Source of the DNA: a virus | Lineage: Duplodnaviria; Caudoviricetes | DNA length: 64,000 nucleotides | IMG/VR virus record: IMGVR_UViG_3300038393_000340 | Location: 6,372 to 70,371 of that record | Reading direction: 5' to 3' (one strand) | Shown here: one piece after another, positions 1-64,000 of the stretch | Layout of the letters: each line of letters starts with the position of its first letter | How positions within the stretch are numbered: the first letter of the stretch is position 1 | Notes under the pieces: generated by a model | What the model was told of the DNA's origin: nothing | What the model saw: only the letters and a program-made list of their open reading frames with translations | Databases searched by the model: none | Translations under genes and position numbers: made by a program

Positions 1-182
1 ATCAAGGTCAACATTTTGGACATAGAAATGTGGTGTTCTCGTTCAGTCTCTAGTTGCTTATGCTGCATTCCTATCACGGCCAGCAACTCGTCATGGGTAA
101 GGCTTTCGATGGGTTGGCCGAATACTTTGGCTCCCTTGGAGAATGGCAAATACGAAGCCACAAACCTTTCAGGCAGTGCCAT
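1..182 (-). CDS. hypothetical protein, 3' end runs off the window
   Basis: Manual translation MALPERFVASYLPFSKGAKVFGQPIESLTHDELLAVIGMQHKQLE..., open to the window edge, ATG just after the stop of the upstream gene. Confidence 0.5.
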   Translation of the reverse strand, partial: MALPERFVASYLPFSKGAKVFGQPIESLTHDELLAVIGMQHKQLETEREHHISMSKMLTL

Positions 183-183
183 G

Positions 184-369
184 TCATGCCCCTTTGTTCT
201 TCAGTTTGTTGGCGCGGCGGGCTTCCACCGACTTCTTGGCGGCTGCACGTGCTTCTTCCGGGGTGAATGTGTGTGCCCGCCCCAATGCATGGGCTGTCTT
301 TCCACCCTTGGAGGCAAGTTCACTGTTCAGCAAGCGGCTCATTGCCGCGAATCCACGAGGTAACTTCAT
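184..369 (-). CDS. KGG-motif small stress-protein-like (YciG/GsiB/Con-10-like)
   Basis: GFAAMS...ELASKGGKTAHALGRAHTFTPEEARAAAKKS resembles the KGG general stress protein pattern; AAGGAG RBS. Confidence 0.7.
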   Translation of the reverse strand: MKLPRGFAAMSRLLNSELASKGGKTAHALGRAHTFTPEEARAAAKKSVEARRANKLKNKGA

Positions 370-378
370 TTCTTCTCC

Positions 379-1206
379 TTAATGAATGTTGAATGTAAAG
401 GTGATTCTCTTCTCTTCGTTTCCACGAATATGGATTTCCACGTCCCACAGCTTGGGGGTGTTCAGGTCAAGGAATTGGTACGTCCGGGTCACAACATTGT
501 CTTTCACCATTGACTGGAGATTGATCAGGCGGGCCAACACCAGCCCCATCTTGTGAATGCTGTCGTTAATGAGGTGCTGCATATAGGCGTTCAGTGCGTG
601 CCGCATGAATTTGTCGTCATCCTTGCTCACACCGAGTTGCTGAATTTGTTTTTTCAAAACCGTCAACAGCTTGCCATCTACTTCCTTGATGATGTCGAAG
701 ATCAAGGGGCCAAGGTTGTAGGTATTGCCCTCAAACTCGTGAGGTTGCAGCACAAGAGTGAGAAAGCACTCCTTGCCGTTCACCCAGATACTCACATGAT
801 GATCTTTGGAAAGCTGGTCGTTGTACAAGTCGTAGTCCTGAGGGTAAATAATTGCCTTCCAATGGTCTTTGTCCTTTTCTTCTTGCTCCTCCAGCATCTT
901 ATTGAGCTTTTCCCACGATTGGGGGCTGAAGTAGGCTGAATATCCCTTCTCGGGGAGTTGTTGGAGGTTTGGGTGCGCGCCACTGGTCATGTGGCCCGTC
1001 TTGGAGCCATACAAATCCATGAACACATTATCGTCGGATAATGTGGGTGCAGGACTTAGTGCCTTTTTCTTCTCTGCACTCAGGTCGTAAATCCACTGTG
1101 GTACTGGAGGCTCGTCCAAGAACTTGATCTTGGCATCGGAATCGATTTTCTCCAGAAACTTGAACTTTTTCGGCTTGTTGATCATGACCACTCCTTGGAA
1201 TAACAC
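379..1206 (-). CDS. hypothetical protein
   Basis: 275-aa ORF directly downstream of the promoter at 1214-1242; start may be the ATG of MINKP. Confidence 0.8.
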   Translation of the reverse strand: MLFQGVVMINKPKKFKFLEKIDSDAKIKFLDEPPVPQWIYDLSAEKKKALSPAPTLSDDNVFMDLYGSKTGHMTSGAHPNLQQLPEKGYSAYFSPQSWEKLNKMLEEQEEKDKDHWKAIIYPQDYDLYNDQLSKDHHVSIWVNGKECFLTLVLQPHEFEGNTYNLGPLIFDIIKEVDGKLLTVLKKQIQQLGVSKDDDKFMRHALNAYMQHLINDSIHKMGLVLARLINLQSMVKDNVVTRTYQFLDLNTPKLWDVEIHIRGNEEKRITFTFNIH

Positions 1207-1213
1207 AAGAGCT

Positions 1214-1242
1214 AGTATAAACTAGCTCCAGTGGTTTGTCAA
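1214..1242 (-). promoter_or_regulatory. sigma70-type promoter, class I (TTTGACAAACC)
   Basis: TTGACA-17bp-TATACT on the minus strand. Confidence 0.8.
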
Positions 1243-1267
1243 ACTCATCTTGCAATCAATTGCGCCG

Positions 1268-1639
1268 TCAATGCAGTGCTTCCACCGTCATGAACTTGAT
1301 GGACCATAGCACTTCAAAGTCCGGGTCGTTGCGGCGGACGGTCATCGTGTGGTGGAACTCGTTGTGAGTACCTGACACGAATTCGATGGCTTGATACTCA
1401 CCGTTGGAGTTCACGAACTTCACCAGTGGCTTGGTCAAATGTTGCACCACCGTGTCCTGGTCGTCTTTAATGCTCATCATGGTGTCGAACAGGCTGTTGG
1501 CCTCGTCTTCCGCGATCAGGAGTTGCATCTTGTCACACATGCCCAACGACAAGTCGGTCAAGTCTTCTTCCTTGGTTCCCGCAATTGATTGCAGCGGCAT
1601 CACCAAGCCACCTTTCAGATAAGTATTCATGTTGCTCAC
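1268..1639 (-). CDS. hypothetical protein
   Basis: 123-aa ORF with RBS, 4-nt overlap with the upstream HTH gene. Confidence 0.75.
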   Translation of the reverse strand: MSNMNTYLKGGLVMPLQSIAGTKEEDLTDLSLGMCDKMQLLIAEDEANSLFDTMMSIKDDQDTVVQHLTKPLVKFVNSNGEYQAIEFVSGTHNEFHHTMTVRRNDPDFEVLWSIKFMTVEALH

Positions 1640-1872
1640 GTTTTTGCTCCTTTTCCTCGTTTGGTCTTTGGAACTTCTTGCAGCAATACTTCGGCAGGGA
1701 TGCCCAGCTTGTATAGGTTGGCGGCAATACGCAGGCTGATGTTCTTGCCACCTTTGCCGCGTACCAGATCACTGTAATGACCACCTGAGACATCGATCAA
1801 CTTAGCCATTTCTTCTTGCACTAGGTTGTGTTCGTTGCGGTACAACTCCATGGCTTCGATGATCGATATCAT
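1636..1872 (-). CDS. XRE/Cro-family helix-turn-helix protein
   Basis: YRNEHNLVQEEMAKLIDVSGGHYSDLVRGKG...ISLRIA fits the HTH_3 pattern. Confidence 0.8.
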   Translation of the reverse strand: MISIIEAMELYRNEHNLVQEEMAKLIDVSGGHYSDLVRGKGGKNISLRIAANLYKLGIPAEVLLQEVPKTKRGKGAKT

Positions 1873-2288
1873 TTTGCACCCGTGCTACCAAAACCGCCTT
1901 CCCCGCGTGCCGTCTTGTCCAAGGCTTCTTCAGCCACCAGCACTTGTTCAGGGTCGTGGTAGTCCACGAACAGGGCTTGGGCGATCTTGTCTCCCTCTTC
2001 TACGTAAAAGGCATATTCACCCATATTCATCAGGATAACGCCCACCTCACCCCGGTAATCGGGATCAACGAGGCCCGGCGCGTTCAACACAAATACACCC
2101 TTCTTGAGTGCCAGTCCAGAGCGGGATAGCACCAGCATGGCCTTACCCGATGGCAATGCCCCCTTGATTCCCGTACCGACAAGTCGAGACTGTCCCGGTG
2201 GGATCATGATGGCATGTGCCGCCCGGAGGTCATACCCGGCAGCGTTTTCGGTGGACTTATCCAGCGTCTTGGTGGTCAGGTAGTTCAT
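1869..2288 (-). CDS. dut: dUTPase (trimeric)
   Basis: Motifs AAGYDL, SRSGLALKKG, GLVDPDYRGEV, IAQ, RGEGGFGSTG. Confidence 0.97.
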   Translation of the reverse strand: MNYLTTKTLDKSTENAAGYDLRAAHAIMIPPGQSRLVGTGIKGALPSGKAMLVLSRSGLALKKGVFVLNAPGLVDPDYRGEVGVILMNMGEYAFYVEEGDKIAQALFVDYHDPEQVLVAEEALDKTARGEGGFGSTGAK

Positions 2289-2416
2289 TTTTTCCAGTCC
2301 TCCGGGTTGCTCTTGCTGACTTTGGCCTTTCCAGTCGCCAGCGCCACCAGCAGCAGGACGAAAAAGATAGTGGAAACGATGCCGATGTATTCAAAAACAC
2401 GGTCAAGGAGGGTCAT
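2285..2416 (-). CDS. small membrane protein (43 aa)
   Basis: Manual translation MTLLDRVFEYIGIVSTIFFVLLLVALATGK...; AAGGAGG RBS; ATGA overlaps on both sides. Confidence 0.6.
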   Translation of the reverse strand: MTLLDRVFEYIGIVSTIFFVLLLVALATGKAKVSKSNPEDWKK

Positions 2417-2724
2417 GCTGCCTCCTTCAACGGCACGAGGTTACGGGAGGCTTTCTTGGCCACTTGCCGCGCCACGTATTGCTGGTGTTTTGCGGGGAGA
2501 ACGCCATCAGCGATGCGGTCACGAGCGAACTTGGCGAGGATGTTCAATCCGTACACGCCGCCGTGGTAGCTGGGGTTGTCCTTCTGCTCGTTGCGCAATT
2601 GAGTGCGCGCGTTGGCCACACCGTATTGGTGCTTGGTCTTCCAGTTGATGTTGCGCGTCACTTGATTGGCGATGCTGCGGCGCAGCTTGTAGTCTTCAAA
2701 TTTCTCGTCTTGTTTGCGTTCCAT
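2413..2724 (-). CDS. hypothetical basic protein
   Basis: 103-aa ORF, AAGGAG RBS. Confidence 0.75.
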   Translation of the reverse strand: MERKQDEKFEDYKLRRSIANQVTRNINWKTKHQYGVANARTQLRNEQKDNPSYHGGVYGLNILAKFARDRIADGVLPAKHQQYVARQVAKKASRNLVPLKEAA

Positions 2725-2739
2725 GTGTTTCTCCTTTGG

Positions 2740-3036
2740 TTAGTTTGCTGCTTTTGCAGCATCGGATAATTCTTGGTCTTGCAGATAGCGTTCGATTGCT
2801 GTGTCTGCAATCTGACGCAGTGCTGACATCTTGGTCAGACCGGCCACCCACATACGATCAAGTTCCTCGTCTGTGAGTGTGCTTTTGGGGTATTCCTTCT
2901 CTGGCTTGATGCGGTACTTCATACCACTGTCCCACGCAGGGGTGAGGGCATCAGACCATCCTCCCAGGCTGAAGACTTGGATTTTAGCTCCATTGGCCCA
3001 GGCGATGATCAGATCAGCGTGCTTGTGTTTCGGCAT
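2740..3036 (-). CDS. phage hypothetical protein, tandem paralog 3 of 3
   Basis: KHKHADLIIAWANGAKIQ...W...P.W....YRIKPEK; similar to the two upstream ORFs. Confidence 0.85.
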   Translation of the reverse strand: MPKHKHADLIIAWANGAKIQVFSLGGWSDALTPAWDSGMKYRIKPEKEYPKSTLTDEELDRMWVAGLTKMSALRQIADTAIERYLQDQELSDAAKAAN

Positions 3037-3316
3037 TGTTTTTCTCCTGTTCTTTTACATAGTGTTGGATTGCCGTGTCCGCCACCGAACGTAAGGACAC
3101 CTCAAAATGGTCACTGCCACCCGAATGATAGTATATGTTTCTCAATTCTTGATCAGTCATGCTGGTGACGGGTTTGGGCCTTACTCTATAAGCGGTGTCC
3201 TCCTCCCAAAGAGGGTACTTCGCAACAGGGGTCCACACACCGGGGCGTTGTTCGTATTCAATTTGTTCACCTTCCGCCCACGCGATGATCAACTCTGCGT
3301 GTTTATGCCGCGCCAT
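3014..3316 (-). CDS. phage hypothetical protein, tandem paralog 2 of 3
   Basis: Start re-called at MARHKHAELIIAWAEG (CAGGAGAAAAACAATG RBS). Confidence 0.8.
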   Translation of the reverse strand: MARHKHAELIIAWAEGEQIEYEQRPGVWTPVAKYPLWEEDTAYRVRPKPVTSMTDQELRNIYYHSGGSDHFEVSLRSVADTAIQHYVKEQEKNNAETQAR

Positions 3317-3809
3317 TGTTTTTCTCCTGGTCTTGAATGTAACGTTTGATTCCGGCGTTGACCACCCGCCGCAGGCTTTGTGTGACTCCACCTGACTGGT
3401 TCCATAGTAACGTGAGTTCTTGGTCCGTGAGGGTGGTTTCGGGGTAAGTCTTCTCAGGACTAATTCTGTATTCACAGCTTTCGGACCACGAAGGACTGTC
3501 CCCTATGTAATCCCATGAAAGTGGGCCAGTCCTGACTTGAATTGCAACGCCATCCGCCCATGCCTTGATGAATTCCGCGTGTTTGTGTGGCTTCGCCATA
3601 TTTTTCTCCTTTTCACGTTTTTCTAAGGCTTCGATCAGCTTGCTCATGGCCAGCGTCCTATTCCTGAATTGACTTCTTTCGCTGTTGCAAGTGGCTTCAA
3701 TGCCCGTTGGTAAGTGAACTATACGCACCCCATTGTCCTGTCTTGACAGCCACCCTTGGGGTTTGGTGATGTAGGTGCTGACTTGGATGTCGTCAGGTTC
3801 AAACAGCAT
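3303..3809 (-). CDS. release-factor-like domain (no GGQ) in frame with tandem paralog 1 of 3
   Basis: First 70 aa PDDIQVSTY...VRIVHLPTGIEATCNSERSQFRNRTLAMSKL match the RF-1 domain; second RBS and ATG at 3599 (MAKPHKHAEFIKAWADG). Confidence 0.8.
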   Translation of the reverse strand: MLFEPDDIQVSTYITKPQGWLSRQDNGVRIVHLPTGIEATCNSERSQFRNRTLAMSKLIEALEKREKEKNMAKPHKHAEFIKAWADGVAIQVRTGPLSWDYIGDSPSWSESCEYRISPEKTYPETTLTDQELTLLWNQSGGVTQSLRRVVNAGIKRYIQDQEKNNGAA

Positions 3810-3993
3810 TCCCTTCCTCCACCAGTGAGTCAACATACGTGCAAAAGGCTTTCTTGGTGTCTTCCAGCTTTTGTTGGTGGCGCAGGAAGTTGCTGGCAAG
3901 GTCTGACAGTGCGAGGTCATGTGCAGCAACCGCCCACGCTTGGGCCAGTATCTTGAGGGTTACTGCTTGTTCAGCGGTCATGTAACCTCCCAT
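3799..3993 (-). CDS. hypothetical protein
   Basis: 64-aa ORF tiling between its neighbours. Confidence 0.6.
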   Translation of the reverse strand: MGGYMTAEQAVTLKILAQAWAVAAHDLALSDLASNFLRHQQKLEDTKKAFCTYVDSLVEEGNAV

Positions 3994-4162
3994 CAGGACG
4001 GCGACGAATCACGGCTTGGCAGAAATGTGCGCCGCCTCCACCCCCACTGCCAAACGGGAAGCCATACAACTCCCAGCCTTCTTGGAGGCTGTCATTTACT
4101 TCGTCAGTCAGTAGGTCACTGTTAGAAGCGCTAATCACCTTGTATTCATAGTCTTTGTTCAT
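3971..4162 (-). CDS. DUF1737-like small protein
   Basis: YKVISASNSDLLTDEVNDSLQEGWELYGFP...FCQAVIR resembles DUF1737. Confidence 0.65.
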   Translation of the reverse strand: MNKDYEYKVISASNSDLLTDEVNDSLQEGWELYGFPFGSGGGGGAHFCQAVIRRRPDGRLHDR

Positions 4163-4166
4163 TTCT

Positions 4167-4349
4167 TCACTCCTTGATTTGGGTCATGACAGCTTGCACG
4201 AATTTATCCCTACGTTGCTTGGCCACTTCGTACCATTTGTTCAGGCTAAAGTCGTAGTGTGAGGTTACTGAGGATATGCCAGCTTGTTCCTTGGCACTTG
4301 CCACTGCGTCAGCTAACTTGATGAGTTCGATTGCTTCTTCTTTGGTCAT
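4167..4349 (-). CDS. hypothetical protein
   Basis: Start re-called at MTKEEAIEL with AAGGAGTG RBS, downstream of the promoter at 4380-4408. Confidence 0.7.
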   Translation of the reverse strand: MTKEEAIELIKLADAVASAKEQAGISSVTSHYDFSLNKWYEVAKQRRDKFVQAVMTQIKE

Positions 4350-4379
4350 TTTCTTCACTCCTTGAAGTTCTATATCCAC

Positions 4380-4408
4380 ACTGTAATGTGGTTGGAACGG
4401 TTTGTCAA
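4380..4408 (-). promoter_or_regulatory. sigma70-type promoter, class I
   Basis: TTTGACAAACC..., TTGACA-17bp-TACAGT. Confidence 0.7.
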
Positions 4409-4442
4409 ATGCCTTTTGCAATCAATTGCGTAGAAACGACAG

Positions 4443-4850
4443 TCAGTCCCGCAAGAATTCTTCATACCCCACGTGGATCATGCCGTGCTTGGCTATGAAT
4501 TCCTTTTCTGGGGATACCTTCCTTACGAAGTCTCGGTGTTGCTTGTACTCGGGAGAGGTGTTGTCCCACACCTTGTGATGGTACTTGACGCCATTTAGCT
4601 CATAGGAGTCGTCCAACTTGGGAATCAGGTCGGCCAACCTCTTGGCTTCGGCTTGATAGTTGGCATAGTGGGCATCCCATTCGGTCTCCGTCACCTCGTG
4701 GTCACACACATACAGGCCGTTGATACGGTAATCGGAATAGCTGCCTTCTGAGAACGCATAGAAGTATAAGCCGTTGAGACGTGATAGTAGGTTAGGAATT
4801 TGTATTCTCCTTGCACACACGCAGGGTGCGGAAGTCGAATAGGTGATCAT
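4443..4850 (-). CDS. hypothetical protein
   Basis: ORF with GGAGG RBS before MITYS; start uncertain. Confidence 0.6.
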   Translation of the reverse strand: MITYSTSAPCVCARRIQIPNLLSRLNGLYFYAFSEGSYSDYRINGLYVCDHEVTETEWDAHYANYQAEAKRLADLIPKLDDSYELNGVKYHHKVWDNTSPEYKQHRDFVRKVSPEKEFIAKHGMIHVGYEEFLRD

Positions 4851-5070
4851 TACCCCTCCGGCGTGTTTGCTCTTGAAGGTCAGCACCACACTCTATCCAC
4901 GAATTCATGAGTTTGGATTTGAACTGGTAGACGAGTTCTTCTTGTTCCTTGGGTTGAGACACGGCGGCGTCGAACTCCACCAGCAAGTGAGCAAAGGCAG
5001 GGTCCCCATCTTTCCTGACAGCCTCTACGATACGTAGTGCCACGTCCTGTGCAGCCAAGTTCATATTCAT
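4792..5070 (-). CDS. hypothetical protein
   Basis: 92-aa ORF, AAGGAG RBS. Confidence 0.7.
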   Translation of the reverse strand: MNMNLAAQDVALRIVEAVRKDGDPAFAHLLVEFDAAVSQPKEQEELVYQFKSKLMNSWIECGADLQEQTRRRGNDHLFDFRTLRVCKENTNS

Positions 5071-5080
5071 TTCTTTCTCC

Positions 5081-5263
5081 TTATGTGTACTTGTGTAGTA
5101 TCTCGGATATCATCACTGACGCGAAGCCTATCAGTCCTAGGAGCATCAACAGTGCCGCCACCACATACCATTTCTCTTTGGGGTTATTCCTGTAGTCCGC
5201 CACCAGATTGATGATAAATCCAAGGAATAGCAGTCCTAGGCATATTTCTACTAGTAATCTCAT
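5081..5263 (-). CDS. small two-TM membrane protein
   Basis: Two hydrophobic stretches in 60 aa. Confidence 0.65.
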   Translation of the reverse strand: MRLLVEICLGLLFLGFIINLVADYRNNPKEKWYVVAALLMLLGLIGFASVMISEILHKYT

Positions 5264-5472
5264 AGTGTATTCTTGGCTTCCGACAGATGAGTTTGCGCAA
5301 TTGATTGCAGAATGTCTCCAGCCAGTTCTAGGCTCTCTGCCTTCCCTACCATTCCTTCTGTTCTTTGTTGTTTGGCTACCTCATATATCGCCGCCGCCAA
5401 CTCTTGGACTTCTCTTTGTTTGGCTAGGGCATCGAAGCCTTCCGTCAGTTCTTTGAAGAGGTTTCGGTTCAT
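5260..5472 (-). CDS. hypothetical protein
   Basis: Start re-called at MNRNLFKELTEG (GGAGG RBS, ATGA overlap). Confidence 0.65.
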   Translation of the reverse strand: MNRNLFKELTEGFDALAKQREVQELAAAIYEVAKQQRTEGMVGKAESLELAGDILQSIAQTHLSEAKNTL

Positions 5473-5600
5473 TTGGTCCTCCGCGACTCCCTGCTCAGAC
5501 TCACGTCTTTGTCTGTGCGGTAGTGCACTGTCTTGAGGTGTTTGATCTTTTCCCACTTCTTGGTGATGAAGTATTGGCCTACCCCATAGTGCAATGACAT
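5469..5600 (-). CDS. small hypothetical protein (43 aa)
   Basis: Manual translation MSLHYGVGQYFITKKWEKIKHLKTVHYRTDKDVSLSRESRRTK. Confidence 0.4.
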   Translation of the reverse strand: MSLHYGVGQYFITKKWEKIKHLKTVHYRTDKDVSLSRESRRTK

Positions 5601-5619
5601 CCGCCCGCCGTAGTAGCCT

Positions 5620-5898
5620 TCACGTTTGTTCCTGCTCATGGCGGCTCCTTTTTCTGTTCAGCACTTCATCCATGAATTCCTGAATAAGTTCCAGTCCCGT
5701 CACTTCAATAGGGAAGTTTTCAAGGACTTCATAGTTGTGTAGTTCTCCGGACTTGCTCTTTGGGGTTACTTTAGGAATAGTGGTGCCCCGCAAACTCATG
5801 AATCTGGCTACCCGAAGGTACTTGACAGGCTTACCATTTACGGTAGTGCCTTTGGCCAACTTGCCGCCATACCATCCTTCCCGCTTATTTCTGCTCAT
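5620..5898 (-). CDS. hypothetical protein
   Basis: 92-aa ORF, AAGGAG RBS. Confidence 0.7.
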   Translation of the reverse strand: MSRNKREGWYGGKLAKGTTVNGKPVKYLRVARFMSLRGTTIPKVTPKSKSGELHNYEVLENFPIEVTGLELIQEFMDEVLNRKRSRHEQEQT

Positions 5899-6055
5899 TT
5901 TGTTTCTCCTTCCAGCTTGGTGGCATGATGTCTAAAGCACTCTTCATCCCATCGTTGTGTCCTGATATCCAGCCTAAAACTAGGCCCGCCATGAAGCAGA
6001 TCACGCCCACAATTAGCGTCACCAGCAGCCACATTGAGTGATCATCGGTAATCAT
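5885..6055 (-). CDS. small membrane protein (56 aa)
   Basis: Manual translation MITDDHSMWLLVTLIVGVICFMAGLVLGWISG...; AAGGAG RBS. Confidence 0.6.
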   Translation of the reverse strand: MITDDHSMWLLVTLIVGVICFMAGLVLGWISGHNDGMKSALDIMPPSWKEKQNEQK

Positions 6056-6064
6056 GTTTTCTCC

Positions 6065-6298
6065 TTATATCGTCTTTCCATCATGTTTCTCTTCCTGTTT
6101 GATGGGTGTACAGTGGAAATCGTTGTCCTTGATTTCGCACTTGGTGTGGCGGATTTCGTCGTAGTAGTTGTTGACCCCATCCAGGAGGATGAAGCCTTGG
6201 TCTATGTTTGGTTCTGTGGCTTTCTCCACCAGCAGTAACATGCATGCGAACACCAGCAGAAACCAAAGCACTATTTCTCTTGTTTCTTTGTGGATCAT
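6065..6298 (-). CDS. small membrane or secreted protein
   Basis: Start re-called at MIHKE; N-terminal hydrophobic helix. Confidence 0.6.
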   Translation of the reverse strand: MIHKETREIVLWFLLVFACMLLLVEKATEPNIDQGFILLDGVNNYYDEIRHTKCEIKDNDFHCTPIKQEEKHDGKTI

Positions 6299-6327
6299 GG
6301 TGGACTCCTGCGCAATTGATTGCAACG

Positions 6328-6540
6328 TTAGAAGTACTTCCGGACCAGTAACTTCAGCCTGCGGTTGATGGCCTTGATGACCGCCGCCGTAGCGCTGCCC
6401 GCATAGCTGTAGAGGTAGACTCCATCCCGATCATGGGTCACACCCTTGAGTTGTAATTCCTCATTGGTGTGGGGGTCGATGATGTGAATGTCGCGGTCGG
6501 GGTACGTCAACAATATGTTGGCAAGAGTTCGTGCTCGCAT
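6328..6540 (-). CDS. hypothetical protein
   Basis: 70-aa ORF, AAGGAGTG RBS. Confidence 0.7.
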   Translation of the reverse strand: MRARTLANILLTYPDRDIHIIDPHTNEELQLKGVTHDRDGVYLYSYAGSATAAVIKAINRRLKLLVRKYF

Positions 6541-6613
6541 GGTGGTATCACTCCTTGATTTGCGTTAATGAAGAATCCCTGGAATCCTCGTATTTCAGGG
6601 GTTTTTGATGGGT

Positions 6614-6988
6614 TTAGCCCATGTCTTCTTGCTTGCAACCACCGAAGAATCCGCCCCCGCCAAAACGCTTGGAGAGGTGCTTGTTGGCTTCGGCCCTAAC
6701 ATCGATAGCAGCCGTGTTATGGTCGATGTTAATCAGTGCCGGTGTGGTCGGGCACGGCTTGCATTCCACACCTTCAGGCAGACGGCCAAACGCTGTCAGG
6801 CAGCGGATCATCATAGCCGTTGTGTGGGCGTCCAAGGTGTTGTCCAAGGCCAGGGCCACAAGAGGCTTGCCGGTCACCACGTCGGTAACGACTTCGATGC
6901 GGGAACCGTTCAGGTTCTCCGTCAGTCGGTCCAGCAGTTCTTGGACCATGGAGGTTTCTTTGAGGGTGTCGTTCATGTTGGTTTTCAT
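6614..6988 (-). CDS. hypothetical protein
   Basis: 124-aa ORF. Confidence 0.7.
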   Translation of the reverse strand: MKTNMNDTLKETSMVQELLDRLTENLNGSRIEVVTDVVTGKPLVALALDNTLDAHTTAMMIRCLTAFGRLPEGVECKPCPTTPALINIDHNTAAIDVRAEANKHLSKRFGGGGFFGGCKQEDMG

Positions 6989-7028
6989 CTTGGGTTAGGA
7001 AAAAACTCACTCCTTGAGTAGTTCTCGT

Positions 7029-7193
7029 CTAATCAAACAGTGCTACACGTTCACGAAGCATCTTATCCTTGAATTGCCGGTAGGTCATGACACCCCGCCC
7101 CCCTGTTTGGAACTTGGTGGCCAAGTATTTCTCATACCGTCGCCTCAAGAATGCTTCTATCTCTGGTGTTACCTCCACCGCTCGCTTACCCAT
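7029..7193 (-). CDS. small hypothetical protein (54 aa)
   Basis: Manual translation MGKRAVEVTPEIEAFLRRRYEKYLATKFQTGGRGVMTYRQFKDKMLRERVALFD; GGAGG RBS. Confidence 0.55.
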   Translation of the reverse strand: MGKRAVEVTPEIEAFLRRRYEKYLATKFQTGGRGVMTYRQFKDKMLRERVALFD

Positions 7194-7245
7194 GATTTCC
7201 TCCAATAAAGGTTACATCAGGGCAATTCTAGCAGTGTGGGGAGCC

Positions 7246-7515
7246 TCAGCGCCACATTGGTTTGTAAATCTTGGCTTCCCGCTCCGTCAGCATTGGATTG
7301 AGCTTCTTTTTGTCGCTCGTCACCAATAGCACCCGCTGGGTCTTGGCGTCGTACTTGATGACTCGGTACGACTGACCGTTGCCACGGTGCACTAACATGA
7401 GGGTTCCCATTTTACCCGTTAAGAATTGTCCTAGGGCATCAAAAATGGAATCTTCCCTCTGTTCCAATTCAGGTTGGGGATTGGGTGGCTTTTGAAATTT
7501 GATCTTCAGTCCCAT
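7246..7515 (-). CDS. hypothetical protein
   Basis: ORF; the listed TTG start overlaps the promoter, so the true start is probably a few codons downstream, after AAGGAGTG. Confidence 0.65.
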   Translation of the reverse strand: MGLKIKFQKPPNPQPELEQREDSIFDALGQFLTGKMGTLMLVHRGNGQSYRVIKYDAKTQRVLLVTSDKKKLNPMLTEREAKIYKPMWR

Positions 7516-7518
7516 TTC
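7490..7518 (-). promoter_or_regulatory. sigma70-type promoter, class I
   Basis: TTTGACAAACC..., TTGACA-17bp-TATAGT. Confidence 0.8.
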
Positions 7519-7609
7519 CGCACTCCTTGCAGTAATTCGCTACATTCTTACTATAAACCGTCTATTTGGGTTTGTCAAACTAATTCTCAAAATGTCGCTT
7601 TTAGGAAAC

Positions 7610-7634
7610 AAAAAAGCCAGCGGCTAGGCTGGCT
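7610..7634 (-). terminator. rho-independent terminator
   Basis: AGCCAGC/GCTGGCT stem followed by a U-tract on the minus strand. Confidence 0.7.
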
Positions 7635-7640
7635 ATTGTC

Positions 7641-7856
7641 TTATGCGTACACGGGTTCTCCGGGCGGCAGGATAAGATACCCTCTTGGGTCCGACCCCAC
7701 ATCACCCGCCAAACGACGCTGGCCTGTCCATGGATTGAATAACCATGCCGTGTCCCATCCATGATAATCTCGCCACTGCTTGGCATGCGAAGGGTAGGGT
7801 TTTTCCGTGCCTTCAGCCGGATCGTACTTCATCAGGGTGTCTTGGTGCTTGTCCAT
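7641..7856 (-). CDS. hypothetical protein
   Basis: 71-aa ORF with RBS. Confidence 0.7.
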   Translation of the reverse strand: MDKHQDTLMKYDPAEGTEKPYPSHAKQWRDYHGWDTAWLFNPWTGQRRLAGDVGSDPRGYLILPPGEPVYA

Positions 7857-7863
7857 GATTACC

Positions 7864-8154
7864 TTAGACGTTTCTTGGTTTGTATTGGTCTGACAAGGAT
7901 TTCAACTCTTGCCACATGGCCCATGGTTCTGTGGGGCAGGGAAAGTAGTGACCACTCTTCTGGTCGATGTAGATCAATCCGAGTTGGGTCAACTTGGCAA
8001 CGATGCCGTGTGGGGTTCTCCCCATCCGGTCGCACAGGGCTTTCAGATCGAAGCCATGCATGAACAGGTGCTTGAGTTGATCCTGATCCTCCGTGGACCA
8101 CACCTTTCCTTGGTTTGGGGCAATTAGAGCCTGTCCCTGCTCTGTAGTTTCCAT
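7864..8154 (-). CDS. Myb/homeodomain-like HTH protein (putative)
   Basis: WSTEDQDQLKHLFMHGFDLKALCDRMGRTPHGIVAKL fits W..E.d..L...G.....IA..lgRt..aI..rL. Confidence 0.55.
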   Translation of the reverse strand: METTEQGQALIAPNQGKVWSTEDQDQLKHLFMHGFDLKALCDRMGRTPHGIVAKLTQLGLIYIDQKSGHYFPCPTEPWAMWQELKSLSDQYKPRNV

Positions 8155-8160
8155 TAAACA

Positions 8161-8440
8161 CTCCTGTGATGGATACCTAAAGTTTGGGGCACCTTACGAA
8201 TGGGCCTCTCACCCATATCAAACGCTGCCGCGAGTCCTCTGGTACTTGAGTTACCGTAAGGTGGTTGTAGTCAGGTTCAGTAGGCGCCGAATATCCGGAT
8301 TACGTGCCCACTGTAGCTCTTTTCCAACAGTTGGAAGCTTTTCCGGCTCGTGGTCCTGAAAAGAACCAGACGAGCTGAGGGAGGATGGAAAAGCTTCCAA
8401 CTGTGGGCCCTCCCCGGATTGCCGTCCGTACTACAGGAGG
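8161..8440. ncRNA. putative structured RNA or DNA element (nested inverted repeats)
   Basis: Perfect 18-bp IR at 8327-8344/8387-8404 with an inner hairpin; CACCTTACG/CGTAAGGTG stem; CTCCTGT/ACAGGAG at the two ends; no long ORF with an RBS. Confidence 0.55.
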
Positions 8441-8512
8441 GTGGCTATTTGTGTTGAGTGTCTTAACTGTTGCTCTCCCGGTCGCCTTCCGGGTTTCTGC
8501 CTATCGCAGAAC

Positions 8513-9343
8513 TTATGCTGCTGCTTCCGCTTGCGGGGCTTCCACCGTGCCGTCGCCGTTCACGTTGTCCACGCTCAGGTCCACACCGGGGAACACGGCT
8601 GCATACAGCTTCAGCGCTTCTTCCCAGCCAAGTTCACGCAGGGCTTGCGCCGCCGATTGGGTATCCACTTTCGTGGCGATCTGGCCGGACAGGTAGCCCG
8701 CCATCACGTTCTCCAGTGCCACCGAATCGAACTCGGTGCCGGTGTCGGCCTTGGCCTTGTTCAGTGCTTGCTGCACGGTCTCGGCTTGGTCTGTCTTCAG
8801 GTCGAACTTCAGCTTGACCGAATCGCTCGTGGTCTTGGCCGAACCTGCTTCGCCTTCCGGTGCATTAGCTTTCAGCGCGGCTTGGAGTTGGACCACCGTC
8901 AGCTTCTCAGCCTTGGCAACCCACTCTTCCACGTTTTCCGGCGTCAGCACGTCCACGAGGTCTTTCAGCTTGGTCCAGCCCAGCGGTGCCACGATGGACC
9001 ACGGGATTTGCTTGTCGATCAGGCCGGTGTAGATTTTCATCAGGTAGTCGGCCTTGCGCTTCTTGAAGCCGAACTTCTCGTACACGTACTCATCGAACGA
9101 CTCAAAGCCTTCAAACCAGCTTTGCTCGTAGATGCGCTTCAGCACGCCGCCCAGCTTGAAGTAGTTGGTCTCGATGTTCTCGGCCAGCGTCTCGGCCAGC
9201 GACAGCGCCTTTTGGCGGGTCAGGCTTTCGACTTCGGACGCGACATCGAAGAACACGTCACCCGACTTGGTGGACTTCTTGCCCACAACTTTGATTTCAG
9301 GCGCGGCTTCTTGCACCTGCGCACCTTCATTGGTCTCATTCAT
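8513..9343 (-). CDS. putative DNA-binding protein (DUF3102-like region)
   Basis: YFKLGGVLKRIYEQSW...FDEYVYEKFGFKKRKADYLMKIY resembles DUF3102-type helical proteins; has its own promoter. Confidence 0.5.
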   Translation of the reverse strand: MNETNEGAQVQEAAPEIKVVGKKSTKSGDVFFDVASEVESLTRQKALSLAETLAENIETNYFKLGGVLKRIYEQSWFEGFESFDEYVYEKFGFKKRKADYLMKIYTGLIDKQIPWSIVAPLGWTKLKDLVDVLTPENVEEWVAKAEKLTVVQLQAALKANAPEGEAGSAKTTSDSVKLKFDLKTDQAETVQQALNKAKADTGTEFDSVALENVMAGYLSGQIATKVDTQSAAQALRELGWEEALKLYAAVFPGVDLSVDNVNGDGTVEAPQAEAAA

Positions 9344-9386
9344 GGCTTACTCCTTAAAGTGGGTTGGAATCTCAATCGACAGACAC

Positions 9387-9414
9387 AGTGTAACACAGTT
9401 TCTTGGTTTGTCCA
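9387..9414 (-). promoter_or_regulatory. sigma70-type promoter, class I variant
   Basis: TGGACAAACC..., 16-bp spacer, TGn-TACACT. Confidence 0.6.
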
Positions 9415-9439
9415 ACCCTTTTGCACTCAATTGCGCGGG

Positions 9440-10117
9440 TCAGTGGACAGTTTCCTTCTTGGCTTCTTGGAAGAAGCCTTCCGGGTAGTTCTCGGCCACC
9501 TTCTCCATGTTGGCCTTGAAAACTTCCGAGGGGGAAACAGAGAACATATCGTACACCAGTGACCAATACAGCGGAATCATTTTCTGCAAAATATCGGCCA
9601 TTTCTTGATGGATGTGTTCTTCGCGCTTGGCGATAATCTCCATATTCGCCTTGCGTGCATTCTTCAGGATGGCTTCCTGTTCCTCTGGAGCAAGCTTCAG
9701 GACATCCGGCAAGGGTAGTTCAAGCGATTCGTTGAAGACACGGTTCTCCATGGCCAACAGTTCGGTGGCGTAGGTGTCCAGCGTGAGGATGGCCTTGCCA
9801 CGGGTCATGTCTTTCAGGCGGGACTTCTTCGTGGAGCTTGGCAGCTTGGCGCCCACCACCTTGGCAGCAGCGACTAGGAATTGCCCTACGTCACCGATGG
9901 AGTCGAACGCCTGTTTCTTCATGGCTTCGTCAACTGCTTGGCCCAGCAGATAGGGCTGCATATCGGCCAAGAACTTACCGGTGGCGGTCTTGAGGTTTAT
10001 CAGCGCGTACAGCGTGTTGGACCGTGCATTGTTGCGTGCCAGATGGCGCAGTGCGGCCTTGGTCGAGCGCACCGGCAGGGTCTTGGTGATGTTGCGCTTG
10101 TACTCGTTAGTGTTCAC
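9440..10117 (-). CDS. degenerate MazG-like all-alpha NTP pyrophosphatase fold (putative)
   Basis: N-terminal NEY...KT, internal IGDV.QFL and C-terminal PSEVFKANMEKVAENYPEGF resemble phage MazG-like proteins; catalytic Glu residues apparently missing. Confidence 0.45.
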   Translation of the reverse strand: MNTNEYKRNITKTLPVRSTKAALRHLARNNARSNTLYALINLKTATGKFLADMQPYLLGQAVDEAMKKQAFDSIGDVGQFLVAAAKVVGAKLPSSTKKSRLKDMTRGKAILTLDTYATELLAMENRVFNESLELPLPDVLKLAPEEQEAILKNARKANMEIIAKREEHIHQEMADILQKMIPLYWSLVYDMFSVSPSEVFKANMEKVAENYPEGFFQEAKKETVH

Positions 10118-10595
10118 AGGCTACTCCTTTGAGAGACTTAGATAGGTTGGGATCGGCCTCCAGGGCTTGTCCCATCTTTGCCAGAGCAAAGGCGTCCACG
10201 ATGTCATCTGATGCCGAAGTAAATCCCCACCGATCCAGCACAGAAGCGGCCATGTCGGGCTTCTTGGCGTTGCCTTTCCCGGTAGTCCATTTCTTGAGTT
10301 GGGTTGGGGGGCATACCCACCATGGCGTGATGCCATGTATGTGAAGTTGGCGGCGCACCATCGTTCCCACCTCAACCATGAGAGCCAAATTGTTGGTGCT
10401 ACCAAGGGCATAGCCCTCGATCACAACGATATTTGGCTTCCATTCGTCCAGTAGATTTCCAATGGATTGCTCGATACAGGTAAGTCGCTTAAAACCTTTG
10501 TACTCCTTGAAGTGAACCAGTTTAGATAAAACTGAGTCATTGTCAAGCATCACACAACCAACGTACGTACTCGCATCAATTCCCAGGACCTTCAT
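10107..10595 (-). CDS. ruvC: RuvC-like Holliday junction resolvase
   Basis: VLGID, VVIEG, PTQLKKWTTGKGNAKK, DDIVDAFALA motifs. Confidence 0.9.
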   Translation of the reverse strand: MKVLGIDASTYVGCVMLDNDSVLSKLVHFKEYKGFKRLTCIEQSIGNLLDEWKPNIVVIEGYALGSTNNLALMVEVGTMVRRQLHIHGITPWWVCPPTQLKKWTTGKGNAKKPDMAASVLDRWGFTSASDDIVDAFALAKMGQALEADPNLSKSLKGVACEH

Positions 10596-11497
10596 GCTGC
10601 TTCCTTTTCATGGATTTTTCCGGCTGGATACGCACCAGAAAAGCACTCCTTGGCGCAGCCACACTTCTTGGCGTTGGTGTCCATGGCCGTGTTGCAGATA
10701 CCATGGGGGATTTCTCCCTTGGAGCGGAAGATTTTAACGATCTTGGCTTTTTCAAGGTAGGGCTCAACAGACTTGTCATCACGTTGCACCACGAATTCCT
10801 TGAATGGAACAATTTCCCCTGAGACTGTGTTTTTCTTGCCATACCCACGCGAGATATAGAAGACACGGGCTTCTTGCAAGTTCACGCGAGTCTTGTACAT
10901 GGAGTCTGACTCTTCGATGATCTTCATGTACATGGACGTGCGGATTCGGTGCTCGGCCAGCGGGGCGGCAATCTCCACGAAGTCTTCCGCCTTGATAATC
11001 TTCAGTTCCGTCACGAATAACTTGGGGGCTAGCAAGTCCATGATGGCGTCCAGACTTCCCGACACGGCATGCTCTTGGGACACAAACTTCACTTCGTCGT
11101 AGGTCCAGTCGCACCCTCCCTTCAAGCTGGTGGTGCACCCATCCTTGGGCTTGCACGTGAAATTCCTTCTATCACCACAGCGGCGGCATTTCCAATTGCC
11201 AATAATGTGCTCACCGGCCCACTTGTCCGTGAACAGTTGAGCGGTGGCATTGCCGACATCGAAAGTGGCTTGCATGGCGGTGGATATATATTCGTCCTTC
11301 TTCTCTCCGCCTGTGATGTCAAGCAATGCATATTGACGTGGGCAAAAGTTGGGCTTAGTCACATCCGATGCATGGACGGTCTTGTGGCTGCGCGCCTTGG
11401 CGTATCCACCCACGTTCTGGCTCATGATCTTCAATATCGAAGTTTTGGGTGCCAGTGCATCGCTTACCGCTTGCTGAAGGAATTTCATTCCGGCCAT
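10592..11497 (-). CDS. Cas4-like PD-(D/E)xK exonuclease
   Basis: HASD...CPRQ, E...GSLD...ELK, C-terminal Cys cluster, extra CxxC insert; start re-called at MAGMKF (TGATG overlap). Confidence 0.8.
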   Translation of the reverse strand: MAGMKFLQQAVSDALAPKTSILKIMSQNVGGYAKARSHKTVHASDVTKPNFCPRQYALLDITGGEKKDEYISTAMQATFDVGNATAQLFTDKWAGEHIIGNWKCRRCGDRRNFTCKPKDGCTTSLKGGCDWTYDEVKFVSQEHAVSGSLDAIMDLLAPKLFVTELKIIKAEDFVEIAAPLAEHRIRTSMYMKIIEESDSMYKTRVNLQEARVFYISRGYGKKNTVSGEIVPFKEFVVQRDDKSVEPYLEKAKIVKIFRSKGEIPHGICNTAMDTNAKKCGCAKECFSGAYPAGKIHEKEAA

Positions 11498-11688
11498 CAA
11501 AGCACCTTTACGTTTCGTTGACGTTGGCGGTTGTAGCCATATGGGCGGTCCCGCTTGGGTTCTTGTTTCTCGCCATAGCACAAGGTTTCGATGCGCGGGT
11601 CCTCAGCACTCCTAAATTCCTTGCCGCAATTTTTGCACTTGATTGCGCCACCAGATGGGCTCAACTCATGATAGTGAAGAACGAACAT
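11497..11688 (-). CDS. small CxxC protein
   Basis: 63-aa ORF with CKNC, tiles between neighbours. Confidence 0.5.
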   Translation of the reverse strand: MFVLHYHELSPSGGAIKCKNCGKEFRSAEDPRIETLCYGEKQEPKRDRPYGYNRQRQRNVKVL

Positions 11689-12077
11689 TATTCCTCCGTC
11701 AATTCGTCAAACACACGACGAGGAACCATGACCCACTCACTGGTCCCAGGCTGGGGCTTCCCATCAGGAAGCACGAAGGAAACCGTCAGGGCGGGTTTCA
11801 GGCCACAGCACAGCGCCTCATGGTTGATCTTGACCAGCCAGCCTTGGTCAATGCTGATGGAGCCATGGATGGTGGACTTCGATTCGATCAAGAAATCACC
11901 CTTGCGCATGTCTCCCTTGGAGCCACGGGTAGCACCACTGTTCGGGGTAAGACGGGCGCCACTGGCTTTGGCGATGCGCTTTTCTGATTCCTTGCCATGG
12001 CCGTTGGTGCCACGAGCTTTGGCCCGCTTCATGAATGGAGAGTCTTCGATGCTCATTTCGCCACTCCTTGGAACCAT
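11688..12077 (-). CDS. PD-(D/E)xK endonuclease, Hjc-type resolvase-like
   Basis: GKESEKRIAK...PNSGA...KGD...FLIESKST. Confidence 0.75.
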   Translation of the reverse strand: MVPRSGEMSIEDSPFMKRAKARGTNGHGKESEKRIAKASGARLTPNSGATRGSKGDMRKGDFLIESKSTIHGSISIDQGWLVKINHEALCCGLKPALTVSFVLPDGKPQPGTSEWVMVPRRVFDELTEE

Positions 12078-12184
12078 TTTTCACGGTCGGCACGCAGCTT
12101 TTCAACGATACGAGGTGGGTAATTCAGTTCGGCAAGCCGGGTTTCATGCCATTTACGGAAAGATTCGATTTCTTGCTTGTTCAT
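12053..12184 (-). CDS. small hypothetical protein (43 aa)
   Basis: MNKQEIESFRKWHETRL...; ATGA overlap with the upstream gene. Confidence 0.5.
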   Translation of the reverse strand: MNKQEIESFRKWHETRLAELNYPPRIVEKLRADREKWFQGVAK

Positions 12185-12375
12185 CGTGGGCTCCCCGTCC
12201 GTGTGATCCCACAGTCCTTGCACGTGTAAAAGCCACGGTCCAGCTTCTTGGTCGTGAACGTGCCGTCCGACCTTTCCTTGCGGATGTACCACGGGCGGTT
12301 GTGCAGGAAATACCAGTCGTGGTGTTTCTTCCCGTCCTTGCAGTCGGGCATTTTTTGTTGAGGATGGTAGATCAC
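12181..12375 (-). CDS. small Cys/His protein
   Basis: DCKDGKKHHDW...CKDCG. Confidence 0.55.
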   Translation of the reverse strand: MIYHPQQKMPDCKDGKKHHDWYFLHNRPWYIRKERSDGTFTTKKLDRGFYTCKDCGITRTGSPR

Positions 12376-13481
12376 TTGGCGGCTCCTTCGGCTTCGATGA
12401 GGAATGCTTGGCCTTTCTTAGATGCGATGATGGCCTGCTGGCACTTGACTGCAAACTCAGGTTCGCCCATGTAGGTGTCTTGGAACACGGCCAGAGTCGG
12501 GGAAGAGTGGCCGAATAGTTCCCAGCCCTTGTTGGTCTTGGTCAGGACGCCATAGTGCTGAAGTTGACCCTTGACGTTGTTCCAGCTATTGGAGTCTCCC
12601 ACCACCATACCGTCGTGTGGAACCAACACCATCTTGTATTCGGCCTTGACAGCATTGACGGCAATTTTGGATTTCTTTACCACCATCGTAGTGGCGTTGT
12701 ACGCGGGCATGTCCGGGTTGATCTTCTTGTCCACTTCCTTCACACCATACAGGCGGACGGTCAGGCTGGACAGGAATTTCATGGTGTTACCTCCCGGCAT
12801 CGTCTCCGGGTCACCGAACATCACACCGATCTTGAAGCGGGTCTGGTTCACGAGGATCACGGCAGGGTGGTGCCCACGACGGGCTTCGATGGTCTGCCCG
12901 ATCACGATCTTGTTGCACATACGCTTGATCAGGATGGATGCGGTGCCCACATCGAACTTCTCCACGGACTGTTCCAACTCCTTGGTGGAGGTGACCACGG
13001 CCAGTGAGTCGAGCACCACCAGGGCCACATCTTCCGCCCGCACGACGGCATCCATGGCGTCCACTGCCTCTTCGCCATAGGCAGGCTTGATCAGGATCAA
13101 TTCGTCCACGTCAACACCGAACAGTGCGGCCCACGTGGGATCGAACGTGCCTTCCAAGTCAATCCACACCACCTTGTTGCATGGGGCGGGACGGCGTTGT
13201 GCGTTGGCCACGGCCTTGTAGCACAGGTTGGTTTTACCGCTACTCTCCGGTCCATAGACGATGGAGTAGCGTCCCATGGGGAACCCACCCCCCGTGGCGT
13301 CATCGAACTCCCACACCCCCGTGGGAATGCGCTCCACGTTGGGGATCGTATTGGCTTCCACCACCAAGCCGGGCTTCTCCTTACGGAGTTGGGCCAAGAC
13401 TTGATTGAGTTCGGAGAGTTTCTTTTCTTTCGGCGATTCCTTGATTTCCTCACCGGATGCTTCAACTACCGGCTCCGCCAT
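12372..13481 (-). CDS. recA: RecA/UvsX-like recombinase
   Basis: IPTG...D.ATGGGFPMGR, Walker A GPESSGKT, WIDLE, VVLDSLA, NQTR.KIGVMFGDPETMPGG..KF. Confidence 0.95.
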   Translation of the reverse strand: MAEPVVEASGEEIKESPKEKKLSELNQVLAQLRKEKPGLVVEANTIPNVERIPTGVWEFDDATGGGFPMGRYSIVYGPESSGKTNLCYKAVANAQRRPAPCNKVVWIDLEGTFDPTWAALFGVDVDELILIKPAYGEEAVDAMDAVVRAEDVALVVLDSLAVVTSTKELEQSVEKFDVGTASILIKRMCNKIVIGQTIEARRGHHPAVILVNQTRFKIGVMFGDPETMPGGNTMKFLSSLTVRLYGVKEVDKKINPDMPAYNATTMVVKKSKIAVNAVKAEYKMVLVPHDGMVVGDSNSWNNVKGQLQHYGVLTKTNKGWELFGHSSPTLAVFQDTYMGEPEFAVKCQQAIIASKKGQAFLIEAEGAAK

Positions 13482-13511
13482 CTTCACACCGCCAATGCTC
13501 AGTCCCATGGT

Positions 13512-13886
13512 CTATCCCTTGATTTGTTTCACAGCGTTGATGATCTTTTCAGAGACCCAATCAGAAACGAATTCAAATGTTTCTTCTAATTGGGCCTTAT
13601 CGCATGGCATTTCAAGGGAAATATCCAAACGGACAGTTTCATAGGGTGCGGTGCTGATGGTTTGGCCACCACTCACGCGAACCTTGCACGGCTCACCAGA
13701 GGTTTGAATTCCCTTGTGCACCGTTACTGTTTCTTCCAATAGGGTTGTTTCACTCTTGGTCCCGTCCTTGTGTGTCTTGGTCTGAATGGCATCCACCTTG
13801 GCCACAGCGGGATTCAGGTGGATATCATACGGGTTTGCCTTGGGTTTGCTTACCACATTCTTGTTGATATTGAGGCCCATGTTCAA
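13512..13886 (-). CDS. hypothetical protein
   Basis: 124-aa ORF within the replication operon. Confidence 0.75.
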   Translation of the reverse strand: MNMGLNINKNVVSKPKANPYDIHLNPAVAKVDAIQTKTHKDGTKSETTLLEETVTVHKGIQTSGEPCKVRVSGGQTISTAPYETVRLDISLEMPCDKAQLEETFEFVSDWVSEKIINAVKQIKG

Positions 13887-14305
13887 TTCCAGTTGGCATG
13901 AATGAAGTTGGTCACGTCTTGCAGTTTCTCCCGGCTAGCTCGTGACAGGCGCTTGCCGTGTTCCTTGAGGAATTGTTGGAGAGCACCTAACAACCCTAGT
14001 TGAGTGTCGGTGAACAAAAGGTTGCGTCCCACTTTCATTGGTTCGGGGAAGTAGTCCTTCTTTCTCCACTCACGGAGAGTCCACACCGTCACGTCCAGGT
14101 GCTTGGCCATATCTTGCAAGGTATGGTTGTAGCCTGCCGGACGCTGATTCAGTGCGCGGTGCTTTTCCAGTTGTTTGGCCTTACGGTCCAGTGCCTTTTG
14201 CCGGTACTCCGGGTCGTTCTGGTAACGTTCACGACGTTTCTCGGCCAATTCGTGTTTATGGTTCTTATACCACCGCTGGTATGCGGTTTCTTGCTGGTCA
14301 TTCAT
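13883..14305 (-). CDS. MerR/excisionase-like HTH DNA-binding protein
   Basis: TLQDMAKHLDVTVWTLREWRKKDYFPEP...GRNLLFT. Confidence 0.75.
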   Translation of the reverse strand: MNDQQETAYQRWYKNHKHELAEKRRERYQNDPEYRQKALDRKAKQLEKHRALNQRPAGYNHTLQDMAKHLDVTVWTLREWRKKDYFPEPMKVGRNLLFTDTQLGLLGALQQFLKEHGKRLSRASREKLQDVTNFIHANWN

Positions 14306-14316
14306 TTCTAACTCCT

Positions 14317-15612
14317 TTAATCCATTTTTACTACCTTGTGTTTGCCCTTGAAGTACTGATGCTCACGCTTCAGGTAATAACCTTGAAGAATGCTATGGTT
14401 GTCTACCAAGTCCAGAGCTACGGGCTCCTTTTTGCCTTCCTTCTTGCGAAGGATGCGGCCCAAGGATTGTTCTATTTCCGCATGAGGGGTTAGAAATACG
14501 AGAGTATCCCAAGCTGGGTTATCGGTTCCTTCAGAGCACATCTTATAGGTGCCCAAACACACACGGGCTTTCTTTGCTGCTTCCAATTCAGCCTTGGTCC
14601 GGCCCCCAACATAGAAGTCCATCAGGTCACCGGGGATTCCATTTTGAGCCAATAGATGAAACAGGGGCTTCAGGTGATCATCCAGTAAATCGGATAGCAG
14701 CAGGATATTGCGGCCAGCCTTGAATGCCGACACCGTGAATTCAACGGCGTGCATGTTGCGCTCCTTATCCTTGGCCATCAGCTTGTACACATGCATAAGC
14801 TTTCCGGGTTGGAGCGGCATCTTGGGTGGTTTCCACCCTGTACGACGGACGAGAATCTTGGCGTGCATGGGAATGGAGGTTCCGCGCACCATGACTTCAC
14901 CAATATGTCCTTCGATGATCTCCCACTTGCCATCCCCACGCTTGGTGGTGGCGGAGAATCCAAGGCGCAGCTTGGCGTACAACATTTGACAGGCTTGCAC
15001 GAACGAGTCAGCAGCCATGCGGTGCACCTCGTCAAAGATCACCAACCCAAAATACTTGTACATTTCCGGGGGGTATTTGTCCGGAATGATGATCGAATGC
15101 ACCATGGCGATCACAAAACGCTTGCCCACGTAGTCACACTTGTTCTGCTGGATGTGGCCAATCTCATGGGCAGGAATCCCCATCAGGTGGATGAGAGTAT
15201 CCCTCCAGCTATGAACCAAATCTTCCTTGGTCACGAGGATGAGGGTTGCCTCCCCCACAGCGCCAGCGACAGCCACGCCACAGTAGGTCTTGCCAAATCC
15301 GGTAGGAGCTTCAAAGACGTGGCTGTATCCATGCTCCAGCAAAGCAATTGATTTGGCAATCAGCTTGGCTTGCTCGTCGTCACGTGGCGGCTTCGCGCAA
15401 TTGATTGCGCCAAGTTGGTTGCTCGTCCGGTAGTCTGTCTTTCCGAGAGGTGCGAGGTTTCTCGGCACAAACAGCGTTCCTCCATCCTTCACAGACACGT
15501 TGACCACTTCTCCAAACTTCGGTTTGAACAGGAATGCGGCTTCCAGTTCCGGGGAGTAGGGAAAGGCCGACATGGCGCCGGTACTGATGGGAAGTTGTTG
15601 AGTCAGAAACAT
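14317..15612 (-). CDS. superfamily 2 DExH helicase (UvsW/Rad25-like)
   Basis: APTGFGKT, IFDEVH, GFSAT, EG.DNP..D, QSLGRILR. Confidence 0.93.
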   Translation of the reverse strand: MFLTQQLPISTGAMSAFPYSPELEAAFLFKPKFGEVVNVSVKDGGTLFVPRNLAPLGKTDYRTSNQLGAINCAKPPRDDEQAKLIAKSIALLEHGYSHVFEAPTGFGKTYCGVAVAGAVGEATLILVTKEDLVHSWRDTLIHLMGIPAHEIGHIQQNKCDYVGKRFVIAMVHSIIIPDKYPPEMYKYFGLVIFDEVHRMAADSFVQACQMLYAKLRLGFSATTKRGDGKWEIIEGHIGEVMVRGTSIPMHAKILVRRTGWKPPKMPLQPGKLMHVYKLMAKDKERNMHAVEFTVSAFKAGRNILLLSDLLDDHLKPLFHLLAQNGIPGDLMDFYVGGRTKAELEAAKKARVCLGTYKMCSEGTDNPAWDTLVFLTPHAEIEQSLGRILRKKEGKKEPVALDLVDNHSILQGYYLKREHQYFKGKHKVVKMD

Positions 15613-15625
15613 TCACACTCCTTGG

Positions 15626-15650
15626 AAAAAAGCCCACCTTGTGGGTGGGC
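15626..15650 (-). terminator. rho-independent terminator after SSB
   Basis: GCCCACC/GGTGGGC stem plus 6 U on the minus strand. Confidence 0.75.
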
Positions 15651-15670
15651 CTTGACTGCGTGTTGATGGA

Positions 15671-16441
15671 TTACAGTTGGTCGGAGTAATCCACCTTGCT
15701 ACCGGCGTTGCCACCCGGCGCCGAACCGCTGAAGCCCGACATGCCGCCCGTGGCGTTGCCCTTGCCGAAGCCCATCTTGCGCAGTTCCATTTCATCGCGG
15801 AAGATGATTTCTTCCTCGTAGTTCGCGGGCTCAAAGTCGCAGACGGTGTGCTTGTTGCCGTCCTTGTCTTCGTAGGTGCGGGTGTACTTCGCCTTCAGCA
15901 ACTCGATGTCCTGTTTGTCCGTGAAGTCGAACAGGTTGCCCACTGCCGGGGCCTTGTCGCCATTACGCGACACATCGAAGCGGCAACCGGCCAGTCCACC
16001 ACGCTTGATGGCCAATTTGTTCAGCAGTTCAAAGGTTTGGCCTTTGCACACGAACAGGCGGCGTTGGTTGGCATACACCTTGTCGTCCTTGCCCTTGAAC
16101 GAACGGTGGTCGATCACGGTGAGCACGGCCACGAGGGATGCCTTCTCACCCTGCTCGCAAATCGGGCATTTCTGGCCACTGCCAGGGTTGGTCTGTTCCG
16201 GGCACACGTGGGTTTGCCATTGCCCGGCCACCTTCACCATGTGTTCGTAGAAACGCGGGGGCAGGAGGAACCCTTCCGGGGACAGATCACCGTCCACGAA
16301 AGTCAGTGCGGCGTCTTCCTTGTCCTTCAGGAACCAGCGGTACAGCTTGCCTTGTTGCGACTTGCGGAGTTCTTGTGCTGCTTCTTCTTGCTTGGCGAGG
16401 TCTGCCGATGCAGCGCCTTGTTTCATCCATGACACGGCCAT
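15671..16441 (-). CDS. T4 gp32-like single-stranded DNA-binding protein
   Basis: EH...HVC...CPIC zinc module, LTVID, Gly-rich and acidic tail, position in the replication module. Confidence 0.7.
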   Translation of the reverse strand: MAVSWMKQGAASADLAKQEEAAQELRKSQQGKLYRWFLKDKEDAALTFVDGDLSPEGFLLPPRFYEHMVKVAGQWQTHVCPEQTNPGSGQKCPICEQGEKASLVAVLTVIDHRSFKGKDDKVYANQRRLFVCKGQTFELLNKLAIKRGGLAGCRFDVSRNGDKAPAVGNLFDFTDKQDIELLKAKYTRTYEDKDGNKHTVCDFEPANYEEEIIFRDEMELRKMGFGKGNATGGMSGFSGSAPGGNAGSKVDYSDQL

Positions 16442-16499
16442 TATTTTCACCTTGGAAAATTGAGATTAAGGGAGTTTGTTGTCCTCACGGGACAGGTCC

Positions 16500-16529
16500 A
16501 TACTAACCCAAGACGACTTAGTTTGTCAA
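16500..16529 (-). promoter_or_regulatory. sigma70-type promoter, class I
   Basis: TTTGACAAAC..., TTGACA-18bp-TAGTAT. Confidence 0.6.
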
Positions 16530-17537
16530 ATCATTTTCAGCTAGAACACCGATTTTTTGCAGTTCTGTGCGAATCCAATCAGTTCCGAGAGAACCGGGGT
16601 CCAGCTTGATGAAGTTGCCCTTTTCGTCATACTCCTTGGGCAAGTACAGAGGGTAATAGTCTAACTTGTGGTGCTGCGCGTAGGCAATGTATTTCTCCAT
16701 GGCAGCATTGCCAGCCTTGTCGTTGTCCGTCATGAAAATTAAGCCTTCCGCCGATTGCAGGCGCTTCATCTTGAAGGGTGACGGCTTGGCGGTAAGGTTG
16801 GCGATCACGTGGGGGTAGCAGCGCTCCACGGCAAGACAGTCGAATTGCCCCTCAACCACGACAATGGGCTGTTCGTTGTTGAAGACTTCTTCGTTGTACC
16901 AGACCAATCCCGCATTATTGACGCCATTCCACGTGTAGTCGAAGTGCTTGAACTCCACGTCGTCCACTGCCCGGCCACGTGCTCCCGCCAGCTTGCCATA
17001 CACGCTCCGGTAGGGAAACACCGCTCTCCGGTGGTGTGGGTCCCAGCGTATGTCGTGCTGTATGGCCTGCTCCTTGGTGACGCCCCTCTTCTTGAGGTAG
17101 TCCACGCAATCCTTGCTATAGCGCCATTCAGGGAACGACTCGATGAAGTATTGGGGCCACTCCTGAAAATCTTCGTACGGGGACGATTGGGTGTCCTCAT
17201 AGTCAGGCAGTGGGATGACGGCAAGTTCCTCGTCCTCAACGATTTGGAAAATCTGGTTGATCGGGTACAGCTTGAGGTTTTCCGGAGCATGCTTCTGGAG
17301 GTGCATGACGAGCGCACCAGCCAACTCTTGGAGGGAACCACTGGAACATGCGAAGCAATGGTAGTGGGACCGTTCACCCGGCTTGATGCTGATGCCGAAC
17401 GATGGGTTGGAGTCCTTGCCGCTCTGATGGGTCCACCGGGCCAGTGGGCATGGAGCCTTCACCCACCCCCCACCATCGTAGGGGACTGGGGTGGACTTCA
17501 TCATCTTGATCAAATTAGCGGCGGTTTCTGGCGTCAT
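16518..17537 (-). CDS. DNA primase (zinc finger plus TOPRIM)
   Basis: CP...H...D.NPSF...YHCFAC; VVEGQFD; MTDNDKAG. Confidence 0.9.
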   Translation of the reverse strand: MTPETAANLIKMMKSTPVPYDGGGWVKAPCPLARWTHQSGKDSNPSFGISIKPGERSHYHCFACSSGSLQELAGALVMHLQKHAPENLKLYPINQIFQIVEDEELAVIPLPDYEDTQSSPYEDFQEWPQYFIESFPEWRYSKDCVDYLKKRGVTKEQAIQHDIRWDPHHRRAVFPYRSVYGKLAGARGRAVDDVEFKHFDYTWNGVNNAGLVWYNEEVFNNEQPIVVVEGQFDCLAVERCYPHVIANLTAKPSPFKMKRLQSAEGLIFMTDNDKAGNAAMEKYIAYAQHHKLDYYPLYLPKEYDEKGNFIKLDPGSLGTDWIRTELQKIGVLAENDLTN

Positions 17538-18064
17538 CCTGTCTCCCCTTCCCCAAATTCAATAAATGCGTTGTTGCATGCTCCACACAGATAACAGGAT
17601 TGGGTTTCAATCCCCGAATTAGGTTGGTGAAACCATAGATGGCGGTGGACTTTTAACACCTCGTACTTGACTGGCTCCGTGACAGCAGCAGATGGACCAG
17701 TGGAAAGCATTTTATTAACAATAGGTATCTGTAGCTCTTTCACTCCGGATAATACCGTCTTGCCATGAAGGTTACATTTAGGGTTGAAACAAGCGGGTTG
17801 GTAAGATGCGGTCTCCATCAGATGCTTGGGCCACACATACTCAACAATACGCATGGCCTTGTAGCATGACTCACACAAATGTATTTCAACCTCCAGCCCG
17901 CTGTAACTCCGCATGAAGGTGTACCGTACCCCCTTGAACCCAATCTTTTGTGGTACATGGTCATTTAGGGGATCATGTGGCCGCACTGGAAACATAGTCG
18001 CGTGCATGCCACATTTTGAGTTGTCACAAAAATGCTCAACTCCTTTGAGGGATTTGGCGATCAT
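17534..18064 (-). CDS. hypothetical protein with two Cys/His metal-binding repeats
   Basis: CDNSKCGMH...CESC and CFNPKCNLH...CGAC. Confidence 0.7.
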   Translation of the reverse strand: MIAKSLKGVEHFCDNSKCGMHATMFPVRPHDPLNDHVPQKIGFKGVRYTFMRSYSGLEVEIHLCESCYKAMRIVEYVWPKHLMETASYQPACFNPKCNLHGKTVLSGVKELQIPIVNKMLSTGPSAAVTEPVKYEVLKVHRHLWFHQPNSGIETQSCYLCGACNNAFIEFGEGETG

Positions 18065-18528
18065 TTTCCGACGTAGGTCAAGCGGCGTGTGCCATAAGAC
18101 ATGGAAACCACGTCCGCCAGTTCTTCTTCGGACAGGTACTTCTCGGCGTCCGTGAACGTCACCTTGGCAATTTTCTTGAACAAACCAACTCCCAATTTCT
18201 GGATGAAGGCTGGTTTGTCGGAGATTTCCCGCATCACCGGAGGTGTGCTGAACACCACCCGGTTGCCATCCGTGCCATGCAGGACGACTTCCGTTGCCGG
18301 GTCAGACGATGCGGCGATATCGGCAAGTTTCCTCTTGATGACCTCTTTCTTTTCCAGCAATTTGAAGGCTTCGATCTCCTTCAGTTGTTCTTCGATCAGG
18401 CACAGTTCGTTGACCAGAAGTTGTTCGTCGGTCAGGTGCTTGAAGACAGGCTTGTGCGCAGGTTTTGCAATTGATTGCGCGGATGATTGTTCTTGGGCAG
18501 CTTTGCCCTTGCCAAATTTGACAGCCAT
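18061..18528 (-). CDS. hypothetical protein
   Basis: 155-aa ORF, AAGGAG RBS. Confidence 0.75.
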   Translation of the reverse strand: MAVKFGKGKAAQEQSSAQSIAKPAHKPVFKHLTDEQLLVNELCLIEEQLKEIEAFKLLEKKEVIKRKLADIAASSDPATEVVLHGTDGNRVVFSTPPVMREISDKPAFIQKLGVGLFKKIAKVTFTDAEKYLSEEELADVVSMSYGTRRLTYVGK

Positions 18529-18554
18529 GATCTACTCCTTAGAATTGCATTACG

Positions 18555-18806
18555 TTAATTTGCCACCAGCACATCCAAGCACATGACGGGAACAAGGATG
18601 GCGCGGACTCCATGCTTCACTGACGGCTCATCCAGCAACACGATGGCGAAATAGTCCTCCGGGTCCGGATTGTCGTCTTCCTCTTCGTCCTCATCCCCGC
18701 CTTCAAAGCCAAGGATGAGTCCAGTTTGCCCATCAAAGTCGTCATCGAAATTGCTGATGATCACTTTGCTATCTACCCTGATGAGAAAGGTGTCTTCGTT
18801 TTCCAT
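18555..18806 (-). CDS. small acidic hypothetical protein
   Basis: Start re-called at MENEDT (GGAGG RBS) because the TTG start lies in the promoter. Confidence 0.65.
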   Translation of the reverse strand: MENEDTFLIRVDSKVIISNFDDDFDGQTGLILGFEGGDEDEEEDDNPDPEDYFAIVLLDEPSVKHGVRAILVPVMCLDVLVAN

Positions 18807-18844
18807 AGTAGCCTCCGTTGAGAACGTTAGCTTACTATACAGCA

Positions 18845-18873
18845 ACTATACACTTCCTAGCTAGGTTTGTCAA
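18845..18873 (-). promoter_or_regulatory. sigma70-type promoter, class I
   Basis: TTTGACAAACC..., TTGACA-17bp-TATAGT. Confidence 0.8.
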
Positions 18874-20153
18874 ATGAATTCAGCAACTTCGCTGTCTTCA
18901 TGTTGCTCATATTCCTCCATTAATTGGTCAAAAATCATTGAATTGAAATTCCAATGGATTTTGAATTGCCCGATCTGCCCATCCCGGCCTTTCAACAGGT
19001 CGATCACCCGGTGGTACATGGTCTCCACGCCATCCTCTTGGAACAGGGCCAGCACGATGGATGAAATCTGGCCGATGGCATCCGAGAACGCGATGTCCTC
19101 CAACCCACCTTTCTGGCCGTTGCCATGCTTCTGCTTCTTACTGGCTTCGCGGTTGAACTGCCAGGAGGCAAACGTCGGGATTTCCAGTTCTTCCGTCAGG
19201 TGCTTCATGGTCTCGCAGTTCTCGGCCACTTTCGTGTAGCGGTCAAGGCGCGGATTCAGGTGTCGCAACAGGTAGGCACCATCGATAAACACCACGTCCA
19301 CGCCCAGTTGTGATGCCAGCATGTAGATGTCTTCCGGAGTCGCGGCAAGATTGCCGTCCACCACGTAGAACTTGGCCTTCTCGTTGGCGATGCCCTTCAA
19401 GCCTTCCACAAACTTCTGGTAGGTGGGGGTAGCAAACGCACCCTTCTTGAGTTGGGTCAAGTTGGTCCCGGCATACATGGCCGTCACGCGCTGTGCGATG
19501 GAAAGAGGATTCATTTCCATGGATACCAGCAGGACATTCTTGCCCGCCTGCCAGTTCTTCAGGGCGGTGCGCAGGACCTTGAACGTCTTGCCAGCAGCAG
19601 GGCGCCCAATGAACGACACGACTCCACCGGGTTCGACCGTGCCCATATTGTCGAGGTAGGGCCAGTAGAACTTGATGCCACTGTCCGTGGCCACAGTGTT
19701 GTGGTAAGCCGACATCACCATGCCAGGGGCCTCAGCACCGAAGTCCAGCAGGCGTTGACGGAAGCGCTGGGACTCGATGTCCTTGATGGCCTTCTTCATG
19801 ATGCCAAGGGCCTTCTCTGAGTCATCCTTGTTGGCGTTCATCACCTCTTGGGAGGCAAGGTTGGCCTCGTTTATCACCTTGTGGGCGTAGCGTGCGTCCA
19901 CCTTGTCCACATAGAACTTGGCGGGCTCCGGGCACACCACCTCCATGATTTCCGGGCATTCCTTGGCCAACGTTGCAAGTTGTGGCAGGGAATGGTACTT
20001 GGCCACGAACTCGTCAACAAAGCGGAACGCAAGGATTTCGTTCTCCCCCTTGAACATCTTTTCCGACAGCTTGGCCTTATGCCATGCAAGAGGCATTTGA
20101 TCTTCCACAAGCCGACGAATGCAGCGCAATCCGAGTTGAAATCCACCGCTCAT
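18870..20153 (-). CDS. dnaB: DnaB-like replicative helicase
   Basis: GRPAAGKT, VSMEM, VFIDGAYL, QFNRE, DIAFSDAIGQ, LLKGRDG. Confidence 0.92.
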   Translation of the reverse strand: MSGGFQLGLRCIRRLVEDQMPLAWHKAKLSEKMFKGENEILAFRFVDEFVAKYHSLPQLATLAKECPEIMEVVCPEPAKFYVDKVDARYAHKVINEANLASQEVMNANKDDSEKALGIMKKAIKDIESQRFRQRLLDFGAEAPGMVMSAYHNTVATDSGIKFYWPYLDNMGTVEPGGVVSFIGRPAAGKTFKVLRTALKNWQAGKNVLLVSMEMNPLSIAQRVTAMYAGTNLTQLKKGAFATPTYQKFVEGLKGIANEKAKFYVVDGNLAATPEDIYMLASQLGVDVVFIDGAYLLRHLNPRLDRYTKVAENCETMKHLTEELEIPTFASWQFNREASKKQKHGNGQKGGLEDIAFSDAIGQISSIVLALFQEDGVETMYHRVIDLLKGRDGQIGQFKIHWNFNSMIFDQLMEEYEQHEDSEVAEFI

Positions 20154-20689
20154 TTTGCCTCCATCAACTGGTAGTTGTTGTTCAGGTGGTCAGCGAACAT
20201 GCGCCCGTAGGCTTTCTCCAGTCCACTCATATTTTCCGCGTAGAAGATCGTGACCTTACCAGCCACGAAGCGGGACAGGATCAGGTCATACAGGGCTTGG
20301 ACCTTCCATGCCGGTAGGCTTTTACCGAACAGGTCGAGGTAGAGGTTGGGGATCAGCAGGACGGAGGGGTTGGGCACGTCACCGGATTCCTGTGCGGCCA
20401 ACAGGGTATTGACGGGGATCACGCGGGCGTCGATGAAGTTGCGGATGAACGCTCCACACATGGCCATCATGCGAGTCTCCGCGTTGGACTCGCCCACCAT
20501 CAGGAGTCCGGACTTGCCTTCAGCCTTCAGCTTGCGGTGGTGACGCACGAAGTCCATGTCCTCTTGAGGGCAGAACTCCTTCATGCTGTGCGTGATGAAT
20601 TTGATCGGAATGTTCGCCATTTCACTGACATGGGTGATGTCAGAAATCAAGCGCTCATGCCTCTGCAAATCTAGGATTCCAATGTCCAC
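20150..20689 (-). CDS. degenerate DnaC/IstB-like helicase loader
   Basis: Lies between initiator and DnaB; GLLMVG followed by ESNAET in place of Walker A, LLIPNL in place of Walker B, YDLI..RF...K.TI. Confidence 0.55.
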   Translation of the reverse strand: MDIGILDLQRHERLISDITHVSEMANIPIKFITHSMKEFCPQEDMDFVRHHRKLKAEGKSGLLMVGESNAETRMMAMCGAFIRNFIDARVIPVNTLLAAQESGDVPNPSVLLIPNLYLDLFGKSLPAWKVQALYDLILSRFVAGKVTIFYAENMSGLEKAYGRMFADHLNNNYQLMEAK

Positions 20690-20703
20690 ATCAACTCCTT
20701 TGA

Positions 20704-21765
20704 TTAACTCTTGGATGAGAAAAACGCCAAGTCAGCAGCGATCTGTTCCGCAGTGGGTTTGTCCTCCACGACTGGCTCAGGTTTGACAACGGGGGCGGGC
20801 GCTGGTTTGACAACCCCAACAGGCTTGGCTTGGACTGGCTTCTGCGCAATCAATTGCAGCAGAACGTCGTAGTTGGCCAGCACATAGCCGGGGACGGGAA
20901 GGTCAGGACTAGAGGCTTGCCCCTTGGCCTTCTGTACCGCATGGGTGAATTTGTTCCAATTGTTCAGGGCGAAGTCCAGGGCCTCACCCGCACTCTCACC
21001 GGCCTTGGTCAAGTATTGCCCCAACTGCCCCTTCTCCTTCAGGGTCAACTCCTTGGAAAATCCCCCGGTGATGCTGGCCATGCGTTTCTGCCACAGGTAG
21101 TACAGTCCGGCCTTTGTATTCGGCGTGACGCCCTTGGACTTCTCGGCTTGCTTCTTCAGAATTTCAGCAACGGTTGCCATAGCTTGCTCCTTGCTTGTCT
21201 TTTTGTTAATCGGCGCGGCTTCTTCCAAACTGCCTTCGGGGTTGGTATCCCCTGAAGCGCTGTTGCCAGATTCCCCCGGCTCATCTTTGGCGAGGGGCGA
21301 CAGCCCCGGCAGGGCGAAGCCCGCGCCAGCTTTTGTAGTCTCTGCCGTAGTCTCTGTAGTAATCTCTGTTAATGTTTGCTGGTCCACCGGCAATCCATTG
21401 CTGGTATCCACGCAATCCATTGCTGGTCTCCAGTCATTCGGAAGCCTGTTTCCATGCACTCCATTGAGTCGGATATGCACGGTTGGGGACCCGTCGAACC
21501 TCATCAATTCAGTCGTGATCAGCCCCTTTTCTTTCAACTTTGCCAAGCATCGTTGGGACTGAAACCGGGTCAATCTCAGTTCCTCAAACCACTCTTTATG
21601 GGATTTTGCCAACCAATACTGGTCCCTCTTGTATAGGTTGATCTTGGCCTTACCATCCTTCCCCGGCTTGTACCAGTACACGATTTGAGACAACATCAGG
21701 GCGGCGAGGTGATCCCCATCCAGAAGGTCCACATAATGAGGGTTGAGGGTGACATTTCCGAACAT
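20704..21765 (-). CDS. phage replication initiator protein
   Basis: N-terminal winged helix (AALMLSQIVYW...WLAKSHKEWFEELRLTRFQSQRCLAKLKEKGLI), TEITTETTAETT linker. Confidence 0.8.
   Translation of the reverse strand: MFGNVTLNPHYVDLLDGDHLAALMLSQIVYWYKPGKDGKAKINLYKRDQYWLAKSHKEWFEELRLTRFQSQRCLAKLKEKGLITTELMRFDGSPTVHIRLNGVHGNRLPNDWRPAMDCVDTSNGLPVDQQTLTEITTETTAETTKAGAGFALPGLSPLAKDEPGESGNSASGDTNPEGSLEEAAPINKKTSKEQAMATVAEILKKQAEKSKGVTPNTKAGLYYLWQKRMASITGGFSKELTLKEKGQLGQYLTKAGESAGEALDFALNNWNKFTHAVQKAKGQASSPDLPVPGYVLANYDVLLQLIAQKPVQAKPVGVVKPAPAPVVKPEPVVEDKPTAEQIAADLAFFSSKS
21334..21432. repeat. iteron-like direct repeats inside the initiator gene (candidate origin)
   Basis: CAATCCATTGCTGGT at 21391 and 21413, partial TTTGCTGGTCCAC at 21375, and GTAGTCTCTG-like units at 21335-21368. 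Confidence 0.55.
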
Positions 21766-21787
21766 ACAGAGCCTTAGTGCAGAAGAG

Positions 21788-21810
21788 AAAAAGCCGGGGA
21801 TGACCCCGGC
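21788..21810 (-). terminator. rho-independent terminator
   Basis: GCCGGGG/CCCCGGC stem plus U-tract on the minus strand. Confidence 0.75.
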
Positions 21811-21833
21811 ATTGGGTGATGCTTGGAAACGCC

Positions 21834-22298
21834 TTACTCGTCGTCTTCGTCGATGTCGTACTCGGACAGGTCGATGCCGTTCTGTTTCTCGTTGAAAACC
21901 ACGGCGCCGCCAAACTCGTCTTCCTTGTCCAGCACTTGCATGATGTGCTGGCGCTTGGCCACGGTCAGGTTGTCCTTGGTCTTGATGAAGTCGAGGAACT
22001 GCTCGGTTTCAGCACGGCTCAGCACGATGCCGACGTAGCCAGTGGCGGAGTATCCTGCATCCCGGTTGTAGGTGCGGCCAGGGAAGTTCTCTTCCAGGTA
22101 CGAGCCAACGCCCAGCACGCGGGCATTCGGCCACAGGTGAAACTTGAACTTGTCATGGCCCAGTTTGCGCACGCCGATGGCGTTGTAGGCTTTCACGTCG
22201 TTGCGCACCGCCACCACCAGATAGGTGTTGACGGTAGTGCGGCCATTGGTCATGCACGGGTTGCGTCCGAGTTGCGGTGCGTCTTGTGTGTCGCTCAT
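21834..22298 (-). CDS. hypothetical protein
   Basis: 154-aa ORF, AAGGAGTG RBS. Confidence 0.8.
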   Translation of the reverse strand: MSDTQDAPQLGRNPCMTNGRTTVNTYLVVAVRNDVKAYNAIGVRKLGHDKFKFHLWPNARVLGVGSYLEENFPGRTYNRDAGYSATGYVGIVLSRAETEQFLDFIKTKDNLTVAKRQHIMQVLDKEDEFGGAVVFNEKQNGIDLSEYDIDEDDE

Positions 22299-22329
22299 GA
22301 TTACACTCCTTGTTTAAAGTCAGGTTGGA

Positions 22330-22908
22330 TTACTGCTGATCTGCACCATCGGGCGCCGATTCGTCATTGTAGCCCTTGATGATGGGCAACTTAAAGAGGA
22401 AAGCTGGTTTGTCGTGGGGGATGCTGGCAAGTTGGTGTTCCAGCACTTGTAGGAAGGAAACAGGAGTTACAGTGACTTCCCCACCGGCAAGTGTAACCCG
22501 TTCTTGGATGAACTGCGCGATTTGGTAAAGCACGTTGTTTTCTTCCAACAACATATGGAAGTCATACCCGCTCACCGGCTGGTGGGTGACGGGCAGAATA
22601 TGCTTTTCACCTCGGAAAGCCCGGATTTTCACGTCATCGGCCACACGTACGAAGTCGTCGCGCTGACGGACATCAAACCCCTTGAACACGGGCTGGTCAC
22701 CCTCTTGTGCCACCACTTCGATGAAGCGCAGCACCAGCGCCACGGTGGGTGGGTTTTTTCCATCCACGTGGATGTTGGGCATGAGGGACACAGCCAGCTT
22801 GGAGGTGTCCTTCTTGGCAATCACGTGGTACACGTTCTTGCTGGCCGTGGACCGGAACTGCTCCGGTACTTGCATACTTTCCATGAAACTTTTGACAAGA
22901 TCATTCAT
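22330..22908 (-). CDS. hypothetical protein
   Basis: 192-aa ORF, AAGGAGTG RBS. Confidence 0.8.
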   Translation of the reverse strand: MNDLVKSFMESMQVPEQFRSTASKNVYHVIAKKDTSKLAVSLMPNIHVDGKNPPTVALVLRFIEVVAQEGDQPVFKGFDVRQRDDFVRVADDVKIRAFRGEKHILPVTHQPVSGYDFHMLLEENNVLYQIAQFIQERVTLAGGEVTVTPVSFLQVLEHQLASIPHDKPAFLFKLPIIKGYNDESAPDGADQQ

Positions 22909-22941
22909 TTCACACTCCTTGTTGTTGATTTATCTGTGGGC

Positions 22942-22970
22942 ACTATATACCCTGCTGTTTGGTTTGTCAA
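22942..22970 (-). promoter_or_regulatory. sigma70-type promoter, class I
   Basis: TTTGACAAACC..., TTGACA-17bp-TATAGT. Confidence 0.8.
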
Positions 22971-24154
22971 ACATTAGCCCCCAATTCGTACCATCCGTTC
23001 ATCTTGATCAACTTGTAGACCAGTTCGGCCACCAGTGCATGAGAGAATTCCGTATCACCGGACATTTCCAAAATATTACGAATCTTCACGTATTGTCCCG
23101 TGTCAGGTCCTTTGCCCAGCATGGACAGGAACACCTTGGCCCCGAACTGGATCGCTTCTTCCAGACTCAGGCGCATGATCTCCAAGGTGAAATCAACGCG
23201 GCCTTCCCGGTACAGTTCCGGGGGAATGATGCTCTTGTTGTTGGTGGTCATCACGGTAATGATCTGGCTTTGGTGATCGGCCAGCCACCACAGTAATTGG
23301 GACAGGATGCGCGAGGTCACCCCTGCGTCGTCCTTGTCGGAGAAAATCTTCTCCACCTCGTCCAGCAACAGGACACACGGTGATTCTTTTTCGATCAGCG
23401 CCAGCGAACGAGCAACACGGGCCTCTGACTCTCCGATGTAGCGGTTCATGGTGGTGGCGATGTCCAGGCGGTACAGGGGCACATCGAAGTAGTTGGCGAT
23501 GGCCTTGGCGCCCATGGACTTGCCCACGCCAGGAGGTCCAGCCATCAGGATGCCACGAGGGCGCAGCTTGGGAGGAATGTTCTCCCCTAGGAAGTAGGGC
23601 CGGTTCAACGTCAGCCATTCTTCGATCTGCGGAGGCATCTGATAGAAGTCGATTTCCGTGTCAACAGGGTAGAGACCCTGCACGGACCCGCCAAACATGG
23701 CGCGGGTGCGCCTCACCTCACTGATGGCGGTGCCGCCTGTGCGAGCCTGAGTCATCATGACGATTTCCCCGATGGTCTTCAGGCTCATGCCCTTCAGAGC
23801 CTTCATGGTGTCGTCAATCTGTTCTTCAGGCAGTACGTGCTTCAGGTAGTCGCGCACCATTTCAGGCGGCGTTGGCATGATTCCGGCATCAAACACCAAG
23901 TCGGATTTCTTTTCCGGGTTGATCACCACGAGTTGGGCGTTGTCCCCCATCAACCGGCTGTACAGGTCCACCGACACCAAGTCGAGCGAATTGGTGAAGT
24001 AGATGTACTTGTTGGAGAAATGGGCCGGGAACGTCTTTGGCAGTTCTCGCGGAGTTGCCTTCGTGACCTTCTGCAACACTGCCTCAAAGTTCGGAAGGTC
24101 GTCGGTTTGCACCCCAATGACGGGGATGCCTGATTTGATAGCAATGTCGAACAT
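22967..24154 (-). CDS. AAA+ ATPase (Ycf46-like)
   Basis: RGILMAGPPGVGKS, SPCVLLLDEVEK, MTTN, PPELYREGRVD. Confidence 0.9.
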   Translation of the reverse strand: MFDIAIKSGIPVIGVQTDDLPNFEAVLQKVTKATPRELPKTFPAHFSNKYIYFTNSLDLVSVDLYSRLMGDNAQLVVINPEKKSDLVFDAGIMPTPPEMVRDYLKHVLPEEQIDDTMKALKGMSLKTIGEIVMMTQARTGGTAISEVRRTRAMFGGSVQGLYPVDTEIDFYQMPPQIEEWLTLNRPYFLGENIPPKLRPRGILMAGPPGVGKSMGAKAIANYFDVPLYRLDIATTMNRYIGESEARVARSLALIEKESPCVLLLDEVEKIFSDKDDAGVTSRILSQLLWWLADHQSQIITVMTTNNKSIIPPELYREGRVDFTLEIMRLSLEEAIQFGAKVFLSMLGKGPDTGQYVKIRNILEMSGDTEFSHALVAELVYKLIKMNGWYELGANV

Positions 24155-24187
24155 AGTAGCTAATCCTTAGCAAAAATGAACATCCCC

Positions 24188-24216
24188 ATTCTATAACCAA
24201 TTTCTTGGTTTGTCAA
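24188..24216 (-). promoter_or_regulatory. sigma70-type promoter, class I (inside a 10-bp inverted repeat)
   Basis: TTGACA-17bp-TAGAAT flanked by CATCCCCATT/AATGGGGATG. Confidence 0.75.
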
Positions 24217-24260
24217 ATGGGGATGCAATTGAGTGCGTCACACTGATTTTTCATCCCAAG

Positions 24261-24289
24261 AGTATAGCTTCTGTATCTTGGTTTGTCAA
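24261..24289 (-). promoter_or_regulatory. sigma70-type promoter, class I (tandem upstream copy)
   Basis: TTTGACAAACCAAG..., TTGACA-17bp-TATACT. Confidence 0.8.
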
Positions 24290-24292
24290 ACT

Positions 24293-24931
24293 TCACTGGC
24301 TGGGGACGGCCTCCTGCTGTTGTTTTACCGCCTGCTCCCATATGGCTTGGTTGCGGTTATACCACTCAATCCAACTGTCGATCACTTGGGCGCGGAACTG
24401 GCATTCGGCGTTGTTTGCGGTGTCGACTTTGGCGATGTCAGAGAGAGTAACGGAGGTCGGTGTGTCAACATTTCCGGGCTCGCGGCTGGCCACGTCGTCA
24501 GGGGTGCTTGTTGTGGACAGGTTGTGGACGTGCACGAAGCCAGCAGTAACGACGCACTCAGAATCAGCTTTTTGGGTGACATACTTGGTTACCTCCTTAG
24601 TGATGACTTGAACCTTCTTGGCCAGTTTAGCTTCAGCGTCTTGAAGCTTCCGTTGGATGGTGAGCAATGCCAGTTCTTGGGCATCCCGCTCTTGCTGGCG
24701 TAGTTGTTCGTTGCGGCGGTCTTCCGCTTCCTTTTGCTTCTTGGCGATGGCTTTCGTGTCATCCACCCCCTTGGTGTAGCCTGAATCATAGGCAACCTCC
24801 ACCGCACGGACGTGGTAGAAGTAAGCGCCCACTAACATGGCTCCCGCGATCACGAAGTAGAGGAAGGGGGGCTTCAGCAAATTCTTTGCGCAATTGATTG
24901 CAGCGCCAATGATAGTGGCGAGAGAAAACAT
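24293..24931 (-). CDS. Rz: inner-membrane spanin (Rz-like)
   Basis: N-terminal TM, coiled coil, follows the endolysin, contains a nested lipoprotein ORF. Confidence 0.85.
   Translation of the reverse strand: MFSLATIIGAAINCAKNLLKPPFLYFVIAGAMLVGAYFYHVRAVEVAYDSGYTKGVDDTKAIAKKQKEAEDRRNEQLRQQERDAQELALLTIQRKLQDAEAKLAKKVQVITKEVTKYVTQKADSECVVTAGFVHVHNLSTTSTPDDVASREPGNVDTPTSVTLSDIAKVDTANNAECQFRAQVIDSWIEWYNRNQAIWEQAVKQQQEAVPSQ
24382..24582 (-). CDS. Rz1: outer-membrane spanin lipoprotein (Rz1-like), nested
   Basis: Lipobox LLLASC after a basic N-terminus; Pro-rich; embedded in another frame of the Rz-like gene. Confidence 0.8.
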   Translation of the reverse strand: MSPKKLILSASLLLASCTSTTCPQQAPLTTWPAASPEMLTHRPPLLSLTSPKSTPQTTPNASSAPK

Positions 24932-24955
24932 TTCACACTCCTTGAATGGTTTGGA

Positions 24956-25438
24956 TCAGAAGACTACTTGTCCCGTCAGGAACAGGGTTGATTCTGTCTT
25001 GCGGCGTAAGATCAGACCGTTCAGAACCTTGCTTCCGCCGTAAATCCATTTACCGAATTCCGCAGCGGCAAGTTGTTTCTTACCTGCATTGTAGTACGCC
25101 AGCAGCGTGGAGTCAGCAAAATCCCCCTTGATACCGTCAGCCTTGCCTACGCCAGTGTTGTATGCCAGCAGCACCAGTGCGTCGAACTCGTCTTGGGTCG
25201 GCGTGACTTTCAGCAGACGCTCCACTTCCACGGCCTTTTTGTTCAAGTCACTCATGGCAAGGGCATCGGCGGTAGCCTCATCCATGGGGTAGGTGAATGA
25301 CTCGCCGGGCAGGATCACATGGCCCCACCCGACAGTGTTCTTACCGGCAGGGCAGATATACGGGACCTTGGCCCACCCACCCCCCGGACCCTGCTCATAG
25401 TGCTTGAGGACTTGTACGGCTTTGGCAGAGACTTTCAT
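24956..25438 (-). CDS. endolysin, GH24 phage lysozyme
   Basis: HYE...PYICPAGKNTVGWGH, EFDALV...YNTG, EFGKW.Y...VLNGL..RR..E..LF. Confidence 0.93.
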   Translation of the reverse strand: MKVSAKAVQVLKHYEQGPGGGWAKVPYICPAGKNTVGWGHVILPGESFTYPMDEATADALAMSDLNKKAVEVERLLKVTPTQDEFDALVLLAYNTGVGKADGIKGDFADSTLLAYYNAGKKQLAAAEFGKWIYGGSKVLNGLILRRKTESTLFLTGQVVF

Positions 25439-25938
25439 GGTTTGGGCTCCGTAGGAGTATGAGCATCAACGTCCACCACCGGCACAGGGGTGGGGGTGAT
25501 ATTCAGCTTCTTATCGATCAAGGTATCCGAGGTGGCGATCCACTTGCGGTAACCCCACTCCATCGTGCGAGCACCGCCGTAACCAGCCAGGGTGTAGGCG
25601 ATGGCTTCCAGAGCCTTGGGAACCCCGAAATGATTGCTACACCAAAACACAAGGATAGCGGCAAGGTTGGAGTTGACTACATCGCGCAGTAGATAGGCTT
25701 TCCAGCGGTCGCCCAATTGATTTGCTGCATACTTTTGAAGGAAGGCGGCGAGGGACCCCCAAGTCCCCATCCAGCACACGTACAGGTAGGTCTTCAGTGG
25801 GATGTCGAGCGGGCCAAGGAAGGCCTCAGCCGCGTACACGCTCGGTGCGTACCCGAACAGGATCAGCCATGCGATCACAAGGAGTTTTTGCTGTAGCTTT
25901 TCTGGCAGGAGTCTCATGGTGTACCACAGCCTTTTCAC
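25435..25938 (-). CDS. holin (LydA-like)
   Basis: Several TM segments, AG.GGAR.ME motif, immediately upstream of the lysozyme; start uncertain. Confidence 0.7.
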   Translation of the reverse strand: MKRLWYTMRLLPEKLQQKLLVIAWLILFGYAPSVYAAEAFLGPLDIPLKTYLYVCWMGTWGSLAAFLQKYAANQLGDRWKAYLLRDVVNSNLAAILVFWCSNHFGVPKALEAIAYTLAGYGGARTMEWGYRKWIATSDTLIDKKLNITPTPVPVVDVDAHTPTEPKP

Positions 25939-26422
25939 GTTTCACCACCGCATCCTTGAAGGCCAGCAGCAGTAAGAAGCCCACATTTACGGGAGCCAGG
26001 ATATCCAAGAAATGATGCCCCGGATTCACCAGCGACTCCCACCAAATACCTCCCCAAACGGCGCCGCAGTAAAAGAATTCCACGATGGAAAAGCGACTCA
26101 TAAACATGCTTGTCCTGAATTCTTTTTTGCGGTTTGGGTAAAACCAGTCGGAATCGTGGATGTGGGTGATGGAGCTAAGGAATAGCCACACCCCGCCAAA
26201 TGCAAGAAACGTGGACCAGATCACCAACTGTGCCTGATTGCTGAAGACGTAGCCCCACGTGTATGAGGTGCAGACCAAGATACTGGACAGCAACATTTCC
26301 ACACCAAGAGCTAACCGAAGAAAAACCAACTTGCTCTTTTGCTGTCGCATCATGGCGATATCCTCAATTGCAGTTGATTGTTCAGGCGGAGACAGTATAG
26401 GCTCTGAATTTCCACCGAACAA
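25826..26422 (-). CDS. four-TM membrane protein, first gene of the lysis cassette
   Basis: Four hydrophobic segments; downstream of the class II promoter. Confidence 0.65.
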   Translation of the reverse strand: MFGGNSEPILSPPEQSTAIEDIAMMRQQKSKLVFLRLALGVEMLLSSILVCTSYTWGYVFSNQAQLVIWSTFLAFGGVWLFLSSITHIHDSDWFYPNRKKEFRTSMFMSRFSIVEFFYCGAVWGGIWWESLVNPGHHFLDILAPVNVGFLLLLAFKDAVVKREKAVVHHETPARKATAKTPCDRMADPVRVRTERVRG

Positions 26423-26484
26423 TTTTAAATAATGAACATGCCTATAAATTTCGGGAAAAACTGGTGGTATTTCCAGTGGGCATG

Positions 26485-26513
26485 AGTTTATATCAGACGA
26501 TTCCTACGAACAA
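26485..26513 (-). promoter_or_regulatory. putative late promoter, class II
   Basis: TTGTTC-GTAGGAAT..., 17 bp, TAAACT. Confidence 0.5.
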
Positions 26514-26515
26514 AT

Positions 26516-26836
26516 TCAGGAAATTCTGGTCCGGACCCGCTCGGAGAATGAGTCAAGGGAAGTCCGCACGTTACCTGCCGCGTCTGTGATCTGGAGTTCA
26601 AAGGTCATCATGGGCGAGACCAGTTCATTAGCCTGGAAGACATAGGTGGCCACACCCAAGGCAGAGTCACCATACACCCCCATGGTGCGCTCCACCGCCT
26701 CGTCTGACTCACTGCCCTTCCAGCGCAGCACGACGGTGGCTTGGGTCAGGTCGATGGGCGTTTCGTTATCCCCTTCCGTGCACGTCACGCGCAATTCCGC
26801 GCCGGTATCGTTTTCGACAAAAGTGTAGTTGCTCAT
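26516..26836 (-). CDS. BppU-N-like Ig-fold virion protein
   Basis: ENDTG..L.V......PIDLT.ATV...W.........G.ATY.F..NEL.....FELQITD. Confidence 0.65.
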   Translation of the reverse strand: MSNYTFVENDTGAELRVTCTEGDNETPIDLTQATVVLRWKGSESDEAVERTMGVYGDSALGVATYVFQANELVSPMMTFELQITDAAGNVRTSLDSFSERVRTRIS

Positions 26837-26848
26837 GATTGCCTCAAA

Positions 26849-28570
26849 TCAATTTGGATCGGTAAATGGTACACGACGCGCAACCACCTTGCCGCAGAAG
26901 TTGATCGTGCGCCGCGCAATCAATTGCAGCGCGACAGATCGCTTCACCGTCTCTTGGAACTCCACCGTCACCAACTTGGACTTGAACAGGCGGGCGGCGC
27001 GGGTGGCGTCACAGACTTCATCAGCAGGCAGTGACTCCGTGACATCAGCATGGAAAAGGGCGATGACGCCAGCAGATTCCAACGCCGCCGTGAATTCCGT
27101 CATGGTGGCCACGCGGTCCACCGTGCACCCACTCTCGTCAGTGGCAGCAGCCGATTCAGACACAGGATCAGCGGGTAAGTAATACCCATACAAGTCGGTC
27201 GCACTGGTCAAGTAATCGGTCGGTTCCTCAATCTCAGCGTTGACGATCACCATGGCTTGCGCGATATCGTCAGCAGCCACGGCTTCAAAGATGAACACCG
27301 GATCAGGGGGATTCACGAACTCGATCAGTGAATCTTGCGCGGACAAGTTTTCCACAACTTGTTCCGAGTAATCCACAAGGATGTCCACAGCCTCGTCGGC
27401 GTAGACGGGCTCAGCCGTATCCACTGCCCAATCAACGGCGGTATCAATGCCTTCCGAGGCTACAGCGACCTCCACAACCGCACGATCCATTTGAGTGGTG
27501 CTATCCGCTGCCTCAAGGGCGGTGCCGCTTTCCGTGGTCGTTGCGCTGGTCTGCCACTTCACCGTGAAGCTGTCCGTTGCCGGGGTGGATTCAGCAGACA
27601 CGATCACGTTGCCGATGTAGCTGGCCGACGACACGACTGCGGCAATGCTGTTCTCAGCCTGTCCAGAGGTGGTGGATACGTTCGGGACTTCCACGTCGGC
27701 GGCAGCAGCGGCTTCAACCAATGCAACCGGCTTGATGGTGGACACCACGGTGGCGTCGTTGTGATCCGTGGCCGTCGTAATCTCCGACATGAATACGAGG
27801 GATTTGCGGCCAGCACTTTGGGTTGTAGTCGCAGTGGCCGGTTCCGTCACCGTGGCCTTGGTCTTCTTTCCCGCTTTGGTGGTGCCAGAGCCATCCGTAC
27901 CATCGGAAGCGATACCGGATTCTGTCACGCTGCTTACATAGAGCACCGTGACTGTGACAGCTTCGGATGCGGTGGTGGCTTCGGTCACATCCAAAACAAT
28001 ATCAAGGCCACGCTCCGAGTCGTCAGCGGCGGTAGCGACTTCCGTAACATCCACGGCAAGGGTTCGTACCGAGTCTTGGGACGATGCGGATGTGGCTGAT
28101 TCGGTTATGCTTCTGTCCACCAGAAGAACGGCATCCACGGATACATTGGACGTGTTGGATTCCGACACGTCGGATACGATGCCGCCAACTGCATCTACCG
28201 TGTCAGCAGCCGTCCCGGCCTCTGTCCTGGAAGATGAGGTTGCCTTGGTGGCCGACGTAGTATCCGTAGGCGACTGCGATTCGGTCACCGAGGGTAGCGC
28301 CGTTAGAACCACTCCGAGAGTATCCGAAGCGGATGCCGCTTCGTTCACGTCAAGAGAGTACGTAACCCCGGCATCCCCGTAGAGGGTGATTGGCTGGCCC
28401 TTGAAAGCGTAGTCAAGGGTCGGGGTTTGGAGGCCCGGTCCATACTGGACGAAAGGCGTCCCCCTGAACGCGATGTCGAGGGGTAAAACCTTTGTAAAGA
28501 ACGGATTGACTGTGGGGTCGGGCGCTTCCGCTACCGATAATTCTGCAATTGCGCCATCAGCTAAGGACAT
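26849..28570 (-). CDS. low-complexity A/T/S/V/D/E-rich repetitive virion protein
   Basis: Many V(T/S)ES(A)TA.D-type quasi-repeats over about 450 aa; located in the tail module. Confidence 0.75.
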   Translation of the reverse strand: MSLADGAIAELSVAEAPDPTVNPFFTKVLPLDIAFRGTPFVQYGPGLQTPTLDYAFKGQPITLYGDAGVTYSLDVNEAASASDTLGVVLTALPSVTESQSPTDTTSATKATSSSRTEAGTAADTVDAVGGIVSDVSESNTSNVSVDAVLLVDRSITESATSASSQDSVRTLAVDVTEVATAADDSERGLDIVLDVTEATTASEAVTVTVLYVSSVTESGIASDGTDGSGTTKAGKKTKATVTEPATATTTQSAGRKSLVFMSEITTATDHNDATVVSTIKPVALVEAAAAADVEVPNVSTTSGQAENSIAAVVSSASYIGNVIVSAESTPATDSFTVKWQTSATTTESGTALEAADSTTQMDRAVVEVAVASEGIDTAVDWAVDTAEPVYADEAVDILVDYSEQVVENLSAQDSLIEFVNPPDPVFIFEAVAADDIAQAMVIVNAEIEEPTDYLTSATDLYGYYLPADPVSESAAATDESGCTVDRVATMTEFTAALESAGVIALFHADVTESLPADEVCDATRAARLFKSKLVTVEFQETVKRSVALQLIARRTINFCGKVVARRVPFTDPN

Positions 28571-28591
28571 GGCCCTACCCCTTTATCATAG

Positions 28592-30631
28592 TTAGAGATA
28601 CTGCCCGTACGTGGCGGTATCGGCGTATCCAGCAGCATTACCCGGCAAGTAGTTAGCACCCGCACCGTAGGTCTGGATGGTCGCACCGCTGGTGATGTAG
28701 TAGCGGGTTCCCGTGCTGCCCGTCGTGGTGAACGTCCCCGACACCGCAATGATGGAGGTCTCCGTGGCAGTGGCAAAAATGTTGCTGAATGCCCGGTTGC
28801 TCGCGTCGATGGTGTTCCCAAACGAGAGGATAGTCGAATCCAAAGCAGCGTTCCAGTGGATTGGAGCGTTGCCGGTGATGGTGTAGTTGGCCAGCACTTG
28901 GACCATCGACTTCACGGTGGCGAAGATGTGTTGTGCCGTACAGGAGCCGAACTGGCACCCATCAAGGACAAAGATGCGCGCGCCGCTGTCGGTCTTGAGA
29001 CCAGTCCCACTCGTGGTTTGGAATTTTAGCCCCTTGACGGATACGCTGGCATCGTTCTTGGCCACGAAACAGTCGGCTGAGCACGACAGGACAACGTTTC
29101 CGGGGGTGGTCGCATTGCCTTCTATGGTGAAGGTGCCAGAGCCAATCCCCATGGGGTTGCCCGAAATGGTGATGGGCGCCGTGTAGGTGCCATCAGCCAG
29201 CTTGATGGTCACGTTGAATCCGGCGCAGTCCAAGGTGCCGTAGATGACGCTAAGGGCGTTGGCGACGGTGGCGAATGGCGACGAAGACGACAGGCCGGTG
29301 TTGGCCGTGTCTGAACCCGTGGTGGACACGTAATAGGTGCGGTTGGTAACCATCACCTCACGTGGATTGGCGGACGCCAGCCCGGACAGTGCCCCGGTGA
29401 TGTTGGTCGGACCCACCACTTGGATGTTGGCACGCCAGTTGATGGGCAAGTCGATTTCCGTCACACCGAGGAAGATAGGCTGGTACTGCGCCGTGATGCC
29501 TTCATAGTTCGGACCGAACACAATATCGGTAGCCACGCTTTGGGTGCCCGCACCGCCAGCATCGATCCATGGAGTAGTGAACGTCGTGCCACAGTAGCCA
29601 CCGTTCAGGTAGAAACCCATGCCGCCTGTAGCCCCGCCCTGATTGTAGTACCCGCCAACCTGAGAGAACGTGCAATTGAACAACAGTCCTTCCAAGTTGT
29701 ACAGGATGGAGTTGTTGACGGTGCCTTCAAACGCAAGGTTGCGGAAGCTGTTGCCCAGGAACGAAGCCGTGGAGTTGGACGACTTCAAGTACAAGCCGTT
29801 CAGATTGCCAGAACCACGCACGTTGGACACTTCGCCATGCTCCACCCACGTGGAGTGGTCGTTGCTCGTAATGTACAACTGCAATGCCGTACCACTGGAA
29901 TAACCCTTGATGGTCAAGTCATCCATACGCCATGCAACGGTATCTTGCCAGCGCACGCCACCCGATGCCGCCGTGTTGCTGGTGTAGATGGTTGCCCCGT
30001 TACCCAACAGGCGAACCGGCTTCTTGCCAAGAATGGCTCCGTTATTGGCCCCGAAATAGTTGGTCTTGAAGTCGAAGCACCATCCCGTGTGGGACGGGGT
30101 GAACGTGTTGCCGTTCAGGTTGACATTGATGCCCGCCCCACCGTTGTACTGTCCAGGATCAATCACGATGCTGGCGCCCGGAGAATACCCGGCAGAGTCG
30201 AATGGGAAGAACAATTCTCCACCATTGTTGGCGTAGATGTCCGCCAGTGCCGCAGCGATCCGCTGGTCCAGCGTGCCGGTATAGGACGACACGGAGAAAT
30301 AGCCGGGGAAGGCCGTTTGGGAGGCGATGACGGTCAGCGAGACCTGCTTCGTACCCGAACTGAAACTCACGGCGGCATTGCTGTTGGAAGAAGCTTTGAC
30401 GCTGGTGCGGGTCAGGGTGTTGAGGGCGGAGTAGGTCCCCACCCCCGTCTCCCATTCCGAGGTGAATGCGCCGCTGGAGGATACGCCCCGCACCACATAG
30501 CCCACTTTGTCTCCTACCGCACATACGGAAGAAAACGAGCGGAAGCCAGCGACGGCCCCCGCAAGCGTGATGGCCCCCGTGCCGGTGGTCGTGGTGGTCT
30601 CTTTTACGAGGTCTGCAATGGTTGTGCTCAT
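28592..30631 (-). CDS. tail fibre or spike with beta-helix (pectate-lyase-like) domains
   Basis: Tail-attachment N-terminus (DLVKETTTTTGTG...EWETGVGT), GGELFFP beta-helix entry, second module YYVSTTGSD...PFAT. Confidence 0.8.
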   Translation of the reverse strand: MSTTIADLVKETTTTTGTGAITLAGAVAGFRSFSSVCAVGDKVGYVVRGVSSSGAFTSEWETGVGTYSALNTLTRTSVKASSNSNAAVSFSSGTKQVSLTVIASQTAFPGYFSVSSYTGTLDQRIAAALADIYANNGGELFFPFDSAGYSPGASIVIDPGQYNGGAGINVNLNGNTFTPSHTGWCFDFKTNYFGANNGAILGKKPVRLLGNGATIYTSNTAASGGVRWQDTVAWRMDDLTIKGYSSGTALQLYITSNDHSTWVEHGEVSNVRGSGNLNGLYLKSSNSTASFLGNSFRNLAFEGTVNNSILYNLEGLLFNCTFSQVGGYYNQGGATGGMGFYLNGGYCGTTFTTPWIDAGGAGTQSVATDIVFGPNYEGITAQYQPIFLGVTEIDLPINWRANIQVVGPTNITGALSGLASANPREVMVTNRTYYVSTTGSDTANTGLSSSSPFATVANALSVIYGTLDCAGFNVTIKLADGTYTAPITISGNPMGIGSGTFTIEGNATTPGNVVLSCSADCFVAKNDASVSVKGLKFQTTSGTGLKTDSGARIFVLDGCQFGSCTAQHIFATVKSMVQVLANYTITGNAPIHWNAALDSTILSFGNTIDASNRAFSNIFATATETSIIAVSGTFTTTGSTGTRYYITSGATIQTYGAGANYLPGNAAGYADTATYGQYL

Positions 30632-30640
30632 GATTTTTCC

Positions 30641-33538
30641 TTAACCCACCGAGAGGTCATCGATCCAGTAGTTGACAGAACTGGAGTTCGACGTGCCGTT
30701 GTAATAAACCAAGAATTCAAACTCCACCACCCCATCTTGCGTAGGAGTAATGGTCAGTGCACTTGATTGCGCCCACGTGTTGATGCTGCCCGGATCGCAA
30801 ACCACGCTGACATCCGAAGGGCATCCTGCCACTTGACCCCCCGCCATGAACAGGGCACCACTCGCCAGTGTGTTGTCACGACGAGCGTAAATTCGCACGT
30901 TGTAGGTTACGTTGGCGCTCACGGCCAGTTGCAGCACCTTGAGTCTCATGGGGGTGTTTATCCATGGACCCATGGTGGTGAAACTATTTGTGGTAAATCT
31001 CCAAGCAAAACCACTGGCCGTATTTCTCACGTCCGTAACCGACCGGATAGTCCCGAAATTGGAGTAAGAAACATGGCTTCCTTGCCCATTCAGGTTTTGA
31101 ATGATCAAGGTTTGTTGATAAGTGTCATAGTTGCTGTTGGTGACGGTGGACTCAGAGATCGTTGCGTTTGTAACGACTAGTTCTGAGGAAATGGTGGAAC
31201 TGGACATATAGATGGACGCCGAAGAGTTGTTCTCAGAATAGTAGTTATTAACCAGATAGTTGAGGAAGACTGTTGTGTACCCTCCCAAACCATACCCCGA
31301 ATTGTTGCGGGCAAAAACGTAGTTGTAGCGCGTTCTTGACTGGCCCCCTCCCACGGCGGTGGTGCTGGAACTTTGGTTATTGGAATGGCAGATGATGTAG
31401 TTGCCAACAAGCGAATCTACACTCAAACTCTGCAAAGGCCCGTAAAACGACATCGCGGCGGTGAAGTTATACAGGTAAAGAAAGGTGTAGGACCCGATCA
31501 AAGGACCGATTGAACTTCCCATGCAGGAAAATTGGACGTTCTTTGCAGTAAAGCACAAGGTGGTGAGTGTCCTGCTGATGAAGGCGATGTTGTATCGAGT
31601 GCCGTTGACGTTGGAGATTACGTAATTATTCTTGAAGGCCGTATCAAAGAATTGGCCATTGCAATCCATCCCGCTGTGCCACGTGTCACTGGACTGGGTA
31701 GACATATTGGTGCGGTCCCACCCACCAGAAATAGTGATGGGGTTGGATGCCACAGTATTAGCGGCATTTCCAATACCGTTGGCACCATTAACAGTGTCGG
31801 AAATCGTAATGACTGGTTCCAGTTTGTAGGTCGCTACGGTCTCAGTTGCATTCGGATACCCAGTGCCGGTGGTAGAAGAAGAACTGCCTCCAGTATCCAG
31901 AGTCACCGTCGTGCCGGAAATGGAACGGATTGCATACCATGTATCTTCGCAATCAGTTGCAGTCCACACCACCGTGCCATCCGTAACGGACAGCCCGATT
32001 TCCTTCGGCCACGTCGGTTCCGTAGAGCCGGTGGTCCCCGCCGTCGTAACCTTGAAAATCAAGCCGAAACGGTTGGGGGAGGACGGACGGCGGATATCGT
32101 TCAACGAATATGCTGTGGACGCCTGCCAGTTCAGGTTGCATGCCTTGCCGATCATGCTGTTCAGCGTCAGCGAATCGTCATTTGAGGAAGACTTGCATGC
32201 AATGATATGGTCGAAGCCAAAGGTGAGGCTACCGACGTATTTGCTGTGAATGTACAGCGCAACCGACTTGATGGCGCTGTTCAGGTTGGTCTTGAAGTCG
32301 TACACAGCCGGTTGCCACGTGCTATTGGCATTGATTGGCTGGAGGTCCATGCGGTGCACCGGCACATCGCCCGTGGTGTCCGTGCACAGGTACAGGCTTG
32401 CGATATTTCCCTGGAAACCGGAACTGCACTGTACCCAAAATGCGATCTGCTGGAAGGTGGACAGGTCAAGCGTGCTGCCCAAGTTCAAGTAAGCCACCTT
32501 GCCAATGGCGGAAGACGTGGTGACGGTGATCCGCGTGCTGAGGGTGCCAGTCTTGCATGACGAACTGGTAGTGGTCGTGGCCGGGGAAACGGCGGTCCAT
32601 GCAGTATCGCAGTCGTTGATAAGGGTCGTGACTGCATTGGGGATCGTCACCGTTCTGGACTGTTTGGTCCACGTGGCGTTTCCCACCAATGTTGGGCTTG
32701 GGGATGCCTTCAACCGAATGCTGTCTCCATCCACGAGAGTGCGCTTGACCGAAGCACTGGAACTGGTGTTGAGTCCGGTAAGAAAGTTGCGCAGGCGTTG
32801 CCCAAAGGAAGTGCCCGTCCCATCCATGCGGCCATGCACCAGCAATGAGGTGAGGTAGAAGTATGGGTCTTCGGGGAACGTATGGGGGAGAGCGGCAGTG
32901 GGCGGGGTGAAAGTCCCGGCATACCGGGCAATACCCTTGGTGATCCTGATGTCCTGCATATAACCTGGAAAGCGACGGGTAAGAGCCGGATCATTTCCGA
33001 TGTACAAGGAGTTACTGGAGGCGAAAAGGCTTCCGGTATCCGTCGTGCTGGCAACCACTGCCCCATTCAGGTACAGGCGGATTACGCCCGAAGAATCCCG
33101 ATCCACTGCCACGTGATACCACGTGTTCAGGGTTGGAGAGAATGCAGAAGTGATGGACAACAGGGCGGCGCCAGTCAACGAGTACTGGAAGGTCAACTGT
33201 CCGGAGGTATTCATCCCCAAGTACCACGACAAGTTGCTAGAGGACAGGACACCAAAGCCAGCGATGCCCTCGTTTGCCGTGGCGCTGTGAGAGGTGAAAT
33301 AAACCCAAGCCTCCACCGTGAACTGGGAGCCCCTAAACTGGAAGGACTCATCGTAAAAGTAGTGGATATTGGCGCTGGATGTCGTGGAGCCCCCACTGAA
33401 TGCCAGGGAATTGGACCCGTACTTTGCAGCGGTAGTGGTGGAGTACGCGCCATTGGCAGGGCTTGTAGGGTGGTTGTAGAACGAGAAATCCGACCCAAAG
33501 TCGTCCCCATCCTCACGATCCATGTAGTAGGTGGTCAT
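30641..33538 (-). CDS. tail-associated protein with LamG, CBM-like and beta-helix regions
   Basis: FTVEAWVY...WYHVAV.R...IRLYLNG...GYMQDIRITKGIARY (LamG); WQASTAYSLND...TEPTW (CBM5/12-like). Confidence 0.8.
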   Translation of the reverse strand: MTTYYMDREDGDDFGSDFSFYNHPTSPANGAYSTTTAAKYGSNSLAFSGGSTTSSANIHYFYDESFQFRGSQFTVEAWVYFTSHSATANEGIAGFGVLSSSNLSWYLGMNTSGQLTFQYSLTGAALLSITSAFSPTLNTWYHVAVDRDSSGVIRLYLNGAVVASTTDTGSLFASSNSLYIGNDPALTRRFPGYMQDIRITKGIARYAGTFTPPTAALPHTFPEDPYFYLTSLLVHGRMDGTGTSFGQRLRNFLTGLNTSSSASVKRTLVDGDSIRLKASPSPTLVGNATWTKQSRTVTIPNAVTTLINDCDTAWTAVSPATTTTSSSCKTGTLSTRITVTTSSAIGKVAYLNLGSTLDLSTFQQIAFWVQCSSGFQGNIASLYLCTDTTGDVPVHRMDLQPINANSTWQPAVYDFKTNLNSAIKSVALYIHSKYVGSLTFGFDHIIACKSSSNDDSLTLNSMIGKACNLNWQASTAYSLNDIRRPSSPNRFGLIFKVTTAGTTGSTEPTWPKEIGLSVTDGTVVWTATDCEDTWYAIRSISGTTVTLDTGGSSSSTTGTGYPNATETVATYKLEPVITISDTVNGANGIGNAANTVASNPITISGGWDRTNMSTQSSDTWHSGMDCNGQFFDTAFKNNYVISNVNGTRYNIAFISRTLTTLCFTAKNVQFSCMGSSIGPLIGSYTFLYLYNFTAAMSFYGPLQSLSVDSLVGNYIICHSNNQSSSTTAVGGGQSRTRYNYVFARNNSGYGLGGYTTVFLNYLVNNYYSENNSSASIYMSSSTISSELVVTNATISESTVTNSNYDTYQQTLIIQNLNGQGSHVSYSNFGTIRSVTDVRNTASGFAWRFTTNSFTTMGPWINTPMRLKVLQLAVSANVTYNVRIYARRDNTLASGALFMAGGQVAGCPSDVSVVCDPGSINTWAQSSALTITPTQDGVVEFEFLVYYNGTSNSSSVNYWIDDLSVG

Positions 33539-33543
33539 GGTAG

Positions 33544-33975
33544 TTACCAGTTCAGGATTTCAGCGGCACGGCCCGGTGCAATCAATTGCGCAGCTTCCAG
33601 CAGAGGAAGACCGGCCTGCACGTCAGGGTTGTCCCGATGAATGGTCGGATTCATTTCCATACGCTTGACGTAGGCCATCACCAGCGGAGTGGTTTGCGCG
33701 GCGGCGTAGACGGCAGCGACTTCCTCAACCGTGAACCGGCCAAAGAACTCTTCACGGGAAATGGATTGCCGTGGGCTGACATCGGCAGCTTCAGCCAGGG
33801 ACTTGATATTGGCGATTTCAGCCGTCTTGGCGTCAATCTGCTCTTGGGTGGGCTCGGTATTGCCGAAGTTCAGATACTCCGTGCGTTCGGTGCCGTCGTC
33901 CTTGGAAAAGGTGGCGGACACATACCAGTTACCGAACTGCTGTTCGATTAGGTTGATGGACTTGACGGACCACAT
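33544..33975 (-). CDS. tail fibre assembly or chaperone-like protein (putative)
   Basis: 143 aa; C-terminal GL.LL.A..LI..GRAAEIL typical of fibre-associated proteins. Confidence 0.55.
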   Translation of the reverse strand: MWSVKSINLIEQQFGNWYVSATFSKDDGTERTEYLNFGNTEPTQEQIDAKTAEIANIKSLAEAADVSPRQSISREEFFGRFTVEEVAAVYAAAQTTPLVMAYVKRMEMNPTIHRDNPDVQAGLPLLEAAQLIAPGRAAEILNW

Positions 33976-33984
33976 GGGGCACTC

Positions 33985-34239
33985 CTACTGTTTTCGCAGT
34001 TCAGGCGGGAACCCCTTCCGCTTCCTTTCATTCTCTAGGGCGGTCTTGCAGTGGTCGGGTTGGCGGAATACAAAATTCAGAATCCGGCACACGAACCTAC
34101 AGAAGACGCAAGAAGGGCGGAGCCTGCCTAACCTGCTGGAAATCGTTTCGTCGGGGTAGCCACCAAACAGGAAAGCGTTTGCAAACTGGTCTAAGGCGAT
34201 CCAAGAATGCATCCACCACTGTTTGATGGCGCCCCACAT
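33985..34239 (-). CDS. conserved phage tail-region hypothetical protein
   Basis: ALDQFAN...GG.PDETISSR.GR...C..VC.IL......HC. Confidence 0.7.
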   Translation of the reverse strand: MWGAIKQWWMHSWIALDQFANAFLFGGYPDETISSRLGRLRPSCVFCRFVCRILNFVFRQPDHCKTALENERKRKGFPPELRKQ

Positions 34240-34248
34240 GACTACACC

Positions 34249-34824
34249 TTACAGGCTCGCGGTATAAGTCACGGACAAGGTGTCCCCGCTGGAGACCGCC
34301 TTGTCGCCCCCGGAGAACAGGCCCGCCGAGTACAGCACGCCGCTCGTGCCGTCCTTGGTGGTCGAGGACGACAAGAAGCAGCCTTTGACCGTACCCGAGG
34401 AGGTGATGGAGAACGTGGCAGCAGCCGACGTGGACTTGGAGCCAGCCGATGCGGCAGAGAATGCCGGGACCGGGCGGGTAGCTTGCGAGTAGGTCGGGTT
34501 GTTGGCGGCGCCAGCTTCTTTCCAGCCATTGGTGCCGTTGATCTGTGCGGCCACGTCGCCAGCAGCGACAGCCGAATAGCTGGTCGAGGAGATCAGGCCC
34601 AATGCCCATGCGGCGGTGTAGTTGGCTCCTGCCAGATACTTGTCGAGGGCATCGTTCTTGCCTTGGGTGGTCACCAGATTGTCGATGTCGTCGGTCCATT
34701 TGTGGTTGCCATCAGCGTCGAAGCACTGAACGACATAGTGACCATGGGCTTCTGCCCCTTCGTTGTGGCCTGCCCCACGCTGGACGGATGCGCCACAAGC
34801 GTCGATGCTATTTGCTTTTTCCAT
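34249..34824 (-). CDS. virion structural protein
   Basis: [18 protein letters not shown]...[12 protein letters not shown]...GVLYSAG.F; start re-called at MEKANS. Confidence 0.75.
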
Positions 34825-34940
34825 GATTTGCCTCTGTAGGTTGAACAAGAGTTTGACGTGGGCAAAGTGCCACCAATCAATAGGTGCCAAGTCTACCTTA
34901 CCTCACAGCACCTATCCAGAGGGAAATCATTCCATTGGAC

Positions 34941-34971
34941 AAAATAAAAGCCCGGTATCTCTACCGGGCTT
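34941..34971 (-). terminator. rho-independent terminator
   Basis: GCCCGGTA/TACCGGGC stem plus U-tract; abuts a palindrome copy at 34973. Confidence 0.75.
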
Positions 34972-34990
34972 GCGCAATCAATTGCACAGA

Positions 34991-37537
34991 TCAGGCTTTG
35001 TAGGCGCCCAGGTCGTACGGTGAAGTGCGGGTGGTGCCAATGAAATCCACCGAAGGTGCATAGGTGGCCAAACCACTTCCAATAGCCGGGGAGGCAATAC
35101 TCAAGTGGTAGTCGCCGCTTCCATCCGCTTGGTAGTTCACGAACAACGGCGATCCAGCCACATCATTGACGTGGGGGGACGTGTTCAGAGCCCAGTTGGT
35201 GGTGTTGGCGTTGCTCAGGTTGTTGCTCCACAGGTTGCTTGAGCCGTTATCCCCAAGTTCACGGAAGCCGACGCCCGAGTTGGAATAGGCGATGTTGTTG
35301 GTGAAGACCATGTTGTTGCACGGCGAAGACAGATTCACATAATCCCCACCGCCCACGATGAAGCCACCTTGACCGTTGGCAAACGAAGTATTGTTGTTGA
35401 CCTTCGTGTTGCGGACATCGTGCCAGCCATGGATACCCCAGCCGGTGACGTTGTGGACGATGTTGTTTTCAATCGTGCCGCCAACGGTGGTGTAGTACAC
35501 GCCTTGGACGTAGTTGCCGCCCACCCCACTGATAGGACCAATGTGATGCACGAGGTTGCGGGATGCCGTACCGCCCGTAGCACCGTAGGCGCTGTCCATC
35601 AAGATGCCTGCCCCACCACTGCTGGTGGCGTCATGGTTGCGTCCGATGTGATGCACATGATTGCGCGTAGCCACCGCTTGGGTGCCGGTCATGCGGATAC
35701 CAATGCGCCACACTGCGCCGGTAGTCGGGTCGGTGGTCCCGTCGATTTCAAAGCCATCGATGGTCACGTAGTCACCCTGGTGCTGCCAAGCCATGTCGAG
35801 GCTGGAGTTCGCGGTCGGGGGGACGATCTTCGCGCCCCACTGAGTGGAGGAAACGAACTTGATGGGGCTGGAAGACGTACCATCGGTGGTGCCGAAAATG
35901 GTTTCGGCATACGTTCCAGGAGCCACGGAAACGATGTCACCAGCCGTTGCCACATCGACGGCCTTCTGAATCGTGCGGAACGGGGCGCTGGAACTGGTGC
36001 CGCTGTTGGAGTCACTGCCGGTCGTGGATACAAACAGGGTTGCACCGGACACCCCGCCACCGCCACCACCGCTACCGCTACTTCCGGATACCAAGGTGGC
36101 TCCGCTGGAATCAACTGCATACGCGGTGGAATGGTTACGTCCAACAATGGGACTGACGCCGTAGATTTTGATTTTCATGGTAGTTTGTACCGATCCAAAG
36201 TCTGAGATTTGATCTGCGGAAGTGTAGACCGCCTTAAAATCGTAGGGAGCAAAATCCGGAGAGGGGGCAAATTCATCCGATCCGGTAACGGTGATGGTGC
36301 GTTTCACGCTGGAAAAAGTGGAGTCCCAAATTTCCACCGCATAGGTACGGATATCCTGTGCAGGAGTCAAGATGTAGTCATACGTGTCAAACTGAGGCTG
36401 CATGCGTATGGTCACATCCCCACCAAACCCGGTAGCAGACACTACCGTGGCAAAGGACCCATACTTCATGGCTTCTCCCACGGAAGTGAAGGGGACCACG
36501 GAGCCACTGGCGAGGTTCTGTCCAGAGGTCAGCACTTTATAAGTGAGGCTGGCGCCGATCAGGTCATTGGGAACGGTGGCCCGCAGCAAGGCATTCTGCT
36601 CCAACAGCACGAAGCGGTTGCCGATGGAGTGTCCATATGCCGCGTAGCGGGTGTAGCGGAGCCCACGTTTCAAGTTGGAAAGCTGGTAGGTGTTGGTGCC
36701 CGTCAAAGTGGCGGTCTTGAACTGAAAAATCTCCCATCCTTCGGATGACTCCAAGATAGCCAAATTGGCCCCACCGGAAAGGCCAATGTCCGTCGTGCTT
36801 TCGATGGTCCGGTTGCCATACAAGATGACTGTGACGGTATTGGTGGCGTCCAGGGAATCCCAGTCACTTACCGTGCCGCCAAGTACGTCGGTGGCGGTTC
36901 CGATAATGGCGTCAGTGACGGAAGTCAAATAGGGGTCATAGTTAGCCCCGCCATCCAAGGACTTGTAGACGACACCGCCAGCCCACACGGCACCTTGGCC
37001 GCACATGGCAACATAAAAACCCCCCGACACATCGATGTATCGCAAGGCAGGGATATCGAAGAACACGGCCACGGTGTCGCTCGATGCTTGATATACCTGC
37101 GTGGTGACGGTGGCGGGGGTAGTGACGGCATTTTGTTGGTAGACCGGCGAGTAGTCCGCCACGGCCTCCACTTCGATTTCACGGTTGCGGGCTTCCGTCA
37201 TCTTGGCGATGCGGACGACGTACTCCACCCCCGTGGTGAACTCGCGCAGGGTGAGCACGTCGGTGGGCTCCAGGTAGGCGTACATGCCGGGTAACTTGAA
37301 CTGGAAGCGGTCACGCTCCACCCACACGTTATACAGCAGCTTCTCCGCGATGTTGCGTCCGGTCACGTCATCGAACACGATGGGCGCATTCACGCTGGCC
37401 TTCTGAGAACTGGCCACAGCCATGCGCATGGCTTGCTGGCTACCCTTCTGATAGTCCGTGTTCACGTTGATGAACTGAACGTTCAAGACGTAGGGCAACT
37501 CGGATTCCTGTTGCCGGGTGATGGTGAATTGGCTCAT
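34991..37537 (-). CDS. GTA-type host-specificity or baseplate protein, C-terminal part, with beta-helix domain
   Basis: TITRQQESELP...DYQ...YLEPTDV, FDIPALR, EIFQF..A.L......LSNLKRG; C-terminal FVSTTGSDSNSG...PFRTIQKA beta-helix. Confidence 0.85.
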   Translation of the reverse strand: MSQFTITRQQESELPYVLNVQFINVNTDYQKGSQQAMRMAVASSQKASVNAPIVFDDVTGRNIAEKLLYNVWVERDRFQFKLPGMYAYLEPTDVLTLREFTTGVEYVVRIAKMTEARNREIEVEAVADYSPVYQQNAVTTPATVTTQVYQASSDTVAVFFDIPALRYIDVSGGFYVAMCGQGAVWAGGVVYKSLDGGANYDPYLTSVTDAIIGTATDVLGGTVSDWDSLDATNTVTVILYGNRTIESTTDIGLSGGANLAILESSEGWEIFQFKTATLTGTNTYQLSNLKRGLRYTRYAAYGHSIGNRFVLLEQNALLRATVPNDLIGASLTYKVLTSGQNLASGSVVPFTSVGEAMKYGSFATVVSATGFGGDVTIRMQPQFDTYDYILTPAQDIRTYAVEIWDSTFSSVKRTITVTGSDEFAPSPDFAPYDFKAVYTSADQISDFGSVQTTMKIKIYGVSPIVGRNHSTAYAVDSSGATLVSGSSGSGGGGGGVSGATLFVSTTGSDSNSGTSSSAPFRTIQKAVDVATAGDIVSVAPGTYAETIFGTTDGTSSSPIKFVSSTQWGAKIVPPTANSSLDMAWQHQGDYVTIDGFEIDGTTDPTTGAVWRIGIRMTGTQAVATRNHVHHIGRNHDATSSGGAGILMDSAYGATGGTASRNLVHHIGPISGVGGNYVQGVYYTTVGGTIENNIVHNVTGWGIHGWHDVRNTKVNNNTSFANGQGGFIVGGGDYVNLSSPCNNMVFTNNIAYSNSGVGFRELGDNGSSNLWSNNLSNANTTNWALNTSPHVNDVAGSPLFVNYQADGSGDYHLSIASPAIGSGLATYAPSVDFIGTTRTSPYDLGAYKA

Positions 37538-39864
37538 TGCTGGTCTTCCAATACCGTAAGGTTGCTTTCGATGGTCACCACGGGGGCGGCGCCACGCTTG
37601 ACAAACTTGACCTTGCCAGAGGACTCAACCGCATCGAAGAAATAGGCGGTGGAGAGGGGTTCTATGGCGGAGCGTCCTGTCATCCTGCTGGCCAAGGCAT
37701 ATCCCAACACATCATCAGTCAACTCGTCCACGTTGATTTGGCCCATGGTAAGCGCTTGGGTACGGGTGGAGATATCCGCCACGATCTCACCCAAGTTCAT
37801 CAGGTTATCCACGGTGCCCGCGCCCCACTGAAAGTGGGCGAAGGCATTACCACCGCTTTCATCTTCTATCACGATGTTATTGGGAATGACGGTGGGCAGT
37901 GATTGCAAGGAATCCGTGGAGAACACGTCACTCTGCATAACCACATCATAGGTTACCGGATCAAAAGCCATGAACCGCCAAGATTTGGGAGGACCTTCAC
38001 TGACAATAGTCCGTCCCCATATGGCGTCCGTGGCCGGGTCGTACACCAGGGTTTCTTGTGAACTGTAACCACCGTGGTTATCCACCAAGCTGCTGATGTT
38101 TGGGGTCGTGAGTTGGTTAAAGGTAGCCACTGCGGTCATGGCCGTGGCGTCAATGACCGTGACAGTCAACCCCCCGACAGTAGCGTCGGTGGCCTTGTAG
38201 TAGTGAAGGTGGTTCCTGTTTGAGTCATACGCCATGGCATTCAAGCCTTGCCCCCAGGGGTATGGAATCGCTGTGAGGGTATCGATGAAGGTCAAAGCGC
38301 CCGTCAACTTTTCCACTGCCGTCAACTTATGTTGGGTGCTCCCATCGTCGTTTCTCTTTCCAGAAACCACAAAGACGTGAGTGCTCCCCACGCACAATAA
38401 GCCATCTATTTGGTGGGCTCCAGCCGGGTCAACATCCACCGATGAACTGACTGAAAAATCAGTTCGGGAGACGTGATTTAAAATATGGCCCGCAGTACTG
38501 CCGTCTTCATACAGCCACCAGATGCTTCCATCTTGGTCCATGGCCATGGGGCCGAATGGTCCTTTCTTGTAAGTCCCAAGGAGGATATAGGGCTGCAAGT
38601 ATTCAAGAATGCATGCGCCAGTGGTGCCGTTGTACTTTCTCCACATCCCGTCATAGTCAGAATAGGTAACTACCGTGTCCGTACCGGCGTGGTAATCCGC
38701 ATAGTAGGGGAACGTGCCTACGGTGGGATCGTAGTATTCGTTTGAGTACGTGACTGAAGTGAGGGCGTTCCAAGAGGTCCCGTCAAAGTGGTAAGTCGAG
38801 GAGGCGGAATAATCCACCACGTACATGCCGCTGGTGGGGACGACGAATTCCCAAGTGCCATTCACCAGCCTTGCCAAGTTCCCGGCATGCCCAGCCCAGG
38901 ACCCGCTAGGGGCTCCACCCACCAGCAGGTACTCATTGAACTTGATGTTGAAGGGCGGGCTGTAATTTGGAGCAAACGCGGAATCCAAGGACGCTGGGGG
39001 CGCGTTATAGGTCGTGTCCATGGAAACCGACAACCACATTCCGGTTTCATTTGACGTGTACCCCACCACCTTCATGTCTTGGGAGGGGTCTAGGATGGCA
39101 AAATACCCCTTAGGAAAGTATTTTTTGTTCGTGTAGAACGGGGCTGTGAATTGCCACACCTTACCAGTCGAGGACACGTAAGGCATCGGGGTGTACGTCG
39201 AGCCGGGGTAAGTGTTGTCCCAGCCTCCGAGATCGATGGATACCGGATCGATGATTTCCGTGATGTAAGTCGGCTGTGCAATGGGACCCACTTCAAACGT
39301 CAAGTTGGGGATGCGATTGCCGTACTTGCTGAGTTCCAGGTCGGTGAACACGACATAAACTTGGCCCCGGTAGGCGGGGACGTTGCCCACCCCCAGCTTG
39401 GCTTCGATGGTGGGGTCAGGCAACTGGTCTTCCGTGCCCGTGTAAAAGACAAGGCTGGTGGCGGTGTAATGCTGTCTGAGAACATCCACGTCATAGATCA
39501 GCTTCCCATCCGCCCAAATCTTGCGCACGCCCTTGGTGCCCTCACAGATCGATACGGCAAAGGAACAGGTGTAGGAATAGCTGGTAGCACCGCCACCCCC
39601 GGAACCCCCTTCGGAGTGGGCGTGTTCTTTCAGGTCGTCCGCCCAAATCACCGTGCCCGAAATCCGCATTATGTTGTAGACGATGGGGATCATGCCTCCA
39701 TAGGTGGAGTCCTGCACCTTCAAGTCAGTCAAACGCGGACCGTCTTGTCCAGGCGGGGGGAACATGGCGGAGCCAAGGGCGGAACCGACCATGTAGCCCA
39801 GTCCGGGCATGCCGAACATGGAGCCAATCCCTGCTCCAACGATACCAAGTGCGGTAGATGCCAT
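37534..39864 (-). CDS. GTA-type host-specificity or baseplate protein, N-terminal part
   Basis: GPRL.DLKVQDSTYG..IP.VY...RISG.VIWA, FAVSICEG, VPAYRG..YVVF.DLEL..YGNRIPNLTFEV, RSAIEPL..AYFFDAVES.G. Confidence 0.88.
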   Translation of the reverse strand: MASTALGIVGAGIGSMFGMPGLGYMVGSALGSAMFPPPGQDGPRLTDLKVQDSTYGGMIPIVYNIMRISGTVIWADDLKEHAHSEGGSGGGGATSYSYTCSFAVSICEGTKGVRKIWADGKLIYDVDVLRQHYTATSLVFYTGTEDQLPDPTIEAKLGVGNVPAYRGQVYVVFTDLELSKYGNRIPNLTFEVGPIAQPTYITEIIDPVSIDLGGWDNTYPGSTYTPMPYVSSTGKVWQFTAPFYTNKKYFPKGYFAILDPSQDMKVVGYTSNETGMWLSVSMDTTYNAPPASLDSAFAPNYSPPFNIKFNEYLLVGGAPSGSWAGHAGNLARLVNGTWEFVVPTSGMYVVDYSASSTYHFDGTSWNALTSVTYSNEYYDPTVGTFPYYADYHAGTDTVVTYSDYDGMWRKYNGTTGACILEYLQPYILLGTYKKGPFGPMAMDQDGSIWWLYEDGSTAGHILNHVSRTDFSVSSSVDVDPAGAHQIDGLLCVGSTHVFVVSGKRNDDGSTQHKLTAVEKLTGALTFIDTLTAIPYPWGQGLNAMAYDSNRNHLHYYKATDATVGGLTVTVIDATAMTAVATFNQLTTPNISSLVDNHGGYSSQETLVYDPATDAIWGRTIVSEGPPKSWRFMAFDPVTYDVVMQSDVFSTDSLQSLPTVIPNNIVIEDESGGNAFAHFQWGAGTVDNLMNLGEIVADISTRTQALTMGQINVDELTDDVLGYALASRMTGRSAIEPLSTAYFFDAVESSGKVKFVKRGAAPVVTIESNLTVLEDQQ

Positions 39865-39866
39865 GG

Positions 39867-40316
39867 TTAATCCTCAATGGTTTTAAAGCGGAAGCAGGCA
39901 ACGATGCGGTTTTTCCACACGTCGTCAAGACGGTGTTCCACCACTTTTCTTGCGTGTGCGAAAGCATGAATGATATAGATTGGATTGCTTTCTGTCACTA
40001 TGCCGAAATGTTGCGGTTCTTCCACAAACTTGAAGATCAAGATGTCACCCTTGCGGACTTGGCTGAATGGTATGGGGTCTAGGAAGTAGTTGCACCCCTC
40101 CAGCAACAGCACGCCGTTGGGAGAGCGGCCATAGTTGGCATACTCTGGATTGTGGAAGTTATCCAACTGTTCTTGCGTGATCAGTCCGAGATTCAGGGCC
40201 GTTCCAACCACGAGATTGATGCAATCCACCCCAACACCCTTGAGCCTGCCTTGATGAATCCAGCGGGTCCCCATCCATGTACGGGCCTCATCCACCACTT
40301 GTTGTCGCGTTGCCAT
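39867..40316 (-). CDS. NlpC/P60 family phage cell-wall peptidase
   Basis: EAR.W.GT...HQGR.KGVGVDC..LV, GDIL.F....PQHFGI, IHA. Confidence 0.92.
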   Translation of the reverse strand: MATRQQVVDEARTWMGTRWIHQGRLKGVGVDCINLVVGTALNLGLITQEQLDNFHNPEYANYGRSPNGVLLLEGCNYFLDPIPFSQVRKGDILIFKFVEEPQHFGIVTESNPIYIIHAFAHARKVVEHRLDDVWKNRIVACFRFKTIED

Positions 40317-40343
40317 AGGTCATCCTTTGTGCAATCAATTGCG

Positions 40344-41537
40344 TCACTCAGTGTCAGGCGGGCTACCCACAGCCATCAACTGGTCGGCGCCCGGCAAGTG
40401 AGGCTCGCCACGGAAATTAACCACGTTGTTGTATCTGGTCTTGCAATCCTCGTTGACCCTCTTCCCGCACCCGGCAATGATGGTGTAGGTGTCGCCCACA
40501 GCCACTTGGTAGGGCATCGGCAATTGCAGTTCGATGGTGCCGGGGTGGTAGCTCTTGACTTCCATCGACAGCCCGGAGTTCAGCCCCGAGTTGAAGGTCA
40601 TCAGGCCATAGTCGAAGTACCCGGCATCCCCGTAAGGGGTGGCAGTGCCTCCGCTCACGTAGTCCGAATACACAAGGCTCCATTCCGGGCCAGTAGTCGG
40701 GTCGTTGCTCCCATTGCGGGTGTCGAGGTTGATGGAGAAATGGTCGGCGTCGATCACATCGATTCCGTAGGTGTAGCCATTGATGGATGCTCCACTGCCG
40801 GGGTAGAAGGTGCTGCCATCACTGGAACCCGACCGCACCACCCCCACCACCTCGCTGATAAAGACGTTGGAGCCCGAACCAAAGCCATGGCCCACGCACG
40901 TGACCACGGCGCGCTTGGCGCGGGATATACCCGTGATCGCCTTGCCCCCTGTCGGCCCTGCTTCCGTGCGGCTGGAATCCGTGATAACGCGGTTGGTGGT
41001 GTCTACACCTTGCACGGTGCCGGTCTTGGTGTACGGGGTCAAGTCCACCTTGCACTTGGCGTCACCGAACTTGGCGCGGCACAGGGGGGCATACAGGTCA
41101 CCAATGTTGTTCACATAGGCTTGGGTCATCCCGCGCATTTCAGCGAGGAAGGAAGTCCCCTTGATCGTGATTTGGCCCAACGTGCCCGTCTTCTGGATCA
41201 GAATCCCCATGGACAGGTCTTCATAGTTGACCCAAAAGACTTGGACGGCGGCATTGTCCCACAACCCGGCCAGCAAGTCTTCTTCAGTCACCATGCCCCC
41301 GTCAAGGATGGCCTGCACCTCCAACGTGTCCACGGCCAGCATGTTGGACGACTCGATGGCAGTCGGCGTGTACCCGGAGGACGAGTGGTACGTCACCCCG
41401 GATACGACGAGGTTGCGGGTATGGTCAGTGAAGCCCAGTACCGTACCATTCTTGAGGGTGACTTTCCAGCAGGTTGCGAGGGTCGTCACCGTCTTGGCAA
41501 GGTGGGCCTTGAGTGCAGCGGAAATGGTCTTCATCAC
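40344..41537 (-). CDS. GTA-type tail hub protein (DUF2163/BR0599 family) with an inserted domain
   Basis: TTLATCWKV...G.VLGFTDH.R.L, DL.AGLWDNA.V, C.A.FGDAKC, AGC.K...DCK.RYNN..NFRGEPHLPG. Confidence 0.9.
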   Translation of the reverse strand: MMKTISAALKAHLAKTVTTLATCWKVTLKNGTVLGFTDHTRNLVVSGVTYHSSSGYTPTAIESSNMLAVDTLEVQAILDGGMVTEEDLLAGLWDNAAVQVFWVNYEDLSMGILIQKTGTLGQITIKGTSFLAEMRGMTQAYVNNIGDLYAPLCRAKFGDAKCKVDLTPYTKTGTVQGVDTTNRVITDSSRTEAGPTGGKAITGISRAKRAVVTCVGHGFGSGSNVFISEVVGVVRSGSSDGSTFYPGSGASINGYTYGIDVIDADHFSINLDTRNGSNDPTTGPEWSLVYSDYVSGGTATPYGDAGYFDYGLMTFNSGLNSGLSMEVKSYHPGTIELQLPMPYQVAVGDTYTIIAGCGKRVNEDCKTRYNNVVNFRGEPHLPGADQLMAVGSPPDTE

Positions 41538-42190
41538 ACCTCCGGATGCAGTTCAACGATGGGTAGGCCGGACACGCCAAACAAGCGCTCCCCTGTCTCG
41601 TCGTCGTAGGCCATGAAGGTGGACTCAAAGCGGTCAACATCGAAGCGCACCGGCAGATCGAATTCTCCCGACCACGCCATGGTGGTGCTGAATGACGTGC
41701 CATTGAAGGTGGTCGGGTCAACGCCCCCGGTCCCGGCGATTTGGCCCTTGGTGTAGTCGATAGTGCCTGACACCCCATGCAGTGTGATCGTTCCTTGTAC
41801 CGGCTTGGTGATGATGCGGTAGGTGACGAAGCTGCCCAACCAATACAGGCGCACCATCTGAAGCACGCCAGTGGCGATCTGGATGAAGCCCCCGGTGGGC
41901 AGGAAGGTATCCCCAACGCCAGGGTAGACGGTTTGGAAGTCTGCCCAGTCCTTGAAACGGAACCCCCCAGCCCTGCCCCGACGATTGCGGAACAGGGCGA
42001 TGAGGTCGTCGATTTGGGACTTCTTCAACAAATCCTCTCCGATTTCCCAACGCCCCCGGCTGTCCAGCCAGTTGGAATTGCGAAACTCTTGGCCCGAAGT
42101 CACCGTCGTTACATCGGTGTTGAACTCCGGACCACCTACAGTGCCGTAGCGAATCTCAGTGTTGAACCGAGGCGATTCCAGAAAATCCAT
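41534..42190 (-). CDS. GTA-type distal tail protein (DUF2460/TIGR02217-like)
   Basis: GGPEF.TDV....SGQE.RN..W...R, LF..RRGR..GFRFKDW.D, GEFD.PVRFD.D. Confidence 0.9.
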   Translation of the reverse strand: MDFLESPRFNTEIRYGTVGGPEFNTDVTTVTSGQEFRNSNWLDSRGRWEIGEDLLKKSQIDDLIALFRNRRGRAGGFRFKDWADFQTVYPGVGDTFLPTGGFIQIATGVLQMVRLYWLGSFVTYRIITKPVQGTITLHGVSGTIDYTKGQIAGTGGVDPTTFNGTSFSTTMAWSGEFDLPVRFDVDRFESTFMAYDDETGERLFGVSGLPIVELHPEV

Positions 42191-42200
42191 GACTACTCCT

Positions 42201-45200
42201 TCAGTTATTGCGGCGGATGGCTCGGTTCACTTGTTGCCCAGTCTTGGAAGCGATCTGGTCTTGAGAGCGGCGGAAGCTGTTTGCATCCGGAGTCACCACC
42301 GTCATATTCACGTTCACAGGGCGGGAATGCGTAGTGTTTCCGACATGCATTTCCGAAACGTAACCCCCGGTAGCATACTGCGGCGTGGTGGGAATGTCGA
42401 TATTCAAGCCGGAAAACATCGTGCTCAGTGTCGTATCCAAAACACCAGTCCGCATGGCTTCCAGCAGCGGCAGGTATTGCGCCGTCTTTTCCGCCGTCAT
42501 CACGTACTCACCATGGGACAGACGGGCCGGGATGGAGTCCGACGTGCCCGTGCCAGGACCAGAGACCATACCGCCATCAGCGAACAGGGCTTCAGCCACC
42601 GTTGCCGCTGCGTCACCCTCACCTCCGCCACCAAACAGGGAAGCGATGGACGACAGGAATCCACCTCCGGAGCCACCACCCGAACCACTGAAGAAGTTCA
42701 TGATGGTGCTACCGAAGTTGGAAAAGAACGACGACAGGGTGTCCCCGATGCTGCCACTCATGGAGTCGATGTCTTCCTTGGAGTTATCCCCAACATCCTT
42801 GAAGCCTTTCGACAGGTTTTCTCCCAGCCCCTTGACCAACGGTTGAACCAGTTTCGGTCCCAGCAGTTGGGTGATGGTGGCGGCAAAGGTTCCAGCAGGG
42901 CCACCGAGTTTCTGGCCAATAGCTTGTCCCAGCGCAGCGGAAATCGGGGCGGCGGTGGTATTGGCGAAGCCATCCACCTTGTCGATGGGCGCCTTGTCTG
43001 CCGGGCTCAAGCCGTTGACTTGGGTGATGTCGGCGTTGGAATCCACTCCGCTCACCGAGGTAGAGGTCTGCCCAGCCTGAGGGCTCACGATGGAGTGCAA
43101 CTGTATCTGAGCCTGTGCAACTGATTGCGCGAAGTTGGTCAGTTGCTCCGTGGAAGTCTTCGTAGCCTGGATCGATTCCGTCGTGGCGGTCGTGTTCTCC
43201 TTGGTCGTGTCGGTATCTGCCTTGGCAGCTTCCACTTGCTCACGGGTAGCCGAGATCACGACTTGCTGGATTTGATCTTCCTTGGCGGCAGCGACATCGG
43301 CCTTGGAGCCAGTCACCACAACAACAGGCATGGGCTTGTCGGCGGTCGGGAGGAACAGGTTGGAACCCGTGCCCAGCTTCGCCACGTAATCCTGAGTCTC
43401 CTTGTTTTGTGCGTAAGGAAGTCCCTTGGCGATGGCCTTGTCGGTGTTGCCCGGACCAGCGTTGTAGGCGGACAACGCTTTGTCGAGGTCTCCGCTGTAC
43501 TTCTCCAGTTGTTGGGCCAGATACTTGGCGCCCGCCATCACATTTTTGGCGGGGTCCATCATATCCCCATGGTCGTAGCCCAAGTCCTTGTAGGTGTCCG
43601 GCATCAACTGCATGAGACCTTCGGCACCAGACGGCGACTTGGCGTACGGGTTCATCCCGCTTTCCTTGAGCGCCATGTAGCGCAGGAAGTCGCCATTCAG
43701 GTTGTACTTGTCCAGTCCAGCAGACTTAGCAGCCTCGTCAAAGGCCGGGATCATGGCCAGCGAATCCACCGGCTTGTTGCCTCGTCCCAGCAGCGAATTT
43801 GCCGTGGTGGTATCGAACGGAACCAGTCCGCCCGGAGTGCCTTCGTTGCCCTGCCCCGGCGTCCCCTGCACCGACGTGTTGTTGTTCGACCGGGAAGCCA
43901 TGGTTGCCGTGTTCTGCGCAATCAATTGCAGTTGCGTGAGCATGCTGTCGGCGGTCGTCAGCAGTTGCGGCGGGATGGCGTCCTTGGTCGGGTCAACGTT
44001 CTTGATCCACAGCGGGCCAGATGGGGAAGCGCCAAGGTCAGGCTTCTCCTGTTGCGGCTTGCCGGTCACCAGCGCAGCGATCTGCTGGAAGAAACCACCT
44101 TCACCGCCTTGGGCGCCCTGCTTCATCGACTTGACGAAGTTCTCCGCCACATCCTTGGTCAGCACCTTCAGGATTTGGGAGTTCAGGTCACGGAAGATGT
44201 CGAAGAAGGCTTGCTTGAACGATTTCGTGTGCTCGATGACTGCTTGGAGATTACTGGCGAACGAATCCGCGAAGGTCTTCTCCAGTTGGCCACCCACGTT
44301 CACGATGGAATCGCGAAGCTGGTACATCTGCTTCGTCAACTCCATGGCCTTCAGGTTCATTTCGTTGGCGCTGGTGACATTCCCCATGCTGAGGTAGGCG
44401 TCACGAGCGGCCAGGATGCCTTCACGCTCCTGCTTCAACAGGTCGAGGCGATCACGGATGTTGGCGTTCAGGGCCTCTTGGGCATCCAGAGTCGTGGCCA
44501 AGCCATCGTCACGAGCCGAATTAACTTCGGCATCCAACAAGTCGAGGAACGAGCGCTTCAACTGCAATTCGGAATCTTGGCGCTTCAGCGTCAGTTCCGT
44601 CATCTTGGTTTGAAGGTCCAGTTCTGCCTTGCGCTTGGCAAGGATGATGTCTTCAGCCGATGCCGTGGACCCGAGGGACACCAGTTCATCACGCAGGCTG
44701 CGCGCCACCTCACTGCGGATGGCCACTTCCTCATGGCCATAGCGCGTGTTGATGTCTTCACGAAGCTGCGCAATCAATTGCTCGCCGTGGACCTGCGTGT
44801 TGTAGGTCTCCACCAGCAGGGCTTGGCGTTCCTTCTGAGCATTGATTTCCGACTGTTGGATACGGGCACGCTCCGCCGTGATCTGTGCGTCAATCGCGGC
44901 TTGGGCGTTCGGATCGGTCGTCAGCGTCTTCTTGATTTGCAGGTCGGCGATCTTGGCGACAGACAGGCGCTTGTCATCCTCCAACCCATCGTCAATCAGT
45001 TTGGAGCGGTTGGCGAAGTACGAGCGCAGGTTCTCCAACCCGTTTTCCAAGCGGAAGCGCTCGTTGGACAGGTCGATGTCAAACAGAGCCTTACGGCGGC
45101 TGATGTCTTCCTGAAGACGGGTGACGCGGAATTCCGATTCCTGTTTGGACTGGGTGCGATGGAATGCAAGAGCCTTGGCCCCACCAGCAGCTTCAGCGGC

Positions 45201-47456
45201 ATTAGCCTCCGAAACTTGATTCTTGACGATGAGGAGGCGGTCGGCGTAGGCATTCTTCAAGTTATTGAAGTCCTCTTCCGACAGTTCCTTTTTCAAGGAT
45301 TCCAACGTCCGCTGTTGCAGTTCTTCATACTTCTGCAACTCGTTGTTGTTGGTCACCTTGGAGGCAGCAACATCCAAGGCACTGGAAATGGAACTGATGG
45401 CGTTGGCCACCACCGTGCCCTTCGTATGCAATCCCTCCACCATCACGTCGATGGCGCCGGAAGCCTCACCAAACTCTTGGCTCACCCCACGGCGATAGGA
45501 GCCCACGTCAGAGCGAACCTTGGCCAGATTGTCTCCAAGGTCCTTCTCAAACTTGTCTGCGTCGGTCTTTGCCTTGTTGAATTCGGCAAAGTCCTCGTTG
45601 GCCGCTTTAACTCTCTCAACGTTGTGCTCGTCCAGCTTGCCATTCTTGTTGATTTCTTCAACGACTTTCTGGCGCTTTTCGGTTTCCTTCTTGATCTTGT
45701 TGGTGTATTCGTTGATCTCGGTGGTGAGGTCTTCCGCTTCTTTGCGATACTTCTCGCGTTCTTCCTTGGTGCCGGACACACTCTTGACGGTAGCAACCCG
45801 ACGATCATCGATCAGGGAGTCCTGCTTCTCGCGCAGTTCTTTCGTACGCTTCAGGCTTTCGGCGTACTCATCCACTAACTTGGTGTTTTCCTTGATCTTG
45901 CTGGGGTCAACGATGTCCGTCTTCTTCTTGTCGTTGTCCGATATCAGCTTGTAGACGCCATAGATGGCAGCGCCAAGCGCGGCCACACCGGCAACCACAA
46001 CCCCAACCGGACCCGTGGCGGCAACCCACATGGCAGCGAAGCGGATGGCGACGGCGGTCAACGTGTTGGCGAGGTAGCCAAACATGGTGATCAGGGTCGG
46101 CAGGAAAGAAAGCACCAAGGCCCGGAAGGCTACAACCTTGTTCACTCCCCACACGATGGCGTAGCCAAGGGCCACGTCACGCAGGACCTTTACCAACTGT
46201 TCCAAGATTTCCTTGTGCTCGGTCAGGAACTCGATCATTTCCACGAGGGCATGAGAGGCGGAGCGCACAGCCCCGGCCAGCCCGCTGGCGTGGTCCCCAG
46301 CCTGTGCCACCTCTTCACCAAACGCTTCCGCGTTGGGACCCTCTTCCTTGAATGCCTTCGCAAGTTCGGTCAGGGCCTTGACGATTTCAGTTGCGCCCTT
46401 GACGATTTCGACGTAGAAGCCTTGTCCCAGCGCGCCAACTGCATCCTTGAACTCTTCGATGTAGCGGGGGAACGAAGTCAGCATCTTGCCGACCGTGTTC
46501 ATGGAGGCTTCATACACCCCGGACAGCTTGATCGACTCATCCAGCACCGCATTGGCAAAGACTTGCTTCTGTGCGGTGCCAGTGATGGCGCGGCCAGCAT
46601 CGGCAGCGGCTTGGGCCATCACGGCTTCCTTGTTGATCATCACACCCATGAACTTCAGTCCAAGGGTGTCCATCTGGTCGATGTTGACGATCAATCGGCG
46701 GAAGGTTTCCGACGAGTTCTGGCCCGCCACGACGGCCAAGTCTTGGGATGCACGGGCAAGGCGGGGAGCAAGGTCGATGTCGATACCGGCCTTGATCAAA
46801 TCAGTCAGGGATTCACGGGACGACTCCGCCGTGATACCCATCTTCTGGATGGCCTTGTCAGCCTCTTCCAGTTGTTCCGTGGTGTAGCCAGCGGTCGTGC
46901 CGACGACGCCCAGCACCACCCCGAGGGTTTCGGTGCGGGCAGCAACATCCAGGAATTCTTTTCCAAGGTGAATGGCTTCGATGGCGAGGAAACCCCCGCT
47001 CACGAAGGTGACCCACTTCATCAGCTTCTCAAACGCCTCCGACAACTTCTCGATGGCATTCGTGTGCTCGTGGGCAGCGTCGGCGGCACCGTGGTGAGCG
47101 CCTTCTTCCTCGTGGAGACCTGCGGCGGAAGGGGGCTCATGGCCTCCACCTCCACCACCTCCACCATGGCCACCTTCACCATGGCCTTCGGCCTCCTTGG
47201 AAGCTTCCTCTTTCTTTTTCTCACCTTCTTGCTTGGCAGCTTCGTTGGTGTTTTCAAGGTTGGAGGTAGCCTCTTGGGCGGCTTCGCCAACCGCTGACAA
47301 CCCGTCGGTATCCTTACCGAAATCCGACAGGGTGGAGGTCAGCGCATCCAACTGATTCTGCATTGAAGCCAGATCAGACAGGAGGTTGGCAAGCCCGTCT
47401 TTAGCCTGATTAGCAATCGTAATCAGGATTTTGAGTTCTTTAGTCGTCGCCGCCAT
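42201..47456 (-). CDS. tape measure protein with soluble lytic transglycosylase domain
   Basis: 1751-aa helical protein downstream of the chaperone; SLT motifs ESGMNP.A.S..GA.GLMQLMP and ALSAYNAGPG. Confidence 0.92.
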   Translation of the reverse strand: MAATTKELKILITIANQAKDGLANLLSDLASMQNQLDALTSTLSDFGKDTDGLSAVGEAAQEATSNLENTNEAAKQEGEKKKEEASKEAEGHGEGGHGGGGGGGGHEPPSAAGLHEEEGAHHGAADAAHEHTNAIEKLSEAFEKLMKWVTFVSGGFLAIEAIHLGKEFLDVAARTETLGVVLGVVGTTAGYTTEQLEEADKAIQKMGITAESSRESLTDLIKAGIDIDLAPRLARASQDLAVVAGQNSSETFRRLIVNIDQMDTLGLKFMGVMINKEAVMAQAAADAGRAITGTAQKQVFANAVLDESIKLSGVYEASMNTVGKMLTSFPRYIEEFKDAVGALGQGFYVEIVKGATEIVKALTELAKAFKEEGPNAEAFGEEVAQAGDHASGLAGAVRSASHALVEMIEFLTEHKEILEQLVKVLRDVALGYAIVWGVNKVVAFRALVLSFLPTLITMFGYLANTLTAVAIRFAAMWVAATGPVGVVVAGVAALGAAIYGVYKLISDNDKKKTDIVDPSKIKENTKLVDEYAESLKRTKELREKQDSLIDDRRVATVKSVSGTKEEREKYRKEAEDLTTEINEYTNKIKKETEKRQKVVEEINKNGKLDEHNVERVKAANEDFAEFNKAKTDADKFEKDLGDNLAKVRSDVGSYRRGVSQEFGEASGAIDVMVEGLHTKGTVVANAISSISSALDVAASKVTNNNELQKYEELQQRTLESLKKELSEEDFNNLKNAYADRLLIVKNQVSEANAAEAAGGAKALAFHRTQSKQESEFRVTRLQEDISRRKALFDIDLSNERFRLENGLENLRSYFANRSKLIDDGLEDDKRLSVAKIADLQIKKTLTTDPNAQAAIDAQITAERARIQQSEINAQKERQALLVETYNTQVHGEQLIAQLREDINTRYGHEEVAIRSEVARSLRDELVSLGSTASAEDIILAKRKAELDLQTKMTELTLKRQDSELQLKRSFLDLLDAEVNSARDDGLATTLDAQEALNANIRDRLDLLKQEREGILAARDAYLSMGNVTSANEMNLKAMELTKQMYQLRDSIVNVGGQLEKTFADSFASNLQAVIEHTKSFKQAFFDIFRDLNSQILKVLTKDVAENFVKSMKQGAQGGEGGFFQQIAALVTGKPQQEKPDLGASPSGPLWIKNVDPTKDAIPPQLLTTADSMLTQLQLIAQNTATMASRSNNNTSVQGTPGQGNEGTPGGLVPFDTTTANSLLGRGNKPVDSLAMIPAFDEAAKSAGLDKYNLNGDFLRYMALKESGMNPYAKSPSGAEGLMQLMPDTYKDLGYDHGDMMDPAKNVMAGAKYLAQQLEKYSGDLDKALSAYNAGPGNTDKAIAKGLPYAQNKETQDYVAKLGTGSNLFLPTADKPMPVVVVTGSKADVAAAKEDQIQQVVISATREQVEAAKADTDTTKENTTATTESIQATKTSTEQLTNFAQSVAQAQIQLHSIVSPQAGQTSTSVSGVDSNADITQVNGLSPADKAPIDKVDGFANTTAAPISAALGQAIGQKLGGPAGTFAATITQLLGPKLVQPLVKGLGENLSKGFKDVGDNSKEDIDSMSGSIGDTLSSFFSNFGSTIMNFFSGSGGGSGGGFLSSIASLFGGGGEGDAAATVAEALFADGGMVSGPGTGTSDSIPARLSHGEYVMTAEKTAQYLPLLEAMRTGVLDTTLSTMFSGLNIDIPTTPQYATGGYVSEMHVGNTTHSRPVNVNMTVVTPDANSFRRSQDQIASKTGQQVNRAIRRNN

Positions 47457-47700
47457 CGCTTTTCCCTATCTCTTTGATGAATTTGGAGAAACCTTTACCA
47501 TCGGCATGATAAGCGATCCGAGTGCACTGAACCAGCCGTAAATGGCTTTGACGCTCAGACTGGTTGACCAAGCGTACGTGTGCGTGAATCTGCTTCAGGT
47601 TGTAGCCCCAAATTTCAACGTCGAGATAACCAAAGCCTTTCAGCCTTGAGAAAGCGAAAGCAAGACGTTCTTCAAACTCTTGGAGAACTTTTACTGGGGT
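47440..47700 (-). CDS. -1 frame extension of the tail assembly chaperone (G/GT-type)
   Basis: 86-codon ORF without its own start, in the -1 frame, begins at the A5C4 run just before the chaperone stop and overlaps the tape measure start. Confidence 0.65.
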   Translation of the reverse strand, partial: TPVKVLQEFEERLAFAFSRLKGFGYLDVEIWGYNLKQIHAHVRLVNQSERQSHLRLVQCTRIAYHADGKGFSKFIKEIGKSDGGDD

Positions 47701-48101
47701 TTTTGTTCCACGTTCGGGACCGGGGGGGCCGTCTTTGCTCGTGCCATCACCCCGGATAACGAGCTTAGGAGCTTTTTTACGTCAGGCACGCTTACCTTCC
47801 AGATTTCTGCCATGGCCGTCAGTTGAACCGTGCCCGGAAGCTTCCGGATATCCTCTTCCTGCCCTTCAGCGTCAGCGGCGAGGGCAATGATGGTTGCCAC
47901 CATGTCAGGAGCTTGTTCCAGCGCCCCGGCGAAGTCCGGCTTGCCTTTCTGAGCCGTTGCAATCAAGTGCAAAATCGTTTCGCGGTGCTTCTGGACAACA
48001 CGGGTGATACCCTTCAGGTCGAGGGCGTTGACCACGAGGGTGCCGGTCCCAACTTCAACTTCCACGGGCTTGGGCAGCAGATCGGAAATCTTGATAGCCA
48101 T
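47691..48101 (-). CDS. tail assembly chaperone
   Basis: Position between the tail tube and tape measure genes; 136 aa. Confidence 0.8.
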   Translation of the reverse strand: MAIKISDLLPKPVEVEVGTGTLVVNALDLKGITRVVQKHRETILHLIATAQKGKPDFAGALEQAPDMVATIIALAADAEGQEEDIRKLPGTVQLTAMAEIWKVSVPDVKKLLSSLSGVMARAKTAPPVPNVEQKPQ

Positions 48102-48122
48102 TTTTTTACACTCCTAGTAATG

Positions 48123-48152
48123 AAAAAGGGCCGGTATTTCTACCAGCCCTTT
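48123..48152 (-). terminator. rho-independent terminator after the tail tube gene
   Basis: GGGCCGGTA/TACCAGCCC stem plus U-tract. Confidence 0.7.
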
Positions 48153-48173
48153 GGATGTTACCCGAAAAAAAGA

Positions 48174-48974
48174 TTACCGGGTAGCCATTTCGCGGAAATA
48201 CTTGGAGCCCGTGGTACGCAGTTGGTCGGCCAGAACGTTGCCTTCCAGCACGAATTGCTGCACGGTGTCCGAGATCATCGCCAGTTCCTTCAGCGGGTCC
48301 ACCGAGAACTTGAAGACTTCGATGACCACCGGGGCGTTGGTGTCGGCGGTGTTCAGGCCTTCAAAGCGCAGGTACTTCTCTTGTGCTCCGGTCGTCAGTG
48401 CATCGACCGTGTACTGAGCGGCGTACGTGTAGTCCACGGTCAGCGTGCAGACAGTGGTTGCCGTAGCAGCCACCAGGGCGTCGTACGTGGCCGAGTCACC
48501 ATTCAGCATGATCGAACCAGCGTCCGTGTTCAGCTTGTAGTCCCACGGGGTAGCGTCATCGACGTAGGCCGTCAGGGTCGTAGCGCCTTGCTTCACGGTC
48601 ACAGCCGAAACCATGATGTGATCCAGCGGGGCAACCGAGCCCGGAATCGCTTTCGCAGTGGCGCCGGTCACGGTGGCGCCAGCGATGGTCGATTTCGTGC
48701 CGCGCAGGGCGACAGCGAGGTTTTCTGCGTTGAAGTTTTCCATGGTCATCGACAGCGTGGCCTTGGTCTCCGTGGTCAGGCGCAGGTCGATACCGCGTTG
48801 GCCGGTCTGCGATTCCTTGTGTTCCACAACGGTGGTAGCCACCGCGATTTTCAGGTCCGACACGTTGCCGACCGGGATCAGGCCGACCGGCTTGCCCGTG
48901 GTTGCGTCACGATCACCGACCATCACGACGCCTTGGCCCGAGTAGTAGTGGTTGTTGCCGTCAAAAGTGCTCAT
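48174..48974 (-). CDS. major tail (tube) protein
   Basis: YYSGQG.V, .GNV..L.I....T..EHKES.TGQR..D, LRFEGLNTA...PV.IE.FK....P..EL..I. Confidence 0.85.
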   Translation of the reverse strand: MSTFDGNNHYYSGQGVVMVGDRDATTGKPVGLIPVGNVSDLKIAVATTVVEHKESQTGQRGIDLRLTTETKATLSMTMENFNAENLAVALRGTKSTIAGATVTGATAKAIPGSVAPLDHIMVSAVTVKQGATTLTAYVDDATPWDYKLNTDAGSIMLNGDSATYDALVAATATTVCTLTVDYTYAAQYTVDALTTGAQEKYLRFEGLNTADTNAPVVIEVFKFSVDPLKELAMISDTVQQFVLEGNVLADQLRTTGSKYFREMATR

Positions 48975-49012
48975 TTTGAATCTCCTAAGTTTGAATACCG
49001 TTCAGCGGAAAA

Positions 49013-49651
49013 TTAAGCGTGCTTGTTGTACCACGCCACGATCAGGGAACTCGTGGCAGAGTGGTCGGTGTCAGACACCACACCACCAGTAGCCGAACCA
49101 CCAGCCAGGGTGCCGCTTCCAGAAGCAGCAAGGCGGGTAGCCGTGCCCGTAAGGACGATGCTGTTACCAGCAGTGCCTTCGTTCACAGCGGTGACGGTCA
49201 CCACTGCCGAAGAGGCCACGGCCTTGAGGGTCTTTTTCGCATATCCTTGACGGTAACCGCCATGGTAAGCATTGATGGTTGCAGCCAGATTCGTGGCGGT
49301 AGCAGCATCGGTGCCACCGATCAGGAAGTGGGTGGATGCGGTCGGGGTAGCTTTGGCCGTGTAGGTCACGCCATCCACGACGCAGGTATCGCCTTCAGCG
49401 ACCGATGCCGCCGTCAGGGTGCCCGAGGCGCGAATGTCAGCGATGGTGTAGTGGGAGGTAACGTCCGTGAGCACGCCTGCCACCGAACGGATGACGGATA
49501 GGATGGTGTCTTCAGCACGAATGGCGGCAACTGCCACTTTGGTTCCGGCAGCAGCGCCAGCACCGATGGACAGTTGGAAGCCTTGAAGTTCCTTGACTGC
49601 GTTATTGCCAAGGTACTGTCCCGCACCAGCGGGGATTTTTTCCAGCGACAT
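49013..49651 (-). CDS. virion structural protein (Ala/Thr/Gly-rich)
   Basis: 212 aa, first gene after a class II promoter, upstream of the tail tube gene. Confidence 0.7.
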   Translation of the reverse strand: MSLEKIPAGAGQYLGNNAVKELQGFQLSIGAGAAAGTKVAVAAIRAEDTILSVIRSVAGVLTDVTSHYTIADIRASGTLTAASVAEGDTCVVDGVTYTAKATPTASTHFLIGGTDAATATNLAATINAYHGGYRQGYAKKTLKAVASSAVVTVTAVNEGTAGNSIVLTGTATRLAASGSGTLAGGSATGGVVSDTDHSATSSLIVAWYNKHA

Positions 49652-49692
49652 TTTGATTCTCCTAAACTGGTCGGGGGTTATTACTGGACGAA

Positions 49693-49721
49693 AGTGTAGC
49701 CTACAGGAATCTACCTAACAA
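49693..49721 (-). promoter_or_regulatory. putative late promoter, class II
   Basis: TTGTTA-GGTAGATT..., 17 bp, TACACT. Confidence 0.6.
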
Positions 49722-49727
49722 GAAACA

Positions 49728-50177
49728 TCAAGGAACCAGTTGGATTGGCGTGGCCCAGCGCTGGAGCCAAATCACGGTCCCCTTCTTTTCCGAGGCCGGG
49801 GCTTCAAGAACGAAGCGCCACTTGTGCCCAGCAGGGGACTTCCCCTCGTGCATGGCCTTCCGGGTCAAGTCCAGCAGGTTGATGGTGCGGTTCTTCACCC
49901 GCGATTCACCAGCGGTAGTGGGCTTCTCCACGATGATCAGGGACAACACCAGTTCGGCGGACACGCCTTGTCGGTTGGTCTCTTTCATTTCAGGGACGGC
50001 GCGCATGCCTTCGTACACGATGCCGATACAGGGGAATTCCACCCCCTTCATGGCATCGCCAAGTTCCTCTTCCGAGTAGACTTGCACGATCTTGTCGTTG
50101 ACCTTGGGAACGGTCTTCAGGATGTCTCGCACTTGCGCAATCACTTGCACAACAAGGGAGTCGGGTGGAGTGCTCAT
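49728..50177 (-). CDS. tail terminator-like protein (putative)
   Basis: Position after the morphogenesis gene; FPCIGIVY, W beta-strand pattern. Confidence 0.6.
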   Translation of the reverse strand: MSTPPDSLVVQVIAQVRDILKTVPKVNDKIVQVYSEEELGDAMKGVEFPCIGIVYEGMRAVPEMKETNRQGVSAELVLSLIIVEKPTTAGESRVKNRTINLLDLTRKAMHEGKSPAGHKWRFVLEAPASEKKGTVIWLQRWATPIQLVP

Positions 50178-50614
50178 GATGTCAGGGCCTCTTCAATACG
50201 TTTTATTACGAAGCTTGCGGCAACAGCCATATCTTCGTCGCTAAAGCCCAAAAACTCCCGCTTTGGCAGGCGCTCCGTACCCTCATTGTGGTAAATGCCG
50301 TACGGAACATCGGTGCCGATGGCGCGGGTATTGGAATCGATGGAAAACAATTGCAGCGAGTGGAACAACCTGCCGGTATCGAACAGCGTCCCGCCACCGC
50401 GTCCGATCTTGGCCCGGTACAACGCGGCCTTACTTACCTGCCAGGGCACTCCCGTTGGATCAACTTGCGCGAGGTAGCGCGTCCGCATCCGGTTGAACAG
50501 CACGGCGGCGGCTTGATCCAGCGTGGGAGTCATGTTATCGACGGCATACTCCAGATTCTTGATGGCAGACTGGAGAGCGCTGTCACCGTCGATGACGATA
50601 CCAAGGAGACTCAT
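50174..50614 (-). CDS. phage virion morphogenesis (Mu gpG-like tail completion) protein
   Basis: Q.DP.G.PW, TL.DTGRL..S, IGTDV.YG.YHN.GT...P.R.FLG.S.ED. Confidence 0.88.
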   Translation of the reverse strand: MSLLGIVIDGDSALQSAIKNLEYAVDNMTPTLDQAAAVLFNRMRTRYLAQVDPTGVPWQVSKAALYRAKIGRGGGTLFDTGRLFHSLQLFSIDSNTRAIGTDVPYGIYHNEGTERLPKREFLGFSDEDMAVAASFVIKRIEEALTS

Positions 50615-51207
50615 CGCATGGGCCGCAGGCAGAAGGATGCTTTACGGAGGTGACCATTCGCCACGGTGTTGGCATGGCCCTTCAGTTCAGGCATGTTCAC
50701 CCCTGGATCACCCTTGGAATTGGTGGAGGACAGGTGGAACATCACCGGCACGAAGGCAAGGATCACTTCCTTCAGCCATGCCGGGGTAGTGGCGGGAGTC
50801 ACACCATATGCGTACGCCACCTTGACGTAGGCATCCATCAGGCTTTCATCCACCCGCACGAGACCCTTCTCGTAATCCACTTCGTAGTTCACGGGGTCCA
50901 CGGGAGTCACACACGTGTTCCATTTGTCGCCAGTCAGCATGGTCACTGAATCGGCCTTCAAGAGCCCGGTGGGGAGGAACAAGCGGAATACCCCTTCCGG
51001 ACGAACGCTGGAAAAGCTTTCCGAGTCCAGAAAGAACACACATGAGTCAGTCCCATCTTGAAAGGTGGTCTCCAAGATGGACTGAACATGGTGTTGCGCG
51101 GCAGACACAGCCGATTCGATATTTCCCACCAGCGAAGTGGGCTCGATTTCTTGACTGATTTGCAGACGGGCACGGGCCTCATCTACGGAAACGAGTAACT
51201 TGCTCAT
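50611..51207 (-). CDS. head-tail connector or adaptor protein
   Basis: LVSVDEA.ARL, VKVAY.YG...P.WLKE. Confidence 0.7.
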   Translation of the reverse strand: MSKLLVSVDEARARLQISQEIEPTSLVGNIESAVSAAQHHVQSILETTFQDGTDSCVFFLDSESFSSVRPEGVFRLFLPTGLLKADSVTMLTGDKWNTCVTPVDPVNYEVDYEKGLVRVDESLMDAYVKVAYAYGVTPATTPAWLKEVILAFVPVMFHLSSTNSKGDPGVNMPELKGHANTVANGHLRKASFCLRPMR

Positions 51208-51227
51208 GGCTGTGCCTACCTATGGGA

Positions 51228-51632
51228 TTAGATTTCCACCGTGGACGAGTCGTCCGGTGCCGAAAGACCCAGTTCAGCGAGTTCTTCCGGGGTGCCGATT
51301 TCGATGGCCTTGACTTGACCGGCGCTCACGGGCTGGTCGTTGACGGTCTTGGCTTGGGAGGCGTCCATGATTTGCGGTGCTTGCGGGGTCGAGTGGACTT
51401 CGCGTTGGACCGGGGCGCGGTACACCTTCCACAGCGGCATGCCCGTGATGTCGTCGATCTGCGACAGCTTTTCTTGGGCCACGTCCAGCGGGAAACGATA
51501 CGCCTTGTGGTTCTCGTAGATCGGACCATTCACTTCCACCAGACGGGTGTGTTTTGCCAGTTGCAGAACCAGATGGGCGGGAGCTTCAGCTTTCGGTGCC
51601 TGAGCCGTTGCGGTGTTTTTGGTGATTGCCAT
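51228..51632 (-). CDS. hypothetical head-region protein
   Basis: Start re-called at MAITK (AAGGAG RBS). Confidence 0.7.
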   Translation of the reverse strand: MAITKNTATAQAPKAEAPAHLVLQLAKHTRLVEVNGPIYENHKAYRFPLDVAQEKLSQIDDITGMPLWKVYRAPVQREVHSTPQAPQIMDASQAKTVNDQPVSAGQVKAIEIGTPEELAELGLSAPDDSSTVEI

Positions 51633-51716
51633 GGACCCTACTCCTTGAATGTTGGTTGAAGTCAAAATTGACTGAAGGCATTTTGCCTCATTACGCAATC
51701 AATTGCAAACTCAAAT

Positions 51717-51745
51717 AAAAAAGGGAGGCAGTTACGCCCCCCTTT
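51717..51745 (-). terminator. rho-independent terminator after the capsid gene
   Basis: GC-rich imperfect stem with a U-tract on the minus strand. Confidence 0.6.
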
Positions 51746-51765
51746 CTCAACTCACTGGAAACTGA

Positions 51766-52713
51766 TTAGGCTTCCAAGATGCCCGACGTTTTCACGACGG
51801 CGTTGACTTCTTCGATCTGGAAGTCAACACGTGCGGTCAGCACGATGATGAACACACGCTTGGTGATGTCCTTGTCGTACTCGATGCTGATGTTGCGCTG
51901 GATACCGAAGATCAGGTTCAGCGGGTTCGTGAACAGCGAGTTGGCAACCGGCATCAGGGCAACCGGCTCAATCACCGATCCGAACATCTGGAGCGCGGTG
52001 TTGTTTTGCAGGTTGGCGTCACCGAACGAACCGACGCGGTTCGCGTAGATGTCGCGCAGGTCGGTTTCGTTGTTCACCGACAGGAAGTGCTTCATCGACG
52101 TACGGTTGCGCAGGAAGCGGGTCGGCATTGCCTTCAGCGCGGCCTTGATGATGTCCTTGCTGATGGTGGTCGAGGCGGTCACGAGGTTGGCGGTTGCCAG
52201 CTTCAGGAAGCCGTCTTGCATTGCCAGGTAGGCATCGCCCGAACCCGAGTCACCCAGCAGGGCCAGTTCTTCCAGGTCCAGCGCGGCGCGGGCGCCCAGC
52301 AGGTCCACGATGGTCTGGTGCATACCACCAGCGCCTTGCTCCATGCCCACCGAAATGTTACCGCCTTCGATGTTGTCTTCCAGCACGTCGTACGGGATGT
52401 GAACTTCAGCGATCACTTCCTTCGTGTTCAGTTCGACTTGCGACAGGTCCGGCTTGCTGCGATCCGAATCAGCCAGCGCGGTCGAGGACACGGCGGGGTG
52501 CAGGATGCGCGAGCCGAAGCCGATCTTGTTGATCTTCATCTGCGAACCCTTCATGACCACCGTACGCACTTGCGACAGCACGGTCGGTTGGTCGATCAAG
52601 TTGCGGATGAAGCGGTCTGCTTGCATCGGGTTCAGCTTACCAGCGGTGGCCAGATCGGACAGCGCAAGGTCGGCTTTTTTAATCAGTTCTGCATTGGTAG
52701 ACATTTCATTCAC
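51766..52713 (-). CDS. major capsid protein (HK97 fold)
   Basis: G.LNP.QADRFI..LID, L.TKEVIAE..I.Y.VLEDNIEG, DLE.L...GD, NLIFGI.RNI; start may be 52704. Confidence 0.92.
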   Translation of the reverse strand: MNEMSTNAELIKKADLALSDLATAGKLNPMQADRFIRNLIDQPTVLSQVRTVVMKGSQMKINKIGFGSRILHPAVSSTALADSDRSKPDLSQVELNTKEVIAEVHIPYDVLEDNIEGGNISVGMEQGAGGMHQTIVDLLGARAALDLEELALLGDSGSGDAYLAMQDGFLKLATANLVTASTTISKDIIKAALKAMPTRFLRNRTSMKHFLSVNNETDLRDIYANRVGSFGDANLQNNTALQMFGSVIEPVALMPVANSLFTNPLNLIFGIQRNISIEYDKDITKRVFIIVLTARVDFQIEEVNAVVKTSGILEA

Positions 52714-52750
52714 CTTGTTAATAAAAGTTTCTAAAGCCCCTTGTGGGGGA

Positions 52751-53884
52751 TTACTTACGCTTCGGCAGGAAAGCGGTATCGTAGTAGCCCGAGCGCGGGT
52801 CTTCGTCCGACTTCACAGCCTTCTTGCCTTGGGGTTCGTCCCCCTTCACTGCACTGGCAACCACCGTTTGCTTCACGGCAGTGGTCGCATCTTCAGCCTT
52901 CCGAGCGGTTTCATCAACTTTTTCTTCCAGCTTCGTTTGCGATTCTTTGATTTCGGTAACCGATTTGGTCACCAGTTCGACAGCAGAAGTCAGGCCGGTG
53001 AGCGCGGCCATGATTTGGGCCATGGCGTCGTCAGCCTTCTGCTTCTGTTCTTTCACGTTCGGGTCTTGCGTTTCGTCAGTGACGTTCGACGGGTTGCCGT
53101 TCACGTCTTCGGCGGCTTCCTGCTCAGCGGTTTCAGCGGCTTCTTCAGCGGCGTTTTCGCTTTCCTTGGCCTTGCCTTCCGCCTTCTCAGCAGCAGTCTC
53201 GTCGGCTTCTGCCTTTTCAGCCTTGGAGGTTTCGTACTTCTTGGCGGCGCCACCGATGCCTTCTTCCAGCTTCAGGGCCGACGACGGGATCAGGGCGGTG
53301 AGGGCCGACATGTAGCCTTGGAACTTTTCGCTTGCGGCCTTGATGGCTGCGGCCTTGTCGGCGGTGTCCGACTTCAGGATGGCATCCATGGTTTCTTGCA
53401 GGGCCTTGGTGGCGATGGACGGACCAAAGAAGAAGCCTTCCGTTTGCAGGGCTTCGTTCAGGTCGGCGTTATCCACCAGTGCCTCAACCTGCTCGTCACC
53501 GTTTTTCACGACAACAACGAGGTCATCCGACAGGCGAACCAGCGTTCCTTCGCCTTCGTTCGGCAGATCGCCTTGGGCGAACATCGTGGTGCCGTCTTCG
53601 TACTTGTGGATTTTTTCCACGTCGTAACCAGCGGCCTTGACAGCCTCCGAGATAAACGACAGGTGCGCTTCGTCAGCGGTGTTGACAACGAGGCCAACGA
53701 CGGTCGGCACGGGCTTATCTGCCTTGATGGTGCGGCGGATGCTGGAAAGGTCGAGGCTCATTTCTGACTCCTTTAGAGATTTGATGACGCGGAAGGGGAT
53801 ACGGTTGGCTCCGCGCTTCACAAGCGAAATGAAACGCACGTCCGCGTTTTTCATTTCCGTCAGCTTGATCTTCATACGTGCCAT
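52751..53884 (-). CDS. capsid scaffold or assembly protein
   Basis: Between protease and capsid; long E/A/K-rich helical C-terminal half; N-terminal FISLVKRGAN motif. Confidence 0.7.
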   Translation of the reverse strand: MARMKIKLTEMKNADVRFISLVKRGANRIPFRVIKSLKESEMSLDLSSIRRTIKADKPVPTVVGLVVNTADEAHLSFISEAVKAAGYDVEKIHKYEDGTTMFAQGDLPNEGEGTLVRLSDDLVVVVKNGDEQVEALVDNADLNEALQTEGFFFGPSIATKALQETMDAILKSDTADKAAAIKAASEKFQGYMSALTALIPSSALKLEEGIGGAAKKYETSKAEKAEADETAAEKAEGKAKESENAAEEAAETAEQEAAEDVNGNPSNVTDETQDPNVKEQKQKADDAMAQIMAALTGLTSAVELVTKSVTEIKESQTKLEEKVDETARKAEDATTAVKQTVVASAVKGDEPQGKKAVKSDEDPRSGYYDTAFLPKRK

Positions 53885-53913
53885 GATGAAAGTTTCCCTG
53901 TTGAATGCTGTGG

Positions 53914-53942
53914 ATTCTACCCGAGCAAAATCTACCTAACAA
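53914..53942 (-). promoter_or_regulatory. putative late promoter, class II
   Basis: TTGTTA-GGTAGATT..., 17 bp, TAGAAT; 14 bp identical to the promoter at 49693. Confidence 0.6.
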
Positions 53943-53944
53943 AA

Positions 53945-54559
53945 TTAAAGAATCTTCACGGTGTCCACGGAAGAAAAAGTATGGATATGGCCATTGGCTT
54001 CTTCGGTGTGGGTGCCACGGCGAATCAGGTGGTAGTGGCCATCTTCAGCCTTGGTGGTGCGGCCTCCGAGGAATTCGCCGTTGGGTCCATACTTGACGCC
54101 AAACGTGTGCTCATGGGCGCCGTCGCCCTTGGTCGTGGTCGTGCGTCCCGTCACCACGTCATCCATTTCTATTTCGCGTTCTTGGTCTTCGCGGTTGACG
54201 AGGGCTTCCATGGAGAACCCGTTGATCTCACCCTTGAGGACCTTGTTCCACGTTTCGTCGTCGGGAATGTGGACGGCAACCACCCACGAACCAGGGATGA
54301 AGTCCGGGTCACCCTTGCGGGCAATGAACGACTCCACGACGGTGATCCCATCCGTGGTTTCGTTCTGGTGCTCTTGGTCGATCTGGTCCATGCGCTGTTG
54401 GCGGACAAAATCATGGGCCATCTTTTGGATTTCTTCAGCGGTCATGAATTCGCCATCCGAATCCGGACGGTTCGGTGCGTACACCTCACCCATCACGATG
54501 CGCTGGTGGGGGGCGTCGGACTTGACTACAAAGACGGGATTTTTCATGGCAGGGTCCAC
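53945..54559 (-). CDS. XkdF-like putative prohead serine protease
   Basis: RIV.GEVYAP...D.DGEF.TAEEI.K.AH.F, H, VVES.IA, GSW.V.V.I.DD..W..V..GEI.GFS. Confidence 0.88.
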   Translation of the reverse strand: MDPAMKNPVFVVKSDAPHQRIVMGEVYAPNRPDSDGEFMTAEEIQKMAHDFVRQQRMDQIDQEHQNETTDGITVVESFIARKGDPDFIPGSWVVAVHIPDDETWNKVLKGEINGFSMEALVNREDQEREIEMDDVVTGRTTTTKGDGAHEHTFGVKYGPNGEFLGGRTTKAEDGHYHLIRRGTHTEEANGHIHTFSSVDTVKIL

Positions 54560-54614
54560 GCAATTGATTGCACAAATTGCGTGTGACTTTAAACCTACCG
54601 GAAACTAATTGCAA

Positions 54615-54794
54615 CTAGGAATATTTCTGTAGAACAGCTTTGGCGCGTTCTTCGGTGTAGCCAAGGCGCTCCACCAAGTACTGGAATACTTGGGCGGTGC
54701 GGTCCACGTTGGCGTTTTTCACCAAGAGCTTGAGGGTGGTGGCAGTGCGGTTGGAGCCGTCAGGACCCACCATACGGAGAGGTTGGGCTTTCAT
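54615..54794 (-). CDS. small hypothetical protein (59 aa)
   Basis: Manual translation MKAQPLRMVGPDGSNRTATTLKLLVKNANVDRTAQVFQYLVERLGYTEERAKAVLQKYS; ATGA overlap with MuF. Confidence 0.55.
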   Translation of the reverse strand: MKAQPLRMVGPDGSNRTATTLKLLVKNANVDRTAQVFQYLVERLGYTEERAKAVLQKYS

Positions 54795-56401
54795 GCTGTG
54801 GCCTTGCGGAAGTATTGGACGGCGTTGGGATTATTCAGCGGCAGGCGCATCCCCAGTTGTTCCCTGCTCAGCAGGTATTCGCCCACCTTCTGGCCGTCGA
54901 TGGTGAATGGCAGATTCAACAGGGCTTGGAGCCCGTCTTCGGAGCGGCTGGACAAAACGTCGATCACGGCTTGCTGCTCATGCTCCGACAGGGATGAAAT
55001 AGTCAGGTCCCCGGCATCCAATTGGGTGAGGATATCGTTTTTCAAATCGTACCAATCCGCCGTACTTGGGACGAAACCCATGTCAGAGTACGAGCGTACC
55101 GAATCGCCATCCACCGCCATAGTCAGGTACTCCGCCCCCATGGATAGTCCGACATCTACCATGCCATTCATGATCAGGCCAAGGTTGGTGGCGGCAGCGG
55201 TCGGGGTCGAGTCCAAGAACAGGGCAGACATCACCTTCATCACGGAAGCGTAGGGGTCGTATGTCATGGCCATGGCCAGCTTCGATCCCAAGTCTCCCGG
55301 CAGGGTATTCTTCACTGCAAACTTGATGTCCCCGTTCTGGTCGAACGAAATCACCTTCTTCTTGGCTTCCATCACGTCTTGCTGGGTCAGCCCGCTCACC
55401 TTGGACACGAAATCCACAGGCTTCAAGTTCACGTAGGTGTTCCAAAGGTCAAGCTGGTCAGGAGTGATTGGGTTGCCGATGTCTTGGAAGTCCTGGGGGG
55501 TGGACTTCTTCTCCGGGATGATCCGCGCCTCCTGTGGGACTTCAGGCATTTGAATCTTGGGTGCCGACCCAACTTTTGTGCACAGCGTGCGGCAGTTGGG
55601 GTGGAACGGCGGGATATGCAGGCCCATCCGGGTCAGTTCGGCGGAACTGGCCTTGCTGAACATTTCGATGGAAGCCTTATCCTGCTTGGGCCATGGCTGC
55701 ACCGTCTTCAGGTCGTTGGGGTCTTGAACTTTCAAGACACGGTTGATCATGCTCGTGGCGTCAGCGACCTTGAAGCGCTTGCCATTGATGGCACGGCAGA
55801 ATGCCGAAGTGCGGCCATCCAGCACGGCAGTCAACTGGTACTCCGTATAGCCCAGCACCTCAGCCTCCGCCGTGAACCCCCATGTGGATAGGCGTGACGA
55901 GTGGAGGGATGAAATCATCTTCAGTTGGCTGTTGCCAGCCTGCTGGAACGACACGAAGTCCTTCACGTACCGTTGCTTTTCCGCCTTGGTGGCGGGGGCA
56001 ACTTCAGCCCGCGCAATTGATTGCAGCGCGTCTTGCTGTACGGACTGGGTGACGTTGTAGGCAAGAAGTTGCATGAAGTTGTCCACCACCAAGTCCAGCA
56101 GTCCATCATGGTTGGAGGCGGACACGAAGGTTTTGCTGGGGTCCATCCCGCCTGCCATCGCCCCGCCATACAGAATGCATGACTGGAGGATGGCCTTGAT
56201 GTAGTTGCGGCATTCGTCTCCCACATCCACGAAGCTGATGGTGGAAACAACCTGCCGGGCGTCATCAAACTTCCCCTCCGCAATGAGGGTGTTGATCTGC
56301 TCCATCAAGGCAGAGGCTTGTGGTTGCCACGCCCGCAACAAGACACGTTGCAGGCTGGCTTCCAAGTCGAGGTAGGAACGAAAGTCCATCAGTGGGAGCA
56401 A
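54791..56401 (-). CDS. MuF/SPP1 gp7-like head morphogenesis protein with C-terminal extension
   Basis: YQ..AVLDGRTS.FCR.I.GK.F and PPFHPNCRT, followed by about 260 extra aa. Confidence 0.85.
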   Translation of the reverse strand: MLPLMDFRSYLDLEASLQRVLLRAWQPQASALMEQINTLIAEGKFDDARQVVSTISFVDVGDECRNYIKAILQSCILYGGAMAGGMDPSKTFVSASNHDGLLDLVVDNFMQLLAYNVTQSVQQDALQSIARAEVAPATKAEKQRYVKDFVSFQQAGNSQLKMISSLHSSRLSTWGFTAEAEVLGYTEYQLTAVLDGRTSAFCRAINGKRFKVADATSMINRVLKVQDPNDLKTVQPWPKQDKASIEMFSKASSAELTRMGLHIPPFHPNCRTLCTKVGSAPKIQMPEVPQEARIIPEKKSTPQDFQDIGNPITPDQLDLWNTYVNLKPVDFVSKVSGLTQQDVMEAKKKVISFDQNGDIKFAVKNTLPGDLGSKLAMAMTYDPYASVMKVMSALFLDSTPTAAATNLGLIMNGMVDVGLSMGAEYLTMAVDGDSVRSYSDMGFVPSTADWYDLKNDILTQLDAGDLTISSLSEHEQQAVIDVLSSRSEDGLQALLNLPFTIDGQKVGEYLLSREQLGMRLPLNNPNAVQYFRKATA

Positions 56402-58176
56402 AGGTGCGAGTGGCCGGATTCAAACACGAAGTTGGCTACCATCGTTTGGAATTCGCGCAGGGTGTCGCGGTCCATCTTCTCGATGGCATCGGCCACGCCC
56501 ATTTCCTCTTCCGGTGACATTTCATGCTTCAGGGCCAGCAAGCCTTGGATGCCGCAATACTTGCGGGCCAGTTCCAGCAATTCACTCTTCACGCCGGGTG
56601 ACGGATCACTGAGGGCGCCACCACCACTTTGGCTGGGCTTCGGAACCTTGACAGGACCGCCTTGCTTCAACTGCTGATTCTGGATGTCCATCCGCTCGAT
56701 GGTCTTATCGTGCATCTGCTGGGAGTTGGCGTTGGTCTGCTGATCAGCAGCGGCTTGGGCCTTTGCGGCTTCCGTGTCGTAGTTCAGAGTCAAGCCAGTG
56801 ATGTCGTTCACGGCAGCAACGAAGTCTTCAGGTTTCACCATCGTCTGCACCAGCGGCAGCGCGGCCACTTGGTCGGCAGCGTTCTTCATGGTGATGCCCT
56901 TGGACTTGATCTTGGTGTTCTTGATGCCCAGTTCCTTGAGGATGGTCTTGTTGATCACCTCATCGAACTCCACCCGCTCCGGAGAGAACACTTGGGCTTC
57001 CGCCACCATGTAGGAGACCACGGCGGTGGCGAAGTTATGCTCTGCCGAATCCCCGATGAACAGCGGCGGCAGGCGGAAGCTTTTCCTGATGTGGTCTTCC
57101 GTATTCTTGTCGTAGTTCTGGAACATAGCGTCATTGGCCATTTCCGCACCGAAGCGCTCCACCGTCACCTTCACGGTGCCTGCGGCATCCAGCGAGCCGG
57201 ACGACGACTGGGCTTCCACCACGACGGCGCGGTTGCGGTTCTTGTTCTTGCCCGACAGGTAGTTGCGCAGTTGGTCGGCGGCATCACCCGCCAACGTACC
57301 GCCTTGGACGAAGATCAGGGCCGGGGGCATGCCACCCGCATCGAAGTACTCCAGGTTGTGTTCTTCCGCCTTGCGCGAACCAATCACGGAGGGCAATTGG
57401 TTGATCCAGCGCGGCACGCCGTACGGAGAGGTCGGGTCCGGGTTGACGTTAAAAAACAACAGTTCGGTGGCACGGTCTTCAAGGGCGACGGGGTTGTCCG
57501 GCGATTCCCACTCCCCCGTGTGCTTGTTCAGTTGGCGGGTGGTTCCATACTCACGGAAGTAGACCTTGCGTGCCGCCATGTACAGCACCCCGAAGCGGCG
57601 TTCCCGCTCCATCATGGTCAGTTCGATTTCCTTGCCGTTGCGGGTGATCTTCTTCTTCACCTCCACCGGGTCGTCCAGTTTGACAAGACGAACAGTAGTG
57701 GATTCAAGGTTGCGGAATCCCACCAGATCACCACTGACGGCGCGCAAGACTTCCAAGAAGGCATAGCCCGTGGATTCCAGATCGCGGCGGAACTTGCGGC
57801 GGATGGATTGGTACGACTTGCCAGGGTAGGGCTCACCAAAGAACCCATCGATGATTTCTTTTTCCTTCTGGTCCACATCCTTGGTGTCGTCCACATTGAC
57901 GAGTTCGTAGCCGGTGGAGTCGATGTTGACTTCCATGGCTTCGATACATTGGGACAGGATGTTGTTTTGCGTCACCAGCCGGGCCAGGACTTTCGGCTCG
58001 TACGGGGGGCAGAGGAACAGATTGGACGAATGCTTATCTGTCCAATAGAAATTGGAAAACTCGTCTTCCAATTCAAGGGCGGAGTCAGCCATCACCAAGT
58101 AGGTGTCGCCCTTGATTACCTTCTGGACGTAGGAGACCTTTGGTTCAGGTTTCACATCTTTTTTAGCGTTTGACAT
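56389..58176 (-). CDS. portal protein (PBSX/HK97-type)
   Basis: RDLE.TG.AFLEV.R, YGVPRW, N.EYF..G..P.ALI...GG.L, IRKSF.LPPL.IG; start re-called at MSNAKK. Confidence 0.92.
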   Translation of the reverse strand: MSNAKKDVKPEPKVSYVQKVIKGDTYLVMADSALELEDEFSNFYWTDKHSSNLFLCPPYEPKVLARLVTQNNILSQCIEAMEVNIDSTGYELVNVDDTKDVDQKEKEIIDGFFGEPYPGKSYQSIRRKFRRDLESTGYAFLEVLRAVSGDLVGFRNLESTTVRLVKLDDPVEVKKKITRNGKEIELTMMERERRFGVLYMAARKVYFREYGTTRQLNKHTGEWESPDNPVALEDRATELLFFNVNPDPTSPYGVPRWINQLPSVIGSRKAEEHNLEYFDAGGMPPALIFVQGGTLAGDAADQLRNYLSGKNKNRNRAVVVEAQSSSGSLDAAGTVKVTVERFGAEMANDAMFQNYDKNTEDHIRKSFRLPPLFIGDSAEHNFATAVVSYMVAEAQVFSPERVEFDEVINKTILKELGIKNTKIKSKGITMKNAADQVAALPLVQTMVKPEDFVAAVNDITGLTLNYDTEAAKAQAAADQQTNANSQQMHDKTIERMDIQNQQLKQGGPVKVPKPSQSGGGALSDPSPGVKSELLELARKYCGIQGLLALKHEMSPEEEMGVADAIEKMDRDTLREFQTMVANFVFESGHSHLCSH

Positions 58177-58203
58177 ACCAACCTCTTGCAAGAAAGTTGG
58201 CCT

Positions 58204-58233
58204 ATTATAAGACCTTCCTCTAGGAAACTTCAA
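58204..58233 (-). promoter_or_regulatory. putative promoter for the portal operon
   Basis: TTGAAG-18bp-TATAAT upstream of the re-called portal start. Confidence 0.5.
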
Positions 58234-58236
58234 ACG

Positions 58237-58268
58237 AAAAAAAAGACCGGGGGTTGGCGCCCGGTCTT
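58237..58268 (-). terminator. rho-independent terminator
   Basis: GACCGGG/CCCGGTC stem plus 8 U on the minus strand. Confidence 0.8.
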
Positions 58269-58325
58269 GAACTCTTCTACCTATCCCTGTAAGGAAAGAG
58301 CCTTTAGTGTATTGTGCAAACCTGA

Positions 58326-58925
58326 TTAAGTCAAGCTAACTTTCAATCCGGATTTCTTTTCAAAGAACCCTTGGTACGCGGCGAACTTCATCTTGTCACG
58401 GGGGCTCATTTCATATTCGTAGTCAAGGAAACCTTGGGCCTGGAAAATCTTGTTGGCGAAGTGGCTGGCATAGGTGTCCGGGTCCTCGTTGAACTGGCCG
58501 GTCATTCGCCCGAATACCAGGGACATACCAATGTCCCGCTCCTTGCCCACCAACTGGTTGGCCACTCCCACCTTAACGTCTTCGTCGCTCACCCCGTAAA
58601 GACCATACCGTTGGCGAACCACATCTGAGTTGATCCCCTTGCTAGCGAACAGGCTTCCGTTCGGGGTCACGCACACCACGGTCACGCCTTGGACCGATGC
58701 CATGCCGATGTCTTGGGCCGACAGAGCCGAGCCATTCGGGTGGTTGTGAACCACATAGGCCACGTTGGAGATGTCATACCCCTCAAACGAGACTTGGTGC
58801 TCCTCTCCGTGTACCACGAACAGGGCATTGCCATAAACATCCAGTGCCACGAGGTGTTCCTTGTTGTCTTCGGCGCCAAGTTCACGGACATAGGCGGCAG
58901 CTTTTTTCACGAGTTCAAAGTTCAT
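58326..58925 (-). CDS. JAB/MPN-like metalloprotein
   Basis: KEHLVALD (Glu) ... VVHNHPNGSALSAQD = E-xn-HxH-x6-S-x2-D. Confidence 0.7.
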   Translation of the reverse strand: MNFELVKKAAAYVRELGAEDNKEHLVALDVYGNALFVVHGEEHQVSFEGYDISNVAYVVHNHPNGSALSAQDIGMASVQGVTVVCVTPNGSLFASKGINSDVVRQRYGLYGVSDEDVKVGVANQLVGKERDIGMSLVFGRMTGQFNEDPDTYASHFANKIFQAQGFLDYEYEMSPRDKMKFAAYQGFFEKKSGLKVSLT

Positions 58926-58940
58926 ATCGCACTCCTTGCG

Positions 58941-59057
58941 TTAGTAGTAGAAGTAGACAAGCACGCACTCAATTGCAACGTAGAGAACACTTGCCAGAAG
59001 GACACAGGTTTCACACATCGACACATTCTTGAAGGCGGGAATTGCCGGGATTTTCAT
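58941..59057 (-). CDS. small membrane protein (38 aa)
   Basis: MKIPAIP...VLLASVLYVAIECVLVYFYY; GGAGG RBS. Confidence 0.4.
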   Translation of the reverse strand: MKIPAIPAFKNVSMCETCVLLASVLYVAIECVLVYFYY

Positions 59058-59058
59058 G

Positions 59059-59184
59059 TCACCTCCGGAACAGCAGGAGGGCCAGTACCGACAGGAGAAC
59101 CGGGGAGGCCACAGCAGCCAATGCCAATCCGGTAAAGACACGCCACATCACATTGCAGGCGTAACACTTATTGGAATCTTCCAT
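59059..59184 (-). CDS. small membrane protein (41 aa)
   Basis: MEDSNKCYACNVMWRVFTGLALAAVASPVLLSVLALLLFRR; AAGGAGTG RBS. Confidence 0.5.
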   Translation of the reverse strand: MEDSNKCYACNVMWRVFTGLALAAVASPVLLSVLALLLFRR

Positions 59185-59199
59185 GTCGCACTCCTTGCG

Positions 59200-59216
59200 A
59201 AAGCCCCCGAAGGGGC
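59200..59216 (-). terminator. short hairpin with UUCG loop, possible terminator
   Basis: GCCCC-TTCG-GGGGC-TTT on the minus strand. Confidence 0.5.
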
Positions 59217-59221
59217 GGGAA

Positions 59222-59377
59222 TCAACTATTCAACCACTCTTCGTAGCTCTTGACCTTCCAGCCAAGGTCTTCAGCAGCAGCCACATAGATTTGGTATTCG
59301 GCATCATTGGTGCCACGGTATTGGGTCTGCCAATCGGCTTTCACTTCAAGACGGGGATCAACGTAGTCAGCATTCAT
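59222..59377 (-). CDS. small hypothetical protein
   Basis: Start re-called at MNADY (AAGGAGTG RBS), first gene after the promoter at 59420. Confidence 0.6.
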   Translation of the reverse strand: MNADYVDPRLEVKADWQTQYRGTNDAEYQIYVAAAEDLGWKVKSYEEWLNS

Positions 59378-59419
59378 TTTCCACTCCTTGGAAGTCACAA
59401 CAATCTCAACCACAAGGAC

Positions 59420-59448
59420 AGTTTAACACTGCCCAAGTGGTTTGTCAA
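59420..59448 (-). promoter_or_regulatory. sigma70-type promoter, class I
   Basis: TTTGACAAACC..., TTGACA-17bp-TAAACT. Confidence 0.75.
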
Positions 59449-59482
59449 AGAGTTTGTGCAATCAATTGCGCAGACTTCTGAA

Positions 59483-59707
59483 CTAGTACACGGAGTAAGG
59501 TTTGACAATAGGGGCGGGCAGCAGTATCCGGACTTTCCTGCCATCATGGAGTTTCACCCACATCACGGTTGGGTTATTGGGGTCAGACAGGTTTTCAATT
59601 TTCACTTCCTGAACCCCAACTCTATAGTCTTCCGCTCCCTCAGGTGTGAAGATAATGAACTCCCCTTTCGTCATGCCGGTAACGATTTGTTGAGCTATAT
59701 GTCCCAT
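59483..59707 (-). CDS. hypothetical protein
   Basis: 74-aa ORF, GGAG RBS. Confidence 0.6.
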   Translation of the reverse strand: MGHIAQQIVTGMTKGEFIIFTPEGAEDYRVGVQEVKIENLSDPNNPTVMWVKLHDGRKVRILLPAPIVKPYSVY

Positions 59708-59907
59708 CAGTCCTCCACTCGCAAGTAAGCCACGGGCTCCCCTTGACCAGTATCAGCGATGTGAATCACTGTACGGACAGTCCAGACTCGATCCTCTACT
59801 TCAATCTGTTCGCCCATGTTTGGGACTCGTCCGAATTCATGATTGCGGATTTTTTGGTGTTTCATATATTCAACGGCAACCTTCATGGTGTTCTCCTTAT
59901 GCAGCAA
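59707..59907 (-). CDS. hypothetical protein
   Basis: ORF with AAGGAG RBS before MKVAV. Confidence 0.6.
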   Translation of the reverse strand: MLHKENTMKVAVEYMKHQKIRNHEFGRVPNMGEQIEVEDRVWTVRTVIHIADTGQGEPVAYLRVED

Positions 59908-62308
59908 GTTTGAGTTTTTTCAGGTCGGCCATGTTCTTGCCGATCTTCGCGTCAGCGGTGAAGACAAGACGTGGTTTCCAGCCCACTTTGTGGAAGGGAA
60001 GGTTTTGCATGCTGTCCAGTTCCCGCTTTACATACATTTCCACGTTGTCCTCAGGTATGTAGTTGTAGAGGGCGTCATGGATGGCGCCGAAGGCCGGGCA
60101 CACCTCCGTCCAGCCATTGGCTTGGGCGATGGCGGCGGACCACAGCAGCATATCGGACAGCGTTCCTTGGATCGGCGCGTTGATGGCTTGACGTTCCGCC
60201 TTGGCCCGGATGTCTTGCATGGGGGAGTTGATCAGCGGGAGGTGGCGCACACGTCCCAGCGGCGAGCGCACGAACCCATTCTTGCGAGCAAACTTCTTGT
60301 ACTCGTCGTGGTAGTCAGGTAGTTGCGGGTAGCGCAGGAAGAATCCAGTCCTGAATTTGTCCGCATCAGACCTGAAGAAATTCTTGACCCCGTAGTTGTT
60401 GATTGCGTAGTCGTAGAAGCCATCTGCACCCATGCCATAGATCAAGCCGAAATTACCTGCCTTGCCAAGCTGGCGAATCTCTTCAAACAGGTGGAACAGT
60501 TCTGGATTGGTGTCCTCCATGGCTTTCATGGCCATCATGTCTTCGTACTCGTAGCCCCGGAACGGCCCGGCAGTCAGCGAATGGAGGTCCATGTCCTGTA
60601 GATAGGCTTGGATCATGTTCTCTTCGTTGGCCACACAGGCGATGACCTTCAATTCCCCTTGGGAGTAGTCGCGCTCACACACCACGTAGCCAGGGGGCGC
60701 CGGGAAGCAGCGGCGGATGCGCTTGCCCCATGCCGTATGTTTGGGAATGGTCTGGAATGCCGGGTCCTTGCATGACAACCGCCCTGTGTTCGTGCCCCCC
60801 TCGTCCTCATCCTTCTTGCCGACAAAGAACCAGTAGGAGGGGTGGAACTTGCCGTCTGAACGGATGTGCTTTTGAAAGCCCCGCACGTAGGTGCTCATGG
60901 TCTTACTGGCACTGGCATACGCCTTGATGATGCTCACGAACTCCTTGGCGGCAGGGTCATCTTCAAACATCAACAGGTGCTCCATGGCCGTGGATGGCTC
61001 ACCCGATTTCTCCGTCATCATCTTGGGCTTCAAGTTCAGGCCCATGGGGGAGAACATGAAGTCTTTCAGCAGGGAGGCTTTCGTCAGGTTCAGGCCGAGT
61101 TCCTGTTTGGGGTCATGGTGCTTGATGCACAGGCGCCCACCCATCATGGCCTTGGCCTTCTTGACGTGGGTGGTCATGTCGGACAACAGGTCGGCTTCCA
61201 ACTCCTTGTAGGCGTCCATGTCCACCAGCACCCCGCCCTGCTCCACCTCTTCAAAGGCGCGGGCAGCGGGATGCAGGATGTTGACGTAGAAGGCGGTGGC
61301 TGCGGGGTCGGCCAGCAGTTCCGCCGTCATGGCCTTGCGGACTTGGTGGCAAGCGTCGGTGTCCCCGCCCGCGTAGGGCAACAGCTTTTCCGGGGGCACA
61401 AGGTCCATGCGGGATTTGTCCACGCTCAGGTCGAATTGATCCGAGTATCCTCCAAGTGCCGGAACATAAATCTTGGCGTGCACGTCCAGGCCATTGGAGC
61501 GGTTTTCATCCAGCATGGAGCCCACCAACGTGGTGTCGAACTTGAAGTTGCTGCACTTCAGCTTGGCACGTCGGGCGATCCAGTGGAGGTCGAATTTCAG
61601 GTTGGCGCCGCCCAAGGAAATCTTGGGGGAGTTCAGGATATGCGACAGGTCCAACATGAATTGGAAGTCGCCCAACCGTTTTTCTTCATCCTCACGGGAG
61701 TGGAAGTACACCACATCCGCCATGCCGTCGTCGTAAGTCAACTGGATGGACACGATGCGGGCGCCGGGATGGTCGGCGGTAGGCAGGGCATACGGGTCCA
61801 TGCCGATGGTTTCCAAGTCCAGTTCCACGGGGACCGGCTTGTTGGTTTTGTCGTACATCTTGTCGATGGCCGCGATGGTCTCCGCGAAGTCGGGGACGTA
61901 GCGGTAGTTGCCCATCTTCGCAGCCAGCGAACCCGTCAGGGCATAGCGCATGGCCATGCCGGTGTCGCACAGCAGGTCGATGTGCTTGGCATAGTCGATG
62001 TCTCCGATGCCTGCCCCGTAGGAGAACATCAGTTGGCAGTCGGTTTCCGGCAGCTTCCACAACTGGTTGCGCAGGCTGGCCGTGGTGCGGTTCTTGGGGA
62101 GGGCCTTGATCTCTTGGAGGAACGGCTTGCAAAGGTCCCCCAAGCAAAAGATGATGCTGTCCCCGTGGGCGTAGGGAATGGTTTCCCCACCCAACACTTC
62201 GATTTCCAGTTCAGGGGACCGCTTGGTGACGGGCGCAATGGCCTTCATCACCTTTTGCAAGGAGTCCTTCGTCCATATTTTGAGTTTGCTCAATTCAGGC
62301 TCTCCCAC
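59897..62308 (-). CDS. polA: DNA polymerase family A with 3'-5' exonuclease and degenerate N-terminal UDG-like domain
   Basis: Exo I DLET, exo II NLKFD, exo III YAGGDTD; TGRLS...P.FQ.IP, DYSQGELK, R..GKAGNFG.IYG, INAPIQG, IHDAL. Confidence 0.96.
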   Translation of the reverse strand: MGEPELSKLKIWTKDSLQKVMKAIAPVTKRSPELEIEVLGGETIPYAHGDSIIFCLGDLCKPFLQEIKALPKNRTTASLRNQLWKLPETDCQLMFSYGAGIGDIDYAKHIDLLCDTGMAMRYALTGSLAAKMGNYRYVPDFAETIAAIDKMYDKTNKPVPVELDLETIGMDPYALPTADHPGARIVSIQLTYDDGMADVVYFHSREDEEKRLGDFQFMLDLSHILNSPKISLGGANLKFDLHWIARRAKLKCSNFKFDTTLVGSMLDENRSNGLDVHAKIYVPALGGYSDQFDLSVDKSRMDLVPPEKLLPYAGGDTDACHQVRKAMTAELLADPAATAFYVNILHPAARAFEEVEQGGVLVDMDAYKELEADLLSDMTTHVKKAKAMMGGRLCIKHHDPKQELGLNLTKASLLKDFMFSPMGLNLKPKMMTEKSGEPSTAMEHLLMFEDDPAAKEFVSIIKAYASASKTMSTYVRGFQKHIRSDGKFHPSYWFFVGKKDEDEGGTNTGRLSCKDPAFQTIPKHTAWGKRIRRCFPAPPGYVVCERDYSQGELKVIACVANEENMIQAYLQDMDLHSLTAGPFRGYEYEDMMAMKAMEDTNPELFHLFEEIRQLGKAGNFGLIYGMGADGFYDYAINNYGVKNFFRSDADKFRTGFFLRYPQLPDYHDEYKKFARKNGFVRSPLGRVRHLPLINSPMQDIRAKAERQAINAPIQGTLSDMLLWSAAIAQANGWTEVCPAFGAIHDALYNYIPEDNVEMYVKRELDSMQNLPFHKVGWKPRLVFTADAKIGKNMADLKKLKLAA

Positions 62309-62685
62309 TTCTGTTTGGATTCAGAAAACTTGTAGGTGGATACGATACCCTTTTCCAGCTTCTTCATGGTCTCGCCCAGCTTGCCGGTCCCGAACGTCTT
62401 CAAGGTGGATTGGTTCAGACCCACCAGCCCGCCATTGACCACATGCAGCAGCATGCCGGTATCCGATGCTTCGATGTACAGCCACAGGTCCTTGTTCACG
62501 TGGACGAAGAACGTGGCGTAGTCGGGTTGGATGACATCCGACAGGGCGGTGGGCTCGTAGTGTAGCATCCACGGCCCCACCTTGACGGCTTGCTTGGCCT
62601 TGCCGAGATAGCCCCCGATGAAGGGGACCAGGGGGACTTGGATGGTGTCCGCCACGGAGTACAACAGGGATTCTTTCGTCGTCAT
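62290..62685 (-). CDS. hypothetical protein
   Basis: 131-aa ORF, GGAGG RBS. Confidence 0.75.
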   Translation of the reverse strand: MTTKESLLYSVADTIQVPLVPFIGGYLGKAKQAVKVGPWMLHYEPTALSDVIQPDYATFFVHVNKDLWLYIEASDTGMLLHVVNGGLVGLNQSTLKTFGTGKLGETMKKLEKGIVSTYKFSESKQKWESLN

Positions 62686-62939
62686 GCCAGCACCTCCAAT
62701 AAGAGTTCACCCTCCACCACTTCCGCGATCACGTCGGCCACATGGATGCCCTTCCAGTACAGGGCGAACTCCCAATAACCTTTTTCGGTGGTGGCATTCC
62801 ACGTGGATTCACGCAGGATCGCTTGAGAGGCTTCCGCATCGATCCCCGGCAGGACAGTCGGGAAGGTACACGATTGGCCGATGGCCAGCCCCTTGAAGCG
62901 TTCGATCAGTCCCTTACCCACATTTCCAGTCGCTTTCAT
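62682..62939 (-). CDS. hypothetical protein
   Basis: 85-aa ORF, GGAGG RBS, ATGA overlaps. Confidence 0.7.
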   Translation of the reverse strand: MKATGNVGKGLIERFKGLAIGQSCTFPTVLPGIDAEASQAILRESTWNATTEKGYWEFALYWKGIHVADVIAEVVEGELLLEVLA

Positions 62940-63892
62940 TTGTCCTCCGGAATATCGTTGACGTTGATGATCATCTGGTCGTATTCAACCCCCAACCCCA
63001 TCAGGAAGGAGCCCACGATCTTGCCAAGAGAGACCGTATCCCCGTTCTGGTTGGTGGTGCCCACATGCATGGACATATAGGCCCCCTCATCATTCTTGCC
63101 GACCCCCAGCCCAAGGTTCTTCATGTGGTTAATAAGGGTGCTGCCGACGACTCCGGAGAACTCCACCCGGAAGCTGATTTGGCCATGGGTGTGGTAGCGG
63201 TTGCGCATCGCCACCTTGACCAGATCGCTCCGGGCGATCACGTAGTACTTGGCTTCCGGCGACGTACCACGGACTTGCTGGCCAATCTGAGTGGCTTCAC
63301 GCAACCGCACCACCGGGGGACCACCCGGCTTGATCTTAGGTTTGGTGGCCGTCTTGGGCGTAGGTGGCACGGTAAAAGTCTGTGGCCCCGGCGATGTTGG
63401 CGGGGGTGCACCAAGCGCTTCCGAAAAGTTTCCCACTATGGAGCTAAGGCTAGGAGCTTTCAGCTTACTTGCCTGCTGTGCCATCGCAGCATGTATTTCT
63501 TTATCCAGGGGCAATTCAACCTTGGAAAGAGCCTGTTTCGCGGCCTGAAGGCTTGCCACGGAAGCATCCGTCACATCCTTGGTGTCGACAGATGGCAAGG
63601 CCGAGATTTCAGCCGCCAGTTCTCCGTACAGGGCCAGCATGACCTTTTTCGTTGCCGCCAGTTGTGGGCTGTCCGGCGCAATTGATTGCAGCGACGGGGT
63701 GGACAACGGCAAGTTGGTGGCAATCACTTGCCCGCTCCCATAGTGGAACGCAAGGTTGTAGAACTTGGTTTCCACCTTGATGTAGCCATCCTTGATCTGC
63801 TTGGCCAGTGGCTCAAAGTACTTTACCGGCAGCAGTTTTTCCAACAGAGCCAACTGAGCATCCATGGAGAGTTCCTTCACATTAAGTGCCAT
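62936..63892 (-). CDS. hypothetical protein
   Basis: 318-aa ORF, AAGGAGTG RBS, own promoter. Confidence 0.8.
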   Translation of the reverse strand: MALNVKELSMDAQLALLEKLLPVKYFEPLAKQIKDGYIKVETKFYNLAFHYGSGQVIATNLPLSTPSLQSIAPDSPQLAATKKVMLALYGELAAEISALPSVDTKDVTDASVASLQAAKQALSKVELPLDKEIHAAMAQQASKLKAPSLSSIVGNFSEALGAPPPTSPGPQTFTVPPTPKTATKPKIKPGGPPVVRLREATQIGQQVRGTSPEAKYYVIARSDLVKVAMRNRYHTHGQISFRVEFSGVVGSTLINHMKNLGLGVGKNDEGAYMSMHVGTTNQNGDTVSLGKIVGSFLMGLGVEYDQMIINVNDIPEDK

Positions 63893-63926
63893 TTCTCACT
63901 CCTTGAGTTTGGTCATCTACGAAAGA

Positions 63927-63954
63927 AGTATAGCACATTTTTAGAGTTAGTCAA
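63927..63954 (-). promoter_or_regulatory. sigma70-type promoter, class I variant
   Basis: TTTGACTAAC..., 16-bp spacer, TGn-TATACT. Confidence 0.65.
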
Positions 63955-64000
63955 ATCAAGCGTTATCGCGCCATATGTTTTTCTTGCTGTTCACGGGGGT

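Follow-up and report, generated by a model that had tools for sequence, protein, structure and literature searches.

A dispersed, orientation-neutral 14-bp dyad in ~100-kb phages and a putative ParB/KorB-like reader

Judged by analogy, the closest described counterparts of the dispersed motif analyzed here are the KorB operators (OB) of the IncP plasmid RK2, the 17-bp repeats of the Cluster O mycobacteriophages and the stoperators of the Cluster A mycobacteriophages. RK2 carries about a dozen OB sites. The sites of Noc (NBS) and MatP (matS) and dispersed parS sites are dimer-bound palindromes of 14-16 bp that organize or mark a replicon without single-gene regulation; Noc and ParB carry a CTPase domain. 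KorB, a ParB family protein (PDB codes: 1r71, 8qa8), binds short palindromic operators scattered across a mobile replicon, a few bp ahead of a -35 box in some cases and far from promoters in others, its own gene being under a promoter of the former kind, and needs its CTPase domain for sliding and long-range repression (PMC11790492). The Cluster O phages have more than 30 exact copies of a 17-bp dyad, TGTTCGGNNNCCGAACA, in intergenic DNA, at gene ends and mid-gene, few of them near promoters; the repeat is absent from host genomes, the orientation of its asymmetric centre is without clear meaning and its function is unknown (PMC4351075). The stoperators of L5 and Bxb1 are repressor sites beyond the early-promoter operator, through which one phage protein exerts genome-wide control (PMC9283540, PMC6550527).

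The window, i.e. the whole 64,000-nt stretch of soil phage DNA that was analyzed (bases 6372-70371 of an incomplete 70-kb contig), contains GCAATCAATTGC in 20 exact copies (either strand) and 13 copies with one mismatch, 33 in all, versus 0.52 on average and at most 2 in 100 dinucleotide-preserving shuffles. In the entire contig there are 24 exact and 14 one-mismatch copies (38 in total). The original prediction had pointed out this motif, and the observation is confirmed: the 20 exact copies stand, while the eight one-mismatch copies become 13 on recount and the total of 28 becomes 33. Its description of the copies agrees with ours in further respects. Orientation is roughly balanced (11:9 for the exact copies, 19:14 overall), the genes are all on the - strand (of which 95% is coding), the arms are flanked by Y and R in the copies of the contig, and the largest gap between the 33 copies is ~5.3 kb (34985 to 40331; ~5.4 kb in the prediction), or 9.1 kb when exact copies alone are considered. 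About 26 of the 38 contig copies fall within ORFs, in three frames, where they give the peptides LQSIA, LQLIA, AINC and NQL. Outside positions ±8 the flanks share nothing among copies. We found no published description of the array for these phages.

The general form of the motif is TGCAA-N4-TTGCA, which in the clade of this phage reads YGCAA-TCAA-TTGCR. The spacer within the 12-mer is fixed at 2 bp with CA/TG as its centre, and mismatches are tolerated chiefly at this centre; that the centre is never self-complementary, as was claimed, is true within the window but not in relatives, which have minor TA and CG centres. Among 222 exact sites of eight genomes (intergenic and genic sites counted), intergenic orientation is 42:42 and genic orientation 82:56, the latter matching the 3:2 ratio that follows from a TGA in one frame of one orientation. 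At homologous sites of relatives the centre flips between CA and TG. The motif is orientation-neutral and may face either way. Stoperators are similar in being many 13-14-bp sites distributed genome-wide, however, they are asymmetric, bound by a monomeric repressor and oriented with transcription, whereas neither such asymmetry nor such an orientation was found here, the intergenic sites being evenly divided and the centres flipping at homologous positions; the contrast with L5 drawn earlier holds for these dyad sites. It is barely conceivable that the element is a small RNA-level hairpin or a miniature mobile repeat. Extended forms, e.g. those with TT...AA flanks in genome G005, might fold into a 6-bp stem closed by a 4-nt loop, but such a stem has little length or strength, the loop left by the 12-mer on its own would be of 2 nt, and both orientations are equally common though all genes are on one strand. 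A comparison with REP and MITE elements revealed no shared flanks, the repeat unit ending with the palindrome; past 14-16 bp the flanks are unrelated, so that there is no sign of a transposed unit, and the positions of the sites are kept within orthologous codons.

In the codon-aware null model, a synonymous-codon shuffle within each gene of the contig, the number of exact copies fell to a mean of 7.6 (maximum 10) versus the 24 observed; ~5.5 of these 7.6 are intergenic, i.e. untouched by the shuffle, and ~2 of the ~18 genic exact copies were kept. A codon-order shuffle left 5.5 exact copies in the contig. In the comparison of the Stenotrophomonas phages DLP5 and DLP3, whose DNA is 82% identical, 4 of 168 motif positions differ (2.4%) versus 135 of 840 positions in the 60-nt flanks (16%; Fisher p = 1.2e-7), and at one site CA is replaced by TG, with the motif retained in the opposite orientation. 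Helicase, initiator-like and MuF-like genes carry their sites at homologous codons in relatives whose proteins are 30-60% identical, with the centre flipping (N/D and S/L swaps). The exact copy in the SF2 helicase gene (15397..15408, - strand, AINC) has counterparts in G002, G003 and G007, in two of which the centre is flipped; that near the 3' end of the initiator-like gene 20704-21765 (20846..20857, + strand) in G003, G005 and G007; and that in ORF 54791-56401, a putative MuF gene according to the original prediction (56013..56024, - strand, LQSIA), in G001, G002, G005 and G009. Judging from these sequence comparisons, selection is acting on the motif at the DNA level. Both the purifying selection seen between DLP5 and DLP3 and the failure of the codon null agree with the proposal that the motif is selected at the expense of protein sequence, and the sites are conserved in relatives in that homologous codons are occupied and the motif diverges less than its flanks.

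Sites are typically spaced at one per 2-3 kb, and the coefficient of variation of spacing is 0.43-0.73 versus ~0.94 for random placement (P < 0.03 in six of eight genomes). Intergenic sites and those at gene edges make up 38% versus an expected ~7%, and within genes the sites are concentrated near the ends. Promoters are distant from most copies; two to seven per genome are promoter-linked, lying 7-10 nt upstream of the -35 box, at about -56 to -45. In the window the latter include the exact intergenic copy at 1252..1263 (+), 9 nt upstream of a TTGACA -35 box on the - strand, ahead of gene 1206-379; the exact copies at 4418..4429 (+, start edge of ORF 4167-4421) and 59458..59469 (+, intergenic), both followed by N9 and TTGACA on the - strand; and a one-mismatch intergenic copy at 24225..24236 (-), 8 nt upstream of a TTGACA -35 box, ahead of an AAA-ATPase and replication operon. 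Another one-mismatch intergenic copy, at 9423..9434 (+), precedes the TGGACA -35 box of the gene 8513-9343 promoter by 8-9 nt, an arrangement shared with seven related genomes. Other intergenic copies are those at 11635..11646 (-, one mismatch), 34974..34985 (+, exact, tail gene region), 40331..40342 (+, exact) and 54560..54571 (-, exact, directly upstream of ORF 53945-54559). Exact copies are found at or near the ends of ORFs 6065-6325 (6312..6323, -, 5' end), 24293-24931 (24890..24901, -, near the 5' end, AINC), 26849-28570 (26916..26927, +, near the 3' end), 33544-33975 (33578..33589, +, near the 3' end) and 51228-51698 (51695..51706, +, start edge).

Further exact copies lie inside ORFs 1268-1639 (1581..1592, -, LQSIA), 5260-5556 (5297..5308, -, LQSIA) and 18061-18528 (18467..18478, -). 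The 1751-aa ORF 42201-47456, a putative tape measure gene according to the original prediction, holds two exact copies (43918..43929, +, LQLIA; 44770..44781, +, QLIA) and a one-mismatch copy (43117..43128, -), and ORF 62936-63892 one of each kind (63678..63689, -, exact, LQSIA; 63720..63731, +). One-mismatch copies are also present in ORFs 2413-2724 (2595..2606, -), 30641-33538 (30759..30770, -; 31949..31960, +), 47691-48101 (47959..47970, +), 49728-50177 (50137..50148, +) and 58941-59141 (58965..58976, +). The motif contains CAATTG, and a role as the target of a DNA-modifying, nicking or restriction-related enzyme could be considered, all the more as 50 of the 56 CAATTG hexamers of G005 are inside the motif and some relatives encode ParB-methyltransferase fusions. 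Being a target, however, selects by itself neither more sites nor even spacing nor conservation inside codons, and no methyltransferase or nickase is common to all motif-bearing genomes, which makes this role highly improbable.

The array recurs in ~100-kb phages, both uncultured and cultured, that lack an integrase and ParA; the cultured carriers are the Stenotrophomonas phages DLP5, DLP3 and Summit (27, 24 and 26 motif copies, respectively), Rhodobacter phage RcZahn, Rhizobium phage TM16 and, weakly, Vibrio phage SIO-2. G005, a complete genome with terminal repeats, has 50 copies and G009 has 23. Across genomes of 50-62% G+C, the same 12-mer ranks first among k-mers. TGCAA-N4-TTGCA was counted 24 times in G004, 17 times in TM16, nine times in RcZahn and three times in SIO-2, versus zero occurrences of the reversed control pattern in all of them, and the preferred centre differs by lineage (TCAA, GCGA, CATA). 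In a bacterial assembly (G011), 19 of 21 copies are in the first 48 kb of one contig, its phage part, and two in the remaining 4.65 Mb; three other assemblies with distant relatives have 0-5 copies each. A host-wide word of the DNA uptake sequence or Chi type was looked for in these four assemblies, and no chromosome-wide abundance was found; the 222 phage sites show no orientation bias. The lattice is real, selected at the DNA level, evenly spaced, orientation-neutral and specific to phage DNA, and it is kept in very distant relatives. Similarly to the Cluster O repeats, tens of exact dyads lie in intergenic and coding DNA, although the likeness is in kind only, because the sequences are unrelated, as are the host phylum and the phage lineage. 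The Cluster O repeat is limited to one tight cluster of five phages, whereas the TGCAA-N4-TTGCA arms span bacterial classes and phages with proteins 25-60% identical; moreover, even spacing and purifying selection were measured here and a candidate reader is named.

An identical core in phages whose hosts belong to different bacterial classes could point to a conserved host factor as the reader, either an IHF-like protein or the RNA polymerase alpha C-terminal domain acting at the UP-element position, with a role in compaction or transcription. The promoter-linked copies are in the UP-element zone, and the motif contains WATCAA, its AATCAA being what we take to be a match to the conserved part of the IHF consensus. 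The TTR part of this consensus is, however, absent from the flanks, exact conservation of 12-14 bases in a dyad is more than a degenerate site would require, the lineage-specific centres fit a reader co-evolving with the phage, the bacterial assembly G011 is not enriched outside its phage region and the majority of copies are far from promoters. We consider a host reader quite unlikely.

Unlike the lattice itself, the identity of its reader and its purpose are deduced. We regard the chances as about even that the array is an operator lattice of a dimeric phage-encoded DNA-binding protein, the most likely, putative reader being p276 (276 aa, phrog_17202; 8513..9343, - strand). The dyad, the fixed 2-bp centre, the even division of the intergenic sites between orientations, the CA/TG flips and the purifying selection indirectly support the original prediction of a site array for a dimeric protein, the reader still being a candidate. 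Two of the four binders it had named, 1636-1872 and 7864-8154, cannot be the shared reader because they have no homologue in any motif-bearing relative, and 8513-9343 is favoured over 13883-14305. p276 was found in every motif-bearing genome examined, but this co-occurrence holds equally for ~25 other core genes. Its AlphaFold2 model (pLDDT 85) has a disordered N-terminus, a helical domain (residues ~40-165), a flexible linker and a helical C-terminal domain, which could dimerize. In two independent structure searches, with Foldseek and VIA-align, the modelled ~40-165 domain resembles the HTH DNA-binding domain of ParB/KorB (VIA-align: ParB-parS 6s6h, Z 8.5; 1vz0, 7.6; KorB-operator 1r71, 7.2; 8qa8, 6.5), and also the DNA-binding domains of Spo0J, SopB, VirB and P1 ParB. 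The Foldseek probabilities of 0.85-0.99 come with E values of ~0.3, and the VIA Z scores of 4.3-8.5 are middling for an all-helical protein, Z below ~13 being possibly the reflection of an arrangement common in helical proteins; the top VIA match is Raf1. Sequence searches with p276 gave no link to ParB or KorB, and a profile search against PDB sequences was empty. No Pfam or NCBIfam match, to a ParB_N CTPase domain or otherwise, was obtained for p276, the model showing only the disordered N-terminus before the helical domain, and PF02195 is found nowhere in the contig. R96, Y100, W123 and K125, located in the predicted recognition helix or immediately behind it, show no or almost no variation among the family members, which would fit the invariant half-site.

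In the p276 promoter of most array-rich relatives, the motif closely precedes -35; it is just upstream of TTGACAAAC in G000, G002, G003, G005, G007, G009, DLP5 and RcZahn, and in G003 and DLP5 this is one of only two motif-linked promoters. Of 33 IMG/VR loci, about 20 have no motif in this promoter, the array-rich L214 and L230 among them, and a subclade has a GATGCC-N5-GGCATC palindrome instead. The sites may also be operators of another phage protein, which we think unlikely: either the MerR/excisionase-type HTH protein (140 aa; 13883..14305, - strand), conserved in G002, G003, G005, G007, G009 and DLP5, particularly in its HTH segment, or a 283-aa ParB_N protein of G002, G003, G004, G007, G008 and DLP5, from a family that reads dispersed palindromes. 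The gene of the latter adjoins the large terminase gene in most relatives, a region missing from this incomplete contig. The ParB_N orthologue is, however, absent from G005 and G009 in spite of their arrays, the MerR-like protein has no detectable homologue in the motif-bearing Rhodobacter and Rhizobium phages (the RcZahn ORFs at the matching position are unrelated), and a conserved promoter with the motif is found at neither gene. Neighbours of the p276 gene code for RecA, an SF2 helicase, a Cas4/RecB-like exonuclease, RuvC and a second resolvase, and even spacing suits whole-genome protection or repair; the sites might be Chi-like recombination or nuclease-control signals read by the phage helicase, Cas4-like exonuclease and RecA machinery, or hotspots of module exchange, and deletions between dyad repeats are reported in the Cluster O phages (PMC4351075). 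This alternative is very unlikely, Chi-type signals being asymmetric, oriented and read on a single strand, in contrast to a dyad that tolerates CA/TG flips in either orientation; the apparent breakpoints beside two copies in metagenome contigs are artefacts of other motif copies outside the compared stretch.

Returning to p276, we propose that it and its orthologues DLP05_067, DLP3_062 and RcZahn gp66 would bind TGCAATCAATTGCA specifically through the outer arms, each subunit of the dimer reading one invariant arm. A few copies are found 7-9 nt ahead of the -35 box of strong sigma-70-type promoters, that of p276 included, so that p276 probably autoregulates and co-regulates several early and middle operons. 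Most copies, set every 2-3 kb in either orientation, in intergenic DNA or at gene ends if there is room and elsewhere within codons, would form a genome-wide lattice of bound dimers. Like those of ParB/KorB type, which are palindromes of 13-16 bp with several per replicon, the sites are a 14-bp dyad in 24-50 copies per genome, some beside promoters, and the modelled p276 domain superposes on KorB/ParB DNA-binding domains with a middling Z of 6.5-8.5. Unlike the sites of RK2, however, the phage copies number 25-50, are even and mostly genic, the phages encode no ParA/IncC partner and p276 has no detectable sequence homology to KorB. Because p276 lacks the ParB_N CTPase domain, the KorB mechanism would not be transferable as it stands, a CTP-gated sliding clamp being impossible. 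PF13614 was detected in 14 of 14 control genomes but in none of five complete relatives; with no ParA encoded, a segregation system of the classical ParABS type is unlikely. Unlike stoperators, many copies are deep in coding sequence and p276 is not known as an immunity repressor. The scattering of palindromes over long DNA is akin to Noc, MatP and parS, which are cellular systems with a far lower site density. The most plausible purpose would be a KorB/Noc-like global dampening or organization of the phage chromosome, followed by ParA-independent maintenance of an episomal prophage state, as reported for DLP5.

We also advance, tentatively and as a rather doubtful reading, that an orphan ParB-type DNA-binding protein without CTPase, together with the even TGCAA-N4-TTGCA lattice, forms a previously unrecognised chromosome-marking system. 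If so, it would be common to a large group of ~100-kb phages of Alpha- and Gammaproteobacteria and soil bacteria; a phage genome without integrase or ParA could be maintained and segregated as an episome, or else silenced or told from host DNA as a unit, and a static lattice of dimers, not a sliding clamp, would do the work.

The initiator-like protein was rejected as a reader of the array because it has iterons of its own, and these vary between genomes. Two near-copies of the motif with the centre CC, each with one mismatch (at 21390 and 21412; 21390..21423, + strand), are set in these iterons, of 22-bp period, within the initiator-like gene; because the iterons differ between genomes, the two are probably origin repeats and not members of the array.

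The contig (70,371 bp, from an uncultured virus, 72% complete according to CheckV), of which the window covers bases 6372-70371, has all of its genes on the minus strand, which is 95% coding. The replication and recombination genes identified encode a dUTPase, RecA, an SF2 helicase, a Toprim primase, a DnaB-type helicase, RuvC, a Cas4-like exonuclease and a family A DNA polymerase, while the structural genes identified encode the portal protein and tail proteins. Near-identical DNA is present in seven soil or rhizosphere metagenome runs; the tail region found no match among cultured phages in a near-identity DNA search. A 208-aa protein (3303-3929), flagged also in the original prediction, matches an RF-1 domain family (peptide chain release factors) in PHROGs (E = 5e-15).

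The dispersed motif described from the sequence in the original prediction is real. The 12-mer GCAATCAATTGC (the motif DNA is also written as TGCAATCAATTGCA) is found in 20 exact and 13 one-mismatch copies in the window, compared to 0.52 on average and at most 2 in shuffled sequences, and in 24 exact and 14 one-mismatch copies in the whole contig. With its flanking bases included, the dyad becomes YGCAATCAATTGCR. Roughly two in three copies are located within ORFs, in three frames, where they encode the peptides LQSIA, LQLIA, AINC and NQL; no copy is in the frame that contains TGA. In a codon-aware null that keeps protein sequence and codon usage fixed, proposed as a check in the original prediction, 7.6 exact copies survived on average, of which roughly 5.5 are intergenic and so unaffected by the shuffle. 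The peptides thus account for about 2 of roughly 18 genic copies, and selection acts on the DNA word itself. The copy in ORF 24293-24931 (24890-24931), a spanin gene according to the original prediction, encodes A-I-N-C about 10 codons past the start, following the hydrophobic stretch MFSLATIIGA...; the cysteine of a lipoprotein signal may be encoded by the motif.

Selection is also evident from the comparison of DLP5 and DLP3, two cultured Stenotrophomonas phages with 82% DNA identity, in which 4 of 168 motif bases differ as compared to 135 of 840 bases in the 60-nt flanks (p = 1.2e-7). At one of these sites CA is replaced by TG, which leaves the motif intact and reverses its orientation. Deeply diverged genomes, in which the surrounding DNA is scrambled, retain sites at the same codons of the genes for the helicase and for the initiator-like and MuF-like proteins, and the centre flips at these sites too (AINC/AIDC, LQSIA/LQLIA). 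The spacer is invariant, the centre is CA or TG, and variation falls mostly at the centre. Among 222 exact sites in eight genomes, the intergenic ones are evenly oriented (42:42), and the genic ratio (82:56) agrees with 3:2, the value expected when the TGA frame is forbidden. Intergenic positions and gene edges hold 38% of the 222 sites (about 7% expected) and the genic sites are concentrated at gene ends; the sites seem to be placed where the cost is least. Spacing is more regular than random, with coefficients of variation of 0.43-0.73 versus about 0.94. Taken together, the selection, the centre flips, the neutral orientation and the even spacing point to a reader that would be a symmetric dimer on double-stranded DNA and would require sites all along the genome. 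The apparent loose ends at 5310 and 6325 in the alignment of metagenome contigs to 1-20000 are artefacts, matching the flanks of other motif copies that lie outside 1-20000.

Relatives were reached both through the motif-plus-promoter pattern and through proteins. When IMG/VR was scanned for motif copies with N9 and TTGACA behind them, 17 loci were returned, and ten of the contigs behind these loci, when counted whole, contain the 12-mer 2 to 50 times (mostly 9 to 50; the control pattern always zero), the lowest counts being those of a 24.6-kb fragment (3) and of the related genome G004 (2). The motif ranks first among the over-represented 10-mers of genomes ranging from 50% to 62% G+C, with flanking bases that vary by genome. 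Amino-acid identity of these phages to the present one is only 25-60%, in replication, recombination and head core genes. The group includes DLP5, DLP3 and Summit (genus Delepquintavirus), which contain 27, 24 and 26 copies, respectively. Once the centre is relaxed, the real unit is TGCAA-N4-TTGCA, present in 24 copies in G004 (common centre GCGA), 17 in Rhizobium phage TM16 (CATA), 9 in Rhodobacter phage RcZahn (TCAA, TTAA), 11 in the related genome G008 (TCAA) and 3 in Vibrio phage SIO-2 (mixed centres); the reversed control pattern was counted zero times in each of these five.

The scan of bacterial genomes concerned four assemblies, three of them MAGs. In the assembly G011, 19 of the 21 copies fall in the first ~48 kb of the 374-kb contig C20 (locus L072), which has no further copy, and 2 in the remaining 4.65 Mb of the assembly. 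The motif is not a host word, as judged from this assembly with a relative of the phage. C20 is binned as an Acidobacteriaceae MAG, and the relative in its first ~48 kb may be a prophage, integrated or contiguous, or else the product of a chimeric assembly. A full-text literature search with the 12-mer returned unrelated papers only, and the DLP3 paper contains "palindrom" nowhere and "motif" once. The array is real, selected and conserved, and we found no description of it for this phage group.

Several candidate readers were set aside. The small HTH genes at 1636-1872 and 7859-8161 (the latter given as 7864-8154 in the original prediction), listed there among the possible binders, are without homologues in the relatives and were rejected as shared readers. 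The initiator-like gene (20704-21765) contains 22-bp iterons (21334-21432), 2-3 direct repeats with a 22-23-bp period found at the same relative position in the orthologues of the related genomes G002, G003 and G009, in what looks like a lambda-style origin within an initiator gene. Since the iterons differ in every genome while the motif is constant, the product of this gene would read the iterons and not the motif. A positionally conserved motif copy is found ~450 bp downstream of the iterons.

A 283-aa ParB_N-domain protein, encoded two genes upstream of the large terminase in most relatives, was likewise rejected as a universal reader, as it is absent from G005 and G009, two complete array-rich genomes. 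DLP5 has a further ParB-like domain in the protein encoded directly after the portal gene, and G005 encodes instead two other ParB_N proteins, one with a fused methyltransferase domain. ParB_N or ParB-like proteins are encoded at 69945-73322 and 1892-3232 in DLP5, at 12962-13819 in G002 and at 61973-62821 in G003. The MerR/excisionase-like protein (13883-14305) is conserved in the close clade and was not found in the motif-bearing Rhodobacter or Rhizobium phages.

The probable reader of the motif is p276, a 276-aa protein (8513-9343, minus strand) encoded in all genomes examined. Its family comprises about 4,400 clusters at 50% identity, without annotation; searches of Pfam, NCBIfam and PDB sequences gave no named family and no sequence-level match, and the ESM Atlas gave weak leads only (DUF3102 and "ParB HTH" clusters at 0.83). 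In the AlphaFold2 model (pLDDT 85), a disordered linker separates a helical domain (residues 40-165) from a second helical domain at the C-terminus. Both Foldseek and an independent all-against-all VIA search with this model return ParB-family DNA-binding domains, and comparison with ParB-parS and KorB-operator complexes yields Z values of 7-8.5 over 105-115 residues, which is moderate for a helical protein. Arg96, Tyr100, Trp123 and Lys125 show little or no variation within the family. The ParB_N CTPase domain is missing. Residue 153 is Gln (E153Q) in this phage and in G003, the sites of which carry C for T at +/-7; this covariation between flank bases and p276 residues is a weak lead, not significant once multiple testing is allowed for, with two independent lineages only and 3-4 columns of the same pattern.

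The motif is also linked to the promoter of the p276 gene. In the present contig, G002, G003, G005, G007, G009, DLP5 and RcZahn, the layout is the motif, 7-9 nt, TTGACAAAC, about 17 nt and a -10 box. Each genome has 2-7 motif-linked promoters, and in G003 and DLP5 that of p276 is one of only two. Among further loci, only 12-13 of 33 have the motif at the p276 promoter; the link is common, not universal. At L203, L206, L211 and L217 (less clearly at L216, L219 and L223) the p276 promoter is without the motif and has GATGCC-N5-GGCATC between -35 and -10. This palindrome, ~70-100 nt upstream of the p276 homologue, is possibly the operator of a different repressor.

The closest worked-out analogue of the array is KorB on RK2, which represses by means of a CTP-gated sliding clamp from operators located within a few bp of -35 on its upstream side or at kilobase distances (PMC11790492). 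In contrast to KorB, the candidate reader is without a CTPase domain and no ParA is encoded; therefore we propose that p276 dimers would occupy the sites as a static lattice, not as a sliding clamp. Classical ParABS partition is unlikely, as no ParA-type ATPase was found in G002, G003, G005, G009 or DLP5. No tyrosine integrase was found either in the present contig or in four complete relatives (G002, G003, G005 and G009). Nevertheless, stable lysogeny is reported for both DLP5 and DLP3, DLP5 having been isolated in episomal form. An extrachromosomal state is also described for VHS1, a Vibrio phage of the wider group. In the light of these reports and the missing integrase, the most attractive functions for the array would be to dampen or organise the genome as a whole, or to maintain the episome without ParA. 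A lattice underlying episomal carriage or genome-wide silencing would explain stable lysogeny without integrase or ParA, and would assign a role to the very large phage protein family of p276.

Arrays of dispersed operators have been described before. Stoperators have an asymmetric sequence and are oriented, and the 17-bp dyad repeat of Cluster O, in 34 copies, has no known function (PMC4351075). Unlike in stoperators, Cluster O repeats and KorB operators, the arms of the present motif are shared by phages whose hosts belong to different bacterial classes, the even spacing and the purifying selection have been measured, many copies are embedded in codons, and there is a named candidate reader with a predicted ParB-type DNA-binding domain and no CTPase. 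Among these phages the 14-bp word is better conserved than any protein, at a measurable coding cost; its reader must matter for fitness. As the group has several cultured members (DLP5, DLP3, Summit, RcZahn and TM16), of which DLP3 is discussed as a therapy candidate, the function is directly testable.

A 225-aa basic protein (9440-10117) is encoded just upstream of p276, in the recombination module. Mass spectrometry identified its DLP3 orthologue, gp61, in preparations of ghost particles (PMC7326821, Table 4), an unexpected finding for a gene of this module.
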